A stretch of DNA of 64,000 nt. Source: Escherichia coli. GTDB taxonomy: Bacteria > Pseudomonadota > Gammaproteobacteria > Enterobacterales > Enterobacteriaceae. Shown piece by piece: positions 1 to 64,000 of the stretch (positions are counted from its first letter, which is position 1; the number at the start of each line of letters is the position of its first letter). Position numbers and translations under genes: made by a program. The notes below the pieces were generated by a model. The model saw only the letters and a list, made by a program, of their open reading frames with translations. It was not told where the DNA came from and did no database searches. The stretch lies in the NCBI RefSeq assembly GCF_024502345.1, contig NZ_JALDNN010000001.1, one strand, 5' to 3'.

Positions 1-144
1 CAGTTGATTACCTCGCGCACGCTGGAGGTGTTCACCATGTACCTGGCGGCTTCGCTCATCTACTGGATCATGGCGACAGTATTATCGACGTTGCAGAACC
101 ATTTTGAGAATCAACTTAATCGCCAGGAGAGAGAACCAAAATGA
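1..144 (+). CDS. tcyL: C-terminal fragment of cystine ABC transporter permease (5' end outside window)
   Basis: Open frame from window edge to TGA at 142-144, overlapping the start of the downstream ATPase gene; synteny with tcyN-sdiA. Confidence 0.6.
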   Translation, partial: QLITSRTLEVFTMYLAASLIYWIMATVLSTLQNHFENQLNRQEREPK

Positions 145-893
145 GTGCCATTGAAGTTAAGAACCTGGTGAAAAAATTTCACGGTCAGACGGTGCTGCAC
201 GGTATCGACCTTGAGGTAAAGCCTGGCGAAGTGGTGGCAATTATCGGTCCGAGTGGTTCCGGCAAAACCACGTTGCTACGTAGCATAAATCTGCTGGAAC
301 AACCGGAAGCGGGAACGATCACCGTTGGCGATATCACTATTGATACTGCACGTTCATTAAGTCAGCAAAAATCGCTGATTCGCCAGTTGCGTCAGCACGT
401 CGGGTTTGTCTTCCAGAACTTTAATTTGTTTCCGCATCGTACGGTGCTGGAAAACATTATTGAAGGGCCGGTGATCGTCAAAGGCGAACCGAAAGAAGAG
501 GCCACGGCGCGCGCTCGCGAGCTGCTGGCGAAAGTTGGGCTGGCCGGTAAAGAAACCAGCTATCCACGTCGTTTGTCTGGCGGTCAACAGCAGCGTGTTG
601 CGATTGCGCGTGCGCTGGCAATGCGTCCTGAGGTGATTTTGTTTGACGAGCCAACGTCAGCGCTGGATCCAGAGCTGGTGGGCGAAGTCCTGAACACAAT
701 CCGCCAGCTGGCGCAGGAAAAGCGCACGATGGTGATTGTGACGCACGAAATGAGCTTTGCCCGGGATGTTGCGGACCGGGCGATTTTTATGGACCAGGGG
801 CGGATAGTCGAGCAGGGGGCAGCAAAAGCGTTATTTGCCGATCCCCAGCAGCCTCGCACCCGACAGTTCCTCGAGAAGTTTCTGCTGCAATAA
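141..893 (+). CDS. tcyN: Cystine/amino-acid ABC transporter ATP-binding protein
   Basis: 250 aa; Walker A GPSGSGKTT, ABC signature LSGGQQQRVAIARAL, Walker B ILFDEPTSALD; synteny. Confidence 0.9.
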   Translation: MSAIEVKNLVKKFHGQTVLHGIDLEVKPGEVVAIIGPSGSGKTTLLRSINLLEQPEAGTITVGDITIDTARSLSQQKSLIRQLRQHVGFVFQNFNLFPHRTVLENIIEGPVIVKGEPKEEATARARELLAKVGLAGKETSYPRRLSGGQQQRVAIARALAMRPEVILFDEPTSALDPELVGEVLNTIRQLAQEKRTMVIVTHEMSFARDVADRAIFMDQGRIVEQGAAKALFADPQQPRTRQFLEKFLLQ

Positions 894-904
894 TAAGAAA
901 AAAT

Positions 905-935
905 CAGCCCCGACGATTCACCTGTCGGGGCGGGA
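905..935 (+). terminator. Hairpin downstream of tcyN (weak T-tract)
   Basis: Inverted repeat ccccgac...gtcgggg directly after the stop codon. Confidence 0.35.
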
Positions 936-1088
936 CGCCATTTCAAGCGTGATAAAACTGCTTAACAAATCAGCATAACTCATTAATAACATAAGAGAAT
1001 GCGATGGCTTGCAAAAGTAATTCATTGCCTGAATAATATAAATTATATATAAATCTTATTTATGTGATAGTTTGAATTATCATTATAA

Positions 1089-1844
1089 ATGATACTCACT
1101 CTCAGGGGCGTTGCGGTTTACTATGCAGATACGGATTTTTTCAGCTGGCGTCGCACGATGCTGTTGCGTTTTCAGAGGATGGAGGCCGCAGAAGAGGTCT
1201 ACCATGAAATAGAGCTTCAGGCTCAGCAGCTGGAGTACGATTACTATTCGTTATGTGTTCGCCACCCGGTACCATTCACGCGACCTAAAGTGGCTTTCTA
1301 CACCAATTACCCTGAGTCGTGGGTTAGTTATTATCAGGCAAAAAATTTTCTCGCAATTGATCCTGTGCTGAACCCTGAAAACTTTAGTCAGGGCCATTTA
1401 ATGTGGAATGATGACTTATTCAGCGAAGCACAGCCATTATGGGAAGCCGCGCACGCACATGGTTTACGCCGCGGTGTCACTCAGTATTTAATGCTGCCAA
1501 ATCGGGCGCTGGGCTTTTTGTCCTTTTCCTGTTGCAGCACGCGCAAAATACCCATTCTTAGTGATGAACTGCAATTAAAAATGCAGTTACTGGTGCGCGA
1601 AAGTCTGATGGCTCTGATGCGCTTAAATGATGAAATAGTGATGACGCCAGAGATGAATTTCAGCAAGCGCGAAAAAGAAATTCTGAAATGGACGGCGGAA
1701 GGGAAGACATCAGCAGAGATAGCGATGATTTTGTCAATCTCTGAGAATACGGTCAATTTCCATCAGAAAAACATGCAGAAAAAAATCAATGCACCAAATA
1801 AGACCCAGGTGGCCTGTTACGCGGCCGCTACTGGCTTAATTTGA
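1089..1844 (+). CDS. sdiA: LuxR-family quorum-sensing regulator SdiA; start codon uncertain (see findings)
   Basis: Long frame with autoinducer-binding N-domain and C-terminal LuxR HTH (SISENTVNFHQKNMQKKI); the expected ATG at 1123 is out of frame with the body. Confidence 0.8.
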   Translation: MILTLRGVAVYYADTDFFSWRRTMLLRFQRMEAAEEVYHEIELQAQQLEYDYYSLCVRHPVPFTRPKVAFYTNYPESWVSYYQAKNFLAIDPVLNPENFSQGHLMWNDDLFSEAQPLWEAAHAHGLRRGVTQYLMLPNRALGFLSFSCCSTRKIPILSDELQLKMQLLVRESLMALMRLNDEIVMTPEMNFSKREKEILKWTAEGKTSAEIAMILSISENTVNFHQKNMQKKINAPNKTQVACYAAATGLI

Positions 1845-1870
1845 TCGCTTTTCTTTCTGCGTGCCAGATG

Positions 1871-1910
1871 CAAAAACCGGCTGAAAGGCACGCTCTCAGC
1901 CGGTTTTATA
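1871..1910. terminator. Bidirectional rho-independent terminator between convergent sdiA and yecF
   Basis: Hairpin aaccggctga...tcagccggtt followed by T-run. Confidence 0.6.
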
Positions 1911-2135
1911 TTACTGACGGTAGGCTTGTTTAATTTGCTTAACCGTTTTGGAAAATACTGCAGCCTGGGTTTCGTCTTCGATCAGCGCAAGCTGTTTTTC
2001 CATCTTTAACATCACGCGGCCCGCGTCAGCTTGTCCCATCGCCTGCAGCATCAGCGTCAGCATCGCTTTCAGGCAGGAGACTTCATTTGCCAGTTCTTGA
2101 TTATTCTCGGCAGTAGAAAAATCAGGCGTACTCAT
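1911..2135 (-). CDS. yecF: Small conserved protein YecF (DUF2594)
   Basis: 74-aa ORF at the conserved position between sdiA and uvrY. Confidence 0.75.
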
Positions 2136-2462
2136 TTATTTTCCTCGTCATGTTGCAATGAAAATTTGCGGTGAAAAATGTTAAGGCGGCGGAGTATACC
2201 ATAAGCTTTGCTAAAAATAGCAGTGGTTGTTTTTTGAGCGTGATATCGGCAGTGCTATAAAATACGTTAATATAATGACCAATAAATATTTTTATCATGA
2301 ATGTTTTTTGCCCGTATTGTTCGGGTTAATTAATGTTACATATTCAGCGGGCTGATTTTCATTTTTGCTGAATAAAGTCAATTTTTGTCACATTTCATCG
2401 CCGGGCTTACTGTGAAACGATCCCGGAAGCCGTTGGTGACGGGCGTGACCATAACTGTGGAC

Positions 2463-2471
2463 AATCGAATT
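2463..2471. repeat. 9-bp target-site duplication (left) of IS903-family insertion
   Basis: aatcgaatt immediately outside the left IR; identical copy at 3529-3537. Confidence 0.85.
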
Positions 2472-3528
2472 GGCTTTGTTGAATAAATCAGATTTCGGGT
2501 AAGTCTCCCCCGTAGCGGGTTGTGTTTTCAGGCAATACGCACGCTTTCAGGCATACCTGCTTTCGTCATTTTGTTCAGCGCTCGTACCAGGGCCATAGCC
2601 TCTGCAACCTGACCATCGTAGTCACGCAGTGTCAGTGAACCCCCGAACAGCTGTTTTACCCGGTACATCGCCGTTTCCGCTATCGAGCGACGGTTGTAAT
2701 CTGTTGTCCATTTCCACCGCGCATTACTCCCGGTCATTCGCTGATTAGCCACTGCACGGTTACGGTCTGCATATTCACCGGGCCAGTAACCCGCACCTTT
2801 TCGGGGAGGGATAAGCGCGCTGATTTTCTTACGCCGCAGTTCATCGTGACATAGCCGGGTATCGTAAGCGCCATCGGCGGCGGCTGACCTGATTTTCCGG
2901 TGGGTTTGCCGGATTAACCCGGGGAAGGCCTCTGAGTCCGTAACGTTGTTCAGCGACAGGTCAGCGCAGATGATTTCATGTGTTTTACTGTCAACGGCGA
3001 GATGCAGCTTACGCCAGATACGGCGGCGTTCCTGGCCATGCTTTTTGACTTTCCACTCGCCTTCACCGAAGACCTTCAGCCCGGTGGAATCAATTACCAG
3101 GTGTGCGATTTCACCCCGGGTGGGCGTTTTGAAACTGACATTAACCGACTTTGCCCGCCTGCTGACACAGCTGTAATCCGGGCAGCGTAGCGGAACGTTC
3201 ATCAGAGAAAAAATGGAATCAATAAAGCCCTGCGCAGCGCGCAGGGTCAGCCTGAATACGCGTTTAATGACCAGCACAGTCGTGATGGCAAGGTCAGAAT
3301 AGCGCTGAGGTCTGCCTCGTGAAGAAGGTGTTGCTGACTCATACCAGGCCTGAATAGCTTCATCATCCAGCCAGAAAGTTATGGAGCCACGGTTGATGAG
3401 GGCTTTATTGTAGGTGGGCCAGTTGGTGATTTTGAACTTTTGCTTTGCCACGGAACGGTCTGCGTTGTCGGGAAGATACGTGATCTGATCCTTCAACTCA
3501 GCAAAAGTTCGATTTATTCAACAAAGCC
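2472..3528 (-). mobile_element. IS903-family (IS5 family) insertion sequence, 1057 bp
   Basis: Terminal inverted repeats ggctttgttgaataaatc (2472-2489) and its reverse complement (3511-3528); single DDE transposase ORF; flanked by perfect 9-bp direct repeats. Confidence 0.9.
2528..3496 (-). CDS. IS903-family DDE transposase
   Basis: 322-aa ORF filling the IS; N-terminal ...KITNWPTYNKALINRGS... typical of the IS903 group. Confidence 0.85.
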   Translation of the reverse strand: MKDQITYLPDNADRSVAKQKFKITNWPTYNKALINRGSITFWLDDEAIQAWYESATPSSRGRPQRYSDLAITTVLVIKRVFRLTLRAAQGFIDSIFSLMNVPLRCPDYSCVSRRAKSVNVSFKTPTRGEIAHLVIDSTGLKVFGEGEWKVKKHGQERRRIWRKLHLAVDSKTHEIICADLSLNNVTDSEAFPGLIRQTHRKIRSAAADGAYDTRLCHDELRRKKISALIPPRKGAGYWPGEYADRNRAVANQRMTGSNARWKWTTDYNRRSIAETAMYRVKQLFGGSLTLRDYDGQVAEAMALVRALNKMTKAGMPESVRIA

Positions 3529-3537
3529 AATCGAATT
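3529..3537. repeat. 9-bp target-site duplication (right) of IS903-family insertion
   Basis: aatcgaatt, identical to 2463-2471. Confidence 0.85.
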
Positions 3538-3659
3538 TACAAAAACGAGAGAAAAATCGAATACCCACCATTTTTAACGTTTCAAAGTTGCAATAAAAAC
3601 CGCTAATATACGAATGACTAACTATCAGTAGCGTTATCCCTATTTCTGGAGATATTCCT

Positions 3660-4316
3660 TTGATCAACGTTCTACTTGTTGATGACCACGAACTGGTGCG
3701 CGCAGGGATACGACGCATTCTGGAAGATATAAAGGGTATAAAAGTCGTCGGTGAGGCATCGTGCGGTGAAGACGCCGTTAAGTGGTGCCGGACAAATGCC
3801 GTTGACGTGGTGCTAATGGACATGAGTATGCCGGGCATTGGCGGTCTTGAGGCGACGCGTAAAATCGCGCGTTCCACAGCTGATGTCAAAATCATCATGC
3901 TTACCGTCCATACAGAAAACCCTTTACCAGCGAAAGTCATGCAGGCCGGTGCTGCGGGCTACCTCAGCAAAGGCGCGGCTCCGCAGGAAGTCGTGAGTGC
4001 GATTCGTTCTGTCTATTCAGGGCAGCGTTACATTGCTTCTGACATCGCTCAACAAATGGCGTTAAGCCAGATCGAACCAGAAAAAACAGAAAGCCCATTT
4101 GCCAGTTTGTCTGAACGTGAATTGCAGATTATGCTGATGATCACCAAGGGCCAGAAGGTCAATGAGATCTCAGAACAGCTCAATCTCAGTCCGAAAACGG
4201 TGAACAGCTACCGCTATCGTATGTTCAGTAAACTAAACATTCATGGCGATGTTGAGCTGACTCACCTGGCAATTCGCCATGGTCTGTGTAATGCGGAGAC
4301 ATTATCAAGTCAGTGA
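3660..4316 (+). CDS. uvrY: Response regulator UvrY (BarA/UvrY two-component system), TTG start
   Basis: 218 aa; receiver domain (LLVDDH...D54 region) plus C-terminal LuxR-type HTH; stop overlaps uvrC start. Confidence 0.9.
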
Positions 4317-6145
4317 GTGATCAGTTTGACGCAAAAGCGTTTTTAAAAACCGTAACCAGCCAGCCAGGCGTTTATCGCATGTACGATGCTGGTGGTACGG
4401 TTATCTATGTCGGCAAAGCGAAAGACCTGAAAAAACGGCTTTCCAGCTATTTCCGTAGCAACCTCGCTTCGCGCAAAACCGAAGCGCTGGTCGCCCAGAT
4501 CCAGCAAATTGATGTAACGGTTACTCACACAGAAACCGAAGCGCTGTTGCTGGAACACAACTACATCAAACTCTATCAGCCGCGTTACAACGTTTTGCTA
4601 CGCGATGATAAATCATATCCTTTTATCTTCCTGAGTGGTGATACCCACCCGCGTCTGGCGATGCATCGTGGTGCGAAGCATGCCAAAGGTGAATATTTCG
4701 GCCCGTTCCCGAATGGCTATGCCGTACGTGAAACACTGGCGCTACTGCAAAAGATATTCCCCATTCGCCAGTGCGAAAATAGTGTTTATCGCAATCGCTC
4801 GCGTCCGTGTCTGCAATATCAGATAGGGCGCTGTCTGGGACCGTGCGTTGAAGGACTGGTGAGTGAAGAAGAATACGCTCAGCAGGTCGAGTATGTGCGC
4901 CTGTTTTTGTCTGGCAAAGATGATCAGGTGCTTACGCAACTCATTAGCCGTATGGAAACTGCCAGCCAGAATCTGGAGTTTGAAGAAGCTGCACGTATTC
5001 GCGACCAAATTCAGGCGGTGCGACGCGTCACCGAAAAACAATTCGTTTCCAATACCGGCGACGACCTCGACGTTATTGGTGTGGCGTTCGATGCGGGCAT
5101 GGCTTGTGTCCACGTATTGTTCATTCGTCAGGGCAAAGTGCTCGGCAGCCGCAGCTATTTCCCGAAAGTGCCTGGCGGTACGGAACTGAGCGAGGTGGTA
5201 GAAACCTTCGTAGGCCAGTTCTATTTACAAGGCAGCCAGATGCGCACCTTACCGGGTGAGATCCTGCTCGATTTTAATCTTAGCGATAAAACGCTGCTCG
5301 CCGATTCCCTTTCAGAACTGGCGGGACGCAAGATTAATGTTCAAACCAAACCTCGCGGCGATAGGGCGCGTTATCTGAAACTCGCGCGCACCAATGCGGC
5401 GACGGCCTTAACCAGCAAACTTTCGCAGCAATCTACCGTTCACCAGCGACTGACCGCGCTTGCCAGCGTGTTGAAATTGCCGGAAGTGAAGCGGATGGAG
5501 TGCTTTGACATCAGCCATACCATGGGCGAACAAACCGTCGCTTCCTGTGTGGTGTTTGATGCTAACGGCCCGCTGCGTGCGGAGTATCGGCGCTATAACA
5601 TTACAGGCATCACGCCGGGCGATGATTATGCGGCGATGAATCAGGTGCTGCGTCGGCGTTATGGTAAAGCCATTGACGACAGTAAGATCCCGGATGTGAT
5701 CCTTATCGACGGCGGCAAAGGCCAGCTTGCGCAGGCGAAAAATGTCTTCGCCGAACTGGATGTCTCATGGGATAAAAATCATCCACTGCTACTTGGCGTT
5801 GCCAAAGGAGCAGATCGTAAGGCTGGGCTGGAAACACTGTTCTTTGAGCCGGAAGGTGAGGGATTCAGTTTGCCGCCAGATTCTCCCGCGCTGCATGTTA
5901 TCCAGCATATTCGCGATGAATCACACGATCACGCGATTGGCGGGCACCGTAAAAAACGGGCGAAGGTCAAAAATACCAGCTCCCTGGAAACCATTGAAGG
6001 CGTCGGGCCAAAACGTCGGCAAATGTTGTTGAAATATATGGGCGGTTTGCAAGGTTTACGTAACGCCAGCGTCGAGGAAATTGCAAAAGTGCCGGGTATT
6101 TCGCAAGGTCTGGCAGAAAAGATCTTCTGGTCGTTGAAACATTGA
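4313..6145 (+). CDS. uvrC: Excinuclease ABC subunit C, GTG start
   Basis: 610 aa; GIY-YIG N-terminal motif (GVYRMYD...YVGKA), C-terminal HhH; overlaps uvrY stop. Confidence 0.92.
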
Positions 6146-6201
6146 TGTCTCTGTAGCAACATAGGGGTAATCTTACTGACAACAGATAGTTACCCGTCAT
6201 T

Positions 6202-6750
6202 ATGCAATTTAATATCCCTACGTTGCTTACACTGTTCCGTGTCATCCTTATCCCATTCTTTGTATTGGTCTTTTATCTGCCTGTCACCTGGTCGCCGTTT
6301 GCCGCCGCGCTCATTTTCTGCGTCGCGGCGGTGACTGACTGGTTCGATGGTTTTCTGGCACGCCGCTGGAACCAGAGTACCCGGTTTGGTGCTTTCCTTG
6401 ACCCTGTCGCAGATAAAGTTCTCGTGGCTATCGCCATGGTGCTGGTAACCGAGCATTATCACAGCTGGTGGGTGACCTTACCGGCAGCAACGATGATCGC
6501 CCGTGAAATTATTATTTCTGCGCTACGCGAATGGATGGCGGAGTTGGGTAAACGCAGTAGCGTGGCTGTCTCCTGGATTGGGAAAGTGAAAACCACTGCC
6601 CAGATGGTGGCGTTGGCATGGCTGCTGTGGCGTCCGAACATTTGGGTTGAGTACGCCGGTATTGCACTTTTCTTTGTGGCTGCGGTACTGACTCTGTGGT
6701 CAATGTTGCAATATTTGAGCGCTGCGCGTGCAGATTTGCTTGATCAGTGA
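6202..6750 (+). CDS. pgsA: CDP-diacylglycerol--glycerol-3-phosphate 3-phosphatidyltransferase
   Basis: 182-aa membrane protein with CDP-alcohol phosphatidyltransferase motif D...G...A...G...D...D ([10 protein letters not shown]). Confidence 0.9.
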
Positions 6751-6800
6751 TCGTTTCGGCGCAATTTTCAGCAAACGATCAAAAGTGGTGAAAAATATCG

Positions 6801-6828
6801 TTGACTCATCGCGCCAGGTAAGTAGAAT
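6801..6828 (+). promoter_or_regulatory. Putative sigma70 promoter of the glyW-cysT-leuZ tRNA operon
   Basis: ttgact (6801-6806), 16-nt spacer, tagaat (6823-6828), about 75 nt upstream of tRNA-Gly. Confidence 0.5.
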
Positions 6829-6901
6829 GCAACGCATCGAACGGCGGCACTGATTGCCAGACGATAATAAAATCAAGTGATTAACTGATTGCTTGATGAA
6901 T

Positions 6902-6977
<76 letters not shown>

Positions 6978-7031
6978 GTTTAAAAGACATCGGCCTCAAG
7001 CGGATGTCTGGCTGAAAGGCCTGAAGAATTT

Positions 7032-7105
7032 GGCGCGTTAACAAAGCGGTTATGTAGCGGATTGCAAATCCGTCTAGTCCGGTTCGACTCCGGAACGCGC
7101 CTCCA
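7032..7105 (+). tRNA. cysT: tRNA-Cys (anticodon GCA)
   Basis: 74 nt ending CCA; anticodon loop gattGCAaatc. Confidence 0.93.
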
Positions 7106-7117
7106 CTTTCTTCCCGA

Positions 7118-7204
7118 GCCCGGATGGTGGAATCGGTAGACACAAGGGATTTAAAATCCCTCGGCGTTCGCGCTGTGTGGGTTCAAGTCCCACTCCGGGT
7201 ACCA
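7118..7204 (+). tRNA. leuZ: tRNA-Leu (anticodon UAA), long variable arm; 3' half is the integration site of the element
   Basis: 87 nt ending CCA; anticodon loop gatttTAAaatcc; T-stem carries a compensatory U-A pair relative to the displaced copy at 34590-34645. Confidence 0.9.
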
Positions 7205-7276
7205 TGGGAAACATCAGAATAATCAAAGCAATAAGCAGTGTCGTTAAACCACCTCCGGGTGGTTTTTTTGTGCCTG
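7149..7276 (+). repeat. attL: direct repeat covering the 3' 56 nt of tRNA-Leu plus terminator
   Basis: About 128 bp, roughly 95% identical to 34590-34719. Confidence 0.85.
7246..7269 (+). terminator. Rho-independent terminator after leuZ
   Basis: Hairpin accacctccgggtggt followed by T7. Confidence 0.7.
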
Positions 7277-7445
7277 AAATTCATGTCCTGTGCATATCCT
7301 GTGCTCACGGGGTGCGATGAGCTGCAATCTCCAGCCTGGCAATGACGAATCGAACGTGTCGCCTCCAGCATAGAGAACCAGGCCGCTTTGCCTGTTTTCC
7401 GGTACGCTTCCGGGAAGGGGGGCCTGCTGAGCAAGCTGTAATGCT

Positions 7446-8186
7446 CTAGCCACCCTGAGTACAAAGTTGCTTAATTCGTGCAATCACCTCATCTCTGTAC
7501 TTCTGGTGTCCGCGCATAGCCCGTGGATGGGCAATTCTGAAACAGATTGCATTACCTGTTTTGAACTCCCATAGCTTCCCCGGAATGACTGAAGAAGTCT
7601 CATAGCCGCCCAGCTCAGTAAGCACCTGTTTTATGATGTAGTCTGTTCTCCGGGCTCCAGATGCAAAGATGATGAAATCAGGCTCAAGGTGTTTAATTTG
7701 TACCGCCAGCAGCTTCAGCGAGGCTAATATGACTTCCTGCACTTCATTTTGAGGGCGATTGAGAGGGGTCAGTCCGTCGTAATCCCACGCCAGTAGATTG
7801 GCATACACGATTGCCTGGGGAAGAATATTAAGCTCCCGGGCCAGCCTGAAATGATATTGCGTGAAGCGGCTACGTGATTTGAGGTTGGTGGTGCCATCAT
7901 TTTGTACCGGAAGATGATTCCTGTAACGATCTACAGCTTCTTCAACCACCTGCCCGATGGTGACGTCAGGTATAAGTCCCAACACCCGTGATATCGTATT
8001 CTTACCATTCAGCGTATTCCAGCCTGCGGTTTCACGTCCAACCAGCATGATTTTTATCGGTGAATGCCAGTATTCTTCAAACGGCACGGGTAAAAAGACG
8101 CCTGAGTATTTATCTTCATTCAGGTTAAATGACTGGGCGTCAACTTCCTGTAATATCCGTTTGTACGCGTCTAATAGCTTTTCCAT
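7446..8186 (-). CDS. Uracil-DNA glycosylase superfamily protein (UDG-like)
   Basis: 246 aa; KIMLVGRETAG resembles the family-4 UDG motif-A region and FRIAHPRAM resembles motif B (HPS-like). Confidence 0.5.
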   Translation of the reverse strand: MEKLLDAYKRILQEVDAQSFNLNEDKYSGVFLPVPFEEYWHSPIKIMLVGRETAGWNTLNGKNTISRVLGLIPDVTIGQVVEEAVDRYRNHLPVQNDGTTNLKSRSRFTQYHFRLARELNILPQAIVYANLLAWDYDGLTPLNRPQNEVQEVILASLKLLAVQIKHLEPDFIIFASGARRTDYIIKQVLTELGGYETSSVIPGKLWEFKTGNAICFRIAHPRAMRGHQKYRDEVIARIKQLCTQGG

Positions 8187-8266
8187 TCTTCAATCCTGCC
8201 CCGTAATAAAAACACCTTCAGATATATATTATCTCCATGATATCAATCAGATACATGAGGATAAAT

Positions 8267-9484
8267 ATGCAAAAATCCTTCCGATTCACCAATTCATCCA
8301 TCAAAGCCCTTCCGGCAAACACAGATACCCGATCTACAGAGCTTGAGGTATCAGATACCGAGGTCATAGGCCTCAAATGTCTCTCAGGTCGAACGGGTAA
8401 CAAACGTTTCCTCCTGCGCTACACATTCCACGGTACCAAAAAAAGTATCAGTATTGGCAGATTCCCTGAAATCGATGTGGGGACAGCCCGTCAGATAGCT
8501 CGCCGTCATAAGGAGGCGATTGCACTTGGAAATGACCCCAAGGCAGAGCGCGATAATTATCGTGCGATGCCAACGCTTAGTGAGTTTTTTCACCTGACCT
8601 ATGTTCCGTTCATCAAGCGCCATAAAAAGTCCTGGGATAAGGATGTTCAGCGTTTCACGCAATACATTGAACCTCGTCTGGGGAAGATACGTTACTGCGA
8701 TCTCAGGGCCAGAGAGATACAACAGGTGCTGTTTGACATGCTGGAGGGGCGTATTCACGGGCAGCAATATGCGCCGTCTACCTGTAACAGAGCCCTTGCT
8801 ATTCTGAAAACGATGGGGCGTTATGCGTTGCGACAGGATGTGCTGGAAAAGAATGAAGCCGATAAGATCCCTTTACTGAAAGAGAATAATCAGCGGACGC
8901 GCTTTTTTGATGCTGATGAGATCAGGCGCATTCTTGACGCTGCTACCCAATATCCCAACAAAGCTGCCGGGGGATTGATAGCCATGTTGTTGTTAACCGG
9001 TACACGCAAATCAGAAATGCTTAATGTCAGGCATGAACATATCGACCGGGCCAATCGTACTCTGTTCATTCCTTATACAAAAAATGGTCGCAGTCGGACG
9101 GTATATCTAAGCGATGCAGCATTATCGATTATTGATGCTATCCCACGAGTTGGCAGTAATCCGTATCTGTTCGCCATTAAGGATAATGGAAAACCGATAT
9201 CGGAACCCCGATGGGCATATGAAAAAATACTGGCACAGTGCGGTATAGACAAGAATGAAGTCTGTTTTCACACCACACGTCATTCTGTTGCCTCTTTACT
9301 GGTTTCGAGTGGTCAATTCAGCCTGTATGACGTTAAAGCACAACTGGCGCATGCCAGTATTCAAAGTACGGAGCGCTACGCGAAATTGACACCAGAGCGT
9401 ATGCGTCAGACCGGGCAGGGCGTAACTGACCTTCTTTTGAACACCGTTACTGCCGGTAACAATGATGATTTTAGCACCCCTTGA
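8267..9484 (+). CDS. Tyrosine recombinase / integrase (P4-like); alternative upstream ATGs at 8237 and 8255
   Basis: Catalytic signature TGTRKSE (R), HTTRHSVAS (HxxR), ERYAKL (Y); RBS gagga before ATG 8267; adjacent to tRNA att site. Confidence 0.85.
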   Translation: MQKSFRFTNSSIKALPANTDTRSTELEVSDTEVIGLKCLSGRTGNKRFLLRYTFHGTKKSISIGRFPEIDVGTARQIARRHKEAIALGNDPKAERDNYRAMPTLSEFFHLTYVPFIKRHKKSWDKDVQRFTQYIEPRLGKIRYCDLRAREIQQVLFDMLEGRIHGQQYAPSTCNRALAILKTMGRYALRQDVLEKNEADKIPLLKENNQRTRFFDADEIRRILDAATQYPNKAAGGLIAMLLLTGTRKSEMLNVRHEHIDRANRTLFIPYTKNGRSRTVYLSDAALSIIDAIPRVGSNPYLFAIKDNGKPISEPRWAYEKILAQCGIDKNEVCFHTTRHSVASLLVSSGQFSLYDVKAQLAHASIQSTERYAKLTPERMRQTGQGVTDLLLNTVTAGNNDDFSTP

Positions 9485-9493
9485 ACGTGGAGT

Positions 9494-9751
9494 ATGAGTA
9501 TGCCGTTAAAATGTCCTAAGTGTGGTAGCCGAAATACAGTGACAGAAACTGCCGGAAAGATAGCAGAAGTGACTCGCGATGACCGGTTCCTGACATCGAC
9601 ATCCGGTTATATTAGCCCGGAGCAATTACCAGAATTGCTTAAAGAAATCATCAGGGCGATACAACGTCTCTTTAGATTCCTTGAACAGCGTGAAAGGAAT
9701 AATGCGCCAGTGCTGATCTGCAAGGATTGTGGATATTATGAAAGAATATAG
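9494..9751 (+). CDS. Small zinc-ribbon protein (CxxC...CxxC), function unknown
   Basis: 85 aa with CPKCGS ... CKDCGY; translationally coupled to the integrase gene. Confidence 0.5.
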   Translation: MSMPLKCPKCGSRNTVTETAGKIAEVTRDDRFLTSTSGYISPEQLPELLKEIIRAIQRLFRFLEQRERNNAPVLICKDCGYYERI

Positions 9752-9796
9752 ATGACCACTGAAGGCAATTCCAGATTCTTTAGCCTGTCTATGTAA

Positions 9797-9826
9797 CCCC
9801 GATACTTAAAACGTATCGGGTTTTTT
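9797..9826 (+). terminator. Rho-independent terminator
   Basis: Hairpin cccgatac...gtatcggg followed by T6. Confidence 0.6.
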
Positions 9827-9844
9827 GTTTATGAGGATTATTCA

Positions 9845-10216
9845 ATGAAATTTGTCTCGAACTGGCAAGACCTGCCGTCGCTCCTTCTTCCGGAGTCAGT
9901 AATGAGTCTGTTGAAAACAGAGCTGGTACTCCCATTTGAAGATGAATACTCTGCAATGAGTTTCTGGGATGAAGTCGGGGTGACATTAATATATGTCGAG
10001 CCCGATGATGTACCTGAAGATATTAAAGCGCAGGTATTAAATGTGATTCATCAGTTAATTGCAAATCCAGAATTTGTAGTCCGTCTGACAGATGACTATT
10101 ACCTGATGCTTTCTGTTACGGAAGATAACGGGAACGGTATTTATCTGTTATTTCACCCCGATTGCCCTCTGAAGGGTATTGATTTATTAATTTCTATGGC
10201 CGAATCACGCTATTAA
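9845..10216 (+). CDS. Hypothetical protein (element cargo)
   Basis: 123-aa ORF with RBS-like aggatta upstream; no recognisable motif. Confidence 0.45.
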   Translation: MKFVSNWQDLPSLLLPESVMSLLKTELVLPFEDEYSAMSFWDEVGVTLIYVEPDDVPEDIKAQVLNVIHQLIANPEFVVRLTDDYYLMLSVTEDNGNGIYLLFHPDCPLKGIDLLISMAESRY

Positions 10217-10241
10217 ACACAAGCAAAACCTGGAACGCAAA

Positions 10242-10775
10242 ATGAGTAAATCAAAATTAGTTAAAAATAATGTTGAGTCAGTTTCGAAGGAGATTAAAAA
10301 TGAGGCAGAGGTTATTCATGAAAATCTCAGTGCAGATGAACAAACATTATCTGATATAAAAGACTATCAGTTGCTCATTGAAACAGGCCAGGCAGAAAAA
10401 ATCAGTCCTAAGGCAAGTGGTATTCTGACATGGCAACTGGCGATATCAGAGGTGGACAATGAACTTTATCTTCGTCTGGTGGCAAATGGCTGTGGAGGGT
10501 TGTTCTCTAAGGACTGGATCTCACTTTCTAAGATTGCAACTGTTCTGGAAACACAACCTGCTACCGGCTTCTCATCCGGAGTATTCAGGCCGCTATTCAA
10601 AGGGGCAAGCGCCAACAATGCAGGTTTTCTGGCTGCTGTTTTACGCTCCCCGGATATATGTCTGCTGGAGGCACATCCAGAGAAGTTATTTACTCATGTA
10701 TTATACCCGGACTGGAGGGAGCGGTTGAATAAACTTAATACGATCAGTAGCCAGGGAAAGATTACAGAGGATTAA
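10242..10775 (+). CDS. Hypothetical protein (element cargo)
   Basis: 177-aa ORF, AT-rich codon usage. Confidence 0.45.
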   Translation: MSKSKLVKNNVESVSKEIKNEAEVIHENLSADEQTLSDIKDYQLLIETGQAEKISPKASGILTWQLAISEVDNELYLRLVANGCGGLFSKDWISLSKIATVLETQPATGFSSGVFRPLFKGASANNAGFLAAVLRSPDICLLEAHPEKLFTHVLYPDWRERLNKLNTISSQGKITED

Positions 10776-10847
10776 TTTATTTCCTGCACTGTTATACAAC
10801 CAGAAATCACCACACACCACTATTTACTTTCTAAAGGAAAATTTATT

Positions 10848-11282
10848 ATGCAAACCCAATATGCCTTAAAACAGGCAGGATTAACTCTGCCTGTTACTAA
10901 AGAATTTCAGCAGCATATTACTACTCTTCTGGCAAATCAGGTTTTACAAAAAATAACTGAGGCAGTGGTTATTAATTTCCGCGATCCGGACTACAGTGCA
11001 GAATCCGGGGGCTTTCATCCCGTTGAAATACGGTTTATCCGTAAGAATAATGAATGGTATTTTGATTATGTCACAGATTTTAGTTATATGGGGCGTGTCT
11101 ACCCTGAGCTGGAAAAAGAAATTGATTTTTGCTGGTCGGGGAATTATGTCTTCCATTATCTGATTGGGGATATTTCACTGGCAGCAGAGAGGAATGAACT
11201 CTGGTCTCTGTGGGAGCGTAATTTTATGGAGTATCTCTCTATGGGGATTTACCGGGTAACGGTAACTGTGGAAAGTTGTTGA
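10848..11282 (+). CDS. Hypothetical protein (element cargo)
   Basis: 144-aa ORF. Confidence 0.45.
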   Translation: MQTQYALKQAGLTLPVTKEFQQHITTLLANQVLQKITEAVVINFRDPDYSAESGGFHPVEIRFIRKNNEWYFDYVTDFSYMGRVYPELEKEIDFCWSGNYVFHYLIGDISLAAERNELWSLWERNFMEYLSMGIYRVTVTVESC

Positions 11283-11583
11283 CCCGTTATGAACAGGAAG
11301 AAAGCGGGCGGCTTTGTAATCTACAGCATGTGGTGTGCATCACAGCATGGAGATGATGTCTCTTTTTCCTGGCTGTTCGCATAAACAAGTGCAGACACGG
11401 GGGATCTCAGATCCCTCGTGATTTTTGCCCCCTATGGTGCATTCTTCTGTAGCAGGGTGATAACGGTTAATCCATTACCCCAACGACAGTATTACACCGG
11501 TAATAAATGTTCATGAATACAGTTAGTTATGTGGGTTTTGAGGTGGGCTATGTCATCGTTGACGATAACTGAAGGTTTTACAG

Positions 11584-11811
11584 ATGTATAAAACTCGCGG
11601 TGAAAGGATCGCAGAAAGGCTGTGCTGGATATTACTTCAACTGTATACCGGTAATACGGTATCGGTTAATGATATATGTCAGCGTTTCGCGGTCAGTCGC
11701 CGAACCGGACAGCGTGATTTGTTGAGAGTTGAAACTGTAACGGAAACTATTTCACCTGGAAGGGTAAGGCTGGCAAATTTGATAAGGGAACGAGTTAGAC
11801 GAAATTTTTAA
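11584..11811 (+). CDS. Small HTH protein resembling the N-terminus of YafY/WYL-type regulators
   Basis: 75 aa; ...NTVSVNDICQRFAVSRRTGQRDL... HTH, parallel to the N-terminus of the 12773-13675 product. Confidence 0.4.
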   Translation: MYKTRGERIAERLCWILLQLYTGNTVSVNDICQRFAVSRRTGQRDLLRVETVTETISPGRVRLANLIRERVRRNF

Positions 11812-11892
11812 TCGAATCCATATCAATTCTATAAAATATGAAACTTAACGGGAGTAAATATACACTCCCGTTATAATGCAACCTTTTTTTAA

Positions 11893-12711
11893 CTACTCAA
11901 ATGATATTAATTTAGGTGCGACAGTGTTTTTATGACATGTTAAATTCGCAAGATCAATAATATCATGAAACAATTTTATGTCGTCGTCAGTGAGCTCTAC
12001 GTCTGGATCAGCTAAATCGGCACAGGTAACATTTAACCAGTGTGTTAATGAATCAATCCTGTTTGAAGTAATATATTCAGTGTGACCAATATCCCACTTC
12101 CAGTTGATCACCCGAGCAGGTCTGAATCTCACCTCCCGAACCCCAATTGGCGTTACTGACTCTACGAGAGGGTATATCGTGTTAAGTACTTTATCATGTT
12201 CACTGTAGATATTTAAATGCCCCATTTTTGAACCGTAAGCCATTTTCATTATGTTCTCTGTATAACTTGTTATTGGGGTGGCTCCGGCCATAGAGATTGT
12301 TAAGAGAATATTATCATTTTTAATATAGGGTAATGTATTGTTTATTAATCGAGTCCCTAAAGAATGACCCATTATGATCACATTACGCTTTTCTTTAACG
12401 TATATCTCGTTTATTACGTGTGCTAATTTTTCTCTGTTATTAACTGCTGCTTTCGTTGCATTATACCAGGCCTGACGCGCTTTAAATGGAATGGAGATTG
12501 ATGACAATAAAGGAGATGTTCTCAGGGGGAAGAGAGTATATAACCCCCACTTGTTCGCTATGTCAGAACTTAATATGGATAGTAGATTTGCCGATTCCCA
12601 TTTATAGTATCTGACATCAAGGCCACACCCTGCTTTAATTCGGTTAAACCATGATATATCATTTTCGGTCAGAAACCCTGATACAACAAGAAGAACCGGG
12701 CATTTTTTCAT
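11893..12711 (-). CDS. Alpha/beta-hydrolase-fold protein (GxSxG nucleophile elbow)
   Basis: 272 aa; IIMGHSLGTR serine-hydrolase motif. Confidence 0.5.
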   Translation of the reverse strand: MKKCPVLLVVSGFLTENDISWFNRIKAGCGLDVRYYKWESANLLSILSSDIANKWGLYTLFPLRTSPLLSSISIPFKARQAWYNATKAAVNNREKLAHVINEIYVKEKRNVIIMGHSLGTRLINNTLPYIKNDNILLTISMAGATPITSYTENIMKMAYGSKMGHLNIYSEHDKVLNTIYPLVESVTPIGVREVRFRPARVINWKWDIGHTEYITSNRIDSLTHWLNVTCADLADPDVELTDDDIKLFHDIIDLANLTCHKNTVAPKLISFE

Positions 12712-12772
12712 GGTAACTCCATTTTTTAGCTTACAAAAATAGCACTCAATGAAAATTATATTATCCGTGTCA

Positions 12773-13675
12773 TTACGGGGCGTTACTTGGCTGGGTGTAA
12801 CGTTTCAGTGCGGATTGTATATCTTCAGCAAGTTGTTGACGGATTGAGGCCGGTTGTATTACTTCGACATCCGGTATCCAGTATTTCATTAAAGGCATTA
12901 TCTGATCTGTGTGTGTTACACGTGATATCACCAGTAAATCGCCAGACCGGGAAGTATGAATTATTTCCTGTCCTGGCAATAGATGACGGTGGGTAAACCA
13001 CGGAGCAACATGTGCGGAAACTGAAATAAGAACTTCGATAAGGTCTTCGCTATACCAGATACCATCTGTCTTTTCTATTTTTTCATTAATTTCGGGGATT
13101 ATCCTGAAAGAGATATTACTCATGCAAACGTCTTTGACAGATGAGATAACAAAGCTTTTTAATGTACTGTCATGGGCGGCAGCGAGATACCACAATCCGT
13201 TGTCATTAACCAGCCTGTATGGCTCAACAGCCCGAAACTCTTTATCTTTGTAATTAAAATTTACTTTCTTCTGTGACAGGATGGCATCGGATAATACATT
13301 CAGAATTGACATGAATGATCCGCAGTTTTCGTATGGACGTTGTTTTATCAGAAACGGGTTGTTTTTCGTGTTACCTAACAAAATACTCAGTAGTCTGTCA
13401 TCCCAGCGAGGGAACAGCCCTTCAATACCCAGGATGCGCGTGAAATGACGTAAATCAGCATTGCTGCGTTGACCGAGAACACCGTCAGACAGGCGATAGC
13501 GACCATTTTGTCGAATCAGATTAAGATAGGACAGGCGCTGAGTAAGATCACGACGGATAGTTTTTTCGCAAACGTTAAATTCCTCAGATAACTCCCGGAC
13601 GGCTAGTGACTCACCATTGTTCAGGCGAGTTAATATCAATCCGAGTCGATATCCAAGTTTATCGTGCTTACCCAT
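12773..13675 (-). CDS. HTH + WYL-domain-type transcriptional regulator (YafY-like)
   Basis: 300 aa; N-terminal DeoR-like HTH ([21 protein letters not shown]), central region consistent with a WYL domain. Confidence 0.5.
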
Positions 13676-13724
13676 TCGTTTATCCGGTTAATGCCAGCGA
13701 AGAGGATATTTTCAGCAAAGTAAC

Positions 13725-13835
13725 GGACAGGATGAGTCCACTTTTACTGTGACGGAGAAAAAAATTAACTCATTAATTATCAATATATTAAAACATTGCT
13801 GGAATCATCGAATAACATGTGGACTCATCCTGTCC
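13725..13835. promoter_or_regulatory. Perfect 17-bp inverted repeat pair (candidate operator) upstream of the WYL/HTH regulator gene
   Basis: ggacaggatgagtccac (13725-13741) and gtggactcatcctgtcc (13819-13835), 77-bp AT-rich spacer. Confidence 0.5.
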
Positions 13836-14054
13836 ATGTGTATTTTTACGTTCAGGGTGATAATTATTATCCTGACCTGTACATGACATGTTTTTGCTGC
13901 ATATTTGACCATGCACTTTTGCCATCAAGTCGGAGAGGCAGGGGGGAACGTAAGATCCGAAGGTTAGAGAGGTTATCAGCAATTACAATGATGATTAATA
14001 TTTTCATAATATCGGAGAACATCATATTAGTTGAAATAACATAAAGGTGGTTCT

Positions 14055-14381
14055 ATGTATTTACATATCAGAAAGTATCAACTCGTAAATGCGAGATGGC
14101 GTGATGTCATTGATCTGACAGATTATGAAGAAACAATCAGGCAGGTTGTCGGTACATTATTTGGAAATGATTTTATTGAGGTCAGCGTTGAAACAAATTG
14201 TTTTACTCTGACAGTAAACAGTACAAGCAGTAAAATACCACACGGCATACTGGTGAATATGGGGAAAAGGCTGGCGGCTAATCTCCAGAGTATCACCTGT
14301 CATGCCATGCGGATCTATCATGTAAATGGCCATCCTGACGCGCGGCAGTTATTTCACTGTTTTGATGCCGATTGCCTGTGA
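14055..14381 (+). CDS. Hypothetical protein (element cargo)
   Basis: 108-aa ORF with RBS aaaggtgg upstream. Confidence 0.4.
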   Translation: MYLHIRKYQLVNARWRDVIDLTDYEETIRQVVGTLFGNDFIEVSVETNCFTLTVNSTSSKIPHGILVNMGKRLAANLQSITCHAMRIYHVNGHPDARQLFHCFDADCL

Positions 14382-14385
14382 TTAA

Positions 14386-14415
14386 GCCCCCAACTTCTGT
14401 TAAAGGAGTTGGGGG
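14386..14415. terminator. Bidirectional hairpin between convergent genes
   Basis: cccccaact...agttggggg perfect stem. Confidence 0.5.
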
Positions 14416-14429
14416 AGATTTAACGGTTA

Positions 14430-17030
14430 TCAGACTGGAAGACAGAATGTCGGATATTTACGGGCTATGATATCCATCAGTGACTTCATTCGCGGTGTTA
14501 CAGAACTAAATTTCATTTGGGGTATTTTTGCTCTTACCGCATTTTTTACATCAGTCACCGTTACTGAATAGCCTTCTGACGTCAGCCATTCAGCAACCTC
14601 TTTACAGGAATAACTTTTTTTATCTTTCAGCATCAGCCCCCATTGGCACTGAGTCAGCGCCCGGAGAAATAGTCTGACTAAAATATCATCACTACGTTTG
14701 CTTCCGACTTTTAGTTTCATATCAGAAAACACCGTCCGGCAATAGAGAAAATCACACCAGTCATCCCAGTCAGCCAGGGTCTTCAGTGTATGCGTTTGCC
14801 GCCAGTCGTCGAAAAGGGAGCGCTGCTGCAGAGCCTCTTCCATATTATCCCATGGGCGGGAAAACATCAGTAAATGCCCTTCATTCATGGCGGGCTGTAC
14901 GGGCTGGCGTTTGAAATCGAATTCCAGATTAAGACGGATATCCTGTTCCCGGGATACCAGATCGCTTTCCGACAGCCACATCTCACGCGTTGATATCAAC
15001 GTACTTCGGGATAAAGTCTGACCGGGTAAACGATTAAGGTAAAGATCTACCATATAGTCGTTATAGTCACTGCGTGGAATATCGGCAGGAGGTTTGACGC
15101 CAGCCCTGGCATGAACAACAGGTTTTCCCTGAATAGCTCTATAGGTTAACTGCCCCCGGGTTTTCATGGCGATAAGCTGGCTGACTTCATGCTTACATGT
15201 CAACATTGATGAACCCGGATCAACAATATCGCACAGCGACTGGAAGCGGGAAGACAGTGGACCGCTCATGTTTATCTTGTTAAGTGGGCAATTTGTCAAA
15301 AAGCCATCGGTTGTGACGCTGACAACCGATGAATCAGAAGGCAAAGCATTCATGAGTTCCCCGGCAACGGCGCGGATAAATCCCGTTACATGCGCAGCAA
15401 AGAATGGCTGAGTAACCGATGATGGTGGGAGGGATCTGTTTAATCCACGGGCAGTATCAAAGGCGGTTTTGGCGCGAAGGCCCTGAGCAAGTTTGCCATA
15501 AAGCGAGTTGCCAATTTCTTTCCAGAATTTCTCCTCCAGAGAACCTTTAATATGGCGATTACGGTTCTCACGGACCTGTTGAACAAAGGGAAGAAACACC
15601 GATGTTGATTCGCTGTTATGTGGGGAGGTGTCACAGATCCAGGGGACGATGATCCCATTATGGATCGTCATCTCTGCCCCGAGCGACAGAGCAAGTTCGA
15701 TTTCAGGTGCCGTTGCCCATGATTCGCCACTTAATGGAAAGAATAACCCATATTGATCGGTCCGAACCGGCAGGCTGGGATAGGGAACTGATTCCGGGAA
15801 CCGAAATGTGACAAGCGCAAATCCCATTACATGCCCACAGTAATCGTCCGGATTTTTACTGAGGCGGATGTTCCCGTAATCGGGTGTGAGGATATCTAAT
15901 AGCCCGGTGGTATACGCTCCAGCCAGATCGTAGTCATACCAGTGATCAGACGGTGTAACCCCCATCATAAAACACTCATTGCGTCCGCCGTGGTAACAGT
16001 TGATCGGGAACGTTTCAAACAACTCTCTTGAAGGAACACTGGCGGGGTTTTTAATCGTCCGGAATGCCTGTTTCTCCGTGAGCCAGAGTTCACGGGTTTT
16101 AATGTGTGTCCCAAGGCAGACTTCAGGAGACATATTGTTTTCTTTAAGTGTTTTGGTGAACCGTGAAACTGCCATCGCCCCGATGGTGGCGGGGACACGA
16201 TCAATCATCAGCTCCCGGGCGCAAAAATTGCGAACCTGTAAAGCATAACGAACCGCAATCTCGGCATCCCGCAGAGCATAGGCTTCAAACCCTGCTCTGT
16301 CGCCCAGAAGATATTCACGCATATTGGTTATGGAATAAGGTGCAGGAATGGTGAGTTTGGGAAGACCCAGTAATTCACCACATTCAGCCAGACCCATACC
16401 CCCGGGAGTGATAAGCAGTGTATCGATGAAAGCTACGTTACTGCAACGCGGAGGGGAAGTTCGTTTGTCAAACATTATCTGTTCAGTCTTTACGCGACGT
16501 TCCTGCTGTTCATCAAAATCGATACCGTAACGATTTTTGAAGCTGCTGACAGTACCGCGTATTCCTTTCAGAAGAATTTTGTAGTCTGACCAGAAATTGG
16601 CAAAGGAGGCGATATCCGCACGAATGAAATGCGCATATATATTAATAATACCGGGCCATTTTGTAATCACACCCGTTTCAAGAAGCGGTGTAATCGTTTG
16701 ACAGAGAAATTCCTTAAAAGACAGCCGGGATTTTTTCTGTGAGTCAGGTGGATAGATAATGTTCGATATACCTGTATTATCGGGTAAGATAACATAACTC
16801 TGATATGACAGAATATCATTCTGTCGTGTTTCAGGGTTGAAAACATATTCGGTATCAAAACCGATATGGAGTGTCAGGTCACTTGAAATAACAGATACTT
16901 TTTTTGATGCAGGTGGTATCACAGGATAATCATCAAGCGTTTTAGGTCTTTTACGATTGAGCGCTGGCTCTGAAGTCACGGACTGATACCCCGAGGCGGC
17001 AGCGAGGATGTCCTGCAAATTATTGCTCAT
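14430..17030 (-). CDS. Family-B DNA polymerase with 3'-5' exonuclease domain (piPolB-like); alternative start at 17093
   Basis: Exo I FDTE, Exo III YALRD, motif A DYDLAGAYTT, motif B KEIGNSLYGK, motif C VTTDGF, downstream KTRG, all in canonical order; RBS ggag before ATG 17030. Confidence 0.85.
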   Translation of the reverse strand: MSNNLQDILAAASGYQSVTSEPALNRKRPKTLDDYPVIPPASKKVSVISSDLTLHIGFDTEYVFNPETRQNDILSYQSYVILPDNTGISNIIYPPDSQKKSRLSFKEFLCQTITPLLETGVITKWPGIINIYAHFIRADIASFANFWSDYKILLKGIRGTVSSFKNRYGIDFDEQQERRVKTEQIMFDKRTSPPRCSNVAFIDTLLITPGGMGLAECGELLGLPKLTIPAPYSITNMREYLLGDRAGFEAYALRDAEIAVRYALQVRNFCARELMIDRVPATIGAMAVSRFTKTLKENNMSPEVCLGTHIKTRELWLTEKQAFRTIKNPASVPSRELFETFPINCYHGGRNECFMMGVTPSDHWYDYDLAGAYTTGLLDILTPDYGNIRLSKNPDDYCGHVMGFALVTFRFPESVPYPSLPVRTDQYGLFFPLSGESWATAPEIELALSLGAEMTIHNGIIVPWICDTSPHNSESTSVFLPFVQQVRENRNRHIKGSLEEKFWKEIGNSLYGKLAQGLRAKTAFDTARGLNRSLPPSSVTQPFFAAHVTGFIRAVAGELMNALPSDSSVVSVTTDGFLTNCPLNKINMSGPLSSRFQSLCDIVDPGSSMLTCKHEVSQLIAMKTRGQLTYRAIQGKPVVHARAGVKPPADIPRSDYNDYMVDLYLNRLPGQTLSRSTLISTREMWLSESDLVSREQDIRLNLEFDFKRQPVQPAMNEGHLLMFSRPWDNMEEALQQRSLFDDWRQTHTLKTLADWDDWCDFLYCRTVFSDMKLKVGSKRSDDILVRLFLRALTQCQWGLMLKDKKSYSCKEVAEWLTSEGYSVTVTDVKNAVRAKIPQMKFSSVTPRMKSLMDIIARKYPTFCLPV

Positions 17031-17076
17031 AGTTAACTCCGAAAAAATGCCGGGAGCTGTGTCCCGGCATAAAGAA

Positions 17077-17715
17077 TCAGGATTTAATAACATTTACTAC
17101 AGATTTGAAAATATCGGTTTTGTGTGATTCATCATCTACATGGATAAAGGAAACGAGTTTCCTGCCTGCTTTAATCAGGATACCGCGTTGCGTCTTTTCC
17201 ACAGACGGGGTAACGTGTGCAGATAACAGACAATGTTCATGTAAATGAAGAAACTTTTTTGAGGCGTAGCCGCCATGTAATCGGGCTTGAATGTCAAGAT
17301 ACATATCATCAAGAGAACCGGGTTCTCCTGATTCACTCAATACCGGATAACCCTTCTTATCAAAGAGGTTAAGGATAGATTTACTATCATGTTCGAACAG
17401 GGTAACACCGTAAATGTATTTCATTCGAAAGGTGAGGGAATCGGTGGTGTAGACCTCCTCCTGACGATTGAAATTTTTGAGACGCCTGGCTAATTCATTA
17501 AAAACAGCACGAGCAGTAGCCGTGTCCTGCAGGGTGTAGGTATAAAGTACGAAGCCATCTGTGCCGATGAGCTTTACTAAGTTGTCCATAATCGTGATAG
17601 CGAGAACTAATGCAAAGGACAGATATTTTTCATCGTTGTCTACAGCTGTGTTTGCTGCTTCAGGAAGAATGTTCAGTGCATTATTAGCATTATTTGCTGT
17701 GTTCTTAGTAACCAT
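17077..17715 (-). CDS. Hypothetical protein between the excisionase and PolB genes
   Basis: 212-aa ORF overlapping the xis stop by 11 nt; no recognisable motif. Confidence 0.5.
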   Translation of the reverse strand: MVTKNTANNANNALNILPEAANTAVDNDEKYLSFALVLAITIMDNLVKLIGTDGFVLYTYTLQDTATARAVFNELARRLKNFNRQEEVYTTDSLTFRMKYIYGVTLFEHDSKSILNLFDKKGYPVLSESGEPGSLDDMYLDIQARLHGGYASKKFLHLHEHCLLSAHVTPSVEKTQRGILIKAGRKLVSFIHVDDESHKTDIFKSVVNVIKS

Positions 17716-17905
17716 TTATATCACCTTTAAGTTTGTTTTGACGATGTGCATTTTCCCACTCAACAATATCATCAAGAGAGAATCGTATAGCCCGCCCAAT
17801 TCTGATGAAGGGCGGGAGTTTTCCTGGGTTGCGCGATATATCTGACGCAACCGTGGATGCGGAAAGATTAAATCTTTCTGCAAACTGCTTAATGGTTAAA
17901 TACAT
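17705..17905 (-). CDS. AlpA/Xis-family excisionase-like DNA-binding protein
   Basis: 66 aa; LTIKQFAERFNLSASTV ... winged-helix pattern typical of AlpA/Xis. Confidence 0.65.
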   Translation of the reverse strand: MYLTIKQFAERFNLSASTVASDISRNPGKLPPFIRIGRAIRFSLDDIVEWENAHRQNKLKGDINGY

Positions 17906-18055
17906 AAACCTCCGGTTTTAGAGAAGAAGAAACCACGCGGATTTAATATCAATCCACATTCTTTGATGACTTAATGCAGGGCCCTGCAGAAGCATGCAAT
18001 GACAATACCGTCCTTAAACGAGTGTTGCATCAATCACGAATCACAGATCATAGGT

Positions 18056-19186
18056 TCATTTTTTCGTGTCATAACTTTCTATGACCTGAGAAACCACTGC
18101 GTGCGATGTCGCTGCATTGTGAAAAGCGTAGCGACGGGTCGCCGTGAGTGAATGGTGATTTAGCAGATGGGAAGCGATTGCAATATCCCCGGTCGCCTGT
18201 AGTACCCGGGTGGCAAAGGTACGGCGCAGGTCATGCATCCGCAGGTTATCAATGTTGGCATCCCGACAAATACGGGCAAAGGTTGCACGCGGATATGCCA
18301 GAGGGCGGGCATTGTCGGTTAGTTGTGGAAAAATGTAAGTTTTGCTGAGCATCAGGTCTTGCTGGCACTGGACAACTGCAATGGCTGGAGGTGCAAGTGG
18401 GCAGGTGAAAGGGTGTCCGGACTTTGTATCAGGCAGTATGAGTTGATGCATATCCGGGTGCCAGTACTCCCATTTCAGGGTACATACCTCACCAATACGC
18501 ATCCCCGTATAAAGAGCAAGCAATATAGAATCAGCTGCCGGTGTTTGCAGCGCTGTTGCCGCGTCAATAAAGCGCGGGATTTCTGTCGCTGATAGTGTGC
18601 GATAGCGAATGTTATTTTCTTTCAGATAGCGGACATGTGACATCGGGGAATGTGTGATCCATCCAGCACGTACTGCCAGAGAGCATATTTTGGACAATAT
18701 TGCGAGGATACGGTTTACTGTTGACGGACGTAATTTTTCCCGTAAGCCAGCAGCATATTGTTCTAGTTCCCCTGCCGTGATGTCGCGAAGTTGCCGCTTG
18801 CCCCAGAACGGGCGAACGTAGAGGTTGAGTTTTGACAACTCTGACTGAGGACTCTTTTTATACAACTGCAAATCCGGTAGCCACAGGTCATTGATGGCCT
18901 GTTCCACAGTGAATCGACGGGACTGAACCGCAAGACGATTTTTATCAGCAAGCAGTTTCATCACATGCTGACGGGCATCCTCAACGCAGAGCTGAGGGAA
19001 CTGACCCAGGGTTTCATATATACGCTGATTGTTTATAGTGGCACGAAAGGCCAGCGTGATCCGATTGGGATACACCAGAGCACGCAGGTTTTGGCAGTGA
19101 ATATCACGGTATTCCTGACAACCCGTGAGGGGATGTGGAAGTTGGTGAAGTGATTTGTTGCTGAAACGCAGATCCAGAATAGGCAT
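18056..19186 (-). CDS. Second tyrosine recombinase (XerC/D-like integrase)
   Basis: 376 aa; RIGEV (R), HDLRRTFAT (HxxR), TRRYAFH (Y). Confidence 0.8.
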   Translation of the reverse strand: MPILDLRFSNKSLHQLPHPLTGCQEYRDIHCQNLRALVYPNRITLAFRATINNQRIYETLGQFPQLCVEDARQHVMKLLADKNRLAVQSRRFTVEQAINDLWLPDLQLYKKSPQSELSKLNLYVRPFWGKRQLRDITAGELEQYAAGLREKLRPSTVNRILAILSKICSLAVRAGWITHSPMSHVRYLKENNIRYRTLSATEIPRFIDAATALQTPAADSILLALYTGMRIGEVCTLKWEYWHPDMHQLILPDTKSGHPFTCPLAPPAIAVVQCQQDLMLSKTYIFPQLTDNARPLAYPRATFARICRDANIDNLRMHDLRRTFATRVLQATGDIAIASHLLNHHSLTATRRYAFHNAATSHAVVSQVIESYDTKK

Positions 19187-19329
19187 CGTATTTCTCCTGT
19201 AAATGACACTGGAAAAATACGATGTGAGGTTATAGTCTGCCAGTTACAGCTTTCACAGTTCATCAGGTGAAAAAACGCAGATTCGGATATAATGGCAACA
19301 CAATTCCATGTCGCCATTATATTAAGAAA

Positions 19330-20460
19330 CTACAGTTTCATGATCTTGTTCGCTATTTTTTCGAAGTAAACCTCATTCTTAAGAAGAGTGATATTGTTTG
19401 TTTGAACACCCAGACCACTGGAGGTTGACTGGAAGTTGAGTGAACCACTTATCACTGTGGACTTTCCTGATAAAAATGAAATCAACTCCTTGGAAGATGG
19501 TGCCCACTCAGGGTTTAAGAGTAATGCAATATAGATATATGTCTTACGAAGCAATTGTTCTATATCTTTTTTATGCCCTGTAGTGTTTTGCTTACCTTTA
19601 ATGCAAATAGATTTGATTATGAACTCATCAGGGCTGGTTAAAGGCGTTTTAAACTCACTCAGTGATCCATCGTTATGAATGACTTCATAAGGCAGCATAG
19701 ATAAAATGATCAATGCAATCATTTTAGGATGATAAAGGTAGTTATCACGAATGATTTTTCCTGCCTTCATTGTATTGAGCGTTGTTTGAATAAATACAAA
19801 AAGATATTCAGAGCAAAAGTAACAAAACACAAGCCAGGATAGGTCAATGGATGGAATGTTAATATCCTTAGGTAGTTTGTTTAGCCAGTATTCAGACTTC
19901 AAAAAGGTCCTGATTTCAACAGTATATTCATGCATTTTTGCGCTGAAATCAAGCATTGCTACTTGACCTGATTGTTCCGTAACTGTGTGGTCTATAAATG
20001 TTAGTGTATTGCACATTTTATCCAGCGTGTTTTGAAAACAAGAAAGGAGTTCGGCATTATTATTACCATTAACCGCAGATGAAAGTTCAGTTTTAATAAA
20101 TGCATCCAGTAGCATACAGATTTCTTTCGGAATGACATTTTTACGGGATTGCTGTGAATAGAAATGTACTGCCAGTAAATTAAAGGCAGTGCACTCCTTT
20201 TTTAACCATTGTTCGAGCACTGGGACGTGCTGAAAAAAATTGATATGCTTAGCAGTAGATGCTGATGGAGATAGTACATGAAGAATATCTACAGCAGGCT
20301 TCATTTGCAATATTTGATCGGATTCGGTAGTCGTCATTAGTTCCAGTAATTGCTGTTCAGAAAATAGTTTAGACAGGTGATCAATGTCTTTTTGGTATTG
20401 ATTAAGTTTTGTTAAATTCCCCGGTATACGGGTTACATTGTTTTTCATTTTCTCGAACAT
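19330..20460 (-). CDS. Hypothetical protein, AT-rich, no recognisable domain
   Basis: 376-aa ORF in a low-GC block; Lys/Asn/Ile-rich. Confidence 0.5.
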   Translation of the reverse strand: MFEKMKNNVTRIPGNLTKLNQYQKDIDHLSKLFSEQQLLELMTTTESDQILQMKPAVDILHVLSPSASTAKHINFFQHVPVLEQWLKKECTAFNLLAVHFYSQQSRKNVIPKEICMLLDAFIKTELSSAVNGNNNAELLSCFQNTLDKMCNTLTFIDHTVTEQSGQVAMLDFSAKMHEYTVEIRTFLKSEYWLNKLPKDINIPSIDLSWLVFCYFCSEYLFVFIQTTLNTMKAGKIIRDNYLYHPKMIALIILSMLPYEVIHNDGSLSEFKTPLTSPDEFIIKSICIKGKQNTTGHKKDIEQLLRKTYIYIALLLNPEWAPSSKELISFLSGKSTVISGSLNFQSTSSGLGVQTNNITLLKNEVYFEKIANKIMKL

Positions 20461-20966
20461 AATTTTATCCTCGTTTGAATTATTACACTGATTTAAAAAG
20501 TAGCATGTCGTGTTAGCGAGGTAATCCTAAAACGTGAATGGCAGCAGGGGCAAGCTTGAATCTGCGTAAGGATATGGCTTGAATTTAATGGTGTAATCAG
20601 TGAGTTAGAGGCTTATAGCCATTTAAATACAATAAGTTATGATAATATATGGCGGGTGTAAATCGGTTAGTTTTTATGGTTAAAATATGAGCATTGTGAG
20701 ATTTGAGATATGATGGTTTTTAAATTACATACAAGTTACCCCTGATGATCAGTATTAATACCAGAATGATACATGCGAGCAGCACCCAATCCTGTACTAT
20801 TTATGATGGCTATACAAGGCTGAAACTTTGAGTCGTATGTTGCCAGGAGGATTAATGTCCACAAGGCCCAGATAGAATGATTTCTCAGATATTAAAGTTG
20901 AAACTTATTAACTATGTGAGAGGCTGATATTTATTCAGTCTCTCATTTGTTTTTATCGTTTTAAAG

Positions 20967-22202
20967 TTAAAAGGAAATAAATAATGCCTTCCGCCGATGA
21001 ATCAGTGTACTGATTTCTCGAAAATCAGCCTCAATACTACCAACATCACCAAAGACTTCACCACTAATCTCTCTTCGATTTTTCATGAAATTGGTGCTTA
21101 ATAAGCTTTCTTTTTTTAGTGTCACTAATTTTGGTTTTATATCGTTATAGAAATGCTTACGGCTTACCCTGATGCTATGAATCGAGTAGTAAACTGTTTT
21201 ATACATCAAAAATATAAGTAACTGGCCGAGAAGATATTCTTTTTCAATGTATTTATATTGAGAGGATTTTTCGCGTTTCGCCAGGTAGAAAACATGAGGT
21301 GCGATGATGGTGGGGATGAAATCCAGTGCTGGAGAGGTTTTGGTTTTTTCTGTTTCTCTTCCGGATTGAAGATGTTGAAGTACAGAGTATACAATGCTTA
21401 AAATTATGGCGTTACTTATATTATTAATTGCAGTTGGGTAAATATGCAGATTGCTTATCAATTCTGAAAGGCAAAGTAAAACACCAGTGATGTTGGGTTT
21501 TCTGCCGGAGATTGTGGTGCTGTTGAAAATGTGACGATTCTTACGACTTATATTGACAAGTTTATGAGTGCAGAACTCTATATGTTCGACGATTTTATCT
21601 TGACTATTTTTAATGTATTTTGAAATGTTAGTGATCCGGCCATTCAACGTTAGTTCATCAAGCAATATATCATTTTTAATATTGCGAATTTCATCGCAAT
21701 GTTCACATTGAGAAACTATCTCATGTAATACATAACTCGACGTATTGCGGGGTGACGCTGATATGTAATCTAAAATAGAAGGCTCGATTTTGATTTTTTG
21801 TTTGTATTTTTTAATGCACTGTTTGATTGTTTTTTGTAGAGTATTTGAGATGTGTTTTTTATATTCTTTTAGAAAATCTTGCTCTAAAAAGAGTGAGGAG
21901 AAGATCAACTGCTGGCGAGATAATTTAATCTCAGGCTTGATCAATTTAATCCGAAAAACTCTTCCCTCCAACTCATAGCTGAACATGGAAGATAAGTCAT
22001 AGTGGGGTGATAAATGTTCGAGTAACGACATTCGTGTATTCATTAGCCGCTTGAATTTATGGTCAGCATACATAAGTGTTTTTTTTATTTGCTCATCATA
22101 AAGTGGGCCGATAGCGCAGTTGGCAATACTCATTCTATCCGGAGACCTCCAGTCAGCAGGGGAATCACATTGACGGTCATCATTACTATCAAAGGGCATC
22201 AA
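20967..22202 (-). CDS. Hypothetical protein, AT-rich, no recognisable domain
   Basis: 411-aa ORF in a low-GC block; no Walker or nuclease motifs seen. Confidence 0.5.
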   Translation of the reverse strand: MMPFDSNDDRQCDSPADWRSPDRMSIANCAIGPLYDEQIKKTLMYADHKFKRLMNTRMSLLEHLSPHYDLSSMFSYELEGRVFRIKLIKPEIKLSRQQLIFSSLFLEQDFLKEYKKHISNTLQKTIKQCIKKYKQKIKIEPSILDYISASPRNTSSYVLHEIVSQCEHCDEIRNIKNDILLDELTLNGRITNISKYIKNSQDKIVEHIEFCTHKLVNISRKNRHIFNSTTISGRKPNITGVLLCLSELISNLHIYPTAINNISNAIILSIVYSVLQHLQSGRETEKTKTSPALDFIPTIIAPHVFYLAKREKSSQYKYIEKEYLLGQLLIFLMYKTVYYSIHSIRVSRKHFYNDIKPKLVTLKKESLLSTNFMKNRREISGEVFGDVGSIEADFREISTLIHRRKALFISF

Positions 22203-22505
22203 CGTTGCCGATTATGGATCATGTCAGCTCCACACACCAGAACGGGTGATATATGGATCATCATTACCCCAACGGCAGTTTTACACCATGGCTAATATGG
22301 ATGCTATCTTACTAAGATAATTGGTTTTTAGCGAGTGACGAGCCCGGTTGTGTCAGTCTGTCTCATGTCGATATTACGGGGATGATGCAAACCTGAATGC
22401 TGCGATATTGGCGTGTCAGGGGAGGCATCTTACGGTATCATTTACCGCAATTTTTAAGATGCAAAGCCCTGCATCGCTAGCTTTTTCTTCAGACCAGGAT
22501 GATTC

Positions 22506-24029
22506 ATGAACGACAAAATCAGTCAGGACACGATCAACAAAGCCCTGTGGGCCGCGTGTGATACGTTCCGTGGCACCATCAGTGCTGATACCTATAAAGA
22601 CTTTATCCTTACCATGCTATTCCTTAAGTACATTTCGGATGTCTGGCAGGATCACTACGACGAATATAAAGTGCAATATGGTGATGAGCCGGAACTGATT
22701 GAAGCGATGATGGCGAACGAGCGCTTCGTGTTGCCGAAAAGCGCCAGTTTCTATGCGTTGTACGAGCGACGTCATGAGCCGGGCAACGGTGAGCGTATCG
22801 ATCAGGCGCTGCATGCGATTGAAGAAGCCAACGGCACCAAACTGAAAGATGCCGGGAAAAGTGTCTTCCAGGATATTTCGTTTAACACTGACCGTCTGGG
22901 CGAAGAAAAACAGAAGAACACCATCCTGCGTCAGTTGCTGGAAGACTTTGCCGGTGAAGATCTTAACCTGAAGCCAAGCCGTGTCGGTACGCTGGACGTT
23001 ATCGGTAATGCTTACGAATATCTGATCAAAAACTTTGCTGCCAGCGGTGGGCAGAAAGCCGGGGAATTCTATACCCCACCGGAAGTTTCGGATCTCATCG
23101 CTGAACTGCTTGATCCTCAACCCGGTGATACAATCTGCGACCCGGCCTGTGGTTCCGGTTCGTTGCTAATGAAGTGCGGGCGTAAAATTGTCTCAGGACA
23201 TGATAGCCGCAACTATGCGTTGTTCGGTCAGGAAGCGATTGGCTCCACGTGGTCGCTGGCGAAAATGAACATGTTCCTGCACGGCGAAGATAACCACAAA
23301 ATCGAGTGGGGCGATACCATTCGTAACCCGAAGTTGTTGGATAAAAACGGCGACCTGATGCTGTTTGATATCGTGACCGCAAACCCACCGTTCAGCCTGG
23401 ATAAGTGGGGCCATGACGAGGCCGAGAATGATAAGTTTGGGCGTTTCCGTCGCGGTGTACCGCCGAAGACTAAAGGGGATTACGCCTTTATCTCGCATAT
23501 GATCGAAACCCTGAAACCGGGAACGGGTCGTATGGGCGTAGTGGTGCCGCACGGTGTGCTGTTCCGTGGCTCCAGCGAAGGCAAAATTCGTCAGAAGCTG
23601 ATTGATGAAAACCTACTCGATGCGGTGATTGGCCTGCCTGAAAAACTGTTCTACGGTACGGGTATTCCTGCTGCAATTCTGATTTTTAAAAAGCAGAAAG
23701 TGGATGACAAGGTGCTGTTTATCGACGCCAGCCGTGAATTTAAGGCAGGTAAAAACCAGAACCAGCTCAGCGCAGAAAACATCGAGAAAATCGTCAAGAC
23801 CTACCGTGATGGCGATAGCGTCGAGAAATATGCCTACCTTGCCAGCCTGAAGGAGATTCAGGACAACGATTACAACCTCAATATTCCGCGCTATGTCGAT
23901 ACCTTTGAAGAAGAAGAAGATATCGATTTACTTGCCGTTCGTGCTGAGCGGGAGGAATTGAAAGCGGAACTGGCGAAATTGGAAACGCAGATGGCGGGTT
24001 ATCTGGAGGAGCTGGGTTATGGTGCCTAA
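22506..24029 (+). CDS. hsdM: Type I restriction-modification N6-adenine DNA methyltransferase subunit
   Basis: 507 aa; SAM-binding DPACGSGSLL and catalytic NPPF (VTANPPFSL). Confidence 0.9.
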   Translation: MNDKISQDTINKALWAACDTFRGTISADTYKDFILTMLFLKYISDVWQDHYDEYKVQYGDEPELIEAMMANERFVLPKSASFYALYERRHEPGNGERIDQALHAIEEANGTKLKDAGKSVFQDISFNTDRLGEEKQKNTILRQLLEDFAGEDLNLKPSRVGTLDVIGNAYEYLIKNFAASGGQKAGEFYTPPEVSDLIAELLDPQPGDTICDPACGSGSLLMKCGRKIVSGHDSRNYALFGQEAIGSTWSLAKMNMFLHGEDNHKIEWGDTIRNPKLLDKNGDLMLFDIVTANPPFSLDKWGHDEAENDKFGRFRRGVPPKTKGDYAFISHMIETLKPGTGRMGVVVPHGVLFRGSSEGKIRQKLIDENLLDAVIGLPEKLFYGTGIPAAILIFKKQKVDDKVLFIDASREFKAGKNQNQLSAENIEKIVKTYRDGDSVEKYAYLASLKEIQDNDYNLNIPRYVDTFEEEEDIDLLAVRAEREELKAELAKLETQMAGYLEELGYGA

Positions 24030-25266
24030 GGGGTGGAAACGAGTACCGATTAAGGATGTGTGCGAGTCTATAATCGATTGCGTAAATAAAACAGCTCCAG
24101 TTGTTGATTATGAAACTCCCTTTAAGATGATTCGTACCACGAATGTACGTAATGGAAGGGTTAATACTGAAGACGTCAGATATGTGACTGAAGACACTTA
24201 CCTGCAATGGGTTCGACGCGGAAAACCGCAAGTAGGTGATATCATCTTTACACGTGAAGCACCTGTAGGAGAAGCAGGTGTCCTGCAAGATGCTGAAGGT
24301 ATTTTCCTCGGGCAAAGAACGATGATGTATCGAGCTGATACCTGCCTTTCAGATAACTATTTCTTGTTCTACTCGTTATCAAGTCCCTTCTGCCAGAAAC
24401 AAATTGAAGATTTTAGCAATGGCGGTACTGTAGCTCATATGAGAGTTCCAGATTGCGGTGAGATATTGATCAATCTACCGCCTTTCCTCGAACAAAAGAA
24501 AATCGCCCAAATCCTGTCAACCTGGGATAAGGCGATTTCGGTGACGGAAAAGCTTCTCACCAACAGCCAGCAGCAGAAAAAAGCCCTGATGCAGCAATTG
24601 CTTACTGGGAAGAAACGCTTGCTGGATGAGAATGGGACAAGGTTTTCTGAAACTTGGAAATTATATGCCTTATCGAAATTATTTCAGAGAGTTACGACTA
24701 AAAACAATGGAAAAAGCAACAATGTTGTAACCATTTCTGGACAACATGGTTTGATTAAACAGGAAGACTTTTTCAAGAAAACAGTCGCATCAGATACCCT
24801 TGATGGTTATTTCTTATTAAAAAAAGGGCAGTTTGCTTACAATAAAAGTTACTCTAATGGTTATCCGATGGGTGCAATAAAAAGATTAAATCGATATCCA
24901 GAGGGAGTAGTAACAACTCTGTATATATGTTTTGAACTTACTACACCCAAAAAATCATGTGGTGACTATTGGGAGCATTATTTTGAGTCAGGGCTTTTGA
25001 ATAACAGTTTGTCTCAAATTGCTCATGAAGGTGGACGGGCTCATGGCTTGCTAAATGTAAAACCTTCGGACTTCTTTTCATTAAAAGTTGCGGTTCCTGG
25101 CTTTGAAGAGCAACAAAAAATCGCATTAGTTCTGTCCGCTGCCGACACCGAAATCTCCACACTGGAGAAAAAACTCGCCTGCCTGAAAGACGAGAAGAAA
25201 GCCTTGATGCAGCAACTGCTGACCGGGAAACGTCGGGTGAAAGTGGATGAGGCGGTTGCCGTATGA
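24019..25266 (+). CDS. hsdS: Type I restriction-modification specificity subunit
   Basis: 415 aa; two target-recognition halves each followed by the conserved repeat KKALMQQLLTGK(K/R)R; overlaps hsdM stop. Confidence 0.88.
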   Translation: MVPKGWKRVPIKDVCESIIDCVNKTAPVVDYETPFKMIRTTNVRNGRVNTEDVRYVTEDTYLQWVRRGKPQVGDIIFTREAPVGEAGVLQDAEGIFLGQRTMMYRADTCLSDNYFLFYSLSSPFCQKQIEDFSNGGTVAHMRVPDCGEILINLPPFLEQKKIAQILSTWDKAISVTEKLLTNSQQQKKALMQQLLTGKKRLLDENGTRFSETWKLYALSKLFQRVTTKNNGKSNNVVTISGQHGLIKQEDFFKKTVASDTLDGYFLLKKGQFAYNKSYSNGYPMGAIKRLNRYPEGVVTTLYICFELTTPKKSCGDYWEHYFESGLLNNSLSQIAHEGGRAHGLLNVKPSDFFSLKVAVPGFEEQQKIALVLSAADTEISTLEKKLACLKDEKKALMQQLLTGKRRVKVDEAVAV

Positions 25267-25946
25267 AACTGACGAAAAGCGGTCCACTGACTGACCGGGA
25301 AATCGACTGGCTGGAAGAAATATTAATGAAGTATGGAATGGATGATTCTGTACTCTGTTTCTCTGAGCTGGATGGATTGCTGACGGCGATTTTATCAGGT
25401 CCAAATATGGTTTCACCCAATATCTGGCTGAGTGCTATTTGGGGAGGAGGCGATTATCATCCGAAATGGTCATCTGAGAGAGAGATGGAGCGTTTTGTCA
25501 GTCTGTGTTTTCAGCATATGAACGATATCGCTGGTTGCCTTTATGACGCCCCTGAACTGTTTGAGCCGATTTTCAATGAGCGTGAGGTAAAGGGGGAAAA
25601 ATATACCATTGTGGAAGAGTGGTGTTTTGGTTATATGAAAGGAAAGTCACTGGATGACTGGTCTGGTCTTCCCGGTGAGTTACGGCCTTCTCTGGAAGTG
25701 ATCGCTCTTCATGGCGTGGAGAAGAATTTTCCTGTACTTGAGAAAATGACCGGAGAGCAGTTTGAGAAAAGTATTTCCCTTATTCAGCCTGCTGCACTGG
25801 CACTTTATCAGTACTGGTTGTCAGTGAGAATGTCAGAGGCATCATCCCGGCCTGTTCCAGTGAAGGGGGCAGAAAACATGCCCGGGCGAAATGACCCGTG
25901 TCCGTGTGGCAGCGGTAAAAAATTTAAGAAGTGCTGTCTGCATTGA
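25263..25946 (+). CDS. YecA-like (UPF0149) protein with C-terminal SEC-C metal-binding motif, embedded between hsdS and hsdR
   Basis: 227 aa; C-terminus [20 protein letters not shown]; alignable along its length with chromosomal YecA at 34841-35506. Confidence 0.75.
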   Translation: MKLTKSGPLTDREIDWLEEILMKYGMDDSVLCFSELDGLLTAILSGPNMVSPNIWLSAIWGGGDYHPKWSSEREMERFVSLCFQHMNDIAGCLYDAPELFEPIFNEREVKGEKYTIVEEWCFGYMKGKSLDDWSGLPGELRPSLEVIALHGVEKNFPVLEKMTGEQFEKSISLIQPAALALYQYWLSVRMSEASSRPVPVKGAENMPGRNDPCPCGSGKKFKKCCLH

Positions 25947-25995
25947 TGAATCTTCATGTGACCAGTAGCGAGTAGCGCCAGAAAGAAAAGGATTA

Positions 25996-28900
25996 ATGAT
26001 GAACCAGACGTACACGCCAAAATTCCAGGAAGAATACAGCGCCAAAATTCCGGCACTGACGTTACTGACCAGCCTCGGCTGGACGTTTTTATCTCCGAAA
26101 CAGATTATGGATTACCGGGGCTATAAACAGGATGAGGTGGTGCTGCGTCCGGTTCTGCGTGAAGAGCTGTCGAAGCGTTCCTTTATGGCGGGTGGCAAAA
26201 CCTGCCAGTTATCGGAAAAAGCACTGGATAACCTGATATCACAGGTCTGTTCTCCGGCGCTGAATGAAGGGCTGCTCAAAGCCAATGAACGGATGTATAA
26301 CCATCTGCTCTACGGTATCGCCGTCACGGAGTTTGTCGATGGCAAGAAGGTCAACCCCACCATTGCGCTGATCGACTGGGAACATCCGGAAAATAACCAG
26401 TTCCACTTTACTGAAGAATTTACGGTATTGCGGTCAGGTGGTGTTGAAACCCGGAGGCCAGATATTGTCTGCTTTGTTAATGGTATCCCGCTGGCTGTTA
26501 TTGAAGCGAAAAGCCCGGCTGGTCATGGCAAGAAAGGGCCAACCATTGACGAGGGGATATCCCAGAGTATCCGCAACCAGTTCAACGATGAAATCCCGCA
26601 GCTGTTTGTCTACAGCCAGTTATTACTTTCGATTAACGGTCATGACGGGCGCTACGGTACATGCCATACGCCAATGAAATTCTGGGCGGCATGGCGCGAA
26701 GAAGATATTACCGATGCGCAGATGTATGCTCTGCGCAACCATCCTTTATCGACTGAACAAATTCATGCGTTGTTTGATCATCGTCCATCAGCCGATCTCA
26801 ACTGGTACCAACAGTTAATCGCCGCCGGTGAACTGGCTGTCAGTGGACAGGACAAACTGCTCATCAGCCTGCTTTCGCCGGAACGTCTGCTGGAGATGAC
26901 CCGCTTCTTCACTCTGTTTGATAAAAAGACCGGGAAAATTGTCGCCCGCTATCAGCAGGTGTTCGGTATTAAAAGACTGCTGGAGCGCATCAGTACCCGC
27001 AGACCCGATGGGGGCAGGGAAGGTGGTGTTATCTGGCATACCACCGGCTCTGGCAAATCGTACACCATGGTGTTCCTCAGCAAGGCGCTGATTCTTCATG
27101 ACAGCCTGAAGCGGTGTCGTATCGTGGTGGTGACGGACCGTATCGATCTTGAAGAACAGCTCAGCAGTACCTTTGCATCCGGCGGCGAGTTGGCCGGGAA
27201 AAAAGACAAAGCCAATGCAATGGCGACATCCGGGCAGATGCTGGCGAAACAGATTGGCTCCGGTAAAGAACGCATCATTTTCACCCTAATCCAGAAATTT
27301 AATTCAGCGACAAAACTTCCTGAATGCGTCAATACCAGCCCCGATATCATCGTTCTGGTTGATGAAGGACACCGTAGCCAGGGTGGTGAGAACCATGTGC
27401 GAATGAAACTGGCACTGCCGAACGCCGCCTTTGTGGCATTTACTGGTACGCCATTGCTAAAAGAAGATAAGACCACCAATAAATTCGGACCGATTGTCCA
27501 CGCTTATACCATGCAGCGAGCGGTAGAAGATAAAGCCGTTACACCTTTGCTGTATGAAGAACGTATTCCCGACCTTGAGGTTAACGATCGGGCAATAGAT
27601 GCCTGGTTTGATCGTATTACCGATGGGTTAAGCGAAGCGCAAAAAGCCGACCTGAAGCGTAAATATGCCCGTAAAGGTGAGGTTTATAGTGCAGATGATC
27701 GCATCCGTCTGATCGCACTCGATATCGCCACGCACTTCTCGAAGAATATTGATGAGGGACTGAAAGGCCAGCTTGCCTGCGACAGCAAGATTTCCGCCAT
27801 CAAATATAAAAAGTATCTTGATGAAGCCGGGTTGTTTGAGTCAGCTGTAGTTATCAGCCCGCCGGATACCCGGGAAGGGAATACCGAAGTGGATGAAAGC
27901 AAACTGCCGGAAGTGACGAAATGGTGGAAGGATAATGTCGGCACGCAGGATGAGTCTGTGTATACCCGTAATGTCATCAGTCGTTTCGATACCGATGAGA
28001 AGCTCAAATTGCTGATAGTCGTTGATAAACTGCTCACCGGGTTTGATGAGCCGAAGAATACCGTGCTGTATATCGACAAGCCGCTTAAGTCCCACAACCT
28101 TATCCAGGCGATTGCGCGGGTGAACCGACTGCATCCACTAAAAAAGTTCGGTCTGCTGATTGATTATCGCGGTATTCTGGCTGAGCTGGACACGACTATC
28201 GGCAAATATCAGGACCTCGCCTCCCGAACTCAGGGCGGATACGATATCAAAGATATTGACGGGCTGTACAGCGCCATGAGCTCTGAATACAAGCGCCTGC
28301 CGCATCTGTATAACCAGCTGTGGGCCATATTTGCCGGTGTTAAAAACAAAAATGATACTGAGCAGTTACGTGCGGTACTGGTGCCTAAAATGGAAGAACG
28401 TGACGGAGAGATGGTCGATATCCATCAGAAAACCCGTGATGATTTCTTCGAGGCGTTAACGGCCTTTGCCGGATGCCTGAAAGTGGCACTGCAGTCCGCT
28501 ACCTTCTTCACCGACAAGAGCTTTACGGAACAAGACCGAAATCTCTATAAAGAAACCGTAAAACAGATGTCCAGCCTGCGCCAGTGGGCGATGCAGGTAA
28601 GTGGAGAGCAGGTCAATTATGACGACTACGCTGAGCAGGTGAAAAAACTGCTGGATAAGCATGTCACCGGCGTTGAAGTTCGTGAACCGGATGGCGTGTA
28701 TGAAGTCGGTAAAATGGGCAAGAGCGAAAAGCCCGAAGAGTGGGACAACAATAAAACCCGCAATGAAACCGACATCATTAAAACCCGTGTGACAAAGATG
28801 ATTGAGCAGGAATTGCGTGATGACCCGTATGCTCAGGAGGCATTTTCAAAACTCCTGCGTATGGCTATCGAAGAGGCTGAAAAACTGTTTGACCATCCGC

Positions 28901-29283
28901 TGAAACAGTACCTTTTGTTCCGTGAATTTGAAGAACAGGTTGAAGCCCGTAAGCTCAGCGATATCCCGGATGCACTGGCGGTAAACAAGCATGCTCAGGC
29001 GTATTACGGTGTATTTAAAAAAGAGCTACCTGAGGTTTTTGCGGTAAACGACGTTCAGGTGCAGGATAAGTGGACGAAGCTGGCTTTTGAAGTGGACAAC
29101 ATTATCGTCAAAGCGGTGGCAGAAAACTCCCTGAACCCCCAGGACATTGAGAAAGTCGTTAAGACAAGTCTGCTACCACTGCTGTTTACGGCCTGCCGGG
29201 AAATTGGTGCCGGAATGAATCAGGTTAACCGTATTGTTGAAACCATCATCCAGATACTGCGCGTTGGTTTGATGAAATCATGA
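25996..29283 (+). CDS. hsdR: Type I restriction enzyme R subunit (nuclease/helicase)
   Basis: 1095 aa; helicase motif I TTGSGKS, motif II DEGHRSQ, N-terminal nuclease region. Confidence 0.9.
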   Translation: MMNQTYTPKFQEEYSAKIPALTLLTSLGWTFLSPKQIMDYRGYKQDEVVLRPVLREELSKRSFMAGGKTCQLSEKALDNLISQVCSPALNEGLLKANERMYNHLLYGIAVTEFVDGKKVNPTIALIDWEHPENNQFHFTEEFTVLRSGGVETRRPDIVCFVNGIPLAVIEAKSPAGHGKKGPTIDEGISQSIRNQFNDEIPQLFVYSQLLLSINGHDGRYGTCHTPMKFWAAWREEDITDAQMYALRNHPLSTEQIHALFDHRPSADLNWYQQLIAAGELAVSGQDKLLISLLSPERLLEMTRFFTLFDKKTGKIVARYQQVFGIKRLLERISTRRPDGGREGGVIWHTTGSGKSYTMVFLSKALILHDSLKRCRIVVVTDRIDLEEQLSSTFASGGELAGKKDKANAMATSGQMLAKQIGSGKERIIFTLIQKFNSATKLPECVNTSPDIIVLVDEGHRSQGGENHVRMKLALPNAAFVAFTGTPLLKEDKTTNKFGPIVHAYTMQRAVEDKAVTPLLYEERIPDLEVNDRAIDAWFDRITDGLSEAQKADLKRKYARKGEVYSADDRIRLIALDIATHFSKNIDEGLKGQLACDSKISAIKYKKYLDEAGLFESAVVISPPDTREGNTEVDESKLPEVTKWWKDNVGTQDESVYTRNVISRFDTDEKLKLLIVVDKLLTGFDEPKNTVLYIDKPLKSHNLIQAIARVNRLHPLKKFGLLIDYRGILAELDTTIGKYQDLASRTQGGYDIKDIDGLYSAMSSEYKRLPHLYNQLWAIFAGVKNKNDTEQLRAVLVPKMEERDGEMVDIHQKTRDDFFEALTAFAGCLKVALQSATFFTDKSFTEQDRNLYKETVKQMSSLRQWAMQVSGEQVNYDDYAEQVKKLLDKHVTGVEVREPDGVYEVGKMGKSEKPEEWDNNKTRNETDIIKTRVTKMIEQELRDDPYAQEAFSKLLRMAIEEAEKLFDHPLKQYLLFREFEEQVEARKLSDIPDALAVNKHAQAYYGVFKKELPEVFAVNDVQVQDKWTKLAFEVDNIIVKAVAENSLNPQDIEKVVKTSLLPLLFTACREIGAGMNQVNRIVETIIQILRVGLMKS

Positions 29284-30035
29284 GTGAAAAAGAATCGCCA
29301 TCAATGAAAGCGTTACGCATTGTCTATGGTGATGAGGTCATCGTCGTACAGTGTGTTCCGCGTCAGGTCGTAAAGGGCAGGGTGCTCATTAAGGTTTATC
29401 CGGACTGCCGGGTTGTGGCCTCTGTACCGCCTGAAACACCGGAGCACGAGGTATTGTCTGCGCTGAAAAAACGTGGGCGCTGGATATACCAGCAACTGCG
29501 TGATTTCAGGGAGCAACAGATACACATTGTTCCGCGTCAGTATGTCAGCGGAGAAAGCCATTATTATCTCGGTAAGCAATATCAGTTGAAAGTGACAGAA
29601 GACGCTACTGTGCCGCAACGAGTGAAAATGTTGCGTGGACGTCTGGAAGTGACTGTCAGACACAAATCGGCAGAAAAGATTAAAGCCTTGCTGGCTGAAT
29701 GGTATCGGGAACGTGCCAGAGATGTTTTTCAGCGCAGGCTTGATTTACTGATTCCGCAGACCCTTTGGGTCAGTGAGCGTCCTCCGATACGTCTGCGGGC
29801 GATGCAAACGCAATGGGGCAACTGTTCAGCAAAAGGCTGTCTGACCCTGAATCCATGGCTGGTTAAGGCATCTTCAGAATGTATCGATTATGTTTTGCTA
29901 CATGAGTTATGCCATGTGGCTGAGCACAACCACAGCGAGGAGTTTTACCGTCTGATGGGACAGGTTATGCCGGGCTGGGAAAAGGTTAAGAAGCGACTGG
30001 ATGGTATGGCTGGGATGTTGTTGGCAGATATGTAA
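29280..30035 (+). CDS. DUF45/YgjP-like predicted zinc metallohydrolase (M48/WLM-like)
   Basis: 251 aa; HELCHVAEHNHSEEF metal-binding signature; start overlaps hsdR stop. Confidence 0.7.
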   Translation: MSEKESPSMKALRIVYGDEVIVVQCVPRQVVKGRVLIKVYPDCRVVASVPPETPEHEVLSALKKRGRWIYQQLRDFREQQIHIVPRQYVSGESHYYLGKQYQLKVTEDATVPQRVKMLRGRLEVTVRHKSAEKIKALLAEWYRERARDVFQRRLDLLIPQTLWVSERPPIRLRAMQTQWGNCSAKGCLTLNPWLVKASSECIDYVLLHELCHVAEHNHSEEFYRLMGQVMPGWEKVKKRLDGMAGMLLADM

Positions 30036-30093
30036 CTTATCAATATGAGTTCTTAAGAGTTTGGTCAGTCTCGTTAATGCAGGGAGTATAATA

Positions 30094-31932
30094 ATGAGTA
30101 AGTTAGATAATAAAATTGAAGCACGCCATCGTAATTTGTTTGATGTTCTAAATGCGCAAAAATATACCGTTGATTACTTTCAGCGCGAGTATAGCTGGGG
30201 TGAGAAACATATTGAAGAGTTGGTTACAGACTTAACATCTGCGTTTCTCAATGAATACACAGTCGGTGATTCTCGGGAGCAGGGTGAAAACTACAATAAT
30301 TATTACTTAGGACCATTTGTTGTGAGTAGTAAAGATGGAAAGCGGAGTATTATTGATGGTCAGCAACGACTGACTTCATTAACTTTATTTCTAATTTACC
30401 TCCATAATCTTCAGAAAGAACTTAAATATGAAGAGAAAATAGAATCAATGATTTTCTCCGAGCTACGTGGCAGCAAATCATTCAATATAGTAGTTGAAGA
30501 CAGAATTCCTTGCATGGAAGCATTGTTTAATTTTGGTAGCTATAGTTTAGTTGATGGGGATGATGAGTCAACCCATAACATGGTGGAGAGATATCAGAAT
30601 ATCACAGATGCTTTTCCTGATGAGTTAAAAGGTCAGGCTTTTCCTTTTTTTATCGACTGGCTTAAGTATAACGTTATTATGGTTGAGATAGTCGCCTATT
30701 CAGATGAAAACGCATATACCATCTTTGAGACTATGAATGACCGAGGATTGAATCTTACTCCGTCCGAAATGCTTAAAGGTTTTTTACTTTCACGTTTTCA
30801 TCAGGGAGATAAACGCCAAAAGGCAAATGAACTCTGGAAAAAAGCGATGATGGATTTAAAAAGCTATGACAAAGATGAAGACCAACGTTTTTTCCAGTCA
30901 TGGTTGCGTGCTCAATATGCTGATACAATACGCCCGGGTAAAGCTGGTTCAAAAAATGAAGACTTTGAAAAAATAGGTACGCGTTTTCATAGCTGGGTTA
31001 GAGATAATCTTCAGGCGGTGGGATTGGACCCAGATAATGGTGAGACATTCGAACGATTTATACAAAAAAACTTTTTGTTTTATTTGAATGCCTATACACA
31101 AATACTGAATGCTGAGAGAGTATTAACGCACCAACTGGAATATGTATTTTATATCCACCATTGGGGTATTGCACCTACTTTAAGTTTTCCTTTGATGTTG
31201 GCTCCATTAAATGTAGGTGACAGTCCTGAGGCTGTGATAGCCAAAATAAACCTAGTGGCTCGCTATATTGAAACGTTTGTTGTTCGTCGTTCTGTTAATT
31301 TCCGAAAATTCTCTGCCAGTTCTATTCGTTACACAATGTACAGTCTTGTTAAAGAGATTCGTGGTAAAAGTTTTGAAGAATTAAAAGATTTATTATCTAA
31401 GAAGTTATCCGAAATGCCAGATACTTTTGCAGGAATGGAAGAGTTTCGTCTCCATGGTCAAAACTATCGTTTTGTGAAGTTTTTGCTTTCTCGTATAACT
31501 GCGTGGGTTGAGCAACAAGCCGGAATGAGTACAACCTTCATTACATATTATCAGCCAGAACACGGTAAGCCATTTGAAGTCGAGCATATTTGGGCCGATA
31601 AATATGAACGTTACTCTGATGAGTTTGAACAAGAGCACGAATTTAACAATTACAGAAATCGCTTAGGTGATTTGGTTTTATTACCTAGAGGCTCAAACCA
31701 GTCATATGGTGATTTGTGTTACGATCAAAAGCAACCTCATTACATCAAAGAGAATCTCCTGGCTAAATCGTTATGCCCATTGGCATATATGAATAACCCT
31801 AATTTCAATCAGTTGAGAAATGTATTCGGATTGCCTTTCAAACCACATGATTCATTTAAAAAACAAGATGTCGATGAACGACAGTCTTTGTATAAAATAA
31901 TTTGTGAGAATATTTGGGGCCATAATTTATAG
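30094..31932 (+). CDS. DUF262 + DUF1524 protein (GmrSD-family-like, predicted type IV restriction endonuclease)
   Basis: N-terminal IIDGQQRLTSL (DUF262 DGQQR motif), C-terminal FEVEHIWA His-Me finger-like (DUF1524); RBS ggag before ATG 30094. Confidence 0.7.
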   Translation: MSKLDNKIEARHRNLFDVLNAQKYTVDYFQREYSWGEKHIEELVTDLTSAFLNEYTVGDSREQGENYNNYYLGPFVVSSKDGKRSIIDGQQRLTSLTLFLIYLHNLQKELKYEEKIESMIFSELRGSKSFNIVVEDRIPCMEALFNFGSYSLVDGDDESTHNMVERYQNITDAFPDELKGQAFPFFIDWLKYNVIMVEIVAYSDENAYTIFETMNDRGLNLTPSEMLKGFLLSRFHQGDKRQKANELWKKAMMDLKSYDKDEDQRFFQSWLRAQYADTIRPGKAGSKNEDFEKIGTRFHSWVRDNLQAVGLDPDNGETFERFIQKNFLFYLNAYTQILNAERVLTHQLEYVFYIHHWGIAPTLSFPLMLAPLNVGDSPEAVIAKINLVARYIETFVVRRSVNFRKFSASSIRYTMYSLVKEIRGKSFEELKDLLSKKLSEMPDTFAGMEEFRLHGQNYRFVKFLLSRITAWVEQQAGMSTTFITYYQPEHGKPFEVEHIWADKYERYSDEFEQEHEFNNYRNRLGDLVLLPRGSNQSYGDLCYDQKQPHYIKENLLAKSLCPLAYMNNPNFNQLRNVFGLPFKPHDSFKKQDVDERQSLYKIICENIWGHNL

Positions 31933-31990
31933 CAAAGTTGGGGTGTTAATTAATGTGTAATGGCATCATGATTTTTAAAAGGAGGTTGAA

Positions 31991-33118
31991 TTGCGTTCTG
32001 AAACGTTTTTTGTCAAATTTATTGAACAACTGAAAGGTATTTCGGTTGAGGATGATGTTGAATTCAATTTTTTTGAATTGGGTGGTTCCGGATATCTCGA
32101 AAATCCAACTACGGATTTGATGGCTTTGTTTATGGGAGCCCAGAAAATGGTGCCGCCATGGTTGCTCAAAGCATTGCTATGTTGCCTAGATGATTCCCTC
32201 GATGTTGATGAAATTGATTTCACTTCTCTGGAGCTAATGAGAGAGGCCCGAACAGAAGATGGGAAATATATTGATATTCTTATCAGACATGATGAATTCA
32301 TTATAGGTATTGAGCATAAAGTTCTGGCTGATACATATAATCCTTTTCCCAGCTATGTAAGTCTCATTGATAGTTACGGCGGCAACAATCAAAAACTATT
32401 TCGCTGTATATTAAAGCCTGACGGTAACAGCGCTAAAGGCGTAGACGGTTGGCAACTGATCAATTATTCACTGCTGCTGGAAACCGCCATTCGACGTCTG
32501 GGGTTAGAGATGATGAATCAAGAGTTCAGCAAGTGGACTTTTTTTTATCAGGAGTTTTTAAGTCATCTTAAAAAATTGAGTGAGGTTAGTATGGATAAGG
32601 TATCTGATAAAAATGTGGAGTTTGTCACTGAAAATTTCACAGCTTTGATAAAATCGGTTCAATTGCTGGAAATGTACCAAAATGCTATCACCGAGGAAGC
32701 TAAATCGGTTGTCTCAGAGGTATTGCCTGATATTCATATTGCAACAGGTATTAATAACTGGAAGGGTTACTATAAAGCAATTCATCTGATGCCGGGATGC
32801 TGGGGGCAAGGTAAAACAGGAATTACGTTAGTTTATCGCCCTTCAGAGGATGGTCGAGATGAAGCTGAGTTCTATGTATATGGATGGATACATTCAGATG
32901 ATTACCCTGAAGTTAATGCACTAAAAGAAGAAATAAGAGTTGCTTTAAGTGCTGGAGATTTCATTCCAACAGCTAGCCCTGAGGACTATGAAGTATCAAT
33001 TACTGGGAAGGGGAAAGTGCTTGAACTGAGTTTTTGGGGGAATACGAGAAGCAAAAAAGATGCACTGGTTCTTCTTAAGGATATGACTAAGTGGATGGAC
33101 TCAAAAATAAGAACATAA
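31991..33118 (+). CDS. Hypothetical protein with candidate PD-(D/E)xK nuclease motif; TTG start uncertain
   Basis: 375 aa; DILIRHDEFIIGIEHK fits D...ExK; RBS aaaggagg upstream. Confidence 0.4.
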   Translation: MRSETFFVKFIEQLKGISVEDDVEFNFFELGGSGYLENPTTDLMALFMGAQKMVPPWLLKALLCCLDDSLDVDEIDFTSLELMREARTEDGKYIDILIRHDEFIIGIEHKVLADTYNPFPSYVSLIDSYGGNNQKLFRCILKPDGNSAKGVDGWQLINYSLLLETAIRRLGLEMMNQEFSKWTFFYQEFLSHLKKLSEVSMDKVSDKNVEFVTENFTALIKSVQLLEMYQNAITEEAKSVVSEVLPDIHIATGINNWKGYYKAIHLMPGCWGQGKTGITLVYRPSEDGRDEAEFYVYGWIHSDDYPEVNALKEEIRVALSAGDFIPTASPEDYEVSITGKGKVLELSFWGNTRSKKDALVLLKDMTKWMDSKIRT

Positions 33119-33222
33119 AGTAATATGACTGAGTGATGACGATCTTTTTTAAATTGTGGATTATTAGGCTGGTAATTGAAGCGCCGAATAGACAGATATT
33201 AGAATAAAAGGAGAATATTCAA

Positions 33223-34404
33223 ATGATTTATCAGTGTGATACTTGCAGTAGAACGACTTTTGAGGTTAATTGTCCCTGGTGTAGTGGAGTTTCGCCTGTA
33301 AAAACGTCTGCATGGGGTTCAGCATCATCGACCTCACAAGCAATAGATATACAACGTATGACACCATTGAATCCATCGTTTTATCCAGAGTTTCAGTATC
33401 GTTCAAAGGGTGTTCTAAAAGATCTATTTGGGAAAAAGAAAGAGCAAACTCAGCTTAATCAATTGCTTGAAAATGTTCTCGAAAAATACTCCAGTTTAAA
33501 AGATCCATATTTTACTAACTTCATTTACACTTCCAGATTCTCACATAATAATAAATCGGAAGCAGATTACTCAACAGATAATGGTACATACTCCGAATTA
33601 CAACTTTTCCGTGAGGTGTTGGTCAGAAAAGGGTTCAATGAGCTTGAAGAGTTACCTGAGCTATTAGATAAATTACTCCTTACCACGTCATTTAACGCTC
33701 TTTATTATGGTTTCGCTAAGGAAGTTAAACGGCATATTAAATCTACACTTACTGAATCCTTGAAGTCATGGATTGAGGAAGCGGGTACCACTTTTAGGGC
33801 AGATCTTTCATTGTTTCTATTCTATATATGGAGCAATAAAATAGAGTTCTCATCAGTAGAGTTCAATGAAAAAGCGGAGGCTACGCCTGGTGTTCCTTTA
33901 GTTTCATTTGATGAAGTTAAAAAATACTTAGCTGTGTGCGAACATATTTATTTTGATATTCTGGTTGATAGATTAGCTACACGGCTCGAACATTTTAACC
34001 CTAACAAATTCGTCACCATGTATTTAGTTGATGCAATGGACGGTTTCCAGTTTGAAGATTTCCTTGTGGAAGTATTCCAGACTATGGGCTATGACGTCAA
34101 AGAAACCAAGAGAACGCAAGATCAGGGGGCAGATCTCTTCGTCACTCGATTTGGTAAGGATATGGTTATTCAGGCGAAAAATTATTCTGGTTCTGTAGGT
34201 AACTCGGCGGTGCAGCAGGTGATCTCTGCTAAAACATTCTATGGTTGTGATGAGGCGATGGTTGTGACTAATTCCTACTTCACTCGCTCTGCGAAAGAGT
34301 TAGCTGAATCAGCCTTGGTACGTCTGATCGACAGGGATGAACTGCAAAAGTATCTGGATGATTACAATCAGAAGATAATTGAAGATTTCCAGTCAAACTC
34401 GTAA
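33223..34404 (+). CDS. Protein with N-terminal zinc ribbon and C-terminal Mrr-type restriction endonuclease catalytic domain
   Basis: 393 aa; CDTCS...CPWCS; C-terminal FEDFLVEVFQTMGY...GADLFV...IQAKNY...VQQVISA matches the Mrr_cat pattern. Confidence 0.6.
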   Translation: MIYQCDTCSRTTFEVNCPWCSGVSPVKTSAWGSASSTSQAIDIQRMTPLNPSFYPEFQYRSKGVLKDLFGKKKEQTQLNQLLENVLEKYSSLKDPYFTNFIYTSRFSHNNKSEADYSTDNGTYSELQLFREVLVRKGFNELEELPELLDKLLLTTSFNALYYGFAKEVKRHIKSTLTESLKSWIEEAGTTFRADLSLFLFYIWSNKIEFSSVEFNEKAEATPGVPLVSFDEVKKYLAVCEHIYFDILVDRLATRLEHFNPNKFVTMYLVDAMDGFQFEDFLVEVFQTMGYDVKETKRTQDQGADLFVTRFGKDMVIQAKNYSGSVGNSAVQQVISAKTFYGCDEAMVVTNSYFTRSAKELAESALVRLIDRDELQKYLDDYNQKIIEDFQSNS

Positions 34405-34589
34405 CTTTGCAGTCATATAGATATAGCAAAGGACAGGTAGGCCTCCGTGAGAGGGGGACTTACCTGTGCAGATTCTGTGCTCAAAGTTATCCAAGTCTAT
34501 CTATTTACTGCCAATTACAGTAAAATGAGTAAACAATTACAGCAAAGTTTCGCAATGCACTGCTATGTAACTCATTGATCCTGCGTAGA

Positions 34590-34719
34590 ATTTAAAATCC
34601 CTCGGCGTTCGCGCTGTGCGGGTTCAAGTCCCGCTCCGGGTACCATGGGAAAGATAAGAATAAAATCAAAGCAATAAGCAGTGTCGTGAAACCACCTTCG
34701 GGTGGTTTTTTTGTGCCTG
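34590..34719 (+). repeat. attR: displaced 3' half of tRNA-Leu plus terminator (direct repeat of 7149-7276)
   Basis: Contains tRNA 3' 56 nt ending CCA at 34645, with no 5' half upstream; terminator hairpin at 34691-34712. Confidence 0.85.
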
Positions 34720-34840
34720 CAACTTGTCGTTACACCCTCCTTAATTTTTAATCACCGGCAAAGCCACTCAAAAAGTATCTCTGATACGGACCGGCATGTA
34801 AGATAGGTGCTGGCGAGTTGAGATCCACAAGGAAAAACGT

Positions 34841-35506
34841 ATGAAAACGGGACCGTTAAACGAAAGTGAGTTGGAATGGCTGGACGATATTCTGACCAAA
34901 TACAACACTGACCACGCCATCCTTGATGTGGCGGAGCTGGACGGTTTATTGACGGCGGTGTTGAGTTCTCCGCAAGAGATTGAACCGGAACAGTGGCTGG
35001 TTGCCGTGTGGGGTGGGGCTGACTATGTGCCGCGCTGGGCGTCAGAGAAAGAGATGACGCGCTTTATGAACCTGGCTTTTCAACATATGGCCGATACCGC
35101 AGAGCGTCTGAACGAATTCCCGGAGCAGTTTGAGCCGTTATTCGGCTTGCGAGAAGTTGATGGCAGCGAGCTGACGATTGTTGAGGAGTGGTGCTTTGGC
35201 TATATGCGGGGCGTGGCACTTTCTGACTGGTCAACATTGCCCGATTCGTTAAAACCAGCGCTGGAGGCGATTGCGCTGCACGGTACTGAGGAAAACTTCG
35301 AGCGGGTAGAAAAGATGTCGCCAGAAGCGTTTGAAGAGAGCGTAGATGCCATTCGACTGGCGGCGCTTGATCTACATGCGTACTGGATGGCGCATCCGCA
35401 GGAAAAAGCTGTTCAGCAACCGATCAAAGCAGAAGAGAAACCGGGGCGTAACGATCCTTGCCCGTGCGGTAGTGGTAAGAAATTTAAGCAGTGCTGCCTG
35501 CATTAA
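34841..35506 (+). CDS. yecA: UPF0149 family SEC-C motif protein YecA
   Basis: 221 aa; C-terminal [20 protein letters not shown]; conserved position next to leuZ/tyrP. Confidence 0.88.
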
Positions 35507-35567
35507 GAGGCCAAATTGGGTGTCAGCGTTAATTCTGGCACCCAATAAGGAATTTGAGGCTATCTGA

Positions 35568-36779
35568 TCACCCCACTTCTGGTAACAACCCTGCCGCAAT
35601 CAAAAATTGCACGCCAATCACAGCAATACCACAGAGAAACACCACCACCAGCGCCGGACGACCACCTTTGACCCGGTAACCCGCCTGAGGATTGTGCTTT
35701 CTGCTTTGCCAGGTCAACAGCGAAGGGATAATCAATGCCAGTACCGCCAGCGCCACACCGGCGTAACCCAGCGCCATCACAAATCCTCGTGGATAAAACA
35801 GTGCAAACGCCAACGGCGGCAGAAAGGTAATTGCACCAGTTTGCAACCGTCCACCAACGGTATTTGAACGCTGAAATAAATCAGCCAGATAATCAAATAA
35901 GCCTAACGCAACGCCGAGAAATGACGTGGCGAGGGCTAAATCAGCAAATAAATGCACTGCCAGCTCAACATGCGGAGAGGCCACCATTTCGCGTAACGCC
36001 TGTAACAGCCCGTTTAATCCAGCATGATTAGCCAGCAATCCCATAAAGGTTGTTGAATCAATGCTGCCAAGCGTTGCCACCTGCCAGAAAATATATGCCA
36101 CCAGGGGGATCGCACTACCGGTTATAAACACCCAGCGTAGCTTACGAACGTTGCCATCCATATAGCTGACAATACTCGGCACGCTACCGTGAAAACCAAA
36201 TGAGGTAAAAATCACCGGGATTGCTGACAGAGCCAGCCCCTGTTGCAACGGCAGGGTTAAAAGATTCACTTTGTGAATATGCGGTAGCAGCAATACCAGC
36301 ATCACCACCAGAAAAATAATTTTGGCGCTGAACAGAAAACGGTTAAATAAATCGACCAGCGATGTTCCAACACAAACCACGCCACCGGCAACAAAAGTGA
36401 ACAACAGCACGCCAGCGGTTGCCGACATTGAAATACCTGTCCAGTCGCTGATGCTGGAGGCCAACAATTCACCGGCACCGCTGATGTATGCCGCAGTCAG
36501 AGCATACATTAAGAACATCATACTGAAGCCCGTCAGCCACTGACCGTAGCGTCCCAGATAGCGTTTTGCCAGCGTGCCAAGACCGGTATCTGCCGGAACA
36601 TGCTGGTACACCTCCAGCAGTAATAGCGCCGTGTAGCACATCAACGCCCAAAGCCCAATCAACAAGATTAACGTGACGCTAAAACCAACACCTGCCGCAG
36701 CCAGCGGCATTGCCAGCATGCCTGCGCCAATTGTGGTTCCCGCCACGATAAAAACACTTCCCAGAGTTCTGTTTTTCAC
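35568..36779 (-). CDS. tyrP: Tyrosine-specific transport protein
   Basis: 403-aa multi-pass membrane protein of the HAAAP aromatic amino acid permease family; synteny. Confidence 0.88.
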
Positions 36780-36969
36780 GCTTTCTTCTGTCCTGACGAT
36801 CTTTATGAGTGATATCTGCGGCGCAGGTTAAGGCATAACGGCTGCTTCGTCAAACCGACGTTACATATGGTGTAAATATAAATGTACAATAAAAAGCATT
36901 CAGTTCTGCTCTGGCGCAAAGTCTTCATAAGCGGCAATCGCTACGCTAGGCTTTTTTTGAGGAGGAACG

Positions 36970-37209
36970 ATGGACTCTATTCACGGTCATGAAGTGTTAA
37001 ATATGATGATTGAATCAGGTGAGCAATATACGCATGCCAGTCTGGAAGCTGCGATTAAAGCGCGTTTTGGTGAACAGGCACGTTTTCACACCTGCTCGGC
37101 AGAAGGGATGACAGCGGGAGAGCTGGTGGCGTTTCTGGCAGCAAAAGGCAAATTTATTCCTTCTGAAGACGGTTTTTCGACCGATCAGAGTAAGATTTGC
37201 CGTCACTGA
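36970..37209 (+). CDS. yecH: Small conserved protein YecH
   Basis: 79-aa ORF at the conserved position between tyrP and ftnA. Confidence 0.75.
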   Translation: MDSIHGHEVLNMMIESGEQYTHASLEAAIKARFGEQARFHTCSAEGMTAGELVAFLAAKGKFIPSEDGFSTDQSKICRH

Positions 37210-37246
37210 TTTGAAACGGCGGCAGAAAACCTGCCGCCGGAGAGCA

Positions 37247-37744
37247 TTAGTTTTGTGTGTCGAGGGTAGAGAGTTCTTTGTCGATAAAATACAGACCTTC
37301 GCCGCTTTTGCCTGCCAGGCTTAATTTATCAATAATCGATTTGAACAGTTTCTCTTCTTCATGCTGCTCAGAAACATACCATTGCAGGAAATTAAATGTT
37401 GGGTAGTCCTGATTGGTCATTGCAGCATGAGCCAGTTCGTTAATTTTCTGGGTGATTAATTGTTCGTGTTTATAGGTTTCCTGGAATAATTCATCAAGTG
37501 AGGAATATTCAGCAAACGGAGATTCAACGGTATTAATACGCGGTAAATTGCCGGTATCAGTCAGGTAATCAAACAGACGCTGCATATGCGTCATCTCTTC
37601 CTGGGCGTGACGGCGCAGGAACGCGGCAGCACCTTCGAAGGTATGATAGCTGCACCAGGCGCTCATTTGCTGATAAAGCAGTGAAGAGTACAGTTCCAGG
37701 TTCATCTGCTCATTAAGTTTTTCAATCATTTCTGGTTTCAGCAT
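37247..37744 (-). CDS. ftnA: Ferritin (iron storage)
   Basis: 165 aa from [13 protein letters not shown]...; ferritin-like di-iron ligands (E...ExxH). Confidence 0.9.
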
Positions 37745-37914
37745 GATAGTGCTCCACAAAGGTTATATTTGTTGCTGTGGCGTCACTATAATTTGTTATT
37801 TTATTATTTGCAAAAGGTAAAATATAAACTTCAATTATTAAAAATACGAATGGGAATAAAACGCATTACCGCTATTTCTTTAATCAGCGAAGATCCCCTC
37901 GCTGATTAAAATAT

Positions 37915-38238
37915 TTAGAGAAAGACAGGGAAGGCGGAATGATGGCACTGATATGACAAAGTGAATTCCGTATTCAAACATAAGGAACCCGCAAAAAGGC
38001 TACAGTTGCCTACTGGCTGACCAAAGGGGATCGCGTGGGTATAGCCTTCCTGCTGGCATGCGCGATCGGCGATCCCGCGACTGACATAACGATCGGTATG
38101 GGCATGCTGCAAAAAAGCCTGGTTATAAACCAACCGTACAATACCTGTTGCCGCGTCAACTTCGCTCACATGGGCCTGGCGAGTAACCGTACACCCCGCC
38201 AGCGTTATTAATGAAAGAGTCAGAATCAGAAGTCTCAT
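37915..38238 (-). CDS. yecR: Lipoprotein YecR
   Basis: 107 aa with signal peptide and lipobox LAGC; adjacent to ftnA. Confidence 0.75.
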   Translation of the reverse strand: MRLLILTLSLITLAGCTVTRQAHVSEVDAATGIVRLVYNQAFLQHAHTDRYVSRGIADRACQQEGYTHAIPFGQPVGNCSLFAGSLCLNTEFTLSYQCHHSAFPVFL

Positions 38239-38500
38239 GGTCCAGCCAGAAGAGTAAGAGAAAGCACTATTTTACGCGTTACAGCGCTGCGACAATGACC
38301 GGAAAAGACGCCTGGCAGGCGCTATTTCTTGCCATCTGTAGGTGTCAGAAATAGGGGGGCTGTTTTTTGATTATCATTTTTATAACATTAAAGGGGTGTT
38401 TATGTGATTTGTATCACATAAAGATTGATTTTTGTGATGGTTGTCATATTATAAGCGCAAAGACAATAACACCTGTATAACAAATGGTCGGAGTGCCGCG

Positions 38501-38587
38501 ATGAAACTGCGCAAAATCCTGAAAAGTATGTTCAATAACTATTGCAAGACGTTCAAAGACGTACCGCCAGGCAATATGTTCCGATAA
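38501..38587 (+). CDS. azuC: Small protein AzuC (28 aa)
   Basis: Encodes MKLRKILKSMFNNYCKTFKDVPPGNMFR; followed by a terminator. Confidence 0.85.
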   Translation: MKLRKILKSMFNNYCKTFKDVPPGNMFR

Positions 38588-38588
38588 C

Positions 38589-38614
38589 AAAAAACCTGCT
38601 CCGGCAGGTTTTTT
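38589..38614 (+). terminator. Rho-independent terminator after azuC
   Basis: Hairpin cctgctccggcagg followed by T7. Confidence 0.75.
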
Positions 38615-38701
38615 TGTGTCCTGATGACGGTGGATGTGACTATCGCTGAAGATGTGAAGCCGCTACTATAACGGCTTTCAAAATGCTATCAGGAGTTTAC
38701 G

Positions 38702-38953
38702 ATGTCCCAGCCGCTGAATGCCGATCAGGAACTGGTTTCTGATGTGGTTGCTTGCCAGTTGGTTATCAAACAAATTCTGGATGTTCTCGATGTAATCGCG
38801 CCCGTTGAAGTTCGCGAAAAAATGTCCAGCCAGCTGAAGAATATCGACTTTACTAACCATCCCGCCGCCGCAGACCCGGTCACCATGCGGGCAATCCAAA
38901 AAGCCATCGCGCTGATTGAACTCAAGTTTACCCCACAAGGCGGATCCCATTAA
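38702..38953 (+). CDS. yecJ: Small conserved protein YecJ
   Basis: 83-aa ORF at the conserved position next to ftnB. Confidence 0.75.
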
Positions 38954-39031
38954 AAAACCGCTGCTTCAAAAAGATGAGGCAGCGGTTTCTCAAAAACTTC
39001 ATCGGCGCAATGCATTAGCGCCGATGTATGA

Positions 39032-39535
39032 TCAATGCAGCTGATGCGACACGACATTCAGAACATGTTGGTCGGTCTGCACTGGGCACATACCAGCAAG
39101 TTTCGCACTGCGCACTTCATCAAGAATGATTTGCAGCAACAGACCATCATGCTGCTGTTCTTTTTCCAGATCGCGCAGGAAATTGACGGTTGAATCATCA
39201 TTCAGTTCTTTCGCTTCATCGGCTAACTGTGCCAACGTACTAGAACGTTGCTCGTATTCTTCCATCGTTTTTTGGAACAGTTCTTCCAGAGAGTTCAGTT
39301 TTTCACCGGGAACATCAATGGCTTTAACGATGGGGGTAGCGCCGACACTCTTCATAAAGTTAAACATGCGCATCATTTGGGTCACATTACTCTGTGCCTG
39401 GGCGCGAAGGAAAGTGGCGGTGCCGTTCAGACTCTGTTCAGAACACCAGTTACTCAGGTGAAGGTAGAGATTGGATGCGTAAAACTCGCGGTTAATTTGA
39501 GAGTTGAGTTTGAGAAGCATTCCAGCGGTTGCCAT
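39032..39535 (-). CDS. ftnB: Ferritin-like protein FtnB
   Basis: 167 aa ferritin-fold protein; synteny. Confidence 0.85.
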
Positions 39536-40331
39536 ACCTAATATCCTTATATCCAGAAGTGGAGAGGTGCAAGATAAATCAAAACACCATAATTACTGTT
39601 TGCAGAATAATTCCTTTCTGCCGGTCCGAAATGTGATCGTGGAGTCAATTCTGACGATGATCTGAAATAAGAATAACGTCTGAACGGGTATAAGAAAATG
39701 CTTAAATCATCAAGTTTATATATTTTTACATTTCATTGATGAAATCAATGTAACTGCAATGAATTTTAATGATAGTGCTTTTTGTATCTTGTTGATATTA
39801 ATCAATTAATTTGAATTCATGATGAAGTGATGATTTTATAAAACGTTTTTTCATTTTTGCGAGATGGCTCTCATTATACGTGTTCTGTTAATTAATGAGC
39901 ACAGTGATAATTAATGACGAAATGAATGACGTGCATTTTCCACATCTTTGAGTTGCGGTTATTACACCATTTCAAAAACTCAACGCCAGGTAATGCGGCC
40001 TATTGACTGGTTAAAAAGAAGACATCCCGCATGGGTACCAAAGACAACAAGGATTTCCAGGCTAATCTTATGGATTAATCTGCTGTGCATTCGACAATTT
40101 GTCTGACAAATTGGCTTTCCCTTATGTCTTTTCCCGCTAAATTTATGCACGTTCTCACTGTAATTCTGCGATGTGATATTGCTCTCCTATGGAGAATTAA
40201 TTTCTCGCTAAAACTATGTCAACACGGTCACTTATCTTTTAGTTAAAAGGTAATGCTTTGTTTTCCGATTAATTTAACGAATGTCATTCGTTTTTGCCCT
40301 ACACAAAACGACACTAAAGCTGGAGAGAACC

Positions 40332-41321
40332 ATGCACAAATTTACTAAAGCCCTGGCAGCCATTGGTCTGGCAGCTGTTATGTCACAATCCGCTATGGCG
40401 GAGAACCTGAAGCTCGGTTTTCTGGTGAAGCAACCGGAAGAGCCGTGGTTCCAGACCGAATGGAAGTTTGCCGATAAAGCCGGGAAGGATTTAGGGTTTG
40501 AGGTTATTAAGATTGCCGTGCCGGATGGCGAAAAAACATTGAACGCGATCGACAGCCTGGCTGCCAGTGGCGCAAAAGGTTTCGTTATTTGTACTCCGGA
40601 CCCCAAACTCGGCTCTGCCATCGTCGCGAAAGCGCGTGGCTACGATATGAAAGTCATTGCCGTGGATGACCAGTTTGTTAACGCCAAAGGTAAGCCAATG
40701 GATACCGTTCCTCTGGTGATGATGGCGGCGACTAAAATTGGCGAACGTCAGGGCCAGGAACTGTATAAAGAGATGCAGAAACGTGGCTGGGATGTCAAAG
40801 AAAGCGCGGTGATGGCGATTACCGCCAACGAACTGGATACCGCCCGCCGCCGTACAACGGGTTCTATGGACGCACTGAAAGCTGCAGGATTCCCGGAAAA
40901 ACAAATTTATCAGGTACCTACCAAATCTAACGACATCCCGGGGGCATTTGACGCTGCCAACTCAATGCTGGTTCAACATCCGGAAGTTAAACATTGGCTG
41001 ATCGTCGGTATGAACGACAGCACCGTGCTGGGTGGCGTACGCGCGACGGAAGGTCAGGGCTTTAAAGCTGCCGATATCATCGGCATTGGCATTAACGGTG
41101 TGGATGCGGTGAGCGAACTGTCTAAAGCACAGGCAACCGGCTTCTACGGTTCCCTGCTGCCAAGCCCGGACGTACATGGCTATAAATCCAGCGAAATGCT
41201 TTACAACTGGGTAGCAAAAGACGTTGAACCGCCAAAATTTACCGAAGTTACCGACGTGGTGCTGATCACTCGTGACAACTTTAAAGAAGAACTGGAGAAA
41301 AAAGGTTTAGGCGGTAAGTAA
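40332..41321 (+). CDS. araF: L-arabinose ABC transporter periplasmic binding protein
   Basis: 329 aa from MHKFTKALAAIGLAAVMSQSAMA (signal peptide); araFGH operon. Confidence 0.9.
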   Translation: MHKFTKALAAIGLAAVMSQSAMAENLKLGFLVKQPEEPWFQTEWKFADKAGKDLGFEVIKIAVPDGEKTLNAIDSLAASGAKGFVICTPDPKLGSAIVAKARGYDMKVIAVDDQFVNAKGKPMDTVPLVMMAATKIGERQGQELYKEMQKRGWDVKESAVMAITANELDTARRRTTGSMDALKAAGFPEKQIYQVPTKSNDIPGAFDAANSMLVQHPEVKHWLIVGMNDSTVLGGVRATEGQGFKAADIIGIGINGVDAVSELSKAQATGFYGSLLPSPDVHGYKSSEMLYNWVAKDVEPPKFTEVTDVVLITRDNFKEELEKKGLGGK

Positions 41322-41390
41322 TTTGCCGGAAAAATTCCCCTCTGCATGATGCAGAGGGGGTGTGAACGACCAGTGATTCACGGAGACGTT

Positions 41391-42905
41391 ATGCAACAGT
41401 CTACCCCGTATCTCTCATTTCGCGGCATCGGTAAAACGTTTCCCGGCGTTAAGGCGCTGACGGATATTAGTTTTGACTGCTATGCCGGTCAGGTTCATGC
41501 GTTGATGGGTGAAAATGGCGCAGGAAAATCAACTCTCTTAAAAATCCTCAGCGGCAACTATGCGCCAACCACGGGTTCTGTAGTGATTAATGGGCAGGAA
41601 ATGTCCTTTTCCGACACGACCGCAGCACTTAACGCGGGTGTGGCGATTATTTACCAGGAACTGCATCTCGTGCCGGAAATGACCGTCGCGGAAAACATCT
41701 ATCTCGGCCAGCTGCCGCATAAAGGCGGCATTGTGAATCGCTCATTGCTGAATTATGAGGCGGGTTTACAACTTAAACATCTTGGTATGGATATTGACCC
41801 GGACACGCCGCTGAAATATCTCTCCATTGGTCAGTGGCAGATGGTTGAAATTGCCAAAGCCCTGGCGCGTAATGCCAAAATTATCGCCTTTGATGAGCCA
41901 ACCAGCTCCCTTTCTGCCCGTGAAATCGACAATCTTTTTCGCGTTATTCGTGAACTGCGAAAAGAGGGGCGGGTGATCTTATACGTTTCTCACCGTATGG
42001 AAGAAATATTTGCCCTCAGCGATGCCATCACCGTCTTTAAAGATGGGCGTTATGTCAAAACCTTTACCGATATGCAGCAGGTTGACCACGACGCGCTGGT
42101 GCAGGCGATGGTCGGGCGCGACATTGGCGATATCTACGGCTGGCAACCGCGTAGTTATGGCGAGGAGCGCCTGCGTCTTGATGCTGTGAAAGCACCAGGC
42201 GTGCGTACGCCAATAAATCTGGCGGTTCGCAGTGGTGAAATTGTTGGGCTGTTTGGTCTGGTAGGGGCGGGGCGTAGCGAATTAATGAAAGGCTTGTTTG
42301 GCGGGACGCAAATCACCGCCGGTCAGGTTTATATCGACCAACAGCCGATCGATATTCGTAAACCGAGCCACGCCATTGCCGCAGGCATGATGCTCTGCCC
42401 GGAAGATCGCAAAGCGGAAGGCATTATTCCCGTGCACTCCGTTCGCGACAATATCAACATCAGTGCCAGACGTAAACATGTGCTCGGCGGTTGTGTAATC
42501 AACAACGGTTGGGAAGAAAACAATGCCGATCACCACATTCGTTCGCTCAACATCAAAACGCCGGGCGCGGAGCAACTGATCATGAATCTCTCAGGCGTAA
42601 ATCAGCAAAAAGCCATTCTGGGCCGCTGGTTATCGGAAGAGATGAAGGTCATTTTGCTGGATGAACCTACGCGCGGCATTGATGTTGGCGCTAAGCACGA
42701 AATATATAACGTAATTTATGCGCTGGCGGCGCAGGGTGTGGCGGTGCTGTTTGCCTCCAGCGACTTACCTGAAGTCCTCGGCGTTGCCGACCGGATTGTG
42801 GTGATGCGGGAAGGTGAAATCGCCGGTGAATTGTTACACGAGCAGGCAGATGAGCGTCAGGCATTGAGCCTTGCGATGCCTAAAGTCAGCCAGGCTGTTG
42901 CCTGA
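41391..42905 (+). CDS. araG: L-arabinose ABC transporter ATP-binding protein (duplicated ABC domains)
   Basis: 504 aa from [13 protein letters not shown]; two Walker A motifs ([18 protein letters not shown]). Confidence 0.9.
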
Positions 42906-42919
42906 GTAAGGAGAGTATG

Positions 42920-46272
<3,353 letters not shown>

Positions 46273-46278
46273 GAGCGG

Positions 46279-46707
46279 TTAATCTCCCGTAAGTGGAACT
46301 AACAGCACATCGACCTCACTTGAGGCAATAACTCTTTTCGCCGAGCAGGATGCTCGCGAAAAGAAACTGTGATTGTGATTACCGCAAATCACCAAATCGA
46401 AATGATGCTTGTGACATACTTCCAGAATATGTTCGCTTAACTCACCGTAGGCAATAAACGTCTTGTCAACGGGATACCCCGCATCCTGAATTAACTTATC
46501 AAGAAAGCTTTGCGTTTCTTCCTGCATCACGCTGCGTAAATCTTCAAGCATCGGCGCAGCTAATTGATTGTACATTTCCGGGTCGGAAGCGAGAGTAATT
46601 AAACTGATGTGTCCCTTTACTGGCCTGGCGATAGATACCGCTTTTGCCAGCAGTTGCTGACTTTCCGGTGTAACCGCAACAGCGACAAGAATATTGCTAT
46701 AGCTCAT
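46279..46707 (-). CDS. uspC: Universal stress protein C
   Basis: 142-aa UspA-fold ORF at the conserved position upstream of flhDC. Confidence 0.85.
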   Translation of the reverse strand: MSYSNILVAVAVTPESQQLLAKAVSIARPVKGHISLITLASDPEMYNQLAAPMLEDLRSVMQEETQSFLDKLIQDAGYPVDKTFIAYGELSEHILEVCHKHHFDLVICGNHNHSFFSRASCSAKRVIASSEVDVLLVPLTGD

Positions 46708-47486
46708 AACCTGTTCCTTATTCTGTGAACTTCAGGTGACATTAAAGCTTTACTCCTAATGGAGAAACGACGCAATCCCAACTCGGTCAAACAGGTAAAT
46801 ATTAGTCTGATTATTAGTAAAGACAATTAATCAATCACTCCCGGTGATCATATAATTTCAAATGTAATTATAAGAAAATAGTGTACTGATTCTCCGCATT
46901 AAACAAGTGGTTAATATATGTAAAACATTTCATCAACATTAAGTTGATTGTTGCCTTTCTTTGTATTTAATTAGTTTGTTGTGCGGTAAGTGTCTGTTTA
47001 AAAATAGCTTATCTGGTATTGCATGAAAGTGATTATTTATAGCAGATGATTATTTACGGTGAGTTATTTTGACTGTGCGCAACATCCCATTTCGATTATT
47101 CCTGTTTCATTTTTGCTTGCTAGCGTAGCGAAAAACTTTTTAACAGATTGAAATACACCCAAAACAAAAGTATGACTTATACATTTATGTTAAGTAACTG
47201 AGTGTTTTGTGTGATCTGCATCACACATTATTGAAAATCGCAGCCCCCCTCCGTTGTATGTGCGTGTAGTGACGAGTACAGTTGCGTCGATTTAGGAAAA
47301 ATCTTAGATAAGTGTAAAGGCCCATTTCTATTTGTAAGGACATATTAAACCAAAAAGGTGGTTCTGCTTATTGCAGCTTATCGCAACTATTCTAATGCTA
47401 ATTATTTTTTACCGGGGCTTCCCGGCGACATTACGGGGTGCGGTGAAACCGCATAAAAATAAAGTTGGTTATTCTGGGTGGGAATA
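46708..47486 (+). promoter_or_regulatory. flhDC promoter and long 5' UTR regulatory region
   Basis: About 780-bp AT-rich intergenic region upstream of flhD; known hub of transcriptional and sRNA control in E. coli; no IS insertion here. Confidence 0.6.
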
Positions 47487-47837
47487 ATGCATACCTCCGA
47501 GTTGCTGAAACACATTTATGACATCAACTTGTCATATTTACTACTTGCACAGCGTTTGATTGTTCAGGACAAAGCGTCCGCTATGTTTCGTCTCGGCATA
47601 AATGAAGAAATGGCGACAACGTTAGCGGCACTGACTCTTCCGCAAATGGTTAAGCTGGCAGAAACCAATCAACTGGTTTGTCACTTCCGTTTTGACAGCC
47701 ACCAGACGATTACTCAGTTGACGCAAGATTCCCGCGTTGACGATCTCCAGCAAATTCATACCGGCATCATGCTCTCAACACGCTTGCTGAATGATGTTAA
47801 TCAGCCTGAAGAAGCGCTGCGCAAGAAAAGGGCCTGA
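47487..47837 (+). CDS. flhD: Flagellar master regulator subunit FlhD
   Basis: 116 aa from [20 protein letters not shown]; in-frame ATG also at 47478. Confidence 0.9.
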
Positions 47838-47839
47838 TC

Positions 47840-48418
47840 ATGAGTGAAAAAAGCATTGTTCAGGAAGCGCGGGATATTCAGCTGGCAATGGAATTGATCA
47901 CCCTGGGCGCTCGTTTGCAGATGCTGGAAAGCGAAACACAGTTAAGTCGCGGACGCCTGATAAAACTTTATAAAGAACTGCGCGGAAGCCCACCGCCGAA
48001 AGGCATGCTGCCATTCTCAACCGACTGGTTTATGACCTGGGAACAAAACGTTCATGCTTCGATGTTCTGTAATGCATGGCAGTTTTTACTGAAAACCGGT
48101 TTGTGTAATGGCGTCGATGCGGTGATCAAAGCCTACCGTTTATACCTTGAACAGTGCCCACAAGCAGAAGAAGGACCACTGCTGGCATTAACCCGTGCCT
48201 GGACATTGGTGCGGTTTGTTGAAAGTGGATTACTGCAACTTTCCAGCTGCAACTGCTGCGGCGGCAATTTTATTACCCACGCTCACCAGCCTGTTGGCAG
48301 CTTTGCCTGCAGCTTATGTCAACCGCCATCCCGGGCAGTAAAAAGACGTAAACTTTCCCAGAATCCTGCCGATATTATCCCACAACTGCTGGATGAACAG
48401 AGAGTACAGGCTGTTTAA
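47840..48418 (+). CDS. flhC: Flagellar master regulator subunit FlhC
   Basis: 192 aa; zinc-binding Cys cluster CNCCGG...CSLCQ. Confidence 0.92.
48349..48375 (+). promoter_or_regulatory. Sigma28 (FliA) class III promoter for motAB-cheAW, inside the 3' end of flhC
   Basis: taaacttt-N11-gccgatat matches the consensus TAAAGTTT-N11-GCCGATAA. Confidence 0.6.
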
Positions 48419-48440
48419 CTGATACGGTGAGGCGCAACAT

Positions 48441-48477
48441 TCCAGCAGCGGTAACGACGTACCGCTGCTTTTTTTTG
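48441..48477 (+). terminator. Hairpin plus T-run after flhC
   Basis: cagcagcggta...taccgctgc followed by T8. Confidence 0.55.
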
Positions 48478-48544
48478 CCCCAATCGCGCGTTAACGCCTG
48501 ACGACTGAACATCCTGTCATGGTCAACAGTGGAAGGATGATGTC

Positions 48545-49428
48545 GTGCTTATCTTATTAGGTTACCTGGTTGTTCTCGGTACAGTTTTCGGCGGTTATTT
48601 GATGACCGGTGGAAGCCTTGGAGCACTCTATCAACCCGCTGAACTGGTGATTATTGCCGGTGCAGGGATTGGGTCGTTTATCGTCGGCAATAATGGCAAA
48701 GCGATTAAAGGCACGCTGAAGGCGCTGCCGTTGCTGTTTCGTCGCTCCAAATACACCAAAGCAATGTATATGGATCTGCTGGCTCTGCTTTATCGGTTGA
48801 TGGCGAAATCGCGGCAGATGGGGATGTTTTCGCTGGAACGTGATATTGAAAATCCCCGTGAGAGCGAGATCTTCGCCAGCTACCCACGCATCCTCGCGGA
48901 TAGCGTCATGCTTGATTTTATCGTCGATTATCTGCGTCTGATTATCAGCGGTCATATGAACACCTTCGAAATCGAAGCCCTGATGGATGAAGAGATTGAG
49001 ACGCACGAAAGCGAGGCAGAAGTCCCGGCGAACAGTCTGGCGCTGGTCGGGGACTCACTTCCGGCGTTTGGTATTGTCGCGGCTGTAATGGGGGTCGTTC
49101 ACGCGTTAGGTTCAGCCGATCGTCCTGCCGCCGAGCTGGGTGCGCTTATCGCACATGCGATGGTGGGGACTTTCCTCGGCATTTTATTGGCTTACGGATT
49201 TATTTCCCCATTAGCGAGTGTTTTACGTCAGAAAAGCGCCGAAACCAGCAAAATGATGCAGTGCGTCAAAGTCACTCTGCTTTCTAATCTGAACGGTTAC
49301 GCACCGCCTATCGCCGTTGAGTTTGGTCGCAAAACGCTCTATTCCAGCGAACGTCCGTCGTTTATTGAACTGGAAGAGCATGTGCGTGCGGTGAAAAATC
49401 CGCAACAACAGACGACAACCGAGGAAGC

Positions 49429-49432
<4 letters not shown>
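48545..49432 (+). CDS. motA: Flagellar motor stator protein MotA, GTG start
   Basis: 295 aa, four TM segments; overlaps motB start. Confidence 0.92.
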
Positions 49433-52324
<2,892 letters not shown>

Positions 52325-52344
52325 ATGAGTAAAAAGGTAACAAT

Positions 52345-52848
52345 ATGACCGGTATGACGAATGTAACAAAGCTGGCCAGCGAGCCGTCAGGCCAGGAATT
52401 TCTGGTATTTACCCTTGGTGATGAAGAGTACGGTATTGATATTCTGAAAGTGCAGGAGATCCGTGGCTACGATCAGGTAACACGGATTGCAAACACGCCA
52501 GCGTTTATCAAAGGCGTCACGAATCTGCGCGGCGTTATTGTGCCGATTGTTGACTTACGAATTAAGTTCAGCCAGGTGGATGTGGACTATAACGACAACA
52601 CGGTAGTTATCGTCCTGAATCTCGGACAACGGGTGGTTGGCATCGTGGTTGACGGCGTCTCAGACGTGCTTTCATTGACGGCGGAGCAAATTCGTCCGGC
52701 ACCAGAATTTGCCGTGACGCTTTCAACAGAATATCTCACTGGACTGGGCGCACTGGGCGACCGGATGTTGATTCTGGTGAACATCGAAAAACTGCTGAAC
52801 AGCGAAGAGATGGCGCTGTTAGATAGCGCGGCGTCAGAAGTGGCGTAA
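52345..52848 (+). CDS. cheW: Chemotaxis coupling protein CheW
   Basis: 167 aa, CheW-like domain. Confidence 0.92.
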
Positions 52849-52874
52849 TTCTCCCGATTTCCTCAATTGAAATG

Positions 52875-52904
52875 AACCCGATGATCTGCGCATCGGGTTT
52901 TTTA
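52875..52904 (+). terminator. Rho-independent terminator after cheW
   Basis: Hairpin cccgatg...catcggg followed by T6. Confidence 0.7.
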
Positions 52905-52934
52905 TTTCAATTTCGCGGCGGGTGGCATCAGCAA

Positions 52935-52961
52935 TAAAGTTTCCCCCCTCCTTGCCGATAA
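52935..52961 (+). promoter_or_regulatory. Sigma28 (FliA) class III promoter of the tar-tap-cheRBYZ operon
   Basis: Exact consensus taaagttt-N11-gccgataa about 30 nt upstream of tar. Confidence 0.75.
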
Positions 52962-52992
52962 CGAGATCAACTTGTTTTCAGGAAGGTGCCTT

Positions 52993-54654
52993 ATGATTAA
53001 CCGTATCCGCGTAGTCACGCTGTTGGTAATGGTGCTGGGGGTATTCGCACTGTTACAGCTTATTTCCGGCAGTCTGTTTTTTTCTTCCCTTCACCATAGC
53101 CAGAAGAGCTTTGTGGTTTCCAATCAATTACGGGAACAGCAGGGCGAGCTGACGTCAACCTGGGATTTAATGCTGCAAACGCGCATTAACCTGAGTCGTT
53201 CAGCGGTACGGATGATGATGGATTCCTCCAATCAACAAAGTAACGCCAAAGTTGAATTGCTCGATAGCGCCAGGAAAACATTGGCGCAGGCAGCGACGCA
53301 TTATAAAAAATTCAAAAGCATGGCACCGTTACCTGAAATGGTCGCTACCAGTCGTAATATTGATGAAAAATATAAAAACTATTACACAGCGTTAACTGAA
53401 CTGATTGATTATCTAGATTATGGCAATACTGGAGCTTATTTCGCTCAGCCAACCCAGGGAATGCAAAATGCAATGGGCGAAGCGTTTGCTCAGTACGCCC
53501 TCAGCAGTGAAAAACTGTATCGCGATATCGTCACTGGCAACGCAGATGATTACCGATTTGCCCAGTGGCAACTGGCGGTTATCGCGCTGGTGGTGGTATT
53601 GATTCTGCTGGTGGCGTGGTACGGCATTCGCCGTATGTTGCTTACTCCGCTGGCAAAAATTATTGCTCACATTCGCGAAATCGCCGGTGGTAACCTGGCG
53701 AATACCCTGACCATTGACGGGCGCAGTGAAATGGGCGACCTGGCGCAGAGCGTTTCACATATGCAACGCTCTTTGACTGACACCGTCACTCATGTCCGCG
53801 AAGGTTCAGATGCCATCTATGCCGGTACCCGTGAAATTGCGGCGGGCAACACCGATCTTTCCTCCCGTACTGAACAGCAGGCATCCGCGCTGGAAGAAAC
53901 TGCCTCCAGCATGGAGCAGCTCACCGCGACAGTGAAGCAAAACGCCGATAACGCCCGCCAGGCCTCGCAACTGGCGCAAAGTGCCTCCGACACCGCCCAG
54001 CACGGCGGCAAAGTGGTGGATGGCGTAGTGAAAACGATGCATGAGATCGCCGATAGTTCGAAGAAAATTGCCGACATTATCAGCGTTATCGACGGTATTG
54101 CCTTCCAGACTAATATCCTCGCGCTGAATGCCGCGGTTGAAGCCGCGCGTGCGGGTGAACAGGGCCGTGGTTTTGCCGTGGTGGCGGGTGAAGTGCGTAA
54201 TCTTGCCAGTCGCAGCGCCCAGGCGGCAAAAGAGATCAAAGCCCTCATTGAAGACTCCGTCGCACGCGTTGATACCGGTTCGGTGCTGGTCGAAAGCGCC
54301 GGGGAAACAATGAACAATATCGTCAATGCTGTCACTCGCGTGACTGACATTATGGGCGAGATTGCATCGGCATCGGATGAACAGAGCCGTGGCATCGATC
54401 AAGTCGCATTGGCGGTTTCGGAAATGGATCGCGTCACGCAACAGAACGCATCGCTGGTGCAGGAATCAGCTGCCGCCGCCGCTGCGCTGGAAGAACAGGC
54501 GAGTCGTTTAACGCAAGCGGTTTCCGCGTTCCGTCTGGCAGCCAGCCCACTCACCAATAAACCGCAAACACCATCCCGTCCTGCCAGTGAGCAACCACCG
54601 GCACAGCCACGACTGCGAATTGCTGAACAAGATCCAAACTGGGAAACATTTTGA
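52993..54654 (+). CDS. tar: Methyl-accepting chemotaxis protein II (aspartate/maltose)
   Basis: 553 aa; HAMP plus MCP signalling domain, C-terminal NWETF pentapeptide. Confidence 0.9.
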
Positions 54655-54699
54655 CGAGTATTTACTAACGCGGTCATTGCCGCCTGATGGGGAGCGTTG

Positions 54700-56301
54700 A
54701 TGTTTAATCGTATTCGAATTTCGACCACGCTGTTTTTAATTTTGATTCTCTGCGGGATCTTGCAGATTGGCAGTAACGGCATGTCTTTTTGGGCATTTCG
54801 CGACGATTTGCAACGACTGAATCAGGTCGAGCAGAGCAATCAGCAACGTGCGGCATTAGCGCAAACTCGGGCGGTAATGTTACAGGCCAGTACCGCGCTG
54901 AACAAAGCGGGCACTCTGACGGCACTTAGCTATCCGGCGGATGACATTAAAACGTTGATGACGACGGCGCGCGCCAGTCTGACGCAATCCACCACGCTGT
55001 TTAAAAGTTTTATGGCGATGACTGCGGGCAACGAGCACGTCAGGGCATTGCAAAAAGAGACGGAGAAAAGTTTTGCCCGCTGGCACAACGATCTCGAACA
55101 TCAGGCGACCTGGCTTGAAAGTAATCAACTTTCGGATTTCCTCACAGCGCCGGTGCAGGGATCACAGAATGCGTTTGACGTTAACTTTGAGGCCTGGCAG
55201 GTGGAGATCAACCATGTGCTGGAAGCCGCCAGTGCGCAAAGCCAGCGTAACTATCAGATTTCGGCGCTGGTGTTTATCAGCATGATTATTGTTGCGGCGA
55301 TCTACATCAGCAGTGCGCTGTGGTGGACGCGCAAGATGATTGTTCAACCACTGGCCATTATCGGTAGCCATTTTGACAGCATTGCTGCGGGTAATCTGGC
55401 GCGTCCGATTGCGGTATATGGTCGCAACGAGATCACCGCCATTTTTGCCAGCCTGAAGACCATGCAGCAGGCTTTGCGTGGGACGGTGAGTGATGTGCGT
55501 AAGGGAAGCCAGGAGATGCACATTGGTATCGCGGAGATTGTCGCAGGCAATAACGATCTCTCAAGTCGTACCGAACAGCAGGCGGCATCGCTGGCACAAA
55601 CGGCCGCCAGTATGGAGCAATTAACCGCCACGGTAGGGCAAAACGCCGATAACGCACGACAGGCGTCGGAACTGGCAAAAAATGCCGCGACAACGGCGCA
55701 GGCGGGCGGTGTTCAGGTCAGTACCATGACTCACACCATGCAGGAGATCGCCACCAGCTCGCAAAAAATTGGCGACATTATCAGCGTTATCGACGGAATT
55801 GCTTTCCAGACCAATATTCTGGCCCTGAATGCGGCAGTGGAAGCGGCTCGCGCCGGAGAGCAGGGGCGTGGTTTTGCGGTAGTGGCAGGTGAAGTGCGCA
55901 ATCTTGCCAGCCGTAGCGCGCAGGCAGCAAAAGAGATCAAAGGGCTGATCGAAGAGTCAGTCAATCGTGTCCAGCAGGGTTCGAAACTGGTGAATAACGC
56001 CGCCGCGACCATGACCGATATTGTCAGTTCGGTGACCCGCGTGAACGACATTATGGGAGAAATTGCTTCGGCGTCGGAAGAACAACGGCGGGGGATTGAG
56101 CAGGTTGCACAGGCTGTCAGCCAGATGGATCAGGTGACTCAGCAGAACGCCTCGCTGGTAGAAGAAGCGGCGGTGGCAACGGAACAACTGGCGAATCAGG
56201 CCGACCATCTTTCGTCGCGTGTGGCGGTATTTACCCTTGAAGAACATGAAGTAGCACGACATGAGTCGGCGCAGTTACAAATTGCGCCAGTGGTATCCTG
56301 A
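54700..56301 (+). CDS. tap: Methyl-accepting chemotaxis protein IV (dipeptide/pyrimidine)
   Basis: 533 aa; tar paralog with a near-identical signalling domain but no NWETF. Confidence 0.9.
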   Translation: MFNRIRISTTLFLILILCGILQIGSNGMSFWAFRDDLQRLNQVEQSNQQRAALAQTRAVMLQASTALNKAGTLTALSYPADDIKTLMTTARASLTQSTTLFKSFMAMTAGNEHVRALQKETEKSFARWHNDLEHQATWLESNQLSDFLTAPVQGSQNAFDVNFEAWQVEINHVLEAASAQSQRNYQISALVFISMIIVAAIYISSALWWTRKMIVQPLAIIGSHFDSIAAGNLARPIAVYGRNEITAIFASLKTMQQALRGTVSDVRKGSQEMHIGIAEIVAGNNDLSSRTEQQAASLAQTAASMEQLTATVGQNADNARQASELAKNAATTAQAGGVQVSTMTHTMQEIATSSQKIGDIISVIDGIAFQTNILALNAAVEAARAGEQGRGFAVVAGEVRNLASRSAQAAKEIKGLIEESVNRVQQGSKLVNNAAATMTDIVSSVTRVNDIMGEIASASEEQRRGIEQVAQAVSQMDQVTQQNASLVEEAAVATEQLANQADHLSSRVAVFTLEEHEVARHESAQLQIAPVVS

Positions 56302-56319
56302 AGTGATTGAGAAGGCGCT

Positions 56320-57180
56320 ATGACTTCATCTCTGCCCTGTGGGCAAACGTCTTTATTGTTACAGATGACCGAGCGCCTGGCGCTTTCCGACGCGCATTTT
56401 CGGCGGATAAGTCAATTGATCTATCAACGAGCCGGGATCGTTCTGGCTGACCATAAACGCGACATGGTTTACAACCGACTGGTTCGTCGTTTGCGTTCGC
56501 TGGGAATGACGGATTTCGGTCATTATCTGAACTTGCTGGAATCTAATCAGCACAGCGGTGAGTGGCAGGCGTTTATCAATTCGCTGACCACGAATCTGAC
56601 GGCATTTTTCCGTGAGGCACATCATTTCCCTCTTCTCGCGGATCACGCACGTCGCCGTTCTGGCGAGTATCGCGTATGGAGCGCGGCGGCTTCGACCGGC
56701 GAAGAGCCGTACAGCATTGCGATGACGCTGGCTGACACATTGGGCACCGCGCCCGGACGCTGGAAAGTGTTTGCCAGTGATATCGACACCGAAGTGCTGG
56801 AAAAAGCCAGAAGCGGTATCTATCGCCATGAAGAGTTGAAAAACCTGACGCCGCAGCAACTGCAACGGTATTTCATGCGAGGGACGGGACCGCATGAAGG
56901 GCTGGTACGCGTGCGTCAGGAGCTGGCGAACTATGTTGATTTTGCCCCGCTGAATTTACTGGCGAAACAGTACACCGTGCCGGGGCCGTTTGATGCGATC
57001 TTCTGTCGTAACGTCATGATCTACTTCGATCAAAATACCCAGCAGGAGATTTTGCGCCGCTTTGTTCCGCTCCTTAAACCCGACGGATTGCTGTTTGCGG
57101 GTCACTCTGAAAACTTTAGCCACCTTGAGCGCCGCTTCACGCTGCGTGGTCAGACGGTGTATGCGCTAAGTAAGGATTAA
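56320..57180 (+). CDS. cheR: Chemotaxis methyltransferase CheR
   Basis: 286 aa SAM-dependent methyltransferase. Confidence 0.92.
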
Positions 57181-57182
57181 CG

Positions 57183-58636
<1,454 letters not shown>

Positions 58637-58646
58637 GGATGCGACT

Positions 58647-59291
58647 ATGATGCAACCATCAATCAAACCTGCTGACGAGCATTCAGCTGGCGATATCATT
58701 GCGCGCATCGGCAGCCTGACGCGTATGCTGCGCGACAGTTTGCGGGAACTGGGGCTGGATCAGGCCATTGCCGAAGCGGCGGAAGCCATCCCCGATGCGC
58801 GCGATCGTTTGTACTATGTTGTGCAGATGACCGCCCAGGCTGCGGAGCGGGCGCTGAACAGTGTTGAGGCGTCACAACCGCATCAGGATCAAATGGAGAA
58901 ATCAGCAAAAGCGTTAACCCAACGTTGGGATGACTGGTTTGCCGATCCGATTGACCTTGCCGACGCCCGTGAACTGGTAACAGATACACGACAATTTCTG
59001 GCAGATGTACCCGCACATACCAGCTTTACTAACGCGCAACTGCTGGAAATCATGATGGCGCAGGATTTTCAGGATCTCACCGGGCAGGTCATTAAGCGGA
59101 TGATGGATGTCATTCAGGAGATCGAACGTCAGTTGCTGATGGTGCTGTTGGAAAACATCCCGGAACAGGAGTCGCGTCCAAAGCGTGAAAATCAGAGTTT
59201 GCTTAATGGACCTCAGGTCGATACCAGCAAAGCCGGTGTGGTAGCCAGTCAGGATCAGGTGGACGATTTGTTGGATAGTCTTGGATTTTGA
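58647..59291 (+). CDS. cheZ: CheY-P phosphatase CheZ
   Basis: 214 aa from [10 protein letters not shown]; catalytic Q in [10 protein letters not shown]. Confidence 0.9.
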
Positions 59292-59299
59292 TTTGTATT

Positions 59300-59365
59300 G
59301 CCTGATGTGGCGTGACCACGTCATATCAGGCGGTCTGATAAGGTGATGACGCCGCATCCGACAAA
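59300..59365. repeat. REP-like palindromic element between cheZ and flhB
   Basis: Imperfect palindromes; 59331-59362 reverse-complements to gatgcggcgtcatcaccttatc, resembling the REP consensus. Confidence 0.5.

Positions 59366-64000: not shown

Follow-up and report, generated by a model that had tools for sequence, protein, structure and literature searches.

A lineage-specific one-base deletion at the start of sdiA, a probable null or strongly hypomorphic allele of Escherichia coli

The sdiA gene encodes the quorum-signal receptor of E. coli. We show here that one G is lost at the junction of codons 2 and 3 of sdiA in a stretch of 64,000 nucleotides from contig NZ_JALDNN010000001.1 (assembly GCF_024502345.1), hereafter the window. 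The deletion is genuine and lineage-specific, and the resulting allele is probably null or strongly hypomorphic. We propose that one G of the GG shared by codons 2 and 3 was lost in a small E. coli lineage whose sdiA is related to alleles of the phylogroup A/B1 type. Ribosomes loading at the ATG at 1123, the experimentally used and CsrA-repressed start, would then translate 29 codons in the wrong frame before reaching a stop, and the initiation region that belongs to sdiA would no longer serve the SdiA body. The upstream ATG at 1089 that remains in the SdiA frame lacks an SD, is predicted to base-pair within a hairpin of the leader and may fall outside some transcripts. The net effect would be the loss of an orphan acyl-homoserine-lactone (AHL) receptor, a loss that annotation pipelines would mask by calling the 251-aa upstream-start ORF SdiA.

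The deletion and the reading frames around the sdiA start

Read directly from the window, the region around the start runs GGTTTACT ATG CAG ATA CGG ATT TTT TCA GCT, with the ATG at position 1123 (all sdiA features are given on the plus strand). The closest intact alleles are those of strains E24377A and L73, which both read ATGCAGGATACG at the start, corresponding to MQDTDFF. Alignment with these two alleles reveals exactly one G absent at the junction between CAG and GAT, leaving ATGCAG-ATACG in the window, where the single G left of the ancestral GG in ATGCAGGATACG stands at 1128. An earlier sequence-only reading had placed ATG CAG at 1123-1128, counted five nucleotides where six are expected and named alignment with related sdiA genes as a check; the alignment agrees and assigns the shortfall to this single missing G. 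The same reading took MQDKDFF as the normal N-terminus, which is correct for K-12 but not for the relevant ancestor, which differs at codon 4 and starts MQDTDFF, as does the EHEC protein of PDB entry 4Y13. Besides the deletion, the alignment contains three substitutions that distinguish the window from E24377A and L73, at positions 1530, 1545 and 1622.

The consequences for the reading frames are clear-cut. The native sdiA start now heads a frameshifted ORF of 29 codons (1123..1212; MQIRIF...STMK), and our re-translation yields the peptide MQIRIFSAGVARCCCVFRGWRPQKRSTMK followed by TAG at 1210-1212, as had been read before. A search of this ORF returned no NCBIfam match. The sole ORF that contains the SdiA body spans 1089..1844 and encodes 251 aa, which bears out the earlier statement that the SdiA frame is open from the upstream ATG. 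This ATG at 1089 is the only SdiA-frame start codon 5' of the deletion. The 251-aa product starts MILTLRGVAVYYADTDFFSW and is composed of 13 new residues (MILTLRGVAVYYA), standing in place of Met1-Gln2, and of SdiA residues 3-240. Where sdiA is intact, ATG 1089 opens a 39-codon ORF (MILTLRGVAVYYAGYGFFQLASHDAVAFSEDGGRRRGLP; equivalent to 1089-1205 of the window and found at 1690-1809 of sequence L001) in a frame other than that of sdiA. This small ORF of intact strains overlaps the sdiA start and both CsrA-site regions.

By family membership the 251-aa product is an SdiA. It scores 485.8 bits against the SdiA equivalog model NF007561 (cut-off 350), with residues 14-251 matching profile positions 3-240, and a score above the cut-off leads pipelines to name the product SdiA. 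The domains PF03472 (N-terminal, autoinducer-binding) and PF00196 (C-terminal GerE/LuxR helix-turn-helix) are on record for it, the product is collinear with PDB entries 4Y13 and 4LFU, of which 4Y13 aligns to residues 13-251, and the gene order tcyN-sdiA-yecF-uvrY is conserved at the locus. Owing to the 1-bp deletion, the SdiA body is out of frame with its established start (Met1 of MQD(T/K)DFF). An AlphaFold2 model of the product, built on a shallow alignment of 12 E. coli SdiA variants, reached a mean pLDDT of 42.6 and a pTM of 0.30 and is uninformative on the N-terminal extension. The same holds for the SdiA constructs in the PDB, which carry C-terminal tags and have chain lengths of 246 and 248 aa.

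Two of the three substitutions change the protein. A C>T change at 1530 results in R137C and a G>A change at 1545 in E142K, and both are private to the lineage: they occur in no complete RefSeq E. coli genome, as judged with 45-mers built to seed a match in carriers alone. In a sample of other E. coli SdiA sequences, residues 137 and 142 hardly vary. The third change, T>C at 1622, is synonymous and younger than the deletion, which in one carrier dataset (L005) is found together with the ancestral T. R137C and E142K are compatible with relaxed constraint, and two events prove nothing. Two private non-synonymous changes and a synonymous one, with no stop added, are too few events to judge decay, and the SNP density of sdiA is not above that of its flanks.

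The deletion is real and inherited

A 1-kb query (900-1900) was compared with 5,426 complete RefSeq E. coli genomes and found a match in 5,374, the best matches being 99.6% identical and one base longer. With a 61-base query across the site, the deletion was found in none of the 5,374 genomes that have an sdiA match; all full-length matches to this query had 98.4% identity, the value expected from one gap. Absence from the complete genomes would be expected for a sequencing or assembly artefact in the window, the first of three options that the sequence-only reading had left standing. We consider such an artefact barely credible. The exact 251-aa protein is present in NCBI under four accessions (WP_060659236.1, KUG78092.1, KUG78686.1 and MCQ7030240.1) and is encoded on at least eight contigs. 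In three independent datasets, GCA_050022275.1, Logan SRR35661341 and Logan ERR3153747 (L003, L004 and L005), the DNA at 1089-1160 is identical to the window, deletion included, and the deletion is linked to the same two private amino acid changes. These datasets are told apart by other SNPs, since they differ from the window at 0-5 positions (five in L004, one in L005). A GG dinucleotide is, furthermore, neither a homopolymer nor a typical error context.

The SNPs that separate the carriers also order the events. The ancestral base, that of the intact E24377A allele, is kept at 863 in L004 and at 1622 in L005, while the window is changed at both positions, so that the deletion, R137C and E142K are older than those SNPs. 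Judged by these nested haplotypes, the three changes are inherited through some diversification of the lineage. The allele shows two marks of a frameshift pseudogene, an indel that disrupts the frame relative to close intact orthologues and the presence of this indel, real and inherited, in three datasets. Assembly error, as a candidate explanation, is ruled out by the identical deletion in these datasets with their nested haplotypes. From the earlier options there remain an N-terminally altered SdiA and a poorly expressed allele, and both still stand.

Translation starts, transcript leader and CsrA sites

The deletion leaves the native start region untouched. AGGGG (1104..1108), the only SD-like element of this region, lies 14 nt 5' of ATG 1123 and forms an anti-SD duplex of -6.3 kcal/mol, and ribosomes should therefore still load at 1123 and make the 29-residue nonsense peptide. 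ATG 1089 had been described as lacking a ribosome-binding site, and the duplex energies support this: its anti-SD duplex is +0.4 kcal/mol, compared with the -6.3 kcal/mol of the native start and -7.4 kcal/mol for the neighbouring tcyN. In addition, ATG 1089 is paired by the 3' arm of an A/U-rich leader hairpin (1056..1092) in both the MFE and the centroid structure; the fold of the leader region as a whole is not significant (z-score -0.86). Neither a compensating change nor a new SD was found, and positions 864-1529 are otherwise identical to the intact allele. Evidence for wild-type initiation at ATG 1089 was sought in TRAINSPOTTER, in which sdiA is not listed; in INRI-seq, sdiA is listed with zero signal, even at the annotated start.

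Which starts are available to ribosomes also depends on where transcription begins. In consensus scans the best sigma-70-like promoter is TTGCAA-17-AATAAT (1009..1037) with a predicted start at ~1044, and a transcript from there would cover ATG 1089. Weaker candidate promoters from such scans have predicted starts between 1078 and 1103, some of them 3' of 1089. Among the consensus matches is a TATCAT -10 element at 1078-1083 with a predicted start at ~1089-1091, which could give a leaderless AUG. Reportedly, four putative sdiA start sites lie within 85 nt of the initiation codon.

These predicted transcripts bear on the possibility that the lineage makes a functional, N-terminally extended SdiA, a protein of 251 aa translated from ATG 1089 that would still bind AHL and DNA at physiologically useful levels. 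We regard this as unlikely. Initiation could take place on a leadered transcript, such as that predicted from ~1044, or on a leaderless one from A1089, the ORF is open with residues 3-240 kept, and NCBI annotates the 251-aa form as SdiA. Ribosomes, however, should still load at the intact native start in the wrong frame, ATG 1089 is SD-less and paired, and R137C and E142K are not only private but also non-conservative. The leader MILTLRGVAVYYA is hydrophobic save for one Arg; SdiA is known to be poorly soluble, which counts against a fusion of this kind.

We favour a poorly expressed or null allele over a functional extended SdiA because the SD is missing, the hairpin covers ATG 1089 and no upstream change compensates; the two are inseparable by sequence alone. 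A null or strongly hypomorphic allele would also be in line with the frame from 1123 that stops at 1210, with the private changes at nearly invariant residues and with sdiA being a dispensable gene that is repeatedly lost. Several observations count against it. The 251-aa ORF keeps residues 3-240 and passes the SdiA equivalog model, and ATG 1089 falls within the transcript predicted from the best promoter-like site. SD-less, A/U-rich leaders can still allow some initiation, and native SdiA itself is made at very low levels, such that a low amount might suffice. Finally, no further stop or indel has been gained, an absence that is uninformative in so young a lineage.

The internal ATGs at 1158 (Met13) and 1179 (Met20) are both in the SdiA frame and could in principle give an N-terminally truncated SdiA. 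AGAGG precedes ATG 1179 and forms a duplex of -5.2 kcal/mol, yet no spacer separates it from the ATG, which falls inside the downstream CsrA site and within a stable local structure (-20.7 kcal/mol). No SD precedes ATG 1158 (duplex -2.2 kcal/mol). Loss of 12-19 N-terminal residues of the ligand-binding domain would likely destabilise the protein, and we judge initiation at either codon to be very improbable as a source of SdiA.

An equally slim chance is given to a leaky frameshift, by which some ribosomes from ATG 1123 would regain the SdiA frame at a run of six T's that is read directly at 1136..1141, 8 nt past the deletion. Slippage there might occur as a -1 P-site slip of tRNA-Phe or through a U inserted by RNA polymerase slippage, two routes that even jointly we think scarcely probable. 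The product would be a 240-aa SdiA starting MQIRIFFSW, with DTD replaced by IRI at residues 3-5. ATT TTT/TCA slipped by -1 does read on as TTC AGC TGG, which is the SdiA frame, and the native start region is intact. Programmed frameshifting, however, builds on a conserved, in-phase slippery heptamer with a stimulatory element. Here a run of just six T's does not fall in phase with an X XXY YYZ heptamer, a stimulatory element is not apparent, and the lesion, absent from 5,374 genomes, is a recent and lineage-specific one rather than a conserved recoding site. Slippage of this kind typically amounts to ~1% or less.

The start of sdiA is also a target of the Csr system. CsrA represses sdiA translation via two sites, both in the coding region, of which the upstream one overlaps the ribosome-binding segment (PMC7652899), and a CsrA site has been placed 60 nt into the sdiA coding sequence (PMC5694010). 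Early in its coding sequence the ancestral allele has GGA twice between +5 and +13 (CAGGAUACGGAU). Of these triplets the first is lost with the deleted G, and the second survives at 1133..1135, in the upstream CsrA region. GGAUGGA at the position of the downstream CsrA site (+55 to +61) is present at 1177..1183, where it overlaps the in-frame ATG 1179. Compared with the CsrA-repressed sdiA initiation region (Yakhnin et al. 2011, summarised in PMC7652899 and PMC5694010), the native start, AGGGG and the downstream GGAUGGA are thus all kept here, whereas one GGA of +5 to +13 is gone and the region controls a 29-codon nonsense ORF, not SdiA. An extended SdiA might escape from CsrA repression, since its synthesis would begin 34 nt nearer the 5' end and the upstream CsrA site lacks one GGA. 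Carried further, the allele could represent regulatory rewiring instead of loss, with SdiA made from an SD-less and possibly leaderless AUG at 1089 and the AHL receptor uncoupled from the Csr system, which we consider quite improbable. The GGA loss is relevant only where the SdiA body is translated. Between the two CsrA-site regions, in the early sdiA coding region, a consensus match to a terminator-like hairpin with a T-rich tail (TGGCGTCGCACGATGCTG TTGCGTTTTC) is found at 1146-1172, and it is also present in intact alleles.

The sdiA locus and sdiA loss in E. coli

A complete IS903B (IS5 family, 1,057 bp) lies between yecF and uvrY at 2472-3528, leaving 131 bp to the TTG start codon of uvrY at 3660. 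The element has terminal inverted repeats GGCTTTGTTGAATAAATC, is bordered by a 9-bp target duplication (AATCGAATT) at 2463-2471 and 3529-3537, and encodes its transposase on the minus strand (2528-3496). Unlike the window, the carriers of the WP_060659236.1-type allele that were examined have no IS903B beside uvrY. Its absence from the deletion carriers L003 and L004 indicates that the insertion is younger than the deletion and isolate-specific. In a published case, an IS5 that had inserted naturally 260 bp 5' of uvrY abolished control of this gene by NhaR, H-NS and SdiA and altered the Csr circuit (PMC6307784). Together, the sdiA deletion and the IS903B near uvrY would amount to two hits in the SdiA-UvrY-Csr loop of this isolate. 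If rewiring were true, the IS903B would be a second hit in the SdiA-UvrY-CsrB/C-CsrA loop and would hint at selection on the circuit. A scan of the window for SdiA boxes (AAAAGN8GAAAA, at most 2 mismatches) yielded 160 matches against ~105 expected, which is too degenerate to place sites. The only loose matches in the yecF-uvrY spacer, at 2160-2178 and 2290-2309 (at most 2 mismatches), both lie upstream of the IS903B insertion point, and the insertion would part them from uvrY; given the degenerate motif, we attach no weight to this.

Further downstream, after pgsA (6202-6750) and a tRNA Gly-Cys-Leu cluster, a genomic island is located at the leuZ tRNA-Leu site (~7,200-35,000 of the window). 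By comparison with CFSAN061762 (98% identity over 24.5 kb) it contains integrases, a B-family DNA polymerase, a DUF2787 protein and a type I restriction-modification system with M, S and R subunits. This stretch is covered to at least 80% in only 214 of the 5,426 complete genomes.

The closest known counterpart of the allele is the intact, MQDTDFF-type SdiA of accession WP_001154276.1 (E24377A, L73, H10407 and others; EHEC structure PDB 4Y13), which resides in the same tcyN-sdiA-yecF-uvrY locus. The 1-kb regions are 99.6% identical, residues 3-240 are collinear, and both proteins share the Autoind_bind and GerE architecture and the match to the SdiA equivalog HMM. What sets the window apart from this type is the missing G at codon 2/3 together with R137C and E142K. 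The entries WP_060659236.1, KUG78092.1, KUG78686.1 and MCQ7030240.1 (251 aa, transcriptional regulator SdiA) hold the identical protein, and their carrier contigs are identical at the deletion. They are shown as ordinary SdiA, with no hint that a substitute start stands in for a frameshifted native one.

Disruption of sdiA has occurred elsewhere. An IS1-interrupted sdiA is known from strain SY3626 (NZ_CP059283.1) and also from strains 74-2 and ES6, a natural and lineage-restricted disruption in a near-identical allele background. In these IS1 cases a mid-gene insertion splits the protein and the gene is annotated as a pseudogene, whereas the present allele lacks 1 bp at its very start, retains a full-length ORF and is not flagged. 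The three top-scoring matches carry IS1 in or at sdiA, representing independent disruptions in at least three genomes; the one of the three that was inspected, SY3626 (L006, NZ_CP059283.1 1863689-1866067), has the IS1 inside sdiA and a split pseudogene. Among the 5,426 complete E. coli genomes, 52 have no sdiA match and 12 more have partial matches only.

Public databases already list the allele under the ordinary SdiA name. It is an ordinary natural variant of a well-known, dispensable regulator, one more sporadic loss or weakening of an orphan quorum-sensing receptor, and it opens no new question. Its lesson is one of caution in annotation, because a frameshift close to the start goes unnoticed once pipelines move to an ATG further 5' and label the product SdiA, as in WP_060659236.1. 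Surveys that count sdiA as present would consequently overlook that this lineage has probably lost AHL sensing.

What the first reader, a model, noticed from the sequence alone, without database searches (positions are those of the whole stretch)
2463..3537. IS903-family insertion with intact 9-bp target duplication in the divergent yecF/uvrY promoter region
A 1057-bp element with the characteristic terminal repeat ggctttgttgaataaatc is flanked by a perfect direct repeat aatcgaatt (2463-2471 and 3529-3537), indicating a recent, unrearranged transposition. It lies about 120 bp upstream of the uvrY start and upstream of divergently transcribed yecF. It could disrupt or replace the native uvrY promoter, with possible effects on the BarA/UvrY-Csr pathway.
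Basis: partly seen in the sequence, partly recalled or inferred. Interest (0 to 1): 0.55.

Follow-up and report, generated by a model that had tools for sequence, protein, structure and literature searches.

The report
Ordinary IS903B insertion upstream of uvrY
A fully intact copy of the well-known mobile element IS903B has jumped into the DNA between yecU/yecF and uvrY of an E. coli strain; it lies upstream of the mapped uvrY promoter rather than in it, so it is an ordinary strain-specific insertion that may loosen uvrY regulation but probably does not switch uvrY off.

Summary
Window 2472-3528 is a 1057-bp element with perfect 18-bp inverted ends. It is flanked by a perfect 9-bp duplication, AATCGAATT. 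Deleting the element and one repeat restores the normal yecU-uvrY spacer without a gap. The element is 100% identical to many E. coli copies annotated as IS903B and carries an intact 307-aa DDE transposase.

No genome among 5,426 complete E. coli genomes has it at this site, so the insertion is recent or lineage-specific.

The published K-12 uvrY transcription start maps to window 3616, and the 51-mer around it is identical here. Its -35 (3581-3586) and -10 (3604-3609) hexamers lie 52 bp or more downstream of the element. The core promoter is therefore intact, and I found no outward or hybrid promoter.

What the element does is move the upstream regulatory DNA 1,066 bp away. That DNA holds the NhaR-binding region, predicted H-NS sites and upstream starts. 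A lab IS5 insertion at -260 abolished NhaR control of uvrY, and its reporter mimic was 1.8-fold more active. The likeliest effect here is similar: partial uncoupling or mild derepression. This was not tested.

yecF has its own promoter 287 bp away.

Novelty is low.

The parts
2463..2471 (.). Left copy of the 9-bp target-site duplication, AATCGAATT
   Evidence: The sequence is single-copy in the reconstructed empty site.
2472..3528 (-). IS903B insertion sequence (IS5 family, IS903 group), 1057 bp, complete
   Evidence: It is 100% identical over 1057/1057 bp to many E. coli copies annotated 'IS5-like element IS903B family transposase' (e.g. XH990 with WP_000654812.1). IS903B-like sequence occurs in 1993 of 5426 complete genomes.
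2472..2489 (+). Terminal inverted repeat at the transposase-distal end (IRR), GGCTTTGTTGAATAAATC
   Evidence: 0 mismatches.
3511..3528 (-). Terminal inverted repeat at the transposase-proximal end (IRL). This is the end that faces uvrY.
   Evidence: 0 mismatches; inverted pair I1.
2528..3451 (-). Transposase gene, uninterrupted: 307 aa from GTG at 3451. The annotation pipeline calls the 322-aa form starting at TTG 3496. It is transcribed away from uvrY and towards yecU/yecF.
   Evidence: ORF. NCBIfam NF033579 'IS5 family transposase', 357.6 bits against a cut-off of 140, full length. Pfam DDE_Tnp_1_5 and DDE_Tnp_1.
3529..3537 (.). Right copy of the 9-bp target-site duplication, AATCGAATT
3538..3580 (+). 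Native DNA retained between the insertion and the uvrY -35 hexamer. It is A/T-rich and includes the position (-102 from the start codon) where Krol 2018 predicted the proximal SdiA site.
   Evidence: Sequence. The site position is from PMC6307784; it is a prediction and was not tested here.
3581..3616 (+). uvrY core promoter and transcription start: -35 TTCAAA 3581-3586, 17-nt spacer, -10 TAATAT 3604-3609, start G at 3616. It is intact.
   Evidence: K-12 start at 1993427(-), 5'UTR 44 nt, 21 reads (Kim et al. 2012). The 51-mer is identical at window 3566-3616. It is the best-scoring + strand promoter candidate between the inside of the element and uvrY. K. pneumoniae has its start 45 nt upstream of the corrected uvrY start (file 8).
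3660..4316 (+). uvrY, response regulator of the BarA/UvrY system; 218 aa, intact
   Evidence: ORF. NCBIfam NF007018, 450.9 bits against a cut-off of 280.
2299..2471 (.). Upstream part of the native yecU-uvrY spacer (173 of 295 bp), now 1,066 bp further from uvrY. Together with DNA further left it carries the region that binds NhaR, predicted H-NS sites and upstream + strand promoter candidates.
   Evidence: Krol's primers map at 2335 (-260), 2236 (-358) and 2438-2457. NhaR binding and reporter data are from PMC6307784. + strand candidates TTGTCA 2385 / TACTGT 2408 and TTGCCC 2308 / TAATGT 2331.
2122..2298 (-). yecU, a small protein gene (58 aa). It is the gene nearest the left end of the element (174 bp away) and is co-oriented with the transposase.
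   Evidence: Annotated as yecU in other E. coli genomes; ORF.
1911..2135 (-). yecF (DUF2594). Its own start is at window 2185, with an extended -10 (TGGTATACT) inside yecU.
   Evidence: NCBIfam NF007904. Start at 1993792(+) in K-12, mapped to window 2185.

Best explanation
An autonomous, fully intact IS903B copy made a simple insertion into the yecU-uvrY spacer of an E. coli chromosome. It is 1057 bp long, with 18-bp inverted repeats and one DDE transposase gene, and it duplicated the 9-bp target AATCGAATT. The event is recent or lineage-restricted.

The element sits at -88 relative to the mapped uvrY transcription start. It leaves the core promoter, 43 bp of native DNA upstream of the -35 hexamer, the 44-nt leader and the gene untouched. 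It brings no promoter pointing at uvrY.

Its effect is therefore positional. It pushes the upstream regulatory module 1,066 bp away and places about 1 kb of less A/T-rich DNA, transcribed in the opposite direction, in between. That module comprises the NhaR-binding region, most predicted H-NS sites, the distal predicted SdiA site and the upstream rightward transcription starts.

Expected outcome (inferred, not shown): uvrY is still transcribed from its own promoter but is uncoupled from NhaR and from upstream H-NS control. Expression would probably be unchanged to modestly higher, with a corresponding small shift in csrB/csrC output.

uvrC is buffered by its own strong internal start at window 4143. 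yecF keeps its own promoter. yecU may lose a native promoter or receive weak read-through from the transposase gene.
For: Shown here:
- Element anatomy and duplication.
- Gapless empty-site reconstruction.
- 100% identity to annotated IS903B copies.
- Intact IS5-family DDE transposase.
- No genome among 5,426 complete E. coli genomes has an insertion at this site. The one genome that covers the whole query has its IS903B inside sdiA instead. The closest flank match, at 99.7%, has the empty site.
- The K-12 uvrY start-site 51-mer is identical at 3566-3616, so the promoter lies downstream of the element.
- With a rough sigma-70 matrix, that mapped promoter is the top candidate on the + strand. 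Nothing at the end of the element or at the junction scores more than half as well. The consensus scan finds no + strand site there either.
- uvrC has its own start with 201 reads at window 4143.

From the literature (Krol 2018, PMC6307784):
- An IS5 at -260 in MG1655 stocks abolished the effect of nhaR on the Csr system.
- Reporter fragments truncated to -260 or -196 were about 1.8-2-fold more active than longer ones.
- NhaR bound the -358 fragment but not the -196 fragment.
- hns deletion raised activity 2.4-3.9-fold.

Inference: the insertion here, at -131/-122 from the start codon, removes at least everything those truncations removed.
Against: - No expression data exist for this strain. 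The start site was mapped in K-12, not here, and rests on 21 reads in one dataset.
- No reporter construct has been truncated as far as -131. An element needed for basal activity between -196 and -131 cannot be excluded.
- The position of Krol's 'H-NS5' site relative to the insertion could not be read, because it is given only in a figure.
- The 1980s promoters P2a/P2b (Sharma et al. 1986) could not be placed because the paper was not available. One of them may lie left of the insertion.
Confidence: 0.6

Rival explanations
1. Neutral passenger. The insertion has no measurable effect on uvrY or on the Csr pathway under ordinary conditions. The core promoter and proximal DNA are sufficient, and the upstream sites matter only in niche conditions.
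For: At 37 C in LB the -770, -634 and -358 reporter fragments gave the same activity in wild type, nhaR and sdiA mutants (PMC6307784). The core promoter is intact. The insertion is unique among 5,426 genomes, which gives no sign of selection or spread.
Against: Shorter fragments (-260, -196) were reproducibly 1.8-2-fold more active, and the IS5 allele changed csrB/csrC behaviour.
Confidence: 0.25
2. Loss of function. The insertion cripples uvrY transcription, for example by removing an upstream promoter that contributes most of the transcripts, or an activator site between -196 and -131.
For: A strong + strand promoter candidate, TTGTCA-17-TACTGT at 2385-2413, and further upstream starts reported by primer extension are now cut off from uvrY. 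Natural alleles that do separate uvrY from its promoter exist, such as the IS1 in the 5'UTR of FDAARGOS_1291. About 50 of 5,426 genomes lack the upstream region altogether.
Against: The only start mapped genome-wide lies downstream of the insertion. The -196 fragment lacks the -35 of the 2385 candidate, yet it was the most active reporter (mapping).
Confidence: 0.1
3. Promoter donation. The uvrY-proximal end of IS903B supplies an outward or hybrid promoter that drives uvrY.
For: Outward and hybrid promoters are known for several insertion-sequence families (general knowledge).
Against: No promoter-like match faces uvrY at 3440-3560. The best junction candidates score 4-5, against 9.8 for the native promoter, and the top junction candidate also exists in the native arrangement because it uses the duplicated target. 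The transposase is transcribed in the opposite direction.
Confidence: 0.03
4. Assembly artefact. A repeat was collapsed or misplaced into this locus.
For: IS903B is multi-copy in many E. coli genomes, up to 47 places per genome. The neighbouring sdiA carries a unique 1-bp deletion that could be a sequencing error.
Against: A perfect 9-bp duplication at exactly the two ends and a gapless empty-site reconstruction are the signature of real transposition, not of misassembly.
Confidence: 0.02

Closest known systems
IS903B / IS903 (IS5 family, IS903 group; the flanking element of Tn903)
   Same: It has the same length (1057 bp), the same perfect 18-bp inverted repeats GGCTTTGTTGAATAAATC, a 9-bp target duplication and a single 307-aa DDE transposase. 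It is 100% identical in nucleotide sequence to many chromosomal and plasmid copies labelled IS903B in RefSeq.
   Different: The element itself does not differ. Only its location is new: it is not at this site in any of 5,426 complete E. coli genomes.
[quoted passage not shown]
   Same: It is also an IS5-family element, in the same spacer and upstream of the uvrY core promoter, and it also separates uvrY from the upstream NhaR/H-NS region. It was reported to abolish nhaR-dependent regulation of uvrY and csrB/csrC; a reporter truncated at -260 to imitate it was 1.8-fold more active.
   Different: This is a different element (IS903B, 1057 bp, 9-bp duplication, versus IS5 of about 1.2 kb). It lies about 130 bp closer to uvrY (-131/-122 versus -260; window 2463-2471 versus about 2335), so it also removes the predicted NhaR5/6 sites and possibly H-NS5. 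Its effect is untested.
IS1 insertion in the uvrY 5' untranslated region of E. coli FDAARGOS_1291 (NZ_CP069980.1), found here
   Same: It is a natural insertion-sequence polymorphism in the same 295-bp spacer, also with a 9-bp duplication.
   Different: It lies downstream of the transcription start, at window-equivalent 3625-3633 (+10 to +18). It therefore truly separates uvrY from its promoter, which the IS903B copy does not.
Insertion-sequence activation of H-NS-silenced promoters (IS1/IS5 upstream of bglGFB; IS1/IS5 upstream of flhDC)
   Same: The proposed logic is the same: an element inserted upstream of an intact core promoter relieves repression that depends on upstream A/T-rich DNA. 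The bgl case is described in PMC8836124 as listed; the flhDC case is from my own knowledge.
   Different: H-NS repression of uvrY is modest, at 2.4-3.9-fold, not full silencing. No phenotype has been shown here.

Membership tests
IS903 group of the IS5 family (IS903B) | Element of about 1057 bp bounded by 18-bp perfect terminal inverted repeats, GGCTTTGTTGAATAAATC | tested here: met
   Repeats at 2472-2489 and 3511-3528, 0 mismatches, total length 1057 bp. The reference repeat sequence is from my own knowledge of IS903. It is corroborated by 100% identity to annotated IS903B copies.
IS903 group of the IS5 family (IS903B) | 9-bp direct target-site duplication | tested here: met
   AATCGAATT at 2463-2471 and 3529-3537. 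It is single-copy in the empty-site reconstruction.
IS903 group of the IS5 family (IS903B) | Single uninterrupted ORF encoding an IS5-family DDE transposase | tested here: met
   307/322-aa ORF. NF033579, 357.6 bits against a cut-off of 140. PF13737 and PF01609. The individual D, D and E catalytic residues were not inspected.
IS903 group of the IS5 family (IS903B) | Near-identity to the named reference element (isoform-level identity) | tested here: met
   1057/1057 identical to copies that NCBI's annotation pipeline names 'IS5-like element IS903B family transposase'. A direct comparison with the ISfinder reference entry was not possible with these tools.
Promoter-disrupting or promoter-replacing insertion | The insertion lies within the core promoter (-35 to +1) or between the promoter and the gene | tested here: not met
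   The element ends at -88 and the duplication at -79, relative to the start mapped in K-12 and conserved here.
Promoter-disrupting or promoter-replacing insertion | The element supplies an outward-facing or hybrid promoter towards the gene | tested here: not met
   No consensus-like site was found. This is a sequence-only test, so a weak non-canonical promoter cannot be excluded.
Regulatory-uncoupling insertion (like IS5 at -260 upstream of uvrY) | The insertion lies upstream of the core promoter and downstream of experimentally supported regulator-binding DNA | tested here: met
   The NhaR-binding -358 fragment starts at window 2236 and the non-binding -196 fragment at about 2398. The insertion is at 2463-2471.
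Regulatory-uncoupling insertion (like IS5 at -260 upstream of uvrY) | Changed expression or lost regulator dependence of uvrY, csrB and csrC | not testable with these tools
   This requires reporter, RNA or protein measurements in this strain.

The most novel reading that the evidence does not exclude
The insertion may be one of two hits in this strain on the inputs to uvrY. The other is a strain-specific 1-bp deletion that frameshifts sdiA at codon 3; sdiA encodes the reported activator of uvrY. Other isolates carry IS5, IS1 and IS903B hits in the same sdiA-uvrY neighbourhood. Together these might reflect recurrent selection, mediated by insertion sequences, to uncouple BarA/UvrY-Csr signalling from SdiA, NhaR and H-NS control in natural E. 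coli.
Probability: 0.12. Interest if true: 0.4.

Novelty: already known. Interest (0 to 1): 0.15.

Why it matters
UvrY is the response regulator that drives the csrB and csrC small RNAs, and so sets the activity of the global regulator CsrA (metabolism, motility, biofilm, virulence). A strain in which uvrY is cut off from its upstream control region could respond differently to alkaline, low-temperature or quorum-type signals. That would matter when phenotypes are compared between isolates.

It is also a reminder that insertions 'in a promoter region' need a mapped transcription start before they are called disruptive. Beyond that, this is a routine insertion-sequence polymorphism: a known element, identical to hundreds of other copies, at a private site.

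Tried and rejected
- Outward or hybrid promoter from the element towards uvrY: none found, either by the consensus scan or by my rough sigma-70 matrix. Rejected.
- Same insertion in other genomes: none among 5,426 complete E. coli genomes. The only IS903B in this neighbourhood is inside sdiA of a Danish poultry isolate.
- Literature link between uvrY and IS903: no paper holds both terms.
- Classical promoter papers and leader-mapping papers were not held, so P2a/P2b and the experimentally defined leader could not be placed independently. These were Sharma 1986 (PMC339659), Thomason 2015 (PMC4288677), Vakulskas 2014 (PMC4048959) and Camacho 2015 (PMC4325108).
- Second start-site dataset: the supplements held for the Cappable-seq paper contain no coordinates near uvrY, and the Conway 2014 supplements are not held. 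Start-site support rests on one dataset, plus the conserved Klebsiella start.
- Enumerating all genomes with an interrupted spacer: the search tool lists only top or evenly spaced rows, so I obtained counts only. 13 genomes are split and about 50 lack the region. I could list neither the elements nor their positions, apart from the IS1 case.
- Literature search for yecU returned only unrelated matches.
- I did not run the large metagenome or genome scan for the junction. It would not change the verdict.

Full report
**What is there**

Reading window 1800-4500 shows the sequence GGCTTTGTTGAATAAATC at 2472-2489. Its exact reverse complement is at 3511-3528. These are the only two matches in the 64-kb window, even with 3 mismatches allowed, against 0.09 expected by chance.

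The 1057 bp between them contain one long ORF on the minus strand, 3496..2528. It encodes 322 aa from a TTG start, or 307 aa from the GTG at 3451.

Directly outside the two ends lies AATCGAATT, at 2463-2471 and 3529-3537. The repeat finder extends this to 10 nt. That is only because the terminal C of the element happens to equal base 2462.

I deleted 2472-3537 in silico. The result aligns to the uninterrupted sdiA-yecF-yecU-uvrY region of another E. coli chromosome over 1435 bp, with no gap at the junction. The clean duplication together with the gapless empty site is the signature of a genuine simple transposition. It does not fit a recombination product or a misassembly.

**What the element is**

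The 1057 bp are 100% identical to many chromosomal and plasmid copies in complete E. coli genomes, all annotated 'IS5-like element IS903B family transposase'. One example is WP_000654812.1 in strain XH990. IS903B-like sequence is present in 1993 of 5426 genomes, with up to 47 places per genome.

The 307-aa protein matches NCBIfam NF033579 (IS5 family transposase) at 357.6 bits, against a cut-off of 140. It also matches Pfam DDE_Tnp_1_5 and DDE_Tnp_1.

All structural criteria for the IS903 group are met: length, 18-bp inverted repeats, 9-bp duplication and a single DDE transposase. It is a known element, not a new one.

**Where it sits**

The gene order in the window is:
- tcyN, 141-893
- sdiA, about 1123-1844
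- yecF, 1911-2135, minus strand
- yecU, 2122-2298, minus strand
- the insertion, 2472-3528
- uvrY, 3660-4316
- uvrC, 4313-6145
- pgsA, followed by three tRNA genes

uvrY is intact (NF007018, 450.9 bits). The native yecU-uvrY spacer is 295 bp. The insertion splits it into 173 bp on the left and 122 bp on the right.

The transposase is transcribed leftwards, away from uvrY and in the same direction as yecU and yecF.

**How common this allele is**

A query spanning both junctions (window 2250-3750) found no genome among 5,426 with the element at this site. The one genome that covered the whole query has its IS903B inside sdiA. The closest match to the flanks, NZ_OY754834.1 at 99.3-99.7%, has the empty site. 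Several genomes have a spacer 100% identical to the reconstructed empty site.

Combined with perfect repeats, an intact ORF and 100% identity to other copies, this points to a recent or lineage-private insertion.

**Does it hit the uvrY promoter?**

The genome-wide start-site map of E. coli K-12 by Kim et al. 2012 (PMC3415461, supplementary file 2) lists one uvrY start. It is at 1993427 on the minus strand, with a 44-nt 5'UTR and 21 reads, and it comes with its upstream 50 nt. That 51-mer is identical to window 3566-3616.

The start is therefore at 3616. The -10 hexamer is TAATAT at 3604-3609, and the -35 hexamer is TTCAAA at 3581-3586, with a 17-nt spacer.

The same study records the Klebsiella pneumoniae uvrY start 45 nt upstream of the corrected start codon. 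The position is thus conserved across genera.

The element ends at -88 and the duplication at -79. Fifty-two base pairs separate the element from the -35 hexamer. The core promoter, the leader and the gene are untouched.

With a rough sigma-70 matrix, the mapped promoter is the best + strand candidate anywhere between the interior of the element and uvrY (score 9.8). Nothing at the end of the element or at the junction exceeds about 4.9. The best junction candidate uses the duplicated target, so it also exists in the native arrangement. The built-in consensus scan likewise finds no + strand site there.

I therefore reject both 'disrupts the promoter' and 'replaces the promoter'.

**What it probably does instead**

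Krol 2018 (PMC6307784) studied this exact region in K-12. Her primers map to the window exactly as her coordinates predict: the -260 primer at 2335, -358 at 2236, -634 at 1960 and -9 at 3632-3648. Her main findings were:
- Reporter fragments truncated to -260 or -196 were about 1.8-2-fold more active than fragments reaching -358 to -770.
- NhaR shifted the -358 fragment but not the -196 fragment.
- Deleting hns raised activity 2.4-3.9-fold.
- An NhaR-dependent extension product started at -542.

The IS903B insertion at -131/-122 removes from uvrY's vicinity everything those truncations removed, and a further 65 bp. It also places about 1 kb of less A/T-rich DNA between the two halves of the spacer. 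The element is 47% A+T, against 58% and 66% for the two halves. That DNA is transcribed in the opposite direction.

Two + strand promoter candidates in the left half are also cut off: TTGTCA-17-TACTGT at 2385-2413 and TTGCCC-17-TAATGT at 2308-2336.

By inference, uvrY should still be expressed from its own promoter but should lose NhaR and upstream H-NS control, with unchanged to modestly raised expression. This is an analogy, not a measurement. No construct ending at -131 has been tested. The exact position of the predicted 'H-NS5' site is given only in a figure I could not read. The proximal predicted SdiA site (-102) lies to the right of the insertion and is retained.

**Neighbouring genes**

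uvrC has its own strong start inside uvrY, at K-12 1992900 with 201 reads, which maps to window 4143. It is therefore buffered.

yecF has its own start at window 2185, with an extended -10 inside yecU, 287 bp from the element.

yecU is the gene actually facing the element. Its promoter is unmapped. One computational candidate on the minus strand has its -35 at 3542-3537 and its -10 at 2453-2448. It spans the target site and would be split by the insertion, but no start site supports it. Weak read-through from the transposase gene into yecU is possible.

**Context from other genomes**

The spacer is occasionally hit in nature. With a 340-nt empty-site query, 13 of 5,375 matching genomes show the region in two separate places, and 51 genomes lack it. 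With a 700-nt query, 49 genomes have less than 80% in one piece.

One resolved case is FDAARGOS_1291. It carries an IS1 with a 9-bp duplication at window-equivalent 3625-3633, inside the uvrY 5'UTR, so it truly separates uvrY from its promoter.

Insertions here are therefore recurrent but rare, and the present one is among the milder in position.

**Verdict**

This is a known element at a private site, upstream of an intact promoter. It is biologically plausible as a modest regulatory variant of the BarA/UvrY-Csr input, but it is ordinary as a genomic feature. Interest is low (0.15) and the novelty category is 'already known'.

The most novel reading still open is that the insertion acts together with the strain-specific sdiA frameshift noticed nearby, as part of recurrent selection on uvrY inputs. 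I give that about a 12% probability.

Noticed in passing
window 1123-1130 (sdiA start; gene about 1123-1844, + strand): sdiA has a 1-bp deletion right after ATGCAG, compared with the closest relative (ATGCAG[G]ATACGG). This puts the canonical start codon out of frame with the rest of the gene. None of 5,373 E. coli genomes has the exact 81-mer 1100-1180; all show the 1-nt gap. An in-frame ATG at 1089 lies in the 5'UTR (the sdiA start maps to 1062) but has no obvious ribosome-binding site. There are also four amino-acid changes relative to the relative (A66S, R111H, R137C, E142K). SdiA is the reported activator of uvrY (PMC7652899). The deletion could be real pseudogenisation or a sequencing error.
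   Followed up: partly
L003 (NZ_CP069980.1, E. coli FDAARGOS_1291) 747-1514; window-equivalent 3625-3633: This genome has an IS1 with a 9-bp duplication inside the uvrY 5' untranslated region (+10 to +18 from the mapped start). It lies 27 bp upstream of the start codon and separates uvrY from its promoter in a human isolate.
   Followed up: yes
L001 (NZ_CP160108.1, poultry salpingitis isolate) 2501-3548: This genome has an IS903B copy inserted inside sdiA, in the same orientation as the window's copy. It is the only other IS903B in this neighbourhood among 5,426 genomes.
   Followed up: partly
E. coli complete-genome collection, region equivalent to window 2271-2471 plus 3538-3677: About 50 genomes lack the uvrY upstream region entirely, or keep only part of uvrY (for example H130 and H190), and 13 have it split by a large insertion. 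This suggests recurrent natural loss or rearrangement of uvrY regulation. The individual cases could not be listed with the tool.
   Followed up: partly
window 2381-2452, - strand (equivalent to L002 3909-3980): In K-12-like genomes, NCBI's annotation pipeline annotates a 72-nt pseudogene fragment called 'transcriptional regulator' (missing its C-terminus) in the yecU-uvrY spacer, immediately left of the insertion site. Its origin is unknown.
   Followed up: no
window 2364-2387 versus 2475-2487 and 3502-3525: A native sequence 108 bp left of the insertion, TTTGCTGAATAAAGTC, resembles the core of the element's terminal repeat, TTTGTTGAATAAATC (12/13 as a direct repeat; 79% as a 24-nt inverted match). 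This may be chance, since many 9-15-nt repeats were reported in the same run.
   Followed up: no
window 3529-3536 and 3554-3561: The target sequence AATCGAAT recurs 25 bp downstream in the native DNA (AATCGAATttac...AATCGAATaccc). The insertion therefore landed in one half of a short native direct repeat upstream of the uvrY -35 hexamer. Whether this corresponds to the predicted H-NS5 or NhaR motif is unknown.
   Followed up: no
window about 7200-32000: A genomic island follows the Gly/Cys/Leu tRNA genes (6902-7201). It carries a site-specific integrase, a type I restriction-modification system, a DUF262 protein and a B-family DNA polymerase-like protein, among others. Similar islands are present in 188 genomes at 80% coverage or more, including ETEC H10407.
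   Followed up: partly
window 46708-47477: The uspC-flhD spacer is a classic insertion-sequence hot spot that controls motility. Here it is 770 bp and carries no insertion. flhDC (47478-48418) and the mot/che/tar/tap genes follow, in the usual order. The C0465 sRNA is at 52868-52945 on the - strand.
   Followed up: partly
window 3228-3246, - strand: A G+C-rich hairpin (8 pairs, 7 of them G-C) followed by CTTTATTGAT lies inside the transposase coding region, on the coding strand. It is a possible internal attenuator, or simply chance.
   Followed up: no

Follow-up and report, generated by a model that had tools for sequence, protein, structure and literature searches.

A very probable leuZ-type pipolin carrying a defence cargo in tRNA-Leu(UAA) of Escherichia coli

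Within the 64,000-nucleotide stretch of Escherichia coli DNA analyzed here (the window; assembly GCF_024502345.1, contig NZ_JALDNN010000001.1), positions 7149-34722 are very probably a pipolin, integrated and of the leuZ type that is common in E. coli. The feature is real and was read correctly in the preliminary description, and it is already known, the element type, site and layout having been described in three papers on leuZ pipolins (Redrejo-Rodriguez 2017, PMC5695915; Flament-Simon 2020, PMC7385651; Mateo-Caceres and Redrejo-Rodriguez 2024, PMC11551731). The identification as a pipolin was borne out by motifs specific to the primer-independent polymerase (piPolB) at the reference residue numbers and by the published order of the core genes. 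The features are listed in Table 1.

Table 1. Features of the element and its integration site (window positions; L005 and L007 are diverged pipolins).
Feature	Position	Strand	Basis or remark
tRNA-Leu(UAA), leuZ	7118..7204	+	ARAGORN (anticodon taa); Rfam tRNA 57.6 bits; intact
att repeat, tRNA side; attL in window orientation, attR in the ExplorePipolin convention	7149..7279	+	element-type variants
29-nt segment identical in both repeats, anticodon loop through variable arm to T-stem start	7149..7177	+	inferred strand-exchange region
246-aa protein with predicted UDG-superfamily fold, non-canonical motifs	7446..8186	-	AlphaFold2 model, pLDDT 90.1
Tyrosine recombinase with N-terminal arm-binding domain, adjoining the integration site	8267..9484	+	Pfam Phage_integrase 1.4e-23, Arm-DNA-bind_3 7e-14
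85-aa CxxC small protein	9494..9751	+	in the core's only strongly divergent stretch
123-aa pipolin-core orphan	9845..10216	+	phrog_32947 (unknown function); same-size gene at same position in distant pipolin L007
177-aa pipolin-core orphan	10242..10775	+	phrog_28971 (unknown function); 169-aa gene at same L007 position
DUF2787 protein, pipolin core marker	10848..11282	+	Pfam DUF2787 4.6e-40; RefSeq name in strain C1
75-aa small HTH protein	11584..11811	+	matches N-terminal HTH part of phrog_13105, the WYL regulator's family
DUF726 protein (alpha/beta-hydrolase-like)	11893..12711	-	Pfam DUF726 1.5e-6, LCAT 2.6e-5; RefSeq name
HTH-WYL-WCX transcriptional regulator, core marker	12773..13675	-	Pfam HTH_DeoR, WYL, WCX; PADLOC WYL 7.5e-22
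108-aa orphan, convergent with piPolB	14055..14381	+	annotated in H10407 and C1; 108-aa gene at same L005 position
piPolB, primer-independent family-B DNA polymerase, 866 aa	14430..17030	-	SD-backed ATG at 17030
Hairpin, 9-bp GC-rich stem then U6	17047..17070	-	between orf212 stop and piPolB start
orf212, 212-aa orphan	17077..17715	-	immediately upstream of piPolB
HTH_17 excisionase-like protein, 66 aa	17705..17905	-	Pfam HTH_17 1e-8; phrog_66 'excisionase and transcriptional regulator' 4.3e-7
Second tyrosine recombinase	18056..19186	-	Pfam Phage_integrase and Phage_int_M; NCBIfam; PHROGs
orphan376, 376-aa orphan, quasi-core, IntP2-linked	19330..20460	-	42% identical to gene upstream of IntP2 in L007
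411-aa orphan in 34-36% GC block	20967..22202	-	co-occurs with piPolB in E. coli
HsdM, type I RM methyltransferase	22506..24029	+	TIGR00497 283 bits (cut-off 242.75)
HsdS, type I RM specificity subunit, reassorted target-recognition domain (TRD)	24019..25266	+	NF007278 E 7e-18
YecA-family paralogue (UPF0149 and SEC-C) within hsd operon	25263..25946	+	NF007704 356.7 bits; Pfam UPF0149, SEC-C
HsdR, type I RM endonuclease	25996..29283	+	TIGR00348 461 bits (cut-off 284.55)
YgjP-like / M48 metallopeptidase, overlapping hsdR end	29280..30035	+	Pfam YgjP-like 7.6e-58; RefSeq name
GmrSD-family (DUF262/DUF1524) nuclease, candidate type IV restriction enzyme	30061..31932	+	Pfam GmrSD_N 4.6e-33, GmrSD_C 1.5e-7; PADLOC HEC-06 1.3e-39
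PD-(D/E)XK nuclease family, candidate defence gene PDC-S26	31991..33118	+	PADLOC PDC-S26 2e-50; Pfam PDDEXK_4 4e-13
Mrr-type restriction endonuclease domain protein	33223..34404	+	Pfam Mrr_cat 9.8e-30; PADLOC ZorD nuclease domain / PDC-S02 / mREase_IV
Distal att repeat, displaced native leuZ 3' half and terminator	34590..34722	+	identity to unoccupied site

For the integration site, the leuZ gene follows tRNA-Gly and tRNA-Cys genes, and ARAGORN and Rfam agree that the left border is an intact tRNA, as first described. A repeat search found two pairs of direct repeats, 7149-7222/34590-34663 (95%) and 7221-7279/34664-34722 (95%), which merge into a single 131/133-nt repeat with six substitutions and one 2-nt indel, starting at tRNA position 32 and spanning the last 56 nt of the tRNA and its terminator hairpin. 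The preliminary description of the right border as the 3' 56 nt plus terminator, at about 95% identity, thus held, except that its end lies at 34722 rather than 34719. With both repeats included the interval measures 27,574 bp, and the start-to-start spacing is 27,441 bp.

The distal copy is identical at 133/133 bases to the unoccupied leuZ-yecA site of strain PapM-32-1, whereas the tRNA-side copy is 99.2% identical to the matching copy of the strain C1 pipolin and 93.8% identical to the unoccupied site. Because the right copy equals the unoccupied site and the left copy carries the element-type variants, the 3' half of the tRNA was brought by the element; judged by its sequence, the leuZ 3' 56 nt is element-derived. 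The 29-nt segment shared by the repeats occurs only twice in the window, at 7149-7177 and 34590-34618 (0/100 shuffles gave any match). The six substitutions and the indel are all located further 3' and segregate completely, with the left copy element-type and the right copy native. Since the differences segregate by side, the crossover probably lies within these 29 identical bases, 7149-7177. The 27.4-kb block entered the 3' half of tRNA-Leu(UAA) through site-specific recombination, with the element supplying a replacement 3' half and terminator and the native 3' half being moved to the far end. This replacement, together with a compensatory C->T/G->A pair in the T-stem relative to the native gene, keeps leuZ intact.

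The adjacency of leuZ and yecA, first noted for the reference arrangement, was confirmed in genomes without the insertion. When the empty site is rebuilt by joining 6401-7148 to 34590-35400, it matches as a single contiguous piece in 3780/5426 complete E. coli genomes, with identities reaching 99.6%, whereas the element is covered at 80% or more in only 188 of the 5426; the right chromosomal flank was found in 5349 of them. The piPolB gene is present in 295 of these genomes, always on the chromosome and never on a plasmid, and other leuZ insertions are bordered by the same repeats. The AT-rich blocks noted earlier are genuine: GC content is 43.3% in the element and 49.6-50.2% in the flanks, falling to 36.2% at 19.2-22.4 kb and 37.6% at 30.1-34.4 kb.

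All of the genes first claimed for the element were found (PolB, two tyrosine recombinases, an excisionase-like HTH protein, a UDG-like gene and defence genes), and NCBIfam and PHROG profile searches matched none of its ORFs to phage structural, lysis, relaxase or T4SS families, in line with the reported lack of phage structural and conjugation genes. The core module (7.3-22.2 kb) comprises the UDG-fold protein, the arm-type tyrosine integrase beside the tRNA, small orphans, DUF2787, DUF726 and the WYL regulator, followed by a minus-strand block of orphan376, the second integrase, the HTH_17 excisionase, orf212 and piPolB, plus the 411-aa orphan. Its order (UDG-like, integrase, DUF2787, WYL, piPolB, excisionase, second integrase) is shared with the E. 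coli leuZ pipolins, among them the 3-373-03_S1_C2 reference and that of ETEC H10407, a published pipolin host (PMC7385651), as are the site, the att repeats and the piPolB catalytic numbering. The marker order (two Phage_integrase, Arm-DNA-bind_3, HTH_17, DUF2787, WYL) is also that of gammaproteobacterial pipolins, in which DUF2787 is one of the core markers (PMC11551731).

For the integrases, the labels 'IntSXT'-type (8267..9484) and 'IntP2'-type (18056..19186) are adopted from the literature and not from phylogeny. The first is XerC/XerD-like by NCBIfam, matches phrog_1 integrase, and differs very little from its orthologues in H10407 and C1 outside the last ~8 residues. The second is 27% identical to the first. 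Among the remaining core genes, the 75-aa HTH ORF is without annotation in the RefSeq records examined, and L007 has a 78-aa HTH_DeoR gene at the equivalent position next to DUF2787. The 19330-22202 block is present in 275/5426 genomes; orphan376 has no family match, and the 411-aa orphan has no significant one (best, AbiJ_NTD4, E 0.03).

For piPolB, the motifs D59/E61, D368, K504xxxNSxYG, S571VTTDG and K613H-X8-K623TRG follow the numbering of the biochemically characterised enzyme (PMC5695915). The protein has a weak Pfam DNA_pol_B_2 match (E 0.015) and PHROG DNA polymerase matches, and in three complete genomes the match spans all 2601 nt of the gene, with a listed identity of 100.0%. The upstream orf212 has no Pfam, NCBIfam or PHROG match, and a set of 1.84 billion representative proteins yielded just 18 relatives. 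Those that are 50%, 35% and 30% identical are each placed between an HTH_17 gene and one further gene. In L005 and L007 this further gene encodes a full-length piPolB; in L006 and L008 the contig ends within it, and it was not identified. The block orphan376-Int-Xis-orf212-piPolB is kept in diverged metagenomic pipolins with orf212 only 30-35% identical; in L007 alone, orphan376 is 42% and piPolB 70% identical. The hairpin directly upstream of piPolB (RNA fold z = -2.85) is terminator- or attenuator-like, suggesting that expression of piPolB may usually be low. In three diverged pipolins the same position, just upstream of piPolB, is occupied by a hairpin with another sequence.

By analogy with the orthologues described in the literature, the integrase adjoining the tRNA would perform integration and excision, the second integrase and the excisionase would assist or modulate excision, and the excised circle would be copied by piPolB, which would start DNA chains without a primer. 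The cargo would guard the host against phages and be swapped among elements by recombination. The term 'self-replicating', used of pipolins in the preliminary description, extrapolates from in vitro work on the orthologous enzyme. In the 2020 survey, pipolins were seen only as single-copy chromosomal DNA, with negligible or undetectable excision under standard growth (PMC7385651).

The lack of detected excision in sequenced pipolin strains (PMC7385651), the terminator-like hairpin ahead of piPolB, and decayed relatives at the same site would also be expected of a genomic or defence island that has become fixed and lost its mobility, an integrative-element remnant now serving only as a chromosomal defence locus, in which piPolB is a passenger or decaying. 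In strain 23AR0303, for example, the relative is reduced to the UDG-like gene, an integrase that is truncated and two further genes. In the present element, however, every core ORF is full-length, as are both integrases, which can be aligned across the whole of their catalytic domains; no catalytic residue of piPolB is missing, and both att copies are intact. Moreover, just 3.5-5.4% of genomes carry the element, cores and cargos are mosaic, and pipolin and host phylogenies are incongruent in the 2020 study (PMC7385651). We therefore consider a fixed island unlikely.

It is rather improbable that piPolB is not a replicase but a DNA-damage-tolerance or anti-phage effector, acting by translesion or untemplated-start synthesis, in an ordinary integrase-driven island whose hallmark gene would itself benefit the host. 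The reference enzyme does have translesion synthesis activity (PMC5695915), a WYL regulator, of a class described as nucleic-acid sensors in defence and damage responses (PMC11551731), flanks piPolB, a UDG-fold protein lies elsewhere in the core, and the whole element is a defence island. However, the tight linkage of piPolB with the integrase-excisionase block persists in pipolins whose orf212 has diverged as above, as would suit a function in the life cycle of the element itself; plasmids encoding piPolB are known in other taxa (PMC5695915, PMC11551731), and no PADLOC model matches piPolB.

Like P4-like satellites and tRNA defence islands, the pipolin has an arm-type tyrosine integrase beside a tRNA with a duplicated 3' end, variable defence cargo and a modular core-plus-cargo layout. 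P4-like satellites also carry an arm-type integrase and defence cargo. Mobilisation as a helper-dependent satellite, P4-style, by P2-like prophages sharing the att site, instead of independent spread, is nevertheless highly improbable: although a P2-like prophage with its own integrase directly adjoins the H10407 pipolin at the same repeat and such co-integration is reported for several strains (PMC7385651), no prophage adjoins the element within the window, its second integrase is just 25% identical to that of the H10407 neighbour, no PHROG match to capsid-redirecting, packaging or P4 alpha-type proteins was obtained, and the P2/P4 cos core had no match at up to 3 mismatches. Nor was a P4-type primase or a capsid-size function detected, and the hallmark gene of the element is piPolB. 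Casposons and polintons are, like pipolins, integrated self-synthesizing elements with their own family-B DNA polymerase (PMC7385651); pipolins differ in using tyrosine recombinases and tRNA att sites instead of Cas1 or retroviral-type integrases, in a PolB that needs neither a protein nor a nucleic-acid primer, and in lacking capsid genes.

For the 'UDG-like' gene, the superfamily fold was upheld, whereas a Pfam family match and the family-4 Fe-S cysteines were not found. The 246-aa protein has no Pfam, NCBIfam or PDB sequence match, but its predicted fold matches UDG-superfamily structures, all top Foldseek matches in the PDB being family 4, UdgX, SMUG1 or TDG (E down to 1e-5, TM only 0.47-0.57), and it has motif-like segments, G-R-E-T-x-G and H-P-R, that do not vary among 32 homologues. 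Family 4 UDGs hold a 4Fe-4S cluster, for which two cysteines are insufficient; because the protein has only two, it is unable to hold one and is not a canonical family-4 UDG.

The cargo module (22.5-34.4 kb) consists of a type I RM operon that has a YecA paralogue embedded in it and a YgjP-like peptidase, followed by GmrSD, PD-(D/E)XK and Mrr-type nucleases; the RM, GmrSD, PD-(D/E)XK and Mrr genes are shared with E. coli leuZ pipolins. The YecA paralogue is 57% identical to the chromosomal YecA (34841-35506). Nucleotide identity to the H10407 element is 97-98.7%. This element differs from published leuZ pipolins in a divergent 400-bp stretch (9400-9800, 60-77% identity to H10407) with the 85-aa CxxC ORF and in a new hsdS combination, and from H10407 in having neither the adjoining P2-like prophage nor the MZA system. 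By sequence comparison, the hsdS gene is a new TRD combination: 0/5426 complete genomes cover it at 80% or more, and its TRD1 (24030-24490) occurs in only 5 genomes. The TRD1/TRD2 pairing was absent from all 5426 complete genomes. The core is ~100% identical to that of strain C1, which has a different cargo, and the cargo is 98.7% identical to that of H10407. These comparisons show that the element is a mosaic of a C1-like core, an H10407-like cargo and a reassorted hsdS.

Two abutting pairs of direct repeats were found in the window (7149-7222 / 34590-34663 and 7221-7279 / 34664-34722, each 95% identical), and global alignment showed that both pairs form a single repeat of 131 and 133 nt, with a 2-nt indel and six substitutions between the copies. 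Its first base is tRNA position 32, where the 5' strand of the anticodon stem ends, and it thus comprises the 3' 56 nt of the tRNA and the terminator hairpin beyond, in agreement with the preliminary description; the right end, placed there at 34719, lies at 34722 in the alignment. The initial 29 nt of the repeat (7149-7177) are the same in both copies and have no other occurrence in the window, nor any in 100 shuffles. No third, internal att copy, as from tandem accretion, was found in a search allowing up to 3 mismatches. The left repeat overlaps the Leu(taa) tRNA gene, which places the element in a Leu-tRNA gene as for the pipolins of E. coli, and the gene for the primer-independent family-B DNA polymerase (piPolB) sits between the two terminal repeats. 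The GC content of the element is 43.3%, compared to 49.6-50.2% for the flanks, with blocks of 36-38% at 19.2-22.4 kb and 30.1-34.4 kb.

The empty site was rebuilt by joining 6401-7148 to 34590-35400 (1559 nt). Of the 5426 complete E. coli genomes, 3780 contain this sequence uninterrupted (identity up to 99.6%), and in these genomes pgsA, tRNA-Gly, tRNA-Cys, tRNA-Leu, and yecA are annotated as neighbours, whereas the element, counted with the query 7149-32000 at a coverage of at least 80%, is present in 188 of the 5426. The interval is thus an insertion, as had been proposed. The 24 kb rightward of the element are found in 5349 of the 5426 genomes.

The contiguous empty site is missing from about 30% of the complete genomes, indicating that leuZ is a busy integration hotspot. 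At the leuZ locus of E. coli 23AR0303 (6718-11798), the site holds, ahead of yecA, a 4-kb remnant without piPolB; its genes encode a UDG-like protein, an arm-type integrase in truncated form, an AAA ATPase, and an HNH endonuclease.

Features of the element and its flanks (window coordinates)
Feature	Position	Strand	Remarks
tRNA-Gly	6902-6977		ARAGORN; Rfam in agreement
tRNA-Cys	7032-7105		adjoining; ARAGORN; Rfam in agreement
tRNA-Leu(taa)	7118-7204		adjoining; ARAGORN; Rfam in agreement
tRNA-side repeat (attL)	7149-7279		131 nt
Left-end sequence of element	7270 onward		TGCCTGAAATTCATGTCCTGTGC...
UDG-like protein	7446-8186		246 aa; AlphaFold2 model on 32 homologues, pLDDT 90.1
Tyrosine recombinase, first	8267-9484		arm-binding domain (Arm-DNA-bind_3); about 1 kb from tRNA
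CxxC protein	9494-9751		85 aa
DUF2787 protein	10848-11282		Pfam 4.6e-40
HTH-like ORF	11584-11811		75 aa
DUF726 protein	11893-12711
HTH-WYL-WCX regulator	12773-13675		Pfam WYL 2.5e-10, plus WCX
piPolB	14430-17030	-	866 aa from ATG 17030, GGAG upstream
Hairpin with U6	17070-17047	-	9 bp
orf212 (orphan)	17077-17715	-	212 aa
HTH_17 excisionase-like protein	17705-17905	-	same orientation as piPolB
Recombinase, second	18056-19186	-	same orientation as piPolB; IntP2 in the literature's labelling
orphan376	19330-20460	-	376 aa
hsdS	24019-25266
YecA-family paralogue	25263-25946		UPF0149 + SEC-C
Right-end sequence of element	34570-34589		...ACTCATTGATCCTGCGTAGA
Distal repeat	34590-34722		133 nt
yecA (chromosomal)	34841-35506		first gene past the right end
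sRNA C0465	52868-52945	-	Rfam, 111.6 bits

The distal repeat is identical at 133 of 133 bases to the unoccupied site of PapM-32-1, whereas the tRNA-side copy agrees with that site at only 93.8% and with its counterpart in the pipolin of E. coli strain C1 at 99.2%. Since the distal copy is the native one and the tRNA-side copy is that of a C1-like pipolin, the element brings its own 3' half of leuZ together with the terminator. Integration placed this element-borne half in the working leuZ and moved the native half 27.4 kb downstream. The two differences in the T-stem, a C to T and an opposing G to A, compensate each other, and both ARAGORN and Rfam continue to call the tRNA. All of the differences between the repeats lie 3' of 7177 and sort fully by side; from this pattern, we infer that strand exchange must have occurred within 7149-7177, which takes in the anticodon loop and extends through the variable arm. 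The locus offers a clean natural case of which att copy is element-borne, with the crossover narrowed to 29 nt.

For piPolB, profile searches were nearly blind: no match was obtained in NCBIfam, the PDB, or PADLOC, and Pfam DNA_pol_B_2 was matched only at E 0.015. It was therefore identified by the positions of its motifs and by its orthology to published elements. The protein contains D59-x-E61 (the ExoI D-x-E), D368, KxxxNSxYG at 504, SVTTDG at 571, and K613H-X8-K623TRG, and residues of the same identity and number were mutated or pointed out in the biochemical work on the piPolB of E. coli 3-373-03_S1_C2 (PMC5695915). The PolC motif is altered to SxTTDG, and KH-X8-KTRG replaces KxY; together with the D-x-E these are features of membership, and SxTTDG and KH-X8-KTRG are the marks that separate piPolBs from other PolBs (PMC5695915). 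An 887-aa start at 17093 was dropped in favour of the ATG at 17030, for which the GGAG spacing, the reference numbering, and the RefSeq annotation agree. Primer-independent synthesis has been characterised for the orthologous enzyme alone (PMC5695915). The gene occurs in 295 of the 5426 complete E. coli genomes (5.4%), in none of them on a plasmid, a frequency that fits the patchy distribution of pipolins in the literature.

The element also follows the published gammaproteobacterial layout, its two integrases being putative counterparts of the published types. In that layout, an integrase of the IntSXT type lies by the integration site, with DUF2787, orphans, and a WYL protein around it; near piPolB, an integrase of the IntP2 type precedes an excisionase, and defence genes abound in the cargo module (PMC11551731). 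For E. coli, pipolins are reported from a Leu-tRNA gene, between att-like direct repeats and often with a UDG-like gene and restriction-modification (RM) systems (PMC7385651). ETEC H10407, named as a pipolin host in that survey, which also places a myovirus prophage at the same site (PMC7385651), is 97.0% identical to the window over 7150-24038 and 98.7% identical over 24487-34468, and the genes annotated there are the same. The feature is real and belongs to a known kind of element, of which it shows the commonest E. coli form; the piPolB motifs, att repeats, Leu-tRNA site, and core markers (DUF2787, WYL) show that the preliminary description was correct in reading it as a pipolin. Little is added to its biology by another copy of the commonest layout; the element type has been described in papers of 2017, 2020, and 2024 (PMC5695915, PMC7385651, PMC11551731). 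For annotation, the interval should be labelled a pipolin and defence island, and neither a prophage nor a set of "hypothetical" genes.

In the element interior, 23 genes were counted, filling 89% of it, and both recombinases and the polymerase are intact. The first integrase is nearly identical to that of the H10407 pipolin, and its putative family label, IntSXT, is that of the literature. The order of second recombinase and excisionase near piPolB, a trait of Enterobacterales pipolins, is repeated in three metagenomic pipolins with diverged relatives of orf212 (L005, L007, and L008), forming a conserved gene block. A homologue of orphan376 lies 5' of the integrase in L007 (42% identical), in which piPolB is 70% identical. 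For orphan376, a 411-aa orphan, and orf212, nothing significant was found in Pfam, NCBIfam, PADLOC, or PHROGs.

The 376- and 411-aa orphans (19330-22202, 34-36% GC) occur in 275 of the 5426 genomes, a set close in size to that of piPolB; compared with each other, they are not paralogous. The sole strongly divergent stretch of the core, 400 bp at 9400-9800, is 60-77% identical to H10407 and C1; the divergence reaches into the integrase, of which it alters the final ~8 residues, and the stretch encodes the CxxC protein, at the position of which a 58-aa hypothetical gene is annotated in H10407. The 75-aa ORF matches the N-terminal HTH portion of the PHROG family of the WYL regulator and has a positional counterpart in a distant pipolin (78 aa, HTH_DeoR, adjoining DUF2787), yet it is absent from the RefSeq annotation of H10407 and C1, and is therefore probably a missed gene.

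The 246-aa protein has no profile match, with none in Pfam even at E <= 10, and no sequence match in the PDB. The top 50 Foldseek matches of its predicted structure to the PDB all belong to the UDG superfamily (best E 1.1e-5, TM 0.47-0.57). The 4Fe-4S cluster, with its four cysteine ligands, is a defining feature of family-4 uracil-DNA glycosylases. The protein has only two cysteines, and therefore cannot be a canonical iron-sulfur family-4 enzyme, an assignment that also lacks profile membership. The gene had been called UDG-like beforehand; the predicted fold agrees with this name, the family-4 profile and four cysteines do not extend to it, and "UDG-like" is the right level of claim for the modelled protein.

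The cargo consists, in order, of hsdM, hsdS, a YecA paralogue, hsdR, a YgjP-like peptidase, GmrSD, a PD-(D/E)XK protein (PADLOC PDC-S26), and an Mrr-domain protein. HsdM (283 bits, cut-off 242.75) and HsdR (461 bits, cut-off 284.55) are encoded together with HsdS as a type I RM system; HsdS was matched at E 7e-18, under the cut-off of that single equivalog, and the RefSeq names of the hsd orthologues agree. The GmrSD protein combines GmrSD_N (DUF262; Pfam 4.6e-33) with GmrSD_C (DUF1524; 1.5e-7), a domain architecture that makes it a candidate type IV restriction enzyme. In hsdS, the first target recognition domain (TRD1, ~24030-24490) occurs in 5 of the 5426 complete E. coli genomes and the second is the common pipolin one, and none of the 5426 covers at least 80% of the gene. 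The hsdS gene is a reassortment, with a rare TRD1 joined to the common TRD2, and the type I system therefore probably has a new specificity. The YecA paralogue, which lies between hsdS and hsdR, is 57% identical in protein sequence to chromosomal YecA and is also present in the H10407 and C1 pipolins.

The C1 pipolin has a piPolB that matches that of the window over the full 2601 nt (listed at 100.0% identity) and a core that is 99.6-100% identical across 11.8-20.8 kb. The cargo of C1 is not the same: its hsd operon includes a cold-shock-domain gene, and Hhe and other DUF262 genes are present. The mosaicism is thus that of a core with exchangeable cargo, a pattern already published, and the window adds a further instance of the reassortment of cargo and hsdS on a constant core.

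From the literature on orthologues, the tRNA-proximal integrase would carry out integration and excision, with the second integrase and the excisionase in a secondary role, the excised circle would be copied by piPolB, and the cargo would give anti-phage protection. In the 2020 survey, pipolins were found solely as single-copy chromosomal DNA (PMC7385651). That the element is a fixed island, no longer mobile, is unlikely, given that all of its parts are intact and its distribution is of the mobile-element type. A role of the polymerase as a defence or damage-tolerance effector instead of a replicase is improbable, being disfavoured by the conserved link between piPolB and the excision genes. 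A P4-like, helper-dependent satellite is very improbable: PHROGs, searched with all genes but five of the cargo, revealed no packaging functions and no helper-manipulating families (capsid-size, psu/delta-type, alpha primase), no prophage adjoins the element in the window, and no P2/P4 cos core was matched at up to 3 mismatches, a weak negative.

Expression of piPolB may be controlled at its 5' side. An exhaustive search of 1.84 billion representative proteins yielded 18 relatives of orf212, none with an annotated domain. The relatives examined in place (50%, 35%, and 30% identical) each lie between an HTH_17 gene and the next gene, which is a full-length piPolB in L005 and L007, with the integrase further upstream. 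The gap of 46 nt between orf212 and piPolB contains a perfect, GC-rich hairpin followed by U6 (fold z = -2.85), through which the rejected 887-aa ORF would run. Hairpins are also present in the gap of the three diverged pipolins (L007, 8619-8639; L005, 8650-8670; L008, 2367-2386); these are GC-rich, of 7-9 bp and of different sequence, without a clean U-run (n = 3). A promoter scan over 13.6-22.6 kb was uninformative, with fewer sigma-70-like sites than in shuffles (15 versus 23.2). Since the space between the hairpin and the piPolB start is too short for a promoter, the hairpin may be a terminator or attenuator that limits piPolB expression to transcripts reading through from the excision operon, a lead from four sequences. 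The presence of a hairpin of differing sequence at the same position in four pipolins with 30-50% identical orf212 is also the basis of a bolder, rather doubtful proposal, in which piPolB would be transcribed only by read-through from the integrase, excisionase, and orf212, so that replication would be coupled to the excision programme, with orf212 or the WYL regulator controlling passage. Pipolin replication would thereby, if true, have its first proposed control point, and the conserved hairpin is of modest value as a possible control element.

The Rfam scan gave no match within the element besides the tRNA; sRNA C0465, in the ordinary chromosomal flank, has no relation to the element. Families for phage structure, lysis, relaxases, or type IV secretion were absent from the matches in NCBIfam, and from those in PHROGs searched with the genes other than hsdM, hsdS, the yecA-like gene, hsdR, and GmrSD, which bears out the earlier statement that phage structural and conjugation genes are lacking. 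The PHROG matches are confined to integration/excision, DNA metabolism, and families of unassigned function.

Several core orphans (7446-12711) align over nearly their whole length with PHROG families of no assigned function (E as low as 1e-194). Pipolin genes thus seem to have entered the phage protein database, probably because some prophage calls took in a neighbouring pipolin, and PHROG-based annotation could therefore mislabel pipolins as phage.

Follow-up and report, generated by a model that had tools for sequence, protein, structure and literature searches.

The window analysed here is a stretch of 64,000 nucleotides of Escherichia coli DNA (assembly GCF_024502345.1, contig NZ_JALDNN010000001.1). 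An intact leuZ gene for tRNA-Leu(UAA) stands at one end of an island in this window, and a partial leuZ copy stands at the other end. Within the tRNA the two copies differ at a single base pair of the T stem. The locus raises the question whether this pair marks the part of the gene that was brought in by the element or is a strain polymorphism of E. coli.

The intact and displaced leuZ copies differ at T stem pair 50-64

The tRNA genes at the left end of the island and their candidate promoter are as follows.

6801–6828, + strand: candidate sigma-70 promoter of the glyW-cysT-leuZ operon, TTGACT-16-TAGAAT (consensus scan, 10/12 matches; a pattern match only)
6902–6977, + strand: tRNA-Gly gene glyW, host, upstream in the operon (ARAGORN, Rfam, K-12 annotation of the same cluster)
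7032–7105, + strand: tRNA-Cys gene cysT, host, upstream in the operon (ARAGORN, Rfam, K-12 annotation of the same cluster)
7118–7204, + strand: chimeric intact tRNA-Leu(UAA) gene leuZ, with U50 at 7178 and A64 at 7192 (ARAGORN, Rfam)
Partition of leuZ, + strand: 7118–7148 host-only, 7149–7177 shared core, 7178–7204 element-derived

The tRNA-Leu at 7118–7204 scored 57.6 bits with Rfam (gathering score 29). It forms a class II cloverleaf with a long variable arm, the anticodon UAA, A73, an encoded CCA and intact stems. The T stem consists of G49-C65, U50-A64, G51-C63, G52-C62 and G53-C61, of which 50-64 is the second pair. When compared with K-12 leuZ, the window gene differs at tRNA positions 50 and 64 only. 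The first-pass annotation had reported T7178 and A7192 in the intact tRNA against C34619 and G34633 in the displaced copy, and the coordinates, bases and numbering were all found to be right. Its claim that both changes sit in one T stem pair and keep Watson-Crick pairing agrees with the cloverleaf, which places 7178 and 7192 at positions 50 and 64.

Both versions of the tRNA were folded. U50-A64 and C50-G64 leuZ gave an identical cloverleaf as the minimum-free-energy fold (−35.1 and −36.6 kcal/mol respectively). Of the single-change intermediates, C50/A64 is predicted to misfold and U50/G64 to be weaker. By hand count, the 56 nt of tRNA in the repeat contain about 11 complete base pairs. If two changes were placed at random, both would hit a single pair in ~11/1540 cases, or 0.7%, and Watson-Crick pairing would be restored in about one-third of those. 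Since a random hit of this kind is well under 1%, the double change in the T stem is not due to chance.

Eight differences partition the two copies of the attachment repeat

7149–7279, + strand: attL copy of the direct repeat, 131 bp (repeat finding and pairwise alignment)
7149–7177, + strand: identical core of attL, attR and empty sites, 29 nt; tRNA positions 31–49, i.e. anticodon loop, 3′ anticodon stem and variable arm
34590–34722, + strand: attR copy of the direct repeat, 133 bp (repeat finding and pairwise alignment)
34590–34645, + strand: displaced native leuZ 3′ fragment within attR, with C50 at 34619 and G64 at 34633

The repeat starts at tRNA position 31 and extends ~75 bp beyond the CCA end. 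Its length had been understated earlier; the true span is 131 bp at attL versus 133 bp at attR. The copy called attL here is the 'attR' of the pipolin literature.

The 56 nt of the repeat that belong to the tRNA show two differences only, T7178/C34619 and A7192/G34633. Six more separate attL from attR: 7212C/34653G, 7215C/34656A, an AA indel at 34662–34663, 7245T/34688G, 7255C/34698T and 7277A/34720C. All eight partition cleanly. The tRNA-proximal copy is of element type throughout, and the distal copy is that of K-12 and of an empty-site strain, E2863. The attR copy is 100% identical to positions 31–76 of K-12 MG1655 leuZ together with the next 67 nt. When window positions 6900–7148 are joined to 34590–34900, the empty site of E2863 is recovered but for 4 SNPs over 560 nt, all of them outside the tRNA and the repeat, and attR is identical to E2863. 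Alignment with element-free leuZ thus gives an exact match of the displaced copy in both strains.

The element is an enterobacterial pipolin

The first-pass annotation did not name the element. The island (~7149–34722) is a canonical enterobacterial pipolin at the published site, the tRNA-Leu between pgsA and yecA. In the window, pgsA-glyW-cysT-leuZ lie on one side of it and yecA on the other. The genes of the island and its right flank are listed below.

7446–8186, − strand: conserved 246-aa protein of undefined function at the left end of the pipolin (phrog_29550; 96–100% identical beside the same integrase elsewhere)
8237–9484, + strand: tRNA-adjacent tyrosine integrase (Pfam Arm-DNA-bind_3, Phage_int_M and Phage_integrase; NCBIfam, PHROGs)
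10848–11282, + strand: DUF2787 protein, pipolin core gene (PGAP name in near-identical loci)
12773–13675, − strand: HTH-WYL regulator, pipolin core gene (PADLOC WYL models)
14430–17030, − strand: piPolB, primer-independent family B DNA polymerase, 866 aa from the PGAP start (published motif positions); the ORF (887 aa) reaches 17093
18056–19186, − strand: second tyrosine recombinase (PHROGs and related family matches; IntP2 type per the pipolin literature)
22506–24029, + strand: hsdM, type I restriction-modification (PADLOC and family matches)
24019–25266, + strand: hsdS, type I restriction-modification (PADLOC and family matches)
25263–25946, + strand: YecA-like PDC-S12 gene between hsdS and hsdR (PADLOC)
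25996–29283, + strand: hsdR, type I restriction-modification (PADLOC and family matches)
30061–31932, + strand: DUF262/HEC-06-like defence gene (PADLOC)
31991–33118, + strand: PDC-S26 defence gene (PADLOC)
33223–34404, + strand: Mrr-like nuclease-domain protein (PADLOC)
34841–35506, + strand: host yecA, flanking the attachment site (NCBIfam-like match and synteny)

Comparison of piPolB with PDB sequences gave no match, and Pfam gave a weak, marginal DNA_pol_B_2 match only. Relatives in the databases are named simply 'DNA polymerase' or 'hypothetical' (PGAP 'DNA polymerase' in near-identical loci). As these sources gave little, membership was decided from the motif positions in the literature. 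When residues are numbered from the 866-aa start, D59-T-E61, D368 and K613-H614-X8-K623-T-R625-G fall exactly at the positions published for E. coli piPolB, where these residues define, and were mutated in, the primer-independent PolB. The pipolin core set comprises IntSXT, DUF2787, WYL, piPolB, an excisionase and IntP2 (PMC11551731). The gene order in the window (integrase, DUF2787, WYL, piPolB, second tyrosine recombinase) is that of the published enterobacterial core; the IntSXT and IntP2 labels are assigned by position from the same paper (PMC11551731) and not by sequence classification.

A tblastn search of the integrase against 50,697 phage records returned nothing above 30% identity, and a known phage or satellite was ruled out on this ground. 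Integrase together with attL was found in 355 of 5,426 complete E. coli genomes. The closest of them, OY754834, has a left end 99.9% identical to that of the window and different cargo. Complete E. coli genomes in which leuZ is occupied number roughly 1,670. With the E. coli and Enterobacterales pipolins (reference strain 3-373-03_S1_C2; Redrejo-Rodriguez 2017, Flament-Simon 2020, Mateo-Caceres 2024) the island shares the KH-X8-KTRG piPolB, core synteny, defence cargo and att-like direct repeats over the tRNA-Leu between pgsA and yecA, and no structural difference was seen.

Some further features were observed in the window. The YecA-like PDC-S12 protein (25263–25946) is 57% identical to the product of host yecA (34841–35506) at the flank of the attachment site, and its gene may be an old capture of flanking DNA. 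The region of the second recombinase (18056–22202, − strand) continues into two ORFs of 376 aa and 411 aa, both without a family match, which lie in the AT-rich stretch (GC 0.34–0.38) at 19–22 kb. The sRNA C0465 (RF00116) was found by Rfam at 52868–52945 (− strand, 111.6 bits) and is unrelated to leuZ.

The element-type 3′ half is a native allele in other genera

The U-A T arm was searched for in one genome per species, which gave 29 loci, and in IMG/VR, which gave 33 more. Full-length leuZ with U50-A64 is present in Citrobacter (many species), Kluyvera, Pseudocitrobacter, some Enterobacter, Raoultella, Yokenella and Buttiauxella, i.e. in 20+ species of other enterobacterial genera. The tRNA version of the element is thus a natural allele in service elsewhere.

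The sequence 3′ of leuZ is genus-specific: AAAGATAAGAATAAAATC in E. coli, AAAGAACAG... in Citrobacter and AAAGCAAAG... in Kluyvera. The spacer signature AAACATCAGAATAATC follows the same integrase and 246-aa gene (93–100% amino acid identity) in E. coli, in Buttiauxella warmboldiae and in a metagenomic contig. The exception is C. koseri, where the same integrase and left-end gene stand next to a native-type spacer. The right end of the island, ...TGATCCT[G/A]CGTAGA|ATTTAAAATCCC, occurs also in C. koseri, C. braakii and K. intermedia. This recurrence of spacer signature and right end together with the element fits an attP-borne origin and does not fit a polymorphism of the host. The earlier description of the tRNA as a chimera with an element-borne 3′ half holds in this respect: AAACATCAGAATAATC follows the integrase across hosts, and the native spacers differ by genus.

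Other arrangements at leuZ were also encountered. In strain 2017C-4173W12 (NZ_CP030768.1, 3001–4450) an apparent prophage with a 336-aa tyrosine integrase and a DUF4224 protein supplies U50-A64 with a Citrobacter-type 3′ETS, and the same junction occurs in several IMG/VR contigs. In the loci collected, leuZ position 31–32 borders on at least five different types of right end. In contig IMGVR_UViG_3300029517_000042 (~2100–2700) a partial leuZ after another right end (...CATTGATAGT|TTTTAAAATCCC) is followed by a pipolin left end, the 246-aa gene and the integrase, an order that looks like the junction of a tandem array. In Buttiauxella noackiae and B. warmboldiae the 5′ half of leuZ has G7 and A13 (GCCCGGGTGGTGAAATCGG), and the pipolin-adjacent 3′ strand has U66; if C66 is the native base in Buttiauxella, the rebuilt tRNA of these species may have a G7-U66 wobble pair.

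Probable integration at leuZ and the point of strand exchange

From the partition of the repeat, the identity of the element and the linkage in the population (see later section), leuZ of E. coli has very probably been the target of conservative recombination by a tyrosine integrase, through which the ~27.5-kb pipolin was inserted and supplied the U50-A64 3′ half. Chromosomal leuZ would have served as attB, and the attP of the element would hold the part of leuZ that runs from position 31 onward, together with the 3′ external spacer and the terminator. The strands would have been exchanged inside the 29 nt that both sites share, with the anticodon loop as the likeliest place. In the expressed tRNA, the sequence 5′ of the core would then come from the host and that 3′ of it from the element, and the 3′ half, spacer and terminator of the host would have been displaced by ~27.4 kb to the far end of the island. 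The integrase at 8237–9484 is the presumed catalyst.

Because the tRNA-proximal variants are all of element type and the distal ones all of host type, a conservative exchange must lie in 7149–7177 (tRNA positions 31–49). The crossover had been placed 5′ of position 50, and it can now be bounded to this identical stretch. Positions 31–49 are invariant in all 66 copies collected, and no natural variant narrows the exchange point. Anticodon-centred sites (class A) are one of the two common classes of tDNA sites in the Islander paper, the T stem/acceptor junction being also common. Given that class A sites are common and that the match begins at position 31, where the anticodon stem has its base, exchange in the anticodon loop would be expected from the sequence.

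A free attP in circular form was sought in IMG/VR; only integrated junctions and the one apparent tandem junction were found, and the element's own att sequence is deduced from integrated junctions. The expected attP would consist of the island right end (...GATCCTGCGTAGA), ATTTAAAATCCC... with U50-A64, the AAACATCAGAATAATC spacer and the island left end.

The Islander signature, an intact tDNA and a displaced fragment in the same orientation with a tyrosine integrase gene between them, is present in the window. As in other tRNA- and tmRNA-targeting islands, a tDNA fragment in attP would restore the gene and displace its 3′ fragment, probably at an anticodon-centred class A site. The window differs from these islands in that its shared block does not stop at the tRNA but continues for ~75 bp and takes in the sequence of a sponge sRNA and the terminator of the operon.

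Islands with tyrosine integrases that target tRNA and tmRNA genes and carry a tDNA fragment in attP were reportedly described by Reiter in 1989 and Williams in 2002. Phage 21 and e14 are said, from the work of Campbell and colleagues, to replace the 3′ end of the host gene icd with a divergent functional copy, in which sequence differences mark the element-derived part as they do at leuZ. That target is reportedly protein-coding with synonymous or conservative changes, in contrast to the compensatory stem pair of the tRNA.

The first-pass annotation had taken the T stem difference to confirm the integration mechanism directly. The footprint is consistent with conservative site-specific recombination, and this part of the claim stands; a footprint is no demonstration, and the wording was too strong. 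In the pipolin literature, integration and excision of E. coli pipolins were still unconfirmed in vivo as of 2022. The eight-site partition and the population data provide natural-history evidence for site-specific pipolin integration in the anticodon region.

The mechanism, in which islands rebuild the tRNA gene they split (the basis of Islander), and the presence of pipolins at tRNA-Leu are already known. The pipolin papers examined make no mention of the T stem difference in the repeat, of an exchange point in the anticodon region or of 3′ETS-leuZ in the repeat. The foreign-type T stem pair, the sponge RNA in the att repeat and the allele switching (see later sections) are unreported details; they are testable and would not surprise a specialist.

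The integration recorded in the window may have been ancestral. In that case the whole locus would have been gained here later, by homologous recombination in the flanks or by descent, and the window would be an indirect record of the event. This is a real possibility, which partly overlaps with integration as set out above and leaves the origin of the U-A half unchanged. OY754834, with its near-identical left end and different cargo, is in its favour, as are the shuffling of alleles among closely related left ends (see below) and the horizontal transfer and cargo exchange reported in the pipolin literature.

Distribution of the two alleles in E. coli and mosaic attL sites

The population counts refer to the 5,424 complete E. 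coli genomes with a match, which were searched by BLAST with queries designed to separate the allele combinations by identity band. Exact C-G leuZ was found in 5,292 of them and exact U-A leuZ in 121. The U-A tRNA joined to attL-type downstream sequence was present, within 1 mismatch, in 86 genomes. The U-A tRNA joined to native downstream sequence was found as a full gene in no genome at ≥99% identity; empty sites score 98.7% against this query, which corresponds to exactly the two T stem mismatches, and they carry C-G. With the query trimmed to position 31, so that fragments also compete, the result was again none at ≥99%. The reciprocal product, with U-A in the displaced fragment, is thus absent. 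U-A leuZ is always accompanied by downstream sequence of element type. K-12, the empty-site strain E2863 and the 5,292 genomes bear out the earlier statement that C50-G64 is the native state of leuZ.

A second type of left end, missed by the first-pass annotation, is a mosaic attL in which a C-G tRNA is followed by the element-type spacer. At least 210 complete E. coli genomes that carry this family of islands have it, including strains 63-2, CP53, 13C1065T, S30, 2273-PO3 and 1506. Islands with U-A and with C-G are interleaved among left-end lineages. Left-end divergence between U-A and C-G islands is 1.3% for the window and 63-2, 1.5% for F5505-C1 and 13C1065T, and 3.9% for G5 and 1506, and F5505-C1 and 13C1065T have the identical integrase protein (WP_024169776) with different alleles. 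This interleaving indicates that the att-proximal allele has switched several times. The switching is likely to have occurred by conversion from attR, or by C-G donor tracts ending in the 20-nt identical stretch from position 64 to +8. Since the allele switches, the footprint can be erased or created without integration; the reading of the window is unaffected. U50-A64 together with a spacer lacking AA makes it easy to recognise an origin in another genus, and also any subsequent conversion of the att site.

The mosaic sites bear on a different placement of the exchange, beyond the T arm, in the interval from position 64 to spacer +8. A C-G attL with element spacer would then be the normal product, and U-A would have come by homologous recombination with a donor flank from another genus. 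Such mosaics are indeed the commoner type in E. coli (at least 210 genomes versus ~86–121), and the T stem/acceptor junction is counted by Islander as a common class. If the host has C-G, an exchange at this place cannot yield an attL with U-A, and it would give no reason for the identity of att with the tRNA from position 31 on. No genome has the reciprocal fragment (U-A with native spacer), attR of the mosaic strain 63-2 is likewise C-G, and the upstream flank of the window is ordinary E. coli, with 1 SNP in 249 nt versus E2863. Exchange 3′ of the T arm is therefore very improbable, and integration within the anticodon region remains the preferred reading.

Two other accounts of U50-A64 fare worse still. 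That it is a minority E. coli leuZ allele independent of the island is hardly credible: the allele is recurrent (the 121 genomes above), but it is joined to the native 3′ spacer in none, and the U-A genomes listed or fetched all have occupied sites (most with a second leuZ fragment, and G5 with a pipolin whose attR is deleted). The allele-combination queries over the 5,424 genomes gave no support to polymorphism, and it was rejected; an element-free strain with U-A, the case named earlier as speaking against an element-derived pair, was sought and not found. That the copies were identical at integration and attL changed later by mutation and compensation is scarcely tenable: compensatory double changes are known in tRNA stems, but U-A with a spacer lacking the AA insertion occurs also in the same island family and natively in other genera, six further linked spacer differences separate the copies, and of the intermediates U-G would cost EF-Tu affinity (+0.4–0.5 kcal/mol) and the C-A mismatch misfolds.

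The rebuilt tRNA is probably functional

Besides leuZ, E. coli is not known to have a gene for tRNA-Leu(UAA). In strain G5 (NZ_CP060065.1) the U-A gene is the sole leuZ sequence left. In this strain a deletion associated with IS1 has cut hhe short and fused it to tar; the right end, attR and everything from yecA onward are gone, and the island is locked in.

The genera with native U-A leuZ have translation machinery near-identical to that of E. coli. In the measurements of Schrader and Uhlenbeck on EF-Tu binding, ΔΔG for pair 50-64 in tRNA-Leu is 0.0 kcal/mol for U-A and +0.1 for C-G (PMC3239215, Table 2). C-G is −0.2 on average, U-G costs 0.4–0.5 and G-U 1.4 kcal/mol (PMC3239215, Table 2). 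By these values the swap between U-A and C-G is near-neutral for EF-Tu and the intermediates are not. The native occurrence of U-A elsewhere, its presence as sole copy in G5, the EF-Tu values and the unchanged predicted cloverleaf together suggest that the rebuilt U50-A64 tRNA-Leu would function in E. coli.

A sponge RNA lies within the attachment repeat

The 67 nt after K-12 leuZ are annotated as the sRNA 3′ETS-leuZ, a sponge for RyhB and RybB that is released by RNase E. Its presence within the repeat had been missed in the first-pass annotation.

7205–7269, + strand: element-borne 3′ETS-leuZ copy, 65 nt (homology to K-12 b4759; hairpin 7246–7265 and T run)
34646–34712, + strand: native 3′ETS-leuZ with terminator, 67 nt (67/67 identical to K-12 b4759)

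The att repeat holds the entire 3′ETS-leuZ and its terminator, and integration would swap the sponge allele along with the tRNA 3′ half. The expressed sponge would thus be the 65-nt copy of the element, and the native copy lies behind the island.

The element copy differs from the native one at 5 places: 2 substitutions and a 2-nt deletion in the 5′ third, 1 change in the terminator loop, and T7245. The G-to-T change at 7245, at the 3′ edge of the RyhB-pairing block, is seen only in the window and in OY754834; all other copies have G. A comparison of 46 variants of the sequence, drawn from many genera and from several families of elements, shows hardly any change in the block AATCAAAGCAATAAGCAGTGTCGTG or in the terminator stem. 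Variation is found at positions +8 to +13 and in the hairpin loop, and the extra AA occurs in E. coli only. AATCAAAGCAATAAGCAGTGTCGTG is complementary to RyhB and RybB and is kept in the attL copy. Thus, with reference to K-12 b4759, the attR copy is identical and the attL copy keeps AATCAAAGCAATAAGCAGTGTCGTG and the terminator, whereas the copy presumably expressed here is element-derived and is changed in the 5′ third, in the terminator loop and at 7245.

The predicted duplex with RyhB has −45.8 kcal/mol for the native copy, −42.7 for the window copy and −46.5 for the common element type, with T7245 costing ~3 kcal/mol; with RybB the native and element copies are alike (−26.7 vs −26.8). These energies are crude whole-molecule predictions that ignore internal structure, and they were used only to judge retention of the pairing block.

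A link from integration of mobile elements at leuZ to the sRNA sponge circuit was not found in the literature searched. Replacement of the 3′ETS-leuZ allele by leuZ-targeting elements would provide such a link, and one that is easily testable. Every such element (pipolins as well as at least four further types of integrase or right end) might carry its own sponge and terminator allele in attP, with differences that measurably change the abundance or activity of the sponge and so alter iron and envelope stress regulation. This is unlikely; if it were true, regulation would be altered in ~7% (pipolins) to ~30% (all leuZ occupants) of E. coli strains.

A pattern scan found the terminator hairpin at attL and missed that at attR (34689–34712), in which one loop base is different. 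RNAfold predicts both hairpins (−13.2 kcal/mol at attR), and the miss is taken as a quirk of the scanner.

Follow-up and report, generated by a model that had tools for sequence, protein, structure and literature searches.

A pipolin at leuZ and its UDG gene

The window, by which we mean the whole stretch of 64,000 nt analysed here, is the uvrC-pgsA-glyW-cysT-leuZ region of Escherichia coli. Two direct repeats of 131 and 133 nt, about 95% identical, bound a 27.4-kb island in this region, and the chromosomal yecA gene begins just beyond it, at 34841 (Table 1). The gene of interest, called UDG (for uracil-DNA glycosylase) in the pipolin literature, lies inside the island because the two att repeats flank it. 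Its transcription heads towards the tRNA-Leu(UAA) gene, which is on the opposite strand, and its stop codon is 166 nt away from the att repeat. This is the placement given in the preliminary description: next to the attachment site and facing the tRNA.

Table 1. Coordinates of the features in the window
Feature	Position	Strand	Basis
tRNA-Leu(UAA), leuZ, integration target	7118..7204	+	ARAGORN; RefSeq annotation of homologous locus
att repeat over the 3' part of tRNA-Leu and its terminator (attL in the preliminary description, attR in the pipolin papers)	7149..7279	+	direct repeat families D3/D4, pairwise alignment
Pipolin UDG core gene, UDG-superfamily glycosylase-like CDS, 246 aa	7446..8186	-	ORF listing, ATG start
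Motif B, H220-P221-R222, after strand beta4	7521..7529	-	HMMER alignment to S. tokodaii HPAA
N130, C-terminal end of strand beta2 (126-130 in the model)	7797..7799	-	98% conserved in 111 relatives
Motif A, G50-R-E52-T-A-G-W56, directly after strand beta1	8019..8039	-	conservation in 111 relatives
Tyrosine recombinase, Arm-DNA-binding and Phage_integrase domains, divergent from and syntenic with the UDG gene	8237..9484	+	Pfam
DUF2787, pipolin core gene	10848..11282	+	Pfam
DUF726-like hydrolase, pipolin core gene	11893..12711	-	Pfam
WYL/WCX regulator, pipolin core gene	12773..13675	-	Pfam
piPolB, primer-independent family B DNA polymerase, longest ORF 887 aa	14430..17093	-	sequence motifs
Second tyrosine recombinase, Phage_integrase and Phage_int_M	18056..19186	-	Pfam
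Defence cargo: type I R-M (hsdM, hsdS, yecA-like gene, hsdR), YgjP peptidase, GmrSD, PDDEXK_4/PDC-S26, Mrr-like/PDC-S02	22506..34404	+	Pfam, PADLOC
Distal att repeat, island end	34590..34722	+	direct repeats, pairwise alignment

The island has all the hallmarks of an enterobacterial pipolin (Redrejo-Rodriguez et al. 2017, PMC5695915; Flament-Simon et al. 2020, PMC7385651; Mateo-Caceres and Redrejo-Rodriguez 2024, PMC11551731). Both features of pipolin membership are present: a piPolB with the KH-X8-KTRG motif, and terminal direct repeats at a Leu-tRNA gene together with tyrosine recombinases. The polymerase ORF contains FDTEY, KEIGNSLYGK, VTTDGF and CKHEVSQLIAMKTRGQ. The last of these is KH-X8-KTRG, the motif that defines primer-independent PolB. 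Matches to PHROG DNA polymerases are weak. The element does therefore carry the replicative polymerase ascribed to it beforehand. Its true start is likely M22 (17030), giving a product of 866 aa, because D59 and E61 then coincide with the published exonuclease mutant D59A/E61A; RefSeq also annotates an 866-aa product in a near-identical genome. In RefSeq the piPolB gene is mostly labelled 'hypothetical protein'.

The DUF2787, DUF726-like and WYL/WCX genes are given as pipolin core genes in PMC11551731. Three small conserved core ORFs lie 3' of the integrase (9494-10775, plus strand), coding for an 85-aa zinc-ribbon protein and for proteins of 123 and 177 aa. All three match solely PHROGs of unknown function, with very strong E-values, presumably because a pipolin was entered there as a prophage. 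A role in excision or regulation is conceivable for the zinc-ribbon protein. A low-GC block (19330-22202, minus strand, GC 0.34-0.38) adjoins the second recombinase. It holds two ORFs of 376 and 411 aa with zero matches in Pfam, NCBIfam, PADLOC and PHROGs, which may be unrecognised cargo or defence genes. Within the type I R-M operon a yecA paralogue (UPF0149 and SEC-C, 227 aa; 25263-25946, plus strand) sits between hsdS and hsdR and shares 57% identity with the chromosomal yecA next to the island (34841-35506, plus strand).

Between the two att copies there are seven substitutions and one 2-nt indel. One pair of substitutions, in the T-stem, is compensatory: GTGTGGG...CCCAC in the working tRNA-Leu versus GTGCGGG...CCCGC in the distal copy. 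Because these substitutions compensate each other, the 3' half of the functional leuZ appears to be derived from the element, with stem pairing kept. Outside the island, two tandem paralogous segments (53824-54333 and 55525-56034, spaced by 1701 nt) are 73-77% identical; we take them to be probably the tar/tap chemoreceptor genes of the flanking chromosome.

The UDG gene is real and conserved. An AGGA Shine-Dalgarno sequence can be read 7 nt 5' of its ATG. Its product matches a protein cluster with 3071 members at 100% identity, 531 of 5426 complete E. coli genomes carry the gene (each time on the chromosome), and dN/dS for its orthologues across enterobacterial genera is 0.07-0.30. The size of the cluster, the number of genomes and the purifying selection rule out a chance ORF. 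A phage gene is ruled out as well, as no homologue exists among 50,697 phage genomes. Homologues are found on 15 plasmids. A promoter scan of the 50-80 bp that separate the UDG and integrase genes revealed no convincing minus-strand promoter; a weak terminator-like hairpin at 7394-7379 is the one signal near the gene. In Enterobacterales the gene is solitary, without an operon partner, and RefSeq labels the product hypothetical.

The gene is already in the literature, since the pipolin papers report it (PMC7385651, PMC5695915, PMC11551731). The published E. coli pipolin gene and the one described here are the same gene, with no differences. It is present in 87 of 92 E. coli pipolins (95%; Table S3 of the published work), where the HHpred best match is Q96YD0, the UDG of Sulfolobus tokodaii. 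The authors also place it at the tRNA-side end of the element, syntenic with a XerC-like recombinase (PMC7385651), and ExplorePipolin draws it in colour as one of the standard features of pipolins. The idea that the gene is unusual cargo has to be given up: it is a near-universal core gene of E. coli pipolins.

Fold, motifs and family of the protein

Searched as a single sequence, the protein has zero matches in Pfam, NCBIfam and PADLOC even at E<=10 (the PADLOC library is older than Brig1-3), and nothing among PDB sequences. Its PHROGs match is solely phrog_29550, a family of unknown function. A profile of close homologues (A1) matched RAD51 in the PDB, which we dismissed as chance.

Structure and deeper profiles are more telling. 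The predicted structure has an alpha/beta/alpha core with a parallel sheet, as in solved UDGs. The best matches in searches with the model are the family-4 UDGs 4zby (S. tokodaii) and 1l9g (T. maritima), with SMUG1 and TDG also among the matches. An exhaustive homologue search retrieved 220 representatives at E<=1e-3 among 1.8 billion, so the family is small. We built a broad profile (A2) from 111 relatives, reaching down to about 23% identity. With HMMER this profile matches the S. tokodaii UDG 4zbx (E 2.9e-5), and H220-P221 is aligned to the HPAA of that enzyme. Individually, 51 of the 111 relatives match PF03167 at E<=1 (best 8.3e-7). Since fold, profile and transitive Pfam matches agree, the pipolin UDG protein belongs to the UDG superfamily. 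The preliminary description had proposed this from motif resemblance and named the lack of any UDG-fold match as the finding that would overturn it; profile and structure searches both gave clear UDG-fold matches.

The conserved residues of the family lie where the active site of a UDG would be. In motif A, G50 is conserved in 100%, E52 in 96% and W56 in 99% of the 111 relatives, and the relatives share the consensus G-[RKQ]-E-[TP]-x-G-W. Two positions past E52 the residue is small or charged, variable and not aromatic. The motif A loop has the lowest confidence of the model (pLDDT ~69). In motif B, H220 and P221 are each 98% conserved. Going by motif order and by the secondary structure of the model, from which the equivalences to UDG families 1-3 are drawn, E52 is the putative water-activating acid. 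By the same comparison N130 would take the position of the base-reading Asn of UDGs, equivalent to N82 of S. tokodaii. Motif A reads G-Q-D-P, G-I-N-P or G-M-N-P in families 1-3 and G-E-[AG]-P-G in family 4. Judged by its residues, the register of the pipolin motif is of the families 1-3 type, with a Glu at the predicted catalytic position, and not of the family-4 type.

It is very improbable that the protein is a true family-4 enzyme (UDGa), the label given to it in the pipolin papers. In favour of that label are the best structural and profile matches (4zby and 1l9g here, Q96YD0 by HHpred in the published work), and the protein does share with 4ZBY and 1L9G the alpha/beta UDG core, the Asn after beta2 and the HP-x motif B. 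We counted the family-4 motif B HP[SA] as present, as H220-P221-[R/S/Q] aligns to the HPAA of 4zbx. However, the superposition with a family-4 UDG covers just about 158 of 246 residues at 14% identity, the pipolin protein adds about 90 residues (an N-terminal helix and an insertion at 59-125), and the single sequence finds no Pfam UDG model even at E<=10. Four Fe-S cysteines define families 4, 5 and UdgX. The pipolin protein has two cysteines, and in the alignment of the 111 relatives only two columns reach at least 30% Cys (C215 with 80% and position 133 with 43%). The motif GE[AG]PG is replaced by the family consensus given above. Because the Fe-S cysteines and GE[AG]PG are absent, the published 'type-4' label denotes the nearest solved structure and not membership.

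Family 1 does not fit either: we rejected a UNG assignment, as the GQDPYH and HPSPLS motifs, with their catalytic Asp and thymine-excluding Tyr, are absent. With SMUG1 and MUG-TDG (families 3 and 2) the protein shares the motif A register G-x-[polar catalytic residue]-P/T and the non-aromatic residue two past the catalytic one. In the SMUG1 and MUG-TDG families a non-aromatic residue there goes with acceptance of 5-substituted uracils. In contrast to these families, which have Asn at the catalytic position, the pipolin protein has Glu, and there is no significant sequence match. Taken by its motifs, the pipolin UDG protein is an unclassified, Fe-S-less branch of the UDG superfamily.

Relatives and their neighbourhoods

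We surveyed genomic contexts at 44 loci, with one genome per species. At identities of at least 79% the order tRNA-Leu, UDG and divergent integrase is invariant (Escherichia, Enterobacter, Citrobacter, Franconibacter, Buttiauxella and Shimwellia). In these Enterobacteriaceae piPolB lies about 6-9 kb from the UDG gene wherever the flank is long enough. For relatives outside the Enterobacteriaceae clade, the retrieved flanks (up to 10 kb on each side) contain no piPolB. The UDG family is not pipolin-specific.

The contexts of these other relatives are diverse. In Proteus the homologue immediately precedes Mrr and a type I R-M system, and in Marinobacter it lies between a DUF6361/helicase cluster and HIT and NOV_C genes. 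Another homologue adjoins DUF4391. On a Kosakonia plasmid the neighbours are IS elements, VapBC and a P-loop NTPase, on a Polaromonas plasmid a UvrD helicase, and in Erwinia a T3SS effector. Many relatives are surrounded by housekeeping or unknown genes only. The contigs of P0121, P0124, P0130 and P0166 are too short for reading the context. In a Pseudescherichia locus (L065, JGI 3300031418, 8255-9738), a homologue with 63% identity sits beside yecA, in the same leuZ-yecA hotspot, and is accompanied by remnants of a phage tail sheath and tube, not by the pipolin core.

To summarise the neighbours, we pooled the 130 genes within 4 kb at 23 loci without the int-UDG-tRNA-Leu order; phmmer, applied locus by locus, is too insensitive. 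The commonest Pfam family in the pool is GmrSD_N (4); next come integrase, WYL/WCX and SMC/AAA_21 ATPases with 3 each, and then type I R-M subunits and HpaII REase. PADLOC models among the pooled neighbours are mad3/mad8, AriA and AbiLi. As raw counts, these suggest a moderate defence-island signal around the relatives.

Within E. coli, too, the UDG gene is detected more often than the polymerase. Of the 5426 complete genomes, 531 have the UDG gene, and megablast finds the piPolB of the window in 295; divergent piPolB variants with amino-acid identities near 70% would escape megablast. The piPolB of O145:H28 strains lies against a truncated 'Arm DNA-binding' integrase fragment. The gap between 531 and 295, together with the O145:H28 arrangement, suggests core deletions or divergent piPolB variants.

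Outside Enterobacterales many of the glycosylases have a partner. In Pseudomonadaceae, Marinobacter, Halomonas, Methylococcales, Pseudoalteromonas and others (L002:5672-6001, L008:5657-5986 and about 16 more loci), the glycosylase gene is preceded by a conserved gene of 109 aa that adjoins its start or overlaps it. The partnered glycosylases are about 55% identical to the E. coli protein. The partner is acidic (pI 4.6) and has no family in Pfam or PHROG. Its AF2 model is confident; structural neighbours are weak and include the immunity protein EsaG, mixed with ATP-grasp subdomains. In several lineages partner and glycosylase form one protein, with the partner domain at its N-terminus (P0068, E 1e-32; P0122, 4e-11), and the fusions in P0121, P0166, P0167 and P0198 show the same G28/F32/R76/G87/W100 pattern as the 109-aa protein. 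The partner is absent throughout the Enterobacterales loci surveyed, including the window.

Such a pair could be read as toxin and immunity protein, with the glycosylase as the toxin half and the acidic partner lost or replaced in the enterobacterial lineage. We consider this improbable. A fusion in cis (P0068, P0122 and others) suits an accessory or sensor domain at least equally, the EsaG match is one of several weak ones, and the E. coli gene is stably kept alone in 531 genomes.

Candidate substrate and role

Fold, remote homology, residue conservation, genomic contexts and purifying selection are what the analysis shows for the pipolin UDG protein; catalysis, substrate class and role are what we infer. 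The predicted glycosylase would take a pyrimidine flipped out of DNA into a pocket lined by motif A (G50-x-E52), by N130 at the end of beta2 and by motif B (H220-P221). Hydrolysis of the N-glycosidic bond would then leave an abasic site. The Asn at position 130, as in uracil-recognising UDGs, points to a U/T-type rather than a 5hmC-type substrate. Acceptance of 5-substituted uracil or thymine is suggested by the position of the thymine-excluding Tyr of family 1, which is small and variable here. Together this suggests a uracil- or thymine-type base as substrate, possibly a 5-substituted or phage-modified uracil.

Brig1, Brig2 and Brig3 are anti-phage DNA glycosylases (PMC11078745; 10.1101/2025.10.29.685425; 10.64898/2026.02.25.707755). 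They resemble the pipolin UDG in being encoded by one gene, in belonging to the UDG superfamily, in their annotation as hypothetical proteins and in their location on mobile or defence islands. The best structural match of Brig1 is likewise 4ZBY. Brig1 relies on E147, placed at the base-reading position by its authors' inference (PMC11078745). Brig3 requires D127 for activity, and this residue probably sits at the base-reading position too. Compared by these reported residues rather than by sequences, the pipolin protein differs from Brig1 and Brig3 in having Asn (N130, 98% conserved). Hence the Brig-type acidic residue for cytosine derivatives is absent from the pipolin UDG family.

The explanation we lean to, tentatively and at somewhat less than even odds, is an active, monofunctional, Fe-S-less glycosylase with a U/T-type substrate. 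It would serve as self-contained surveillance of a defence type rather than as an obligate accessory of piPolB. The role would be DNA surveillance carried at the att-proximal end of the element. The analogy with Brig1-3 and the independence of the family from piPolB are the basis of the defence-type role, to which, taken separately, we also give slightly less than an even chance. The strongest point against a defence role is that in pipolins the UDG gene sits in the conserved core and is not exchangeable defence cargo. A core place next to the integration site would fit a maintenance role better than defence.

As a replication and repair accessory, the glycosylase would clear uracil from pipolin DNA, and piPolB would handle the abasic sites by translesion synthesis or re-priming. 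This repair-toolkit view, also that of the preliminary description, is implicit in the pipolin literature, and besides the core position of the gene it can call on the published finding that piPolB bypasses abasic sites, inserting A. Yet most of the family lives outside pipolins, with no PolB nearby, and even in E. coli 531 genomes have the UDG gene against 295 with a megablast-detectable piPolB. E. coli encodes Ung and Mug, so the host already has such enzymes. Furthermore, the published UDG and piPolB trees are incongruent, with a cophenetic correlation of 0.38 (PMC7385651). The incongruent trees and the non-Enterobacteriaceae relatives without piPolB weaken an obligate link between UDG and polymerase. 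We regard the repair accessory as somewhat unlikely; it is the foremost rival of defence-type surveillance.

A catalytically inert UDG-fold protein that binds DNA or acts as a scaffold, for example by aiding the recombinase at att or as a processivity subunit of the polymerase, has little probability, because relatives without a nearby integrase or polymerase keep the acid, Asn and His-Pro residues at 96-98% conservation, which is not expected of a pure scaffold.

Defence-type surveillance, our preferred reading, can be carried further. The whole family would then consist of Fe-S-less, Brig-like defence glycosylases against DNA with uracil or hypermodified thymidine, such as that of phages with 5-substituted deoxyuridines. 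Outside Enterobacterales they would be gated by the acidic 109-aa domain as an immunity- or sensor-like partner. We put this forward as a speculative extension that is rather unlikely in its full form.

For a genome scan this is an ordinary find: both the core gene and its mobile element are known, and three pipolin papers already call the gene UDG. What is new is modest, namely that the protein lacks the features by which family 4 is defined, that its relatives are not confined to pipolins, and that the acidic partner or fusion domain was previously undescribed. UDG-fold enzymes have lately been shown to be anti-phage effectors. If the defence-glycosylase reading is true, the pipolin core itself, beyond its cargo, has an immune function. 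Two outcomes are at stake: an unrecognised defence glycosylase in about 10% of complete E. coli genomes, or pipolins in which a maker of abasic sites is paired with a polymerase that bypasses them.

Follow-up and report, generated by a model that had tools for sequence, protein, structure and literature searches.

A conserved 24-bp sequence on either side of the polymerase/recombinase module of enterobacterial pipolins, a putative shared gene-control site

Two copies of one sequence motif occur inside a single genomic island of the Escherichia coli DNA analysed here (a stretch of 64,000 nucleotides, hereafter the window), which raises the question of whether they are recombination sites that shuffle cargo or regulatory sites shared by different genes, the two readings offered by the original prediction. 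The copies are 44 nt each and align gap-free on the + strand with 33 of 44 positions identical. Copy A (position 1) occupies 11455 to 11498, as first described, while copy B (position 2) occupies 22244 to 22287, so that its earlier start of 22245 was 1 nt late. The opening 8 nt, GGGTGATA, do not differ between the copies and, on re-alignment, the 26-nt core CATTACCCCAACGRCAGTWTTACACC did show the reported 24 of 26 identities; with up to 3 mismatches allowed, it is found in the 64-kb window only as copies A and B, and 100 dinucleotide-preserving shuffles of the window gave no match to it, a second copy never arising. Mapping of the flanking genes confirmed that both copies are intergenic, copy A lying between a DUF2787 gene (ending at 11282) and a gene encoding a 75-aa HTH protein (starting at 11584), and copy B between a 411-aa ORF of the - strand (starting at 22202) and hsdM (starting at 22506). 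The further claim that both sit at boundaries of base composition holds for copy B, where GC steps from 0.34 to 0.47-0.50, but not for copy A, where the step is negligible (0.40 to 0.41).

The island (7.2 to 34.7 kb), located at the tRNA-Leu gene leuZ, is an enterobacterial pipolin, a type of mobile, piPolB-encoding defence island of E. coli and related bacteria known to reside at tRNA-Leu (Redrejo-Rodriguez 2017, PMC5695915; Flament-Simon 2020, PMC7385651; Mateo-Caceres 2024, PMC11551731). As expected from integration at a tRNA gene, it adjoins a tRNA-Leu (taa) at 7118-7204 and is bordered by att-like direct repeats on the + strand, the left one (7149..7279) comprising the 3' end of leuZ and its terminator and the right one (34590..34722), which is 95% identical, marking the pipolin boundary. 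The core set of IntSXT, DUF2787, WYL and IntP2 with its excisionase is present when compared to PMC11551731. Comparison with the published core identified the integrase adjoining the tRNA ("IntSXT" of the literature; 8237..9484, +) and the DUF2787 gene (10848..11282, +), the last before copy A. This int-to-DUF2787 row is closed by an intrinsic-terminator-like hairpin with a T-run (11396..11427, +), 28 nt upstream of copy A, whose 3' half CCCTCGTGGTTT occurs in all position-1 left flanks. Downstream of copy A comes first the gene of a small DeoR-type HTH protein (11584..11811, +; Pfam HTH_11/HTH_DeoR), which is 67-79% identical across lineages; RefSeq genomes annotate it as "DeoR family transcriptional regulator". 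It is followed by an HTH-WYL-WCX regulator (12773..13675, -), recognised by its domain matches and as a published core gene, and by the pipolin hallmark piPolB, a primer-independent family-B DNA polymerase (14430..17093, -). The piPolB assignment is based on length (887 aa, for an expected ca. 800 aa or more), on weak PolB matches (PF03175, E=0.009; PHROG DNA polymerase, 4e-6), on a label of DNA-directed DNA polymerase given by some sources, on 65-71% identity to the polymerase of syntenic elements and on a synteny that agrees with published pipolins. Next come an excisionase-type HTH gene (17705..17905, -; 66 aa) and a second tyrosine recombinase gene ("IntP2" of the pipolin literature; 18056..19186, -), both identified by profile matches, and a 376-aa orphan (19330..20460, -) whose predicted fold is uninformative. 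The orphan start codon is located on the opposite strand, 65-89 nt from motif position 2, in lineages without the AT-rich 411-aa ORF (20967..22202, -). In the lineages of E. coli, Phytobacter, Edwardsiella and Salmonella, this ORF is an insertion separating the orphan from copy B. Copy B is itself followed by the hsd leader (22288..22505, +), in which a -10-like TATCTT, 19 nt past the TTTACA of the core, has its last base at 22310 and precedes a proximal promoter-like site (22413-22441) and a hairpin with a T-run (22458-22485), and then by hsdM (22506..24029, +), the first gene of the type I restriction-modification (R-M) cargo operon. What separates the copies is the conserved core (small HTH, WYL, piPolB, Xis, IntP2 and orphan) and not cargo.

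The 24-nt core TTACCCCAACGGCAGTTTTACACC (22264-22287 in copy B; TTACCCCAACGACAGTATTACACC, 11475-11498, in copy A) was detected in 467 of 5426 complete E. coli genomes, at 1-4 places per genome (median 2), at 14 loci among 100,044 species genomes, all belonging to Enterobacterales except for one probable contaminant, and in 1 of 2.9 million viral contigs. All inspected loci correspond to pipolin or pipolin-derived DNA, a distribution unlike that of the generic repeat which the original prediction had named as its refutation. Related elements, in which a search at cargo boundaries had been proposed as a check, also carry the motif: in a motif-independent sample of 8 pipolins retrieved via homologues of the orphan (36-69% amino acid identity; 36-43% in five and 69% in the other three), both positions have the core in the same orientation in 8/8, and this in Phytobacter, Edwardsiella, Salmonella, Serratia, Lelliottia, Hafnia, Enterobacter and Buttiauxella. 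The core is co-directional with the downstream genes in all eight and, at position 2, is kept near the start of the orphan or 411-aa gene, where it precedes the first cargo gene irrespective of what is carried, the Serratia and Salmonella elements retaining it despite non-hsd cargo. When 37 unique flanks were anchored on the core, this stretch alone was conserved across both positions and is therefore regarded as the constrained unit; it is considered to be under selection since the surrounding DNA is unalignable. Backbone proteins are ca. 70% identical, with a range of 36-80% across the lineages. The core is bipartite, with TTACCCCAACG followed by ca. 5 variable nt and by TTTTACACC; the conserved boxes are CCCCAACG and TTTACAC, and the centre differs between the two copies of an element in 10 of 13 elements, mostly at positions 11-17. 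The upstream GGGTGATA box is found at position 1 in all lineages and at position 2 in some only. IS1 and IS3 insertions, a deletion in Atlantibacter and another in strain I4 all leave the motif and its downstream operon intact. Overall, a 24-bp sequence lies on either side of the polymerase/recombinase module, in the same orientation, in all lineages examined.

Between the two readings offered initially, the motif is most likely a shared gene-control site rather than a cargo-shuffling site. With moderate confidence, the two copies are viewed as a backbone cis-element, a putative promoter/operator shared by the small-HTH and cargo units. This is the best fit to the conserved position, orientation and sequence, to the terminator preceding copy A, to the -35-like TTTACA and to the co-directional transcription units that begin after each copy; an operator would be expected to be better conserved than the DNA around it and to keep a fixed place relative to genes, as is the case here. 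We infer promoter activity, a regulator and co-regulation at the motif copies on the following model. Copy A lies right after the int-to-DUF2787 terminator, ca. 85 nt ahead of the small HTH gene, and copy B lies where the orphan-IntP2-Xis-piPolB operon and the first cargo operon diverge. A sequence-specific DNA-binding protein, for which the small HTH, the WYL regulator and the Xis-type HTH are candidates, would bind to both conserved boxes, of which the 3' one would supply the -35-like TTTACA. Joint switching would then link the first cargo (defence) operon with the small-HTH unit and possibly with the divergent piPolB/IntP2 operon.

Promoter predictions bear on this model in both directions. 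In most of the contexts covered by a PWM scan, the top-ranked or nearly top-ranked promoter paired TTTACA (core +16) with a -10-like hexamer whose last base is at core +44 to +47, and most lineages display TTTACA, a 16-19 nt spacer and GATATT, TATCTT or TATCAT at the same offset, this signal being weak in copy A of the window; a stricter sigma-70 consensus scan found no promoter at copy A or copy B. Against a promoter, copy A of E. coli reads ATTACA with a poor -10, the 19-nt spacing at position 2 is suboptimal and the promoter-like site of the hsd leader is both better and nearer to hsdM. Against an operator, the core is not palindromic, while most HTH dimers bind palindromic sites. Conservation of the small HTH is not unusual, and no informative covariation was seen between the core and the candidate regulators. 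A total of 344 plasmids, mostly from Klebsiella, hold copy B and hsd without the pipolin core, indicating that a pipolin-encoded factor is dispensable for keeping hsd. Rfam covariance models gave no match at the motif and one chance-level match elsewhere.

The best surviving alternative, although an unlikely one, is that IntP2, the internal recombinase, and its excisionase use the copies as attL/attR-like sites. The ca. 10.8-kb piPolB module would then be excised as a circle and could be replicated by piPolB, with the IntSXT-DUF2787-motif-cargo part left in the chromosome. A module having its own tyrosine recombinase and Xis is indeed enclosed by direct repeats of 24-26 nt that point the same way, this bracketing is kept in all lineages examined and, where the 411-aa ORF is missing, 65-89 nt separate the second copy from the gene that opens the orphan-IntP2-Xis operon. 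In addition, the role of IntP2 is treated as unexplained in the literature, which considers it as possibly acquired from another element (PMC11551731). Such excision should produce a circle junction composed of B-left, core and A-right and an empty site composed of A-left, core and B-right. Neither a clean empty site nor a circle or tandem junction was found among ca. 490 pipolin-bearing E. coli genomes; the motif-by-motif deletion of the intervening segment, proposed as a check of the original prediction, was seen neither in 5426 E. coli genomes, which also gave no circle junction, nor in the metagenome collection, where both junctions were absent from 241 million records in a search that allows no positive control. 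Strain I4, the sole piPolB-less derivative keeping both flanks, is an illegitimate deletion retaining both motifs, and the other derivatives are IS-mediated. Tyrosine recombinases use inverted core-type sites around an overlap and exchange strands at the centre. The core instead consists of two direct boxes (TTACCCC ... TTACACC) with no inverted half-sites around a 6-8-bp overlap, its sole palindrome-like stretch, AACGGCAGTT, being the variable part, and the centre, where identity would be required, is the least conserved portion and the one that differs in 10/13 elements. Site-specific recombination is unlikely because no deletion or circle was found, because the core centres differ and because the junctions of hsd cassette exchange are located elsewhere, either at an IS1 end or ca. 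25-110 nt ahead of the ATG of hsdM. The fuller version, in which a nested module of ca. 10 kb (small HTH, WYL, piPolB, Xis, IntP2 and orphan) would be excised by IntP2/Xis at the copies and, as a circle, be copied by its own primer-independent polymerase while the defence cargo remains chromosomal, is slightly more doubtful still; if true, it would account for what IntP2 and piPolB do, the central question about pipolins.

A second alternative holds that the motif is a functionless patch of homology, re-copied by recombination between pipolins and allowing RecA-dependent swaps of modules or cargo. Two natural recombinants, with a crossover in or next to copy A, speak in its favour. In E. coli Br_178 (L001), identity to the lineage of the window (A1) is 97-100% from -1200 to -100 and 93% over the last 100 nt before the core, whereas the right side is 100% that of the A2 lineage; the crossover falls within GGGTGATAACG, 10-20 nt upstream of the core. 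In a Citrobacter element (L011), an A1 patch of 60-100 nt ends inside the core. Because of these two cases, the motif marks a module junction used by homologous recombination, for which it provides a crossover patch between pipolin lineages, being the one stretch that stays identical where the rest of the intergenic DNA has diverged; the copy-A crossovers are consistent with a passive homology anchor. As an explanation of the motif itself this is improbable: perfect or near-perfect conservation of 24 nt in otherwise unalignable intergenic DNA, in lineages with backbone proteins 36-80% identical, needs purifying selection, a bipartite site with a free centre is what protein recognition, unlike a conversion tract, typically leaves, the hsd cassette junctions do not fall at the core, and 24 nt is near the lower limit for efficient RecA recombination. 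Apart from the copy-A crossovers, the idea of cargo-shuffling sites is mostly unsupported, the segment between the copies being the piPolB/IntP2/Xis/WYL core and no motif-by-motif deletion having turned up in the E. coli genomes and metagenomes searched.

Even less probable is a site for replication, partition or transfer of the pipolin, for example a nick site or an origin used by an orphan-encoded initiator. In its favour, the piPolB gene lies between the copies, and several adjacent proteins (212 aa, 376 aa) have no assigned function. Priming by piPolB nevertheless needs no specific template sequence (PMC5695915), each site contains a single unit rather than an iteron array, with half-boxes not enriched elsewhere in the island, and profile searches of the proteins of the element detected no relaxase or Rep family. 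As single-stranded DNA, the copies fold no better than shuffles (z -1.7 to +0.8) and share no hairpin or other structure of the attC/oriT type. Finally, chance similarity or a generic genomic repeat is ruled out by the 0/100 shuffles with two matches, by the 1-4 copies per genome confined, in inspected loci, to pipolin or pipolin-derived DNA and by positions kept across genera.

On present evidence the 24-bp element is not a new kind of mechanism. Its interest lies in being invariant across genera and in bracketing exactly the polymerase/recombinase module, within a class of defence islands recognised only recently. It sets a precise core/cargo boundary in the "bimodular" model, accounts for the crossover place of at least some module swaps between lineages, offers a cheap marker of the pipolin backbone in draft genomes that is independent of piPolB, and gives experiments such as promoter fusions, pull-downs and junction PCR a concrete target.

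The island of the window resembles published pipolins in its core (IntSXT, DUF2787, WYL, piPolB, IntP2 with excisionase, orphans), in its insertion at tRNA-Leu with att direct repeats of ca. 130 bp and in having type I R-M cargo distal to the integration site. Descriptions of these elements (PMC5695915, PMC7385651, PMC11551731) report terminal att repeats only, with no mention of an internal 24-bp element bracketing the piPolB/IntP2 module; the word "promoter" is absent from PMC11551731 (2024) and PMC5695915 (2017) and occurs once, in an unrelated context, in PMC7385651 (2020), and "intergenic" is absent from PMC11551731. With the att cores of P2-family and other tyrosine integrases, in which identity spans ca. 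20-30 bp, the motif has in common an identity of 24-26 nt, a direct orientation and the bracketing of a tyrosine recombinase and excisionase; it differs from them in having no inverted core-type layout, a centre that varies between partners and no recombination products in thousands of genomes. Asymmetric activator sites overlapping the -35 hexamer define class II promoters, such as those with the marbox of MarA/SoxS/Rob. The motif may be likened to this site by analogy only, as a long, non-palindromic, bipartite sequence with its 3' end on a -35-like hexamer, given that the two have no sequence similarity and that the element encodes no AraC-type protein. Compared with the integron platform and its Pc promoter, the motif is devoid of attI/attC or hairpin-forming sites, cargo exchange junctions do not fall on it and its promoter activity is a prediction, yet both systems have a conserved backbone element where a stable platform meets exchangeable cargo, oriented like the first cargo gene irrespective of what the cargo is.

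The surroundings of the island are those of the E. coli chromosome (pgsA-glyW-cysT-leuZ), and the island itself, of ~27 kb, is inserted at the tRNA-Leu gene leuZ between direct repeats of ~130 bp (7149-7279 and 34590-34722). Its plus strand begins with a tyrosine integrase having an arm-binding domain (8237-9484), small ORFs (9494-10775), a DUF2787 gene (10848-11282) and a gene for a 75-aa DeoR-type HTH protein (11584-11811). These are followed on the minus strand by an alpha/beta hydrolase (11893-12711), an HTH-WYL-WCX regulator (12773-13675), an 887-aa PolB-like protein (14430-17093), a 212-aa ORF (17077-17715), an excisionase-type HTH (17705-17905), a second tyrosine recombinase (18056-19186), a 376-aa orphan (19330-20460) and an AT-rich 411-aa ORF (20967-22202). 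The plus strand resumes from 22506 onwards with hsdM, hsdS, a YecA-like gene, hsdR, an M48 peptidase and more defence-type genes. A duplicated conserved region is usual in type I specificity subunits, and a 37-nt direct repeat in hsdS (24575-24611 and 25193-25229, 86% identical, 618 nt apart) is an instance of it. Two adjoining segments of ~500 bp at 53824-56157 (73-77% identical, spacing 1701 bp) are probably tandem paralogous genes of the flagellar/chemotaxis region, unrelated to the motif. Enterobacterial pipolins have been described with IntSXT, DUF2787, WYL, piPolB, IntP2 with an excisionase, and orphans, the cargo lying distal to the integration site (PMC11551731; PMC7385651); some 9,700 pipolins are delimited in PMC11551731. 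The gene order of the island is that of this published architecture, so that the segment between the two motif copies corresponds to the conserved pipolin core and not, as in the original prediction, to cargo blocks.

Both copies of the motif are ungapped 44-mers on the plus strand and are located between genes, copy A at 11455-11498 and copy B at 22244-22287, the latter starting one base before the predicted 22245. Their initial 8 nt (GGGTGATA) are identical and their final 26 nt (CATTACCCCAACGRCAGTWTTACACC) agree at the predicted 24 positions. The change in base composition that had been proposed at both copies is a clear step at B and negligible at A. When up to 3 mismatches were allowed, the 26-mer had no further site in the window, and 100 dinucleotide-preserving shuffles yielded 0 matches.

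A word-based homologue search with piPolB returned only near-identical E. coli proteins. Related pipolins were retrieved, with no use of the motif, via homologues of the 376-aa orphan (36-69% identical), and eight contigs were fetched (Phytobacter, Edwardsiella, Serratia, Lelliottia, Hafnia, Enterobacter hormaechei, Buttiauxella and Salmonella). The prediction that related elements carry the motif at module boundaries held for all eight: the core occurs exactly twice in each, with 0-4 mismatches and in the same positions and orientation as in the window. Position 1 always follows the DUF2787 terminator and precedes the small HTH gene, and position 2 is located between the first cargo gene and the start of the orphan, or of a 388-411-aa ORF where present. 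The 411-aa ORF of the window (GC ~0.34, without family match), which lies between the orphan and copy B, has homologues 57-64% identical in the Phytobacter, Edwardsiella and Salmonella lineages and is missing from the others; it is thus a variable gene within the bracket taken as core.

An anchored comparison of 37 unique flanks indicated that only a 24-nt core (TTACCCCAACGGCAGTTTTACACC) is conserved at both positions, the surrounding intergenic DNA being unalignable between lineages. Backbone proteins are ~70% identical between lineages, and in five of the eight the orphan is down to 36-43% and the 212-aa protein to 30-32% identity. Conservation of the core is bipartite, with TTACCCCAACG and T(T/A)TTACAC(C) near-invariant (the conserved boxes include CCCCAACG and TTTACAC) and positions 11-17 variable (GGCAGT, GACAGT, GGTGAT, GGCGGT, GGCTGT, GGTAGT or AGCAGT). 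The core is therefore very probably a selected, functional element of the backbone. In a divergent enterobacterial pipolin (contig ABKSXI010000003.1, piPolB 50% identical; motif regions at 6123-6161 and 12638-12681, minus strand), position 1 has the canonical core, and position 2 and a third site share a related core variant (CCCCTAATGGKTTAYTACAC). This third site, flanked by the piPolB stop on one side and a frameshifted WYL gene on the other, has GGGGTGATAACGAT ahead of its core, like position 1. No motif and no obvious analogous repeat pair were found in the single example of a pipolin with a different architecture (piPolB 45% identical).

The motif was detected in 467 of 5426 complete E. 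coli genomes, in 1-4 places per genome (median 2). ETEC H10407 (NC_017633) is one strain in which both copies are present. Genomes with a single copy (ATCC 8739, H9Ecoli and T28R) are IS-mediated deletion derivatives, and a three-copy genome, 1916D6, has a second pipolin-like island in tandem, riddled with IS. The latter (NZ_CP046003.1; 10170-16800 of the fetched locus) is located downstream of the first and displays an identical integrase protein and DUF2787, then IS elements, without piPolB. PMC11551731 reported no pipolin "reinfection" in Enterobacterales, and this second island may reflect an IS-mediated duplication instead of a second integration. When 100,044 species, each represented by one genome, were scanned for the exact pattern, 14 loci were returned, in Enterobacter, Citrobacter, Buttiauxella, Atlantibacter, Intestinirhabdus and Franconibacter, mostly two per genome; a "Nanosynbacter" MAG contig that also matched carries the Klebsiella plasmid junction (see below) and is probably a contamination. 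One of 2.9 million viral contigs matched (IMGVR_UViG_2537562015_000005, core at 1613-1634 of the fetched locus) and may correspond to a pipolin beside a co-integrated prophage, an arrangement known from the literature. These counts indicate that the motif is neither a generic repeat nor missing from relatives.

Two functions had been proposed, cargo-shuffling recombination sites or shared regulatory sites. The second is the best-fitting, held here with middling confidence in view of the co-directional genes, the terminator before copy A and a -35-like TTTACA. Both copies are oriented toward downstream genes on the same strand. Copy A occurs 28 nt past an intrinsic-terminator-like hairpin closing the row from int to DUF2787, the 3' half of which is found in every position-1 flank, and ~85 nt ahead of the small HTH gene. 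The position-2 core is ~218 nt ahead of the first cargo gene; where a lineage lacks the 411-aa ORF, the divergent orphan starts 65-89 nt away from this core. In a core-anchored sigma-70 PWM scan, the candidate that ranks best or near-best in most contexts takes TTTACA of the core as -35, together with a -10-like hexamer having its end at core +44 to +47; the latter is GATATT after 16 nt of spacer at position 1, and TATCTT, TATCAT or TATCCT after 19 nt at position 2. The scan lends only moderate support to a putative promoter at the motif. A stricter sigma-70 consensus scan reported no promoter there, copy A of the window has ATTACA and a low PWM score, and a better promoter-like site is present closer to hsdM (22413-22441). 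In the hsd leader (22413-22485), a hairpin (GATGCAAAGCCCTGCATC) with a T-run comes after this conserved promoter-like site (GTGTCA, 17 nt, TATCAT), ~20 nt short of the start of hsdM; it could act as an attenuator, or a short leader transcript begun at the motif could end there.

A long, asymmetric, bipartite site whose 3' box falls on a -35-like hexamer is the expected form for an operator or activator site that overlaps a promoter. Orientation, terminator, spacing, PWM geometry and bipartite shape together point to a shared promoter/operator, a reading of sequence features that could about equally well prove right or wrong. Such a site would couple the small-HTH unit to the first cargo operon and possibly to the divergent orphan-IntP2-Xis-piPolB operon. 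The candidate binders encoded are the small HTH, the WYL regulator and the Xis-type HTH, none of which is singled out; the small HTH is not a conservation outlier, a property that would have hinted at a cognate binder. Likeness to DnaA, LexA, CRP, sigma-54, TyrR or Fur boxes was dismissed after comparison by eye, the matches being partial.

Since the repeats flank a module encoding its own recombinase, IntP2 and Xis might act on the two copies and excise a nested, piPolB-replicated module. This is improbable, however, and the evidence counts against site-specific recombination between the copies. Chimeric queries detected neither a clean empty-site product nor a circle junction among ~490 pipolin-bearing E. 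coli genomes, and exact junction patterns had 0 and 0 matches in 241 million metagenome records, a search run without positive control. The core also has no inverted half-sites, and in 10 of 13 elements its centre, where strands would be exchanged, differs from one copy to the other. The only full-length match to these chimeric queries is E. coli I4 (NZ_CP195978.1; 6290-6360 of the fetched locus), a natural piPolB-less derivative with hsd placed directly after DUF2787. Its deletion reaches from within the small HTH gene to a point shortly upstream of where the 411-aa ORF starts; it is illegitimate and keeps both motifs, 260 bp apart.

Shuffling of cargo at the motif was not borne out either. 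Backbones with diverged leaders share HsdM and HsdR at 97-99% identity, and the near-identity sets in ~25-110 nt ahead of the hsdM ATG and not in the core. At position 1, the motif region is used by homologous recombination. In E. coli Br_178, identity to the window lineage is 97-100% over -1200 to -100 and 93% in the last 100 nt, the right side is 100% identical to the other lineage (A2), and the crossover lies within GGGTGATAACG, 10-20 nt upstream of the core. In a Citrobacter locus, a short window-lineage patch ends inside the core. That the breakpoint differs from one case to the other is in keeping with recombination within a conserved patch and not with a fixed cleavage point.

Copy B and the hsd operon were also found on 344 plasmids (338 from Klebsiella, 337 typed conjugative), where an IS1 ends 22 nt upstream of the 44-mer and forms the left boundary; transfer of hsd to these plasmids was thus IS-mediated, which rules out the motif as the transfer junction. 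The IS1 junction is seen at 8200-8990 of the locus fetched from K. pneumoniae plasmid p1605752FIB (window equivalent 22221-22230), and several E. coli genomes have IS insertions nearly at the same point (query positions 25-28). This clustering upstream of copy B may reflect an insertion hot spot, or selection retaining the motif with hsd. In Atlantibacter sp. RC6 (3226-5826 of the fetched locus), uvrC-pgsA is followed almost at once by motif position 2 and hsdMS; the entire pipolin core is deleted, cargo and motif are kept, and only 33 nt upstream of the core motif are left.

That the motif is part of an hsd cassette is ruled out, since the hsd leader diverges along with the backbone and the core is kept beside other cargo, perfect in Serratia (a 54-aa ORF with a UvrD/PD-(D/E)XK protein, a methyltransferase and a ResIII protein) and with 1 mismatch in Salmonella (small unknown ORFs); the motif therefore belongs to the pipolin backbone. 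Chance similarity or a generic repeat is excluded by the shuffles and the restricted distribution.

No iteron array was found at the motif, no attC/oriT-like single-strand hairpin is shared by its copies, and no known RNA family (Rfam) matched it. Structure prediction of the neighbouring orphan was uninformative. piPolB requires no specific template sequence (PMC5695915). The pipolin papers PMC11551731, PMC7385651 and PMC5695915 cover terminal att repeats only, so that the internal motif appears not to have been described before. It offers a marker of the core/cargo boundary and an entry point into pipolin regulation and, as a conserved cis-element of a mobile element, is a familiar sort of thing.
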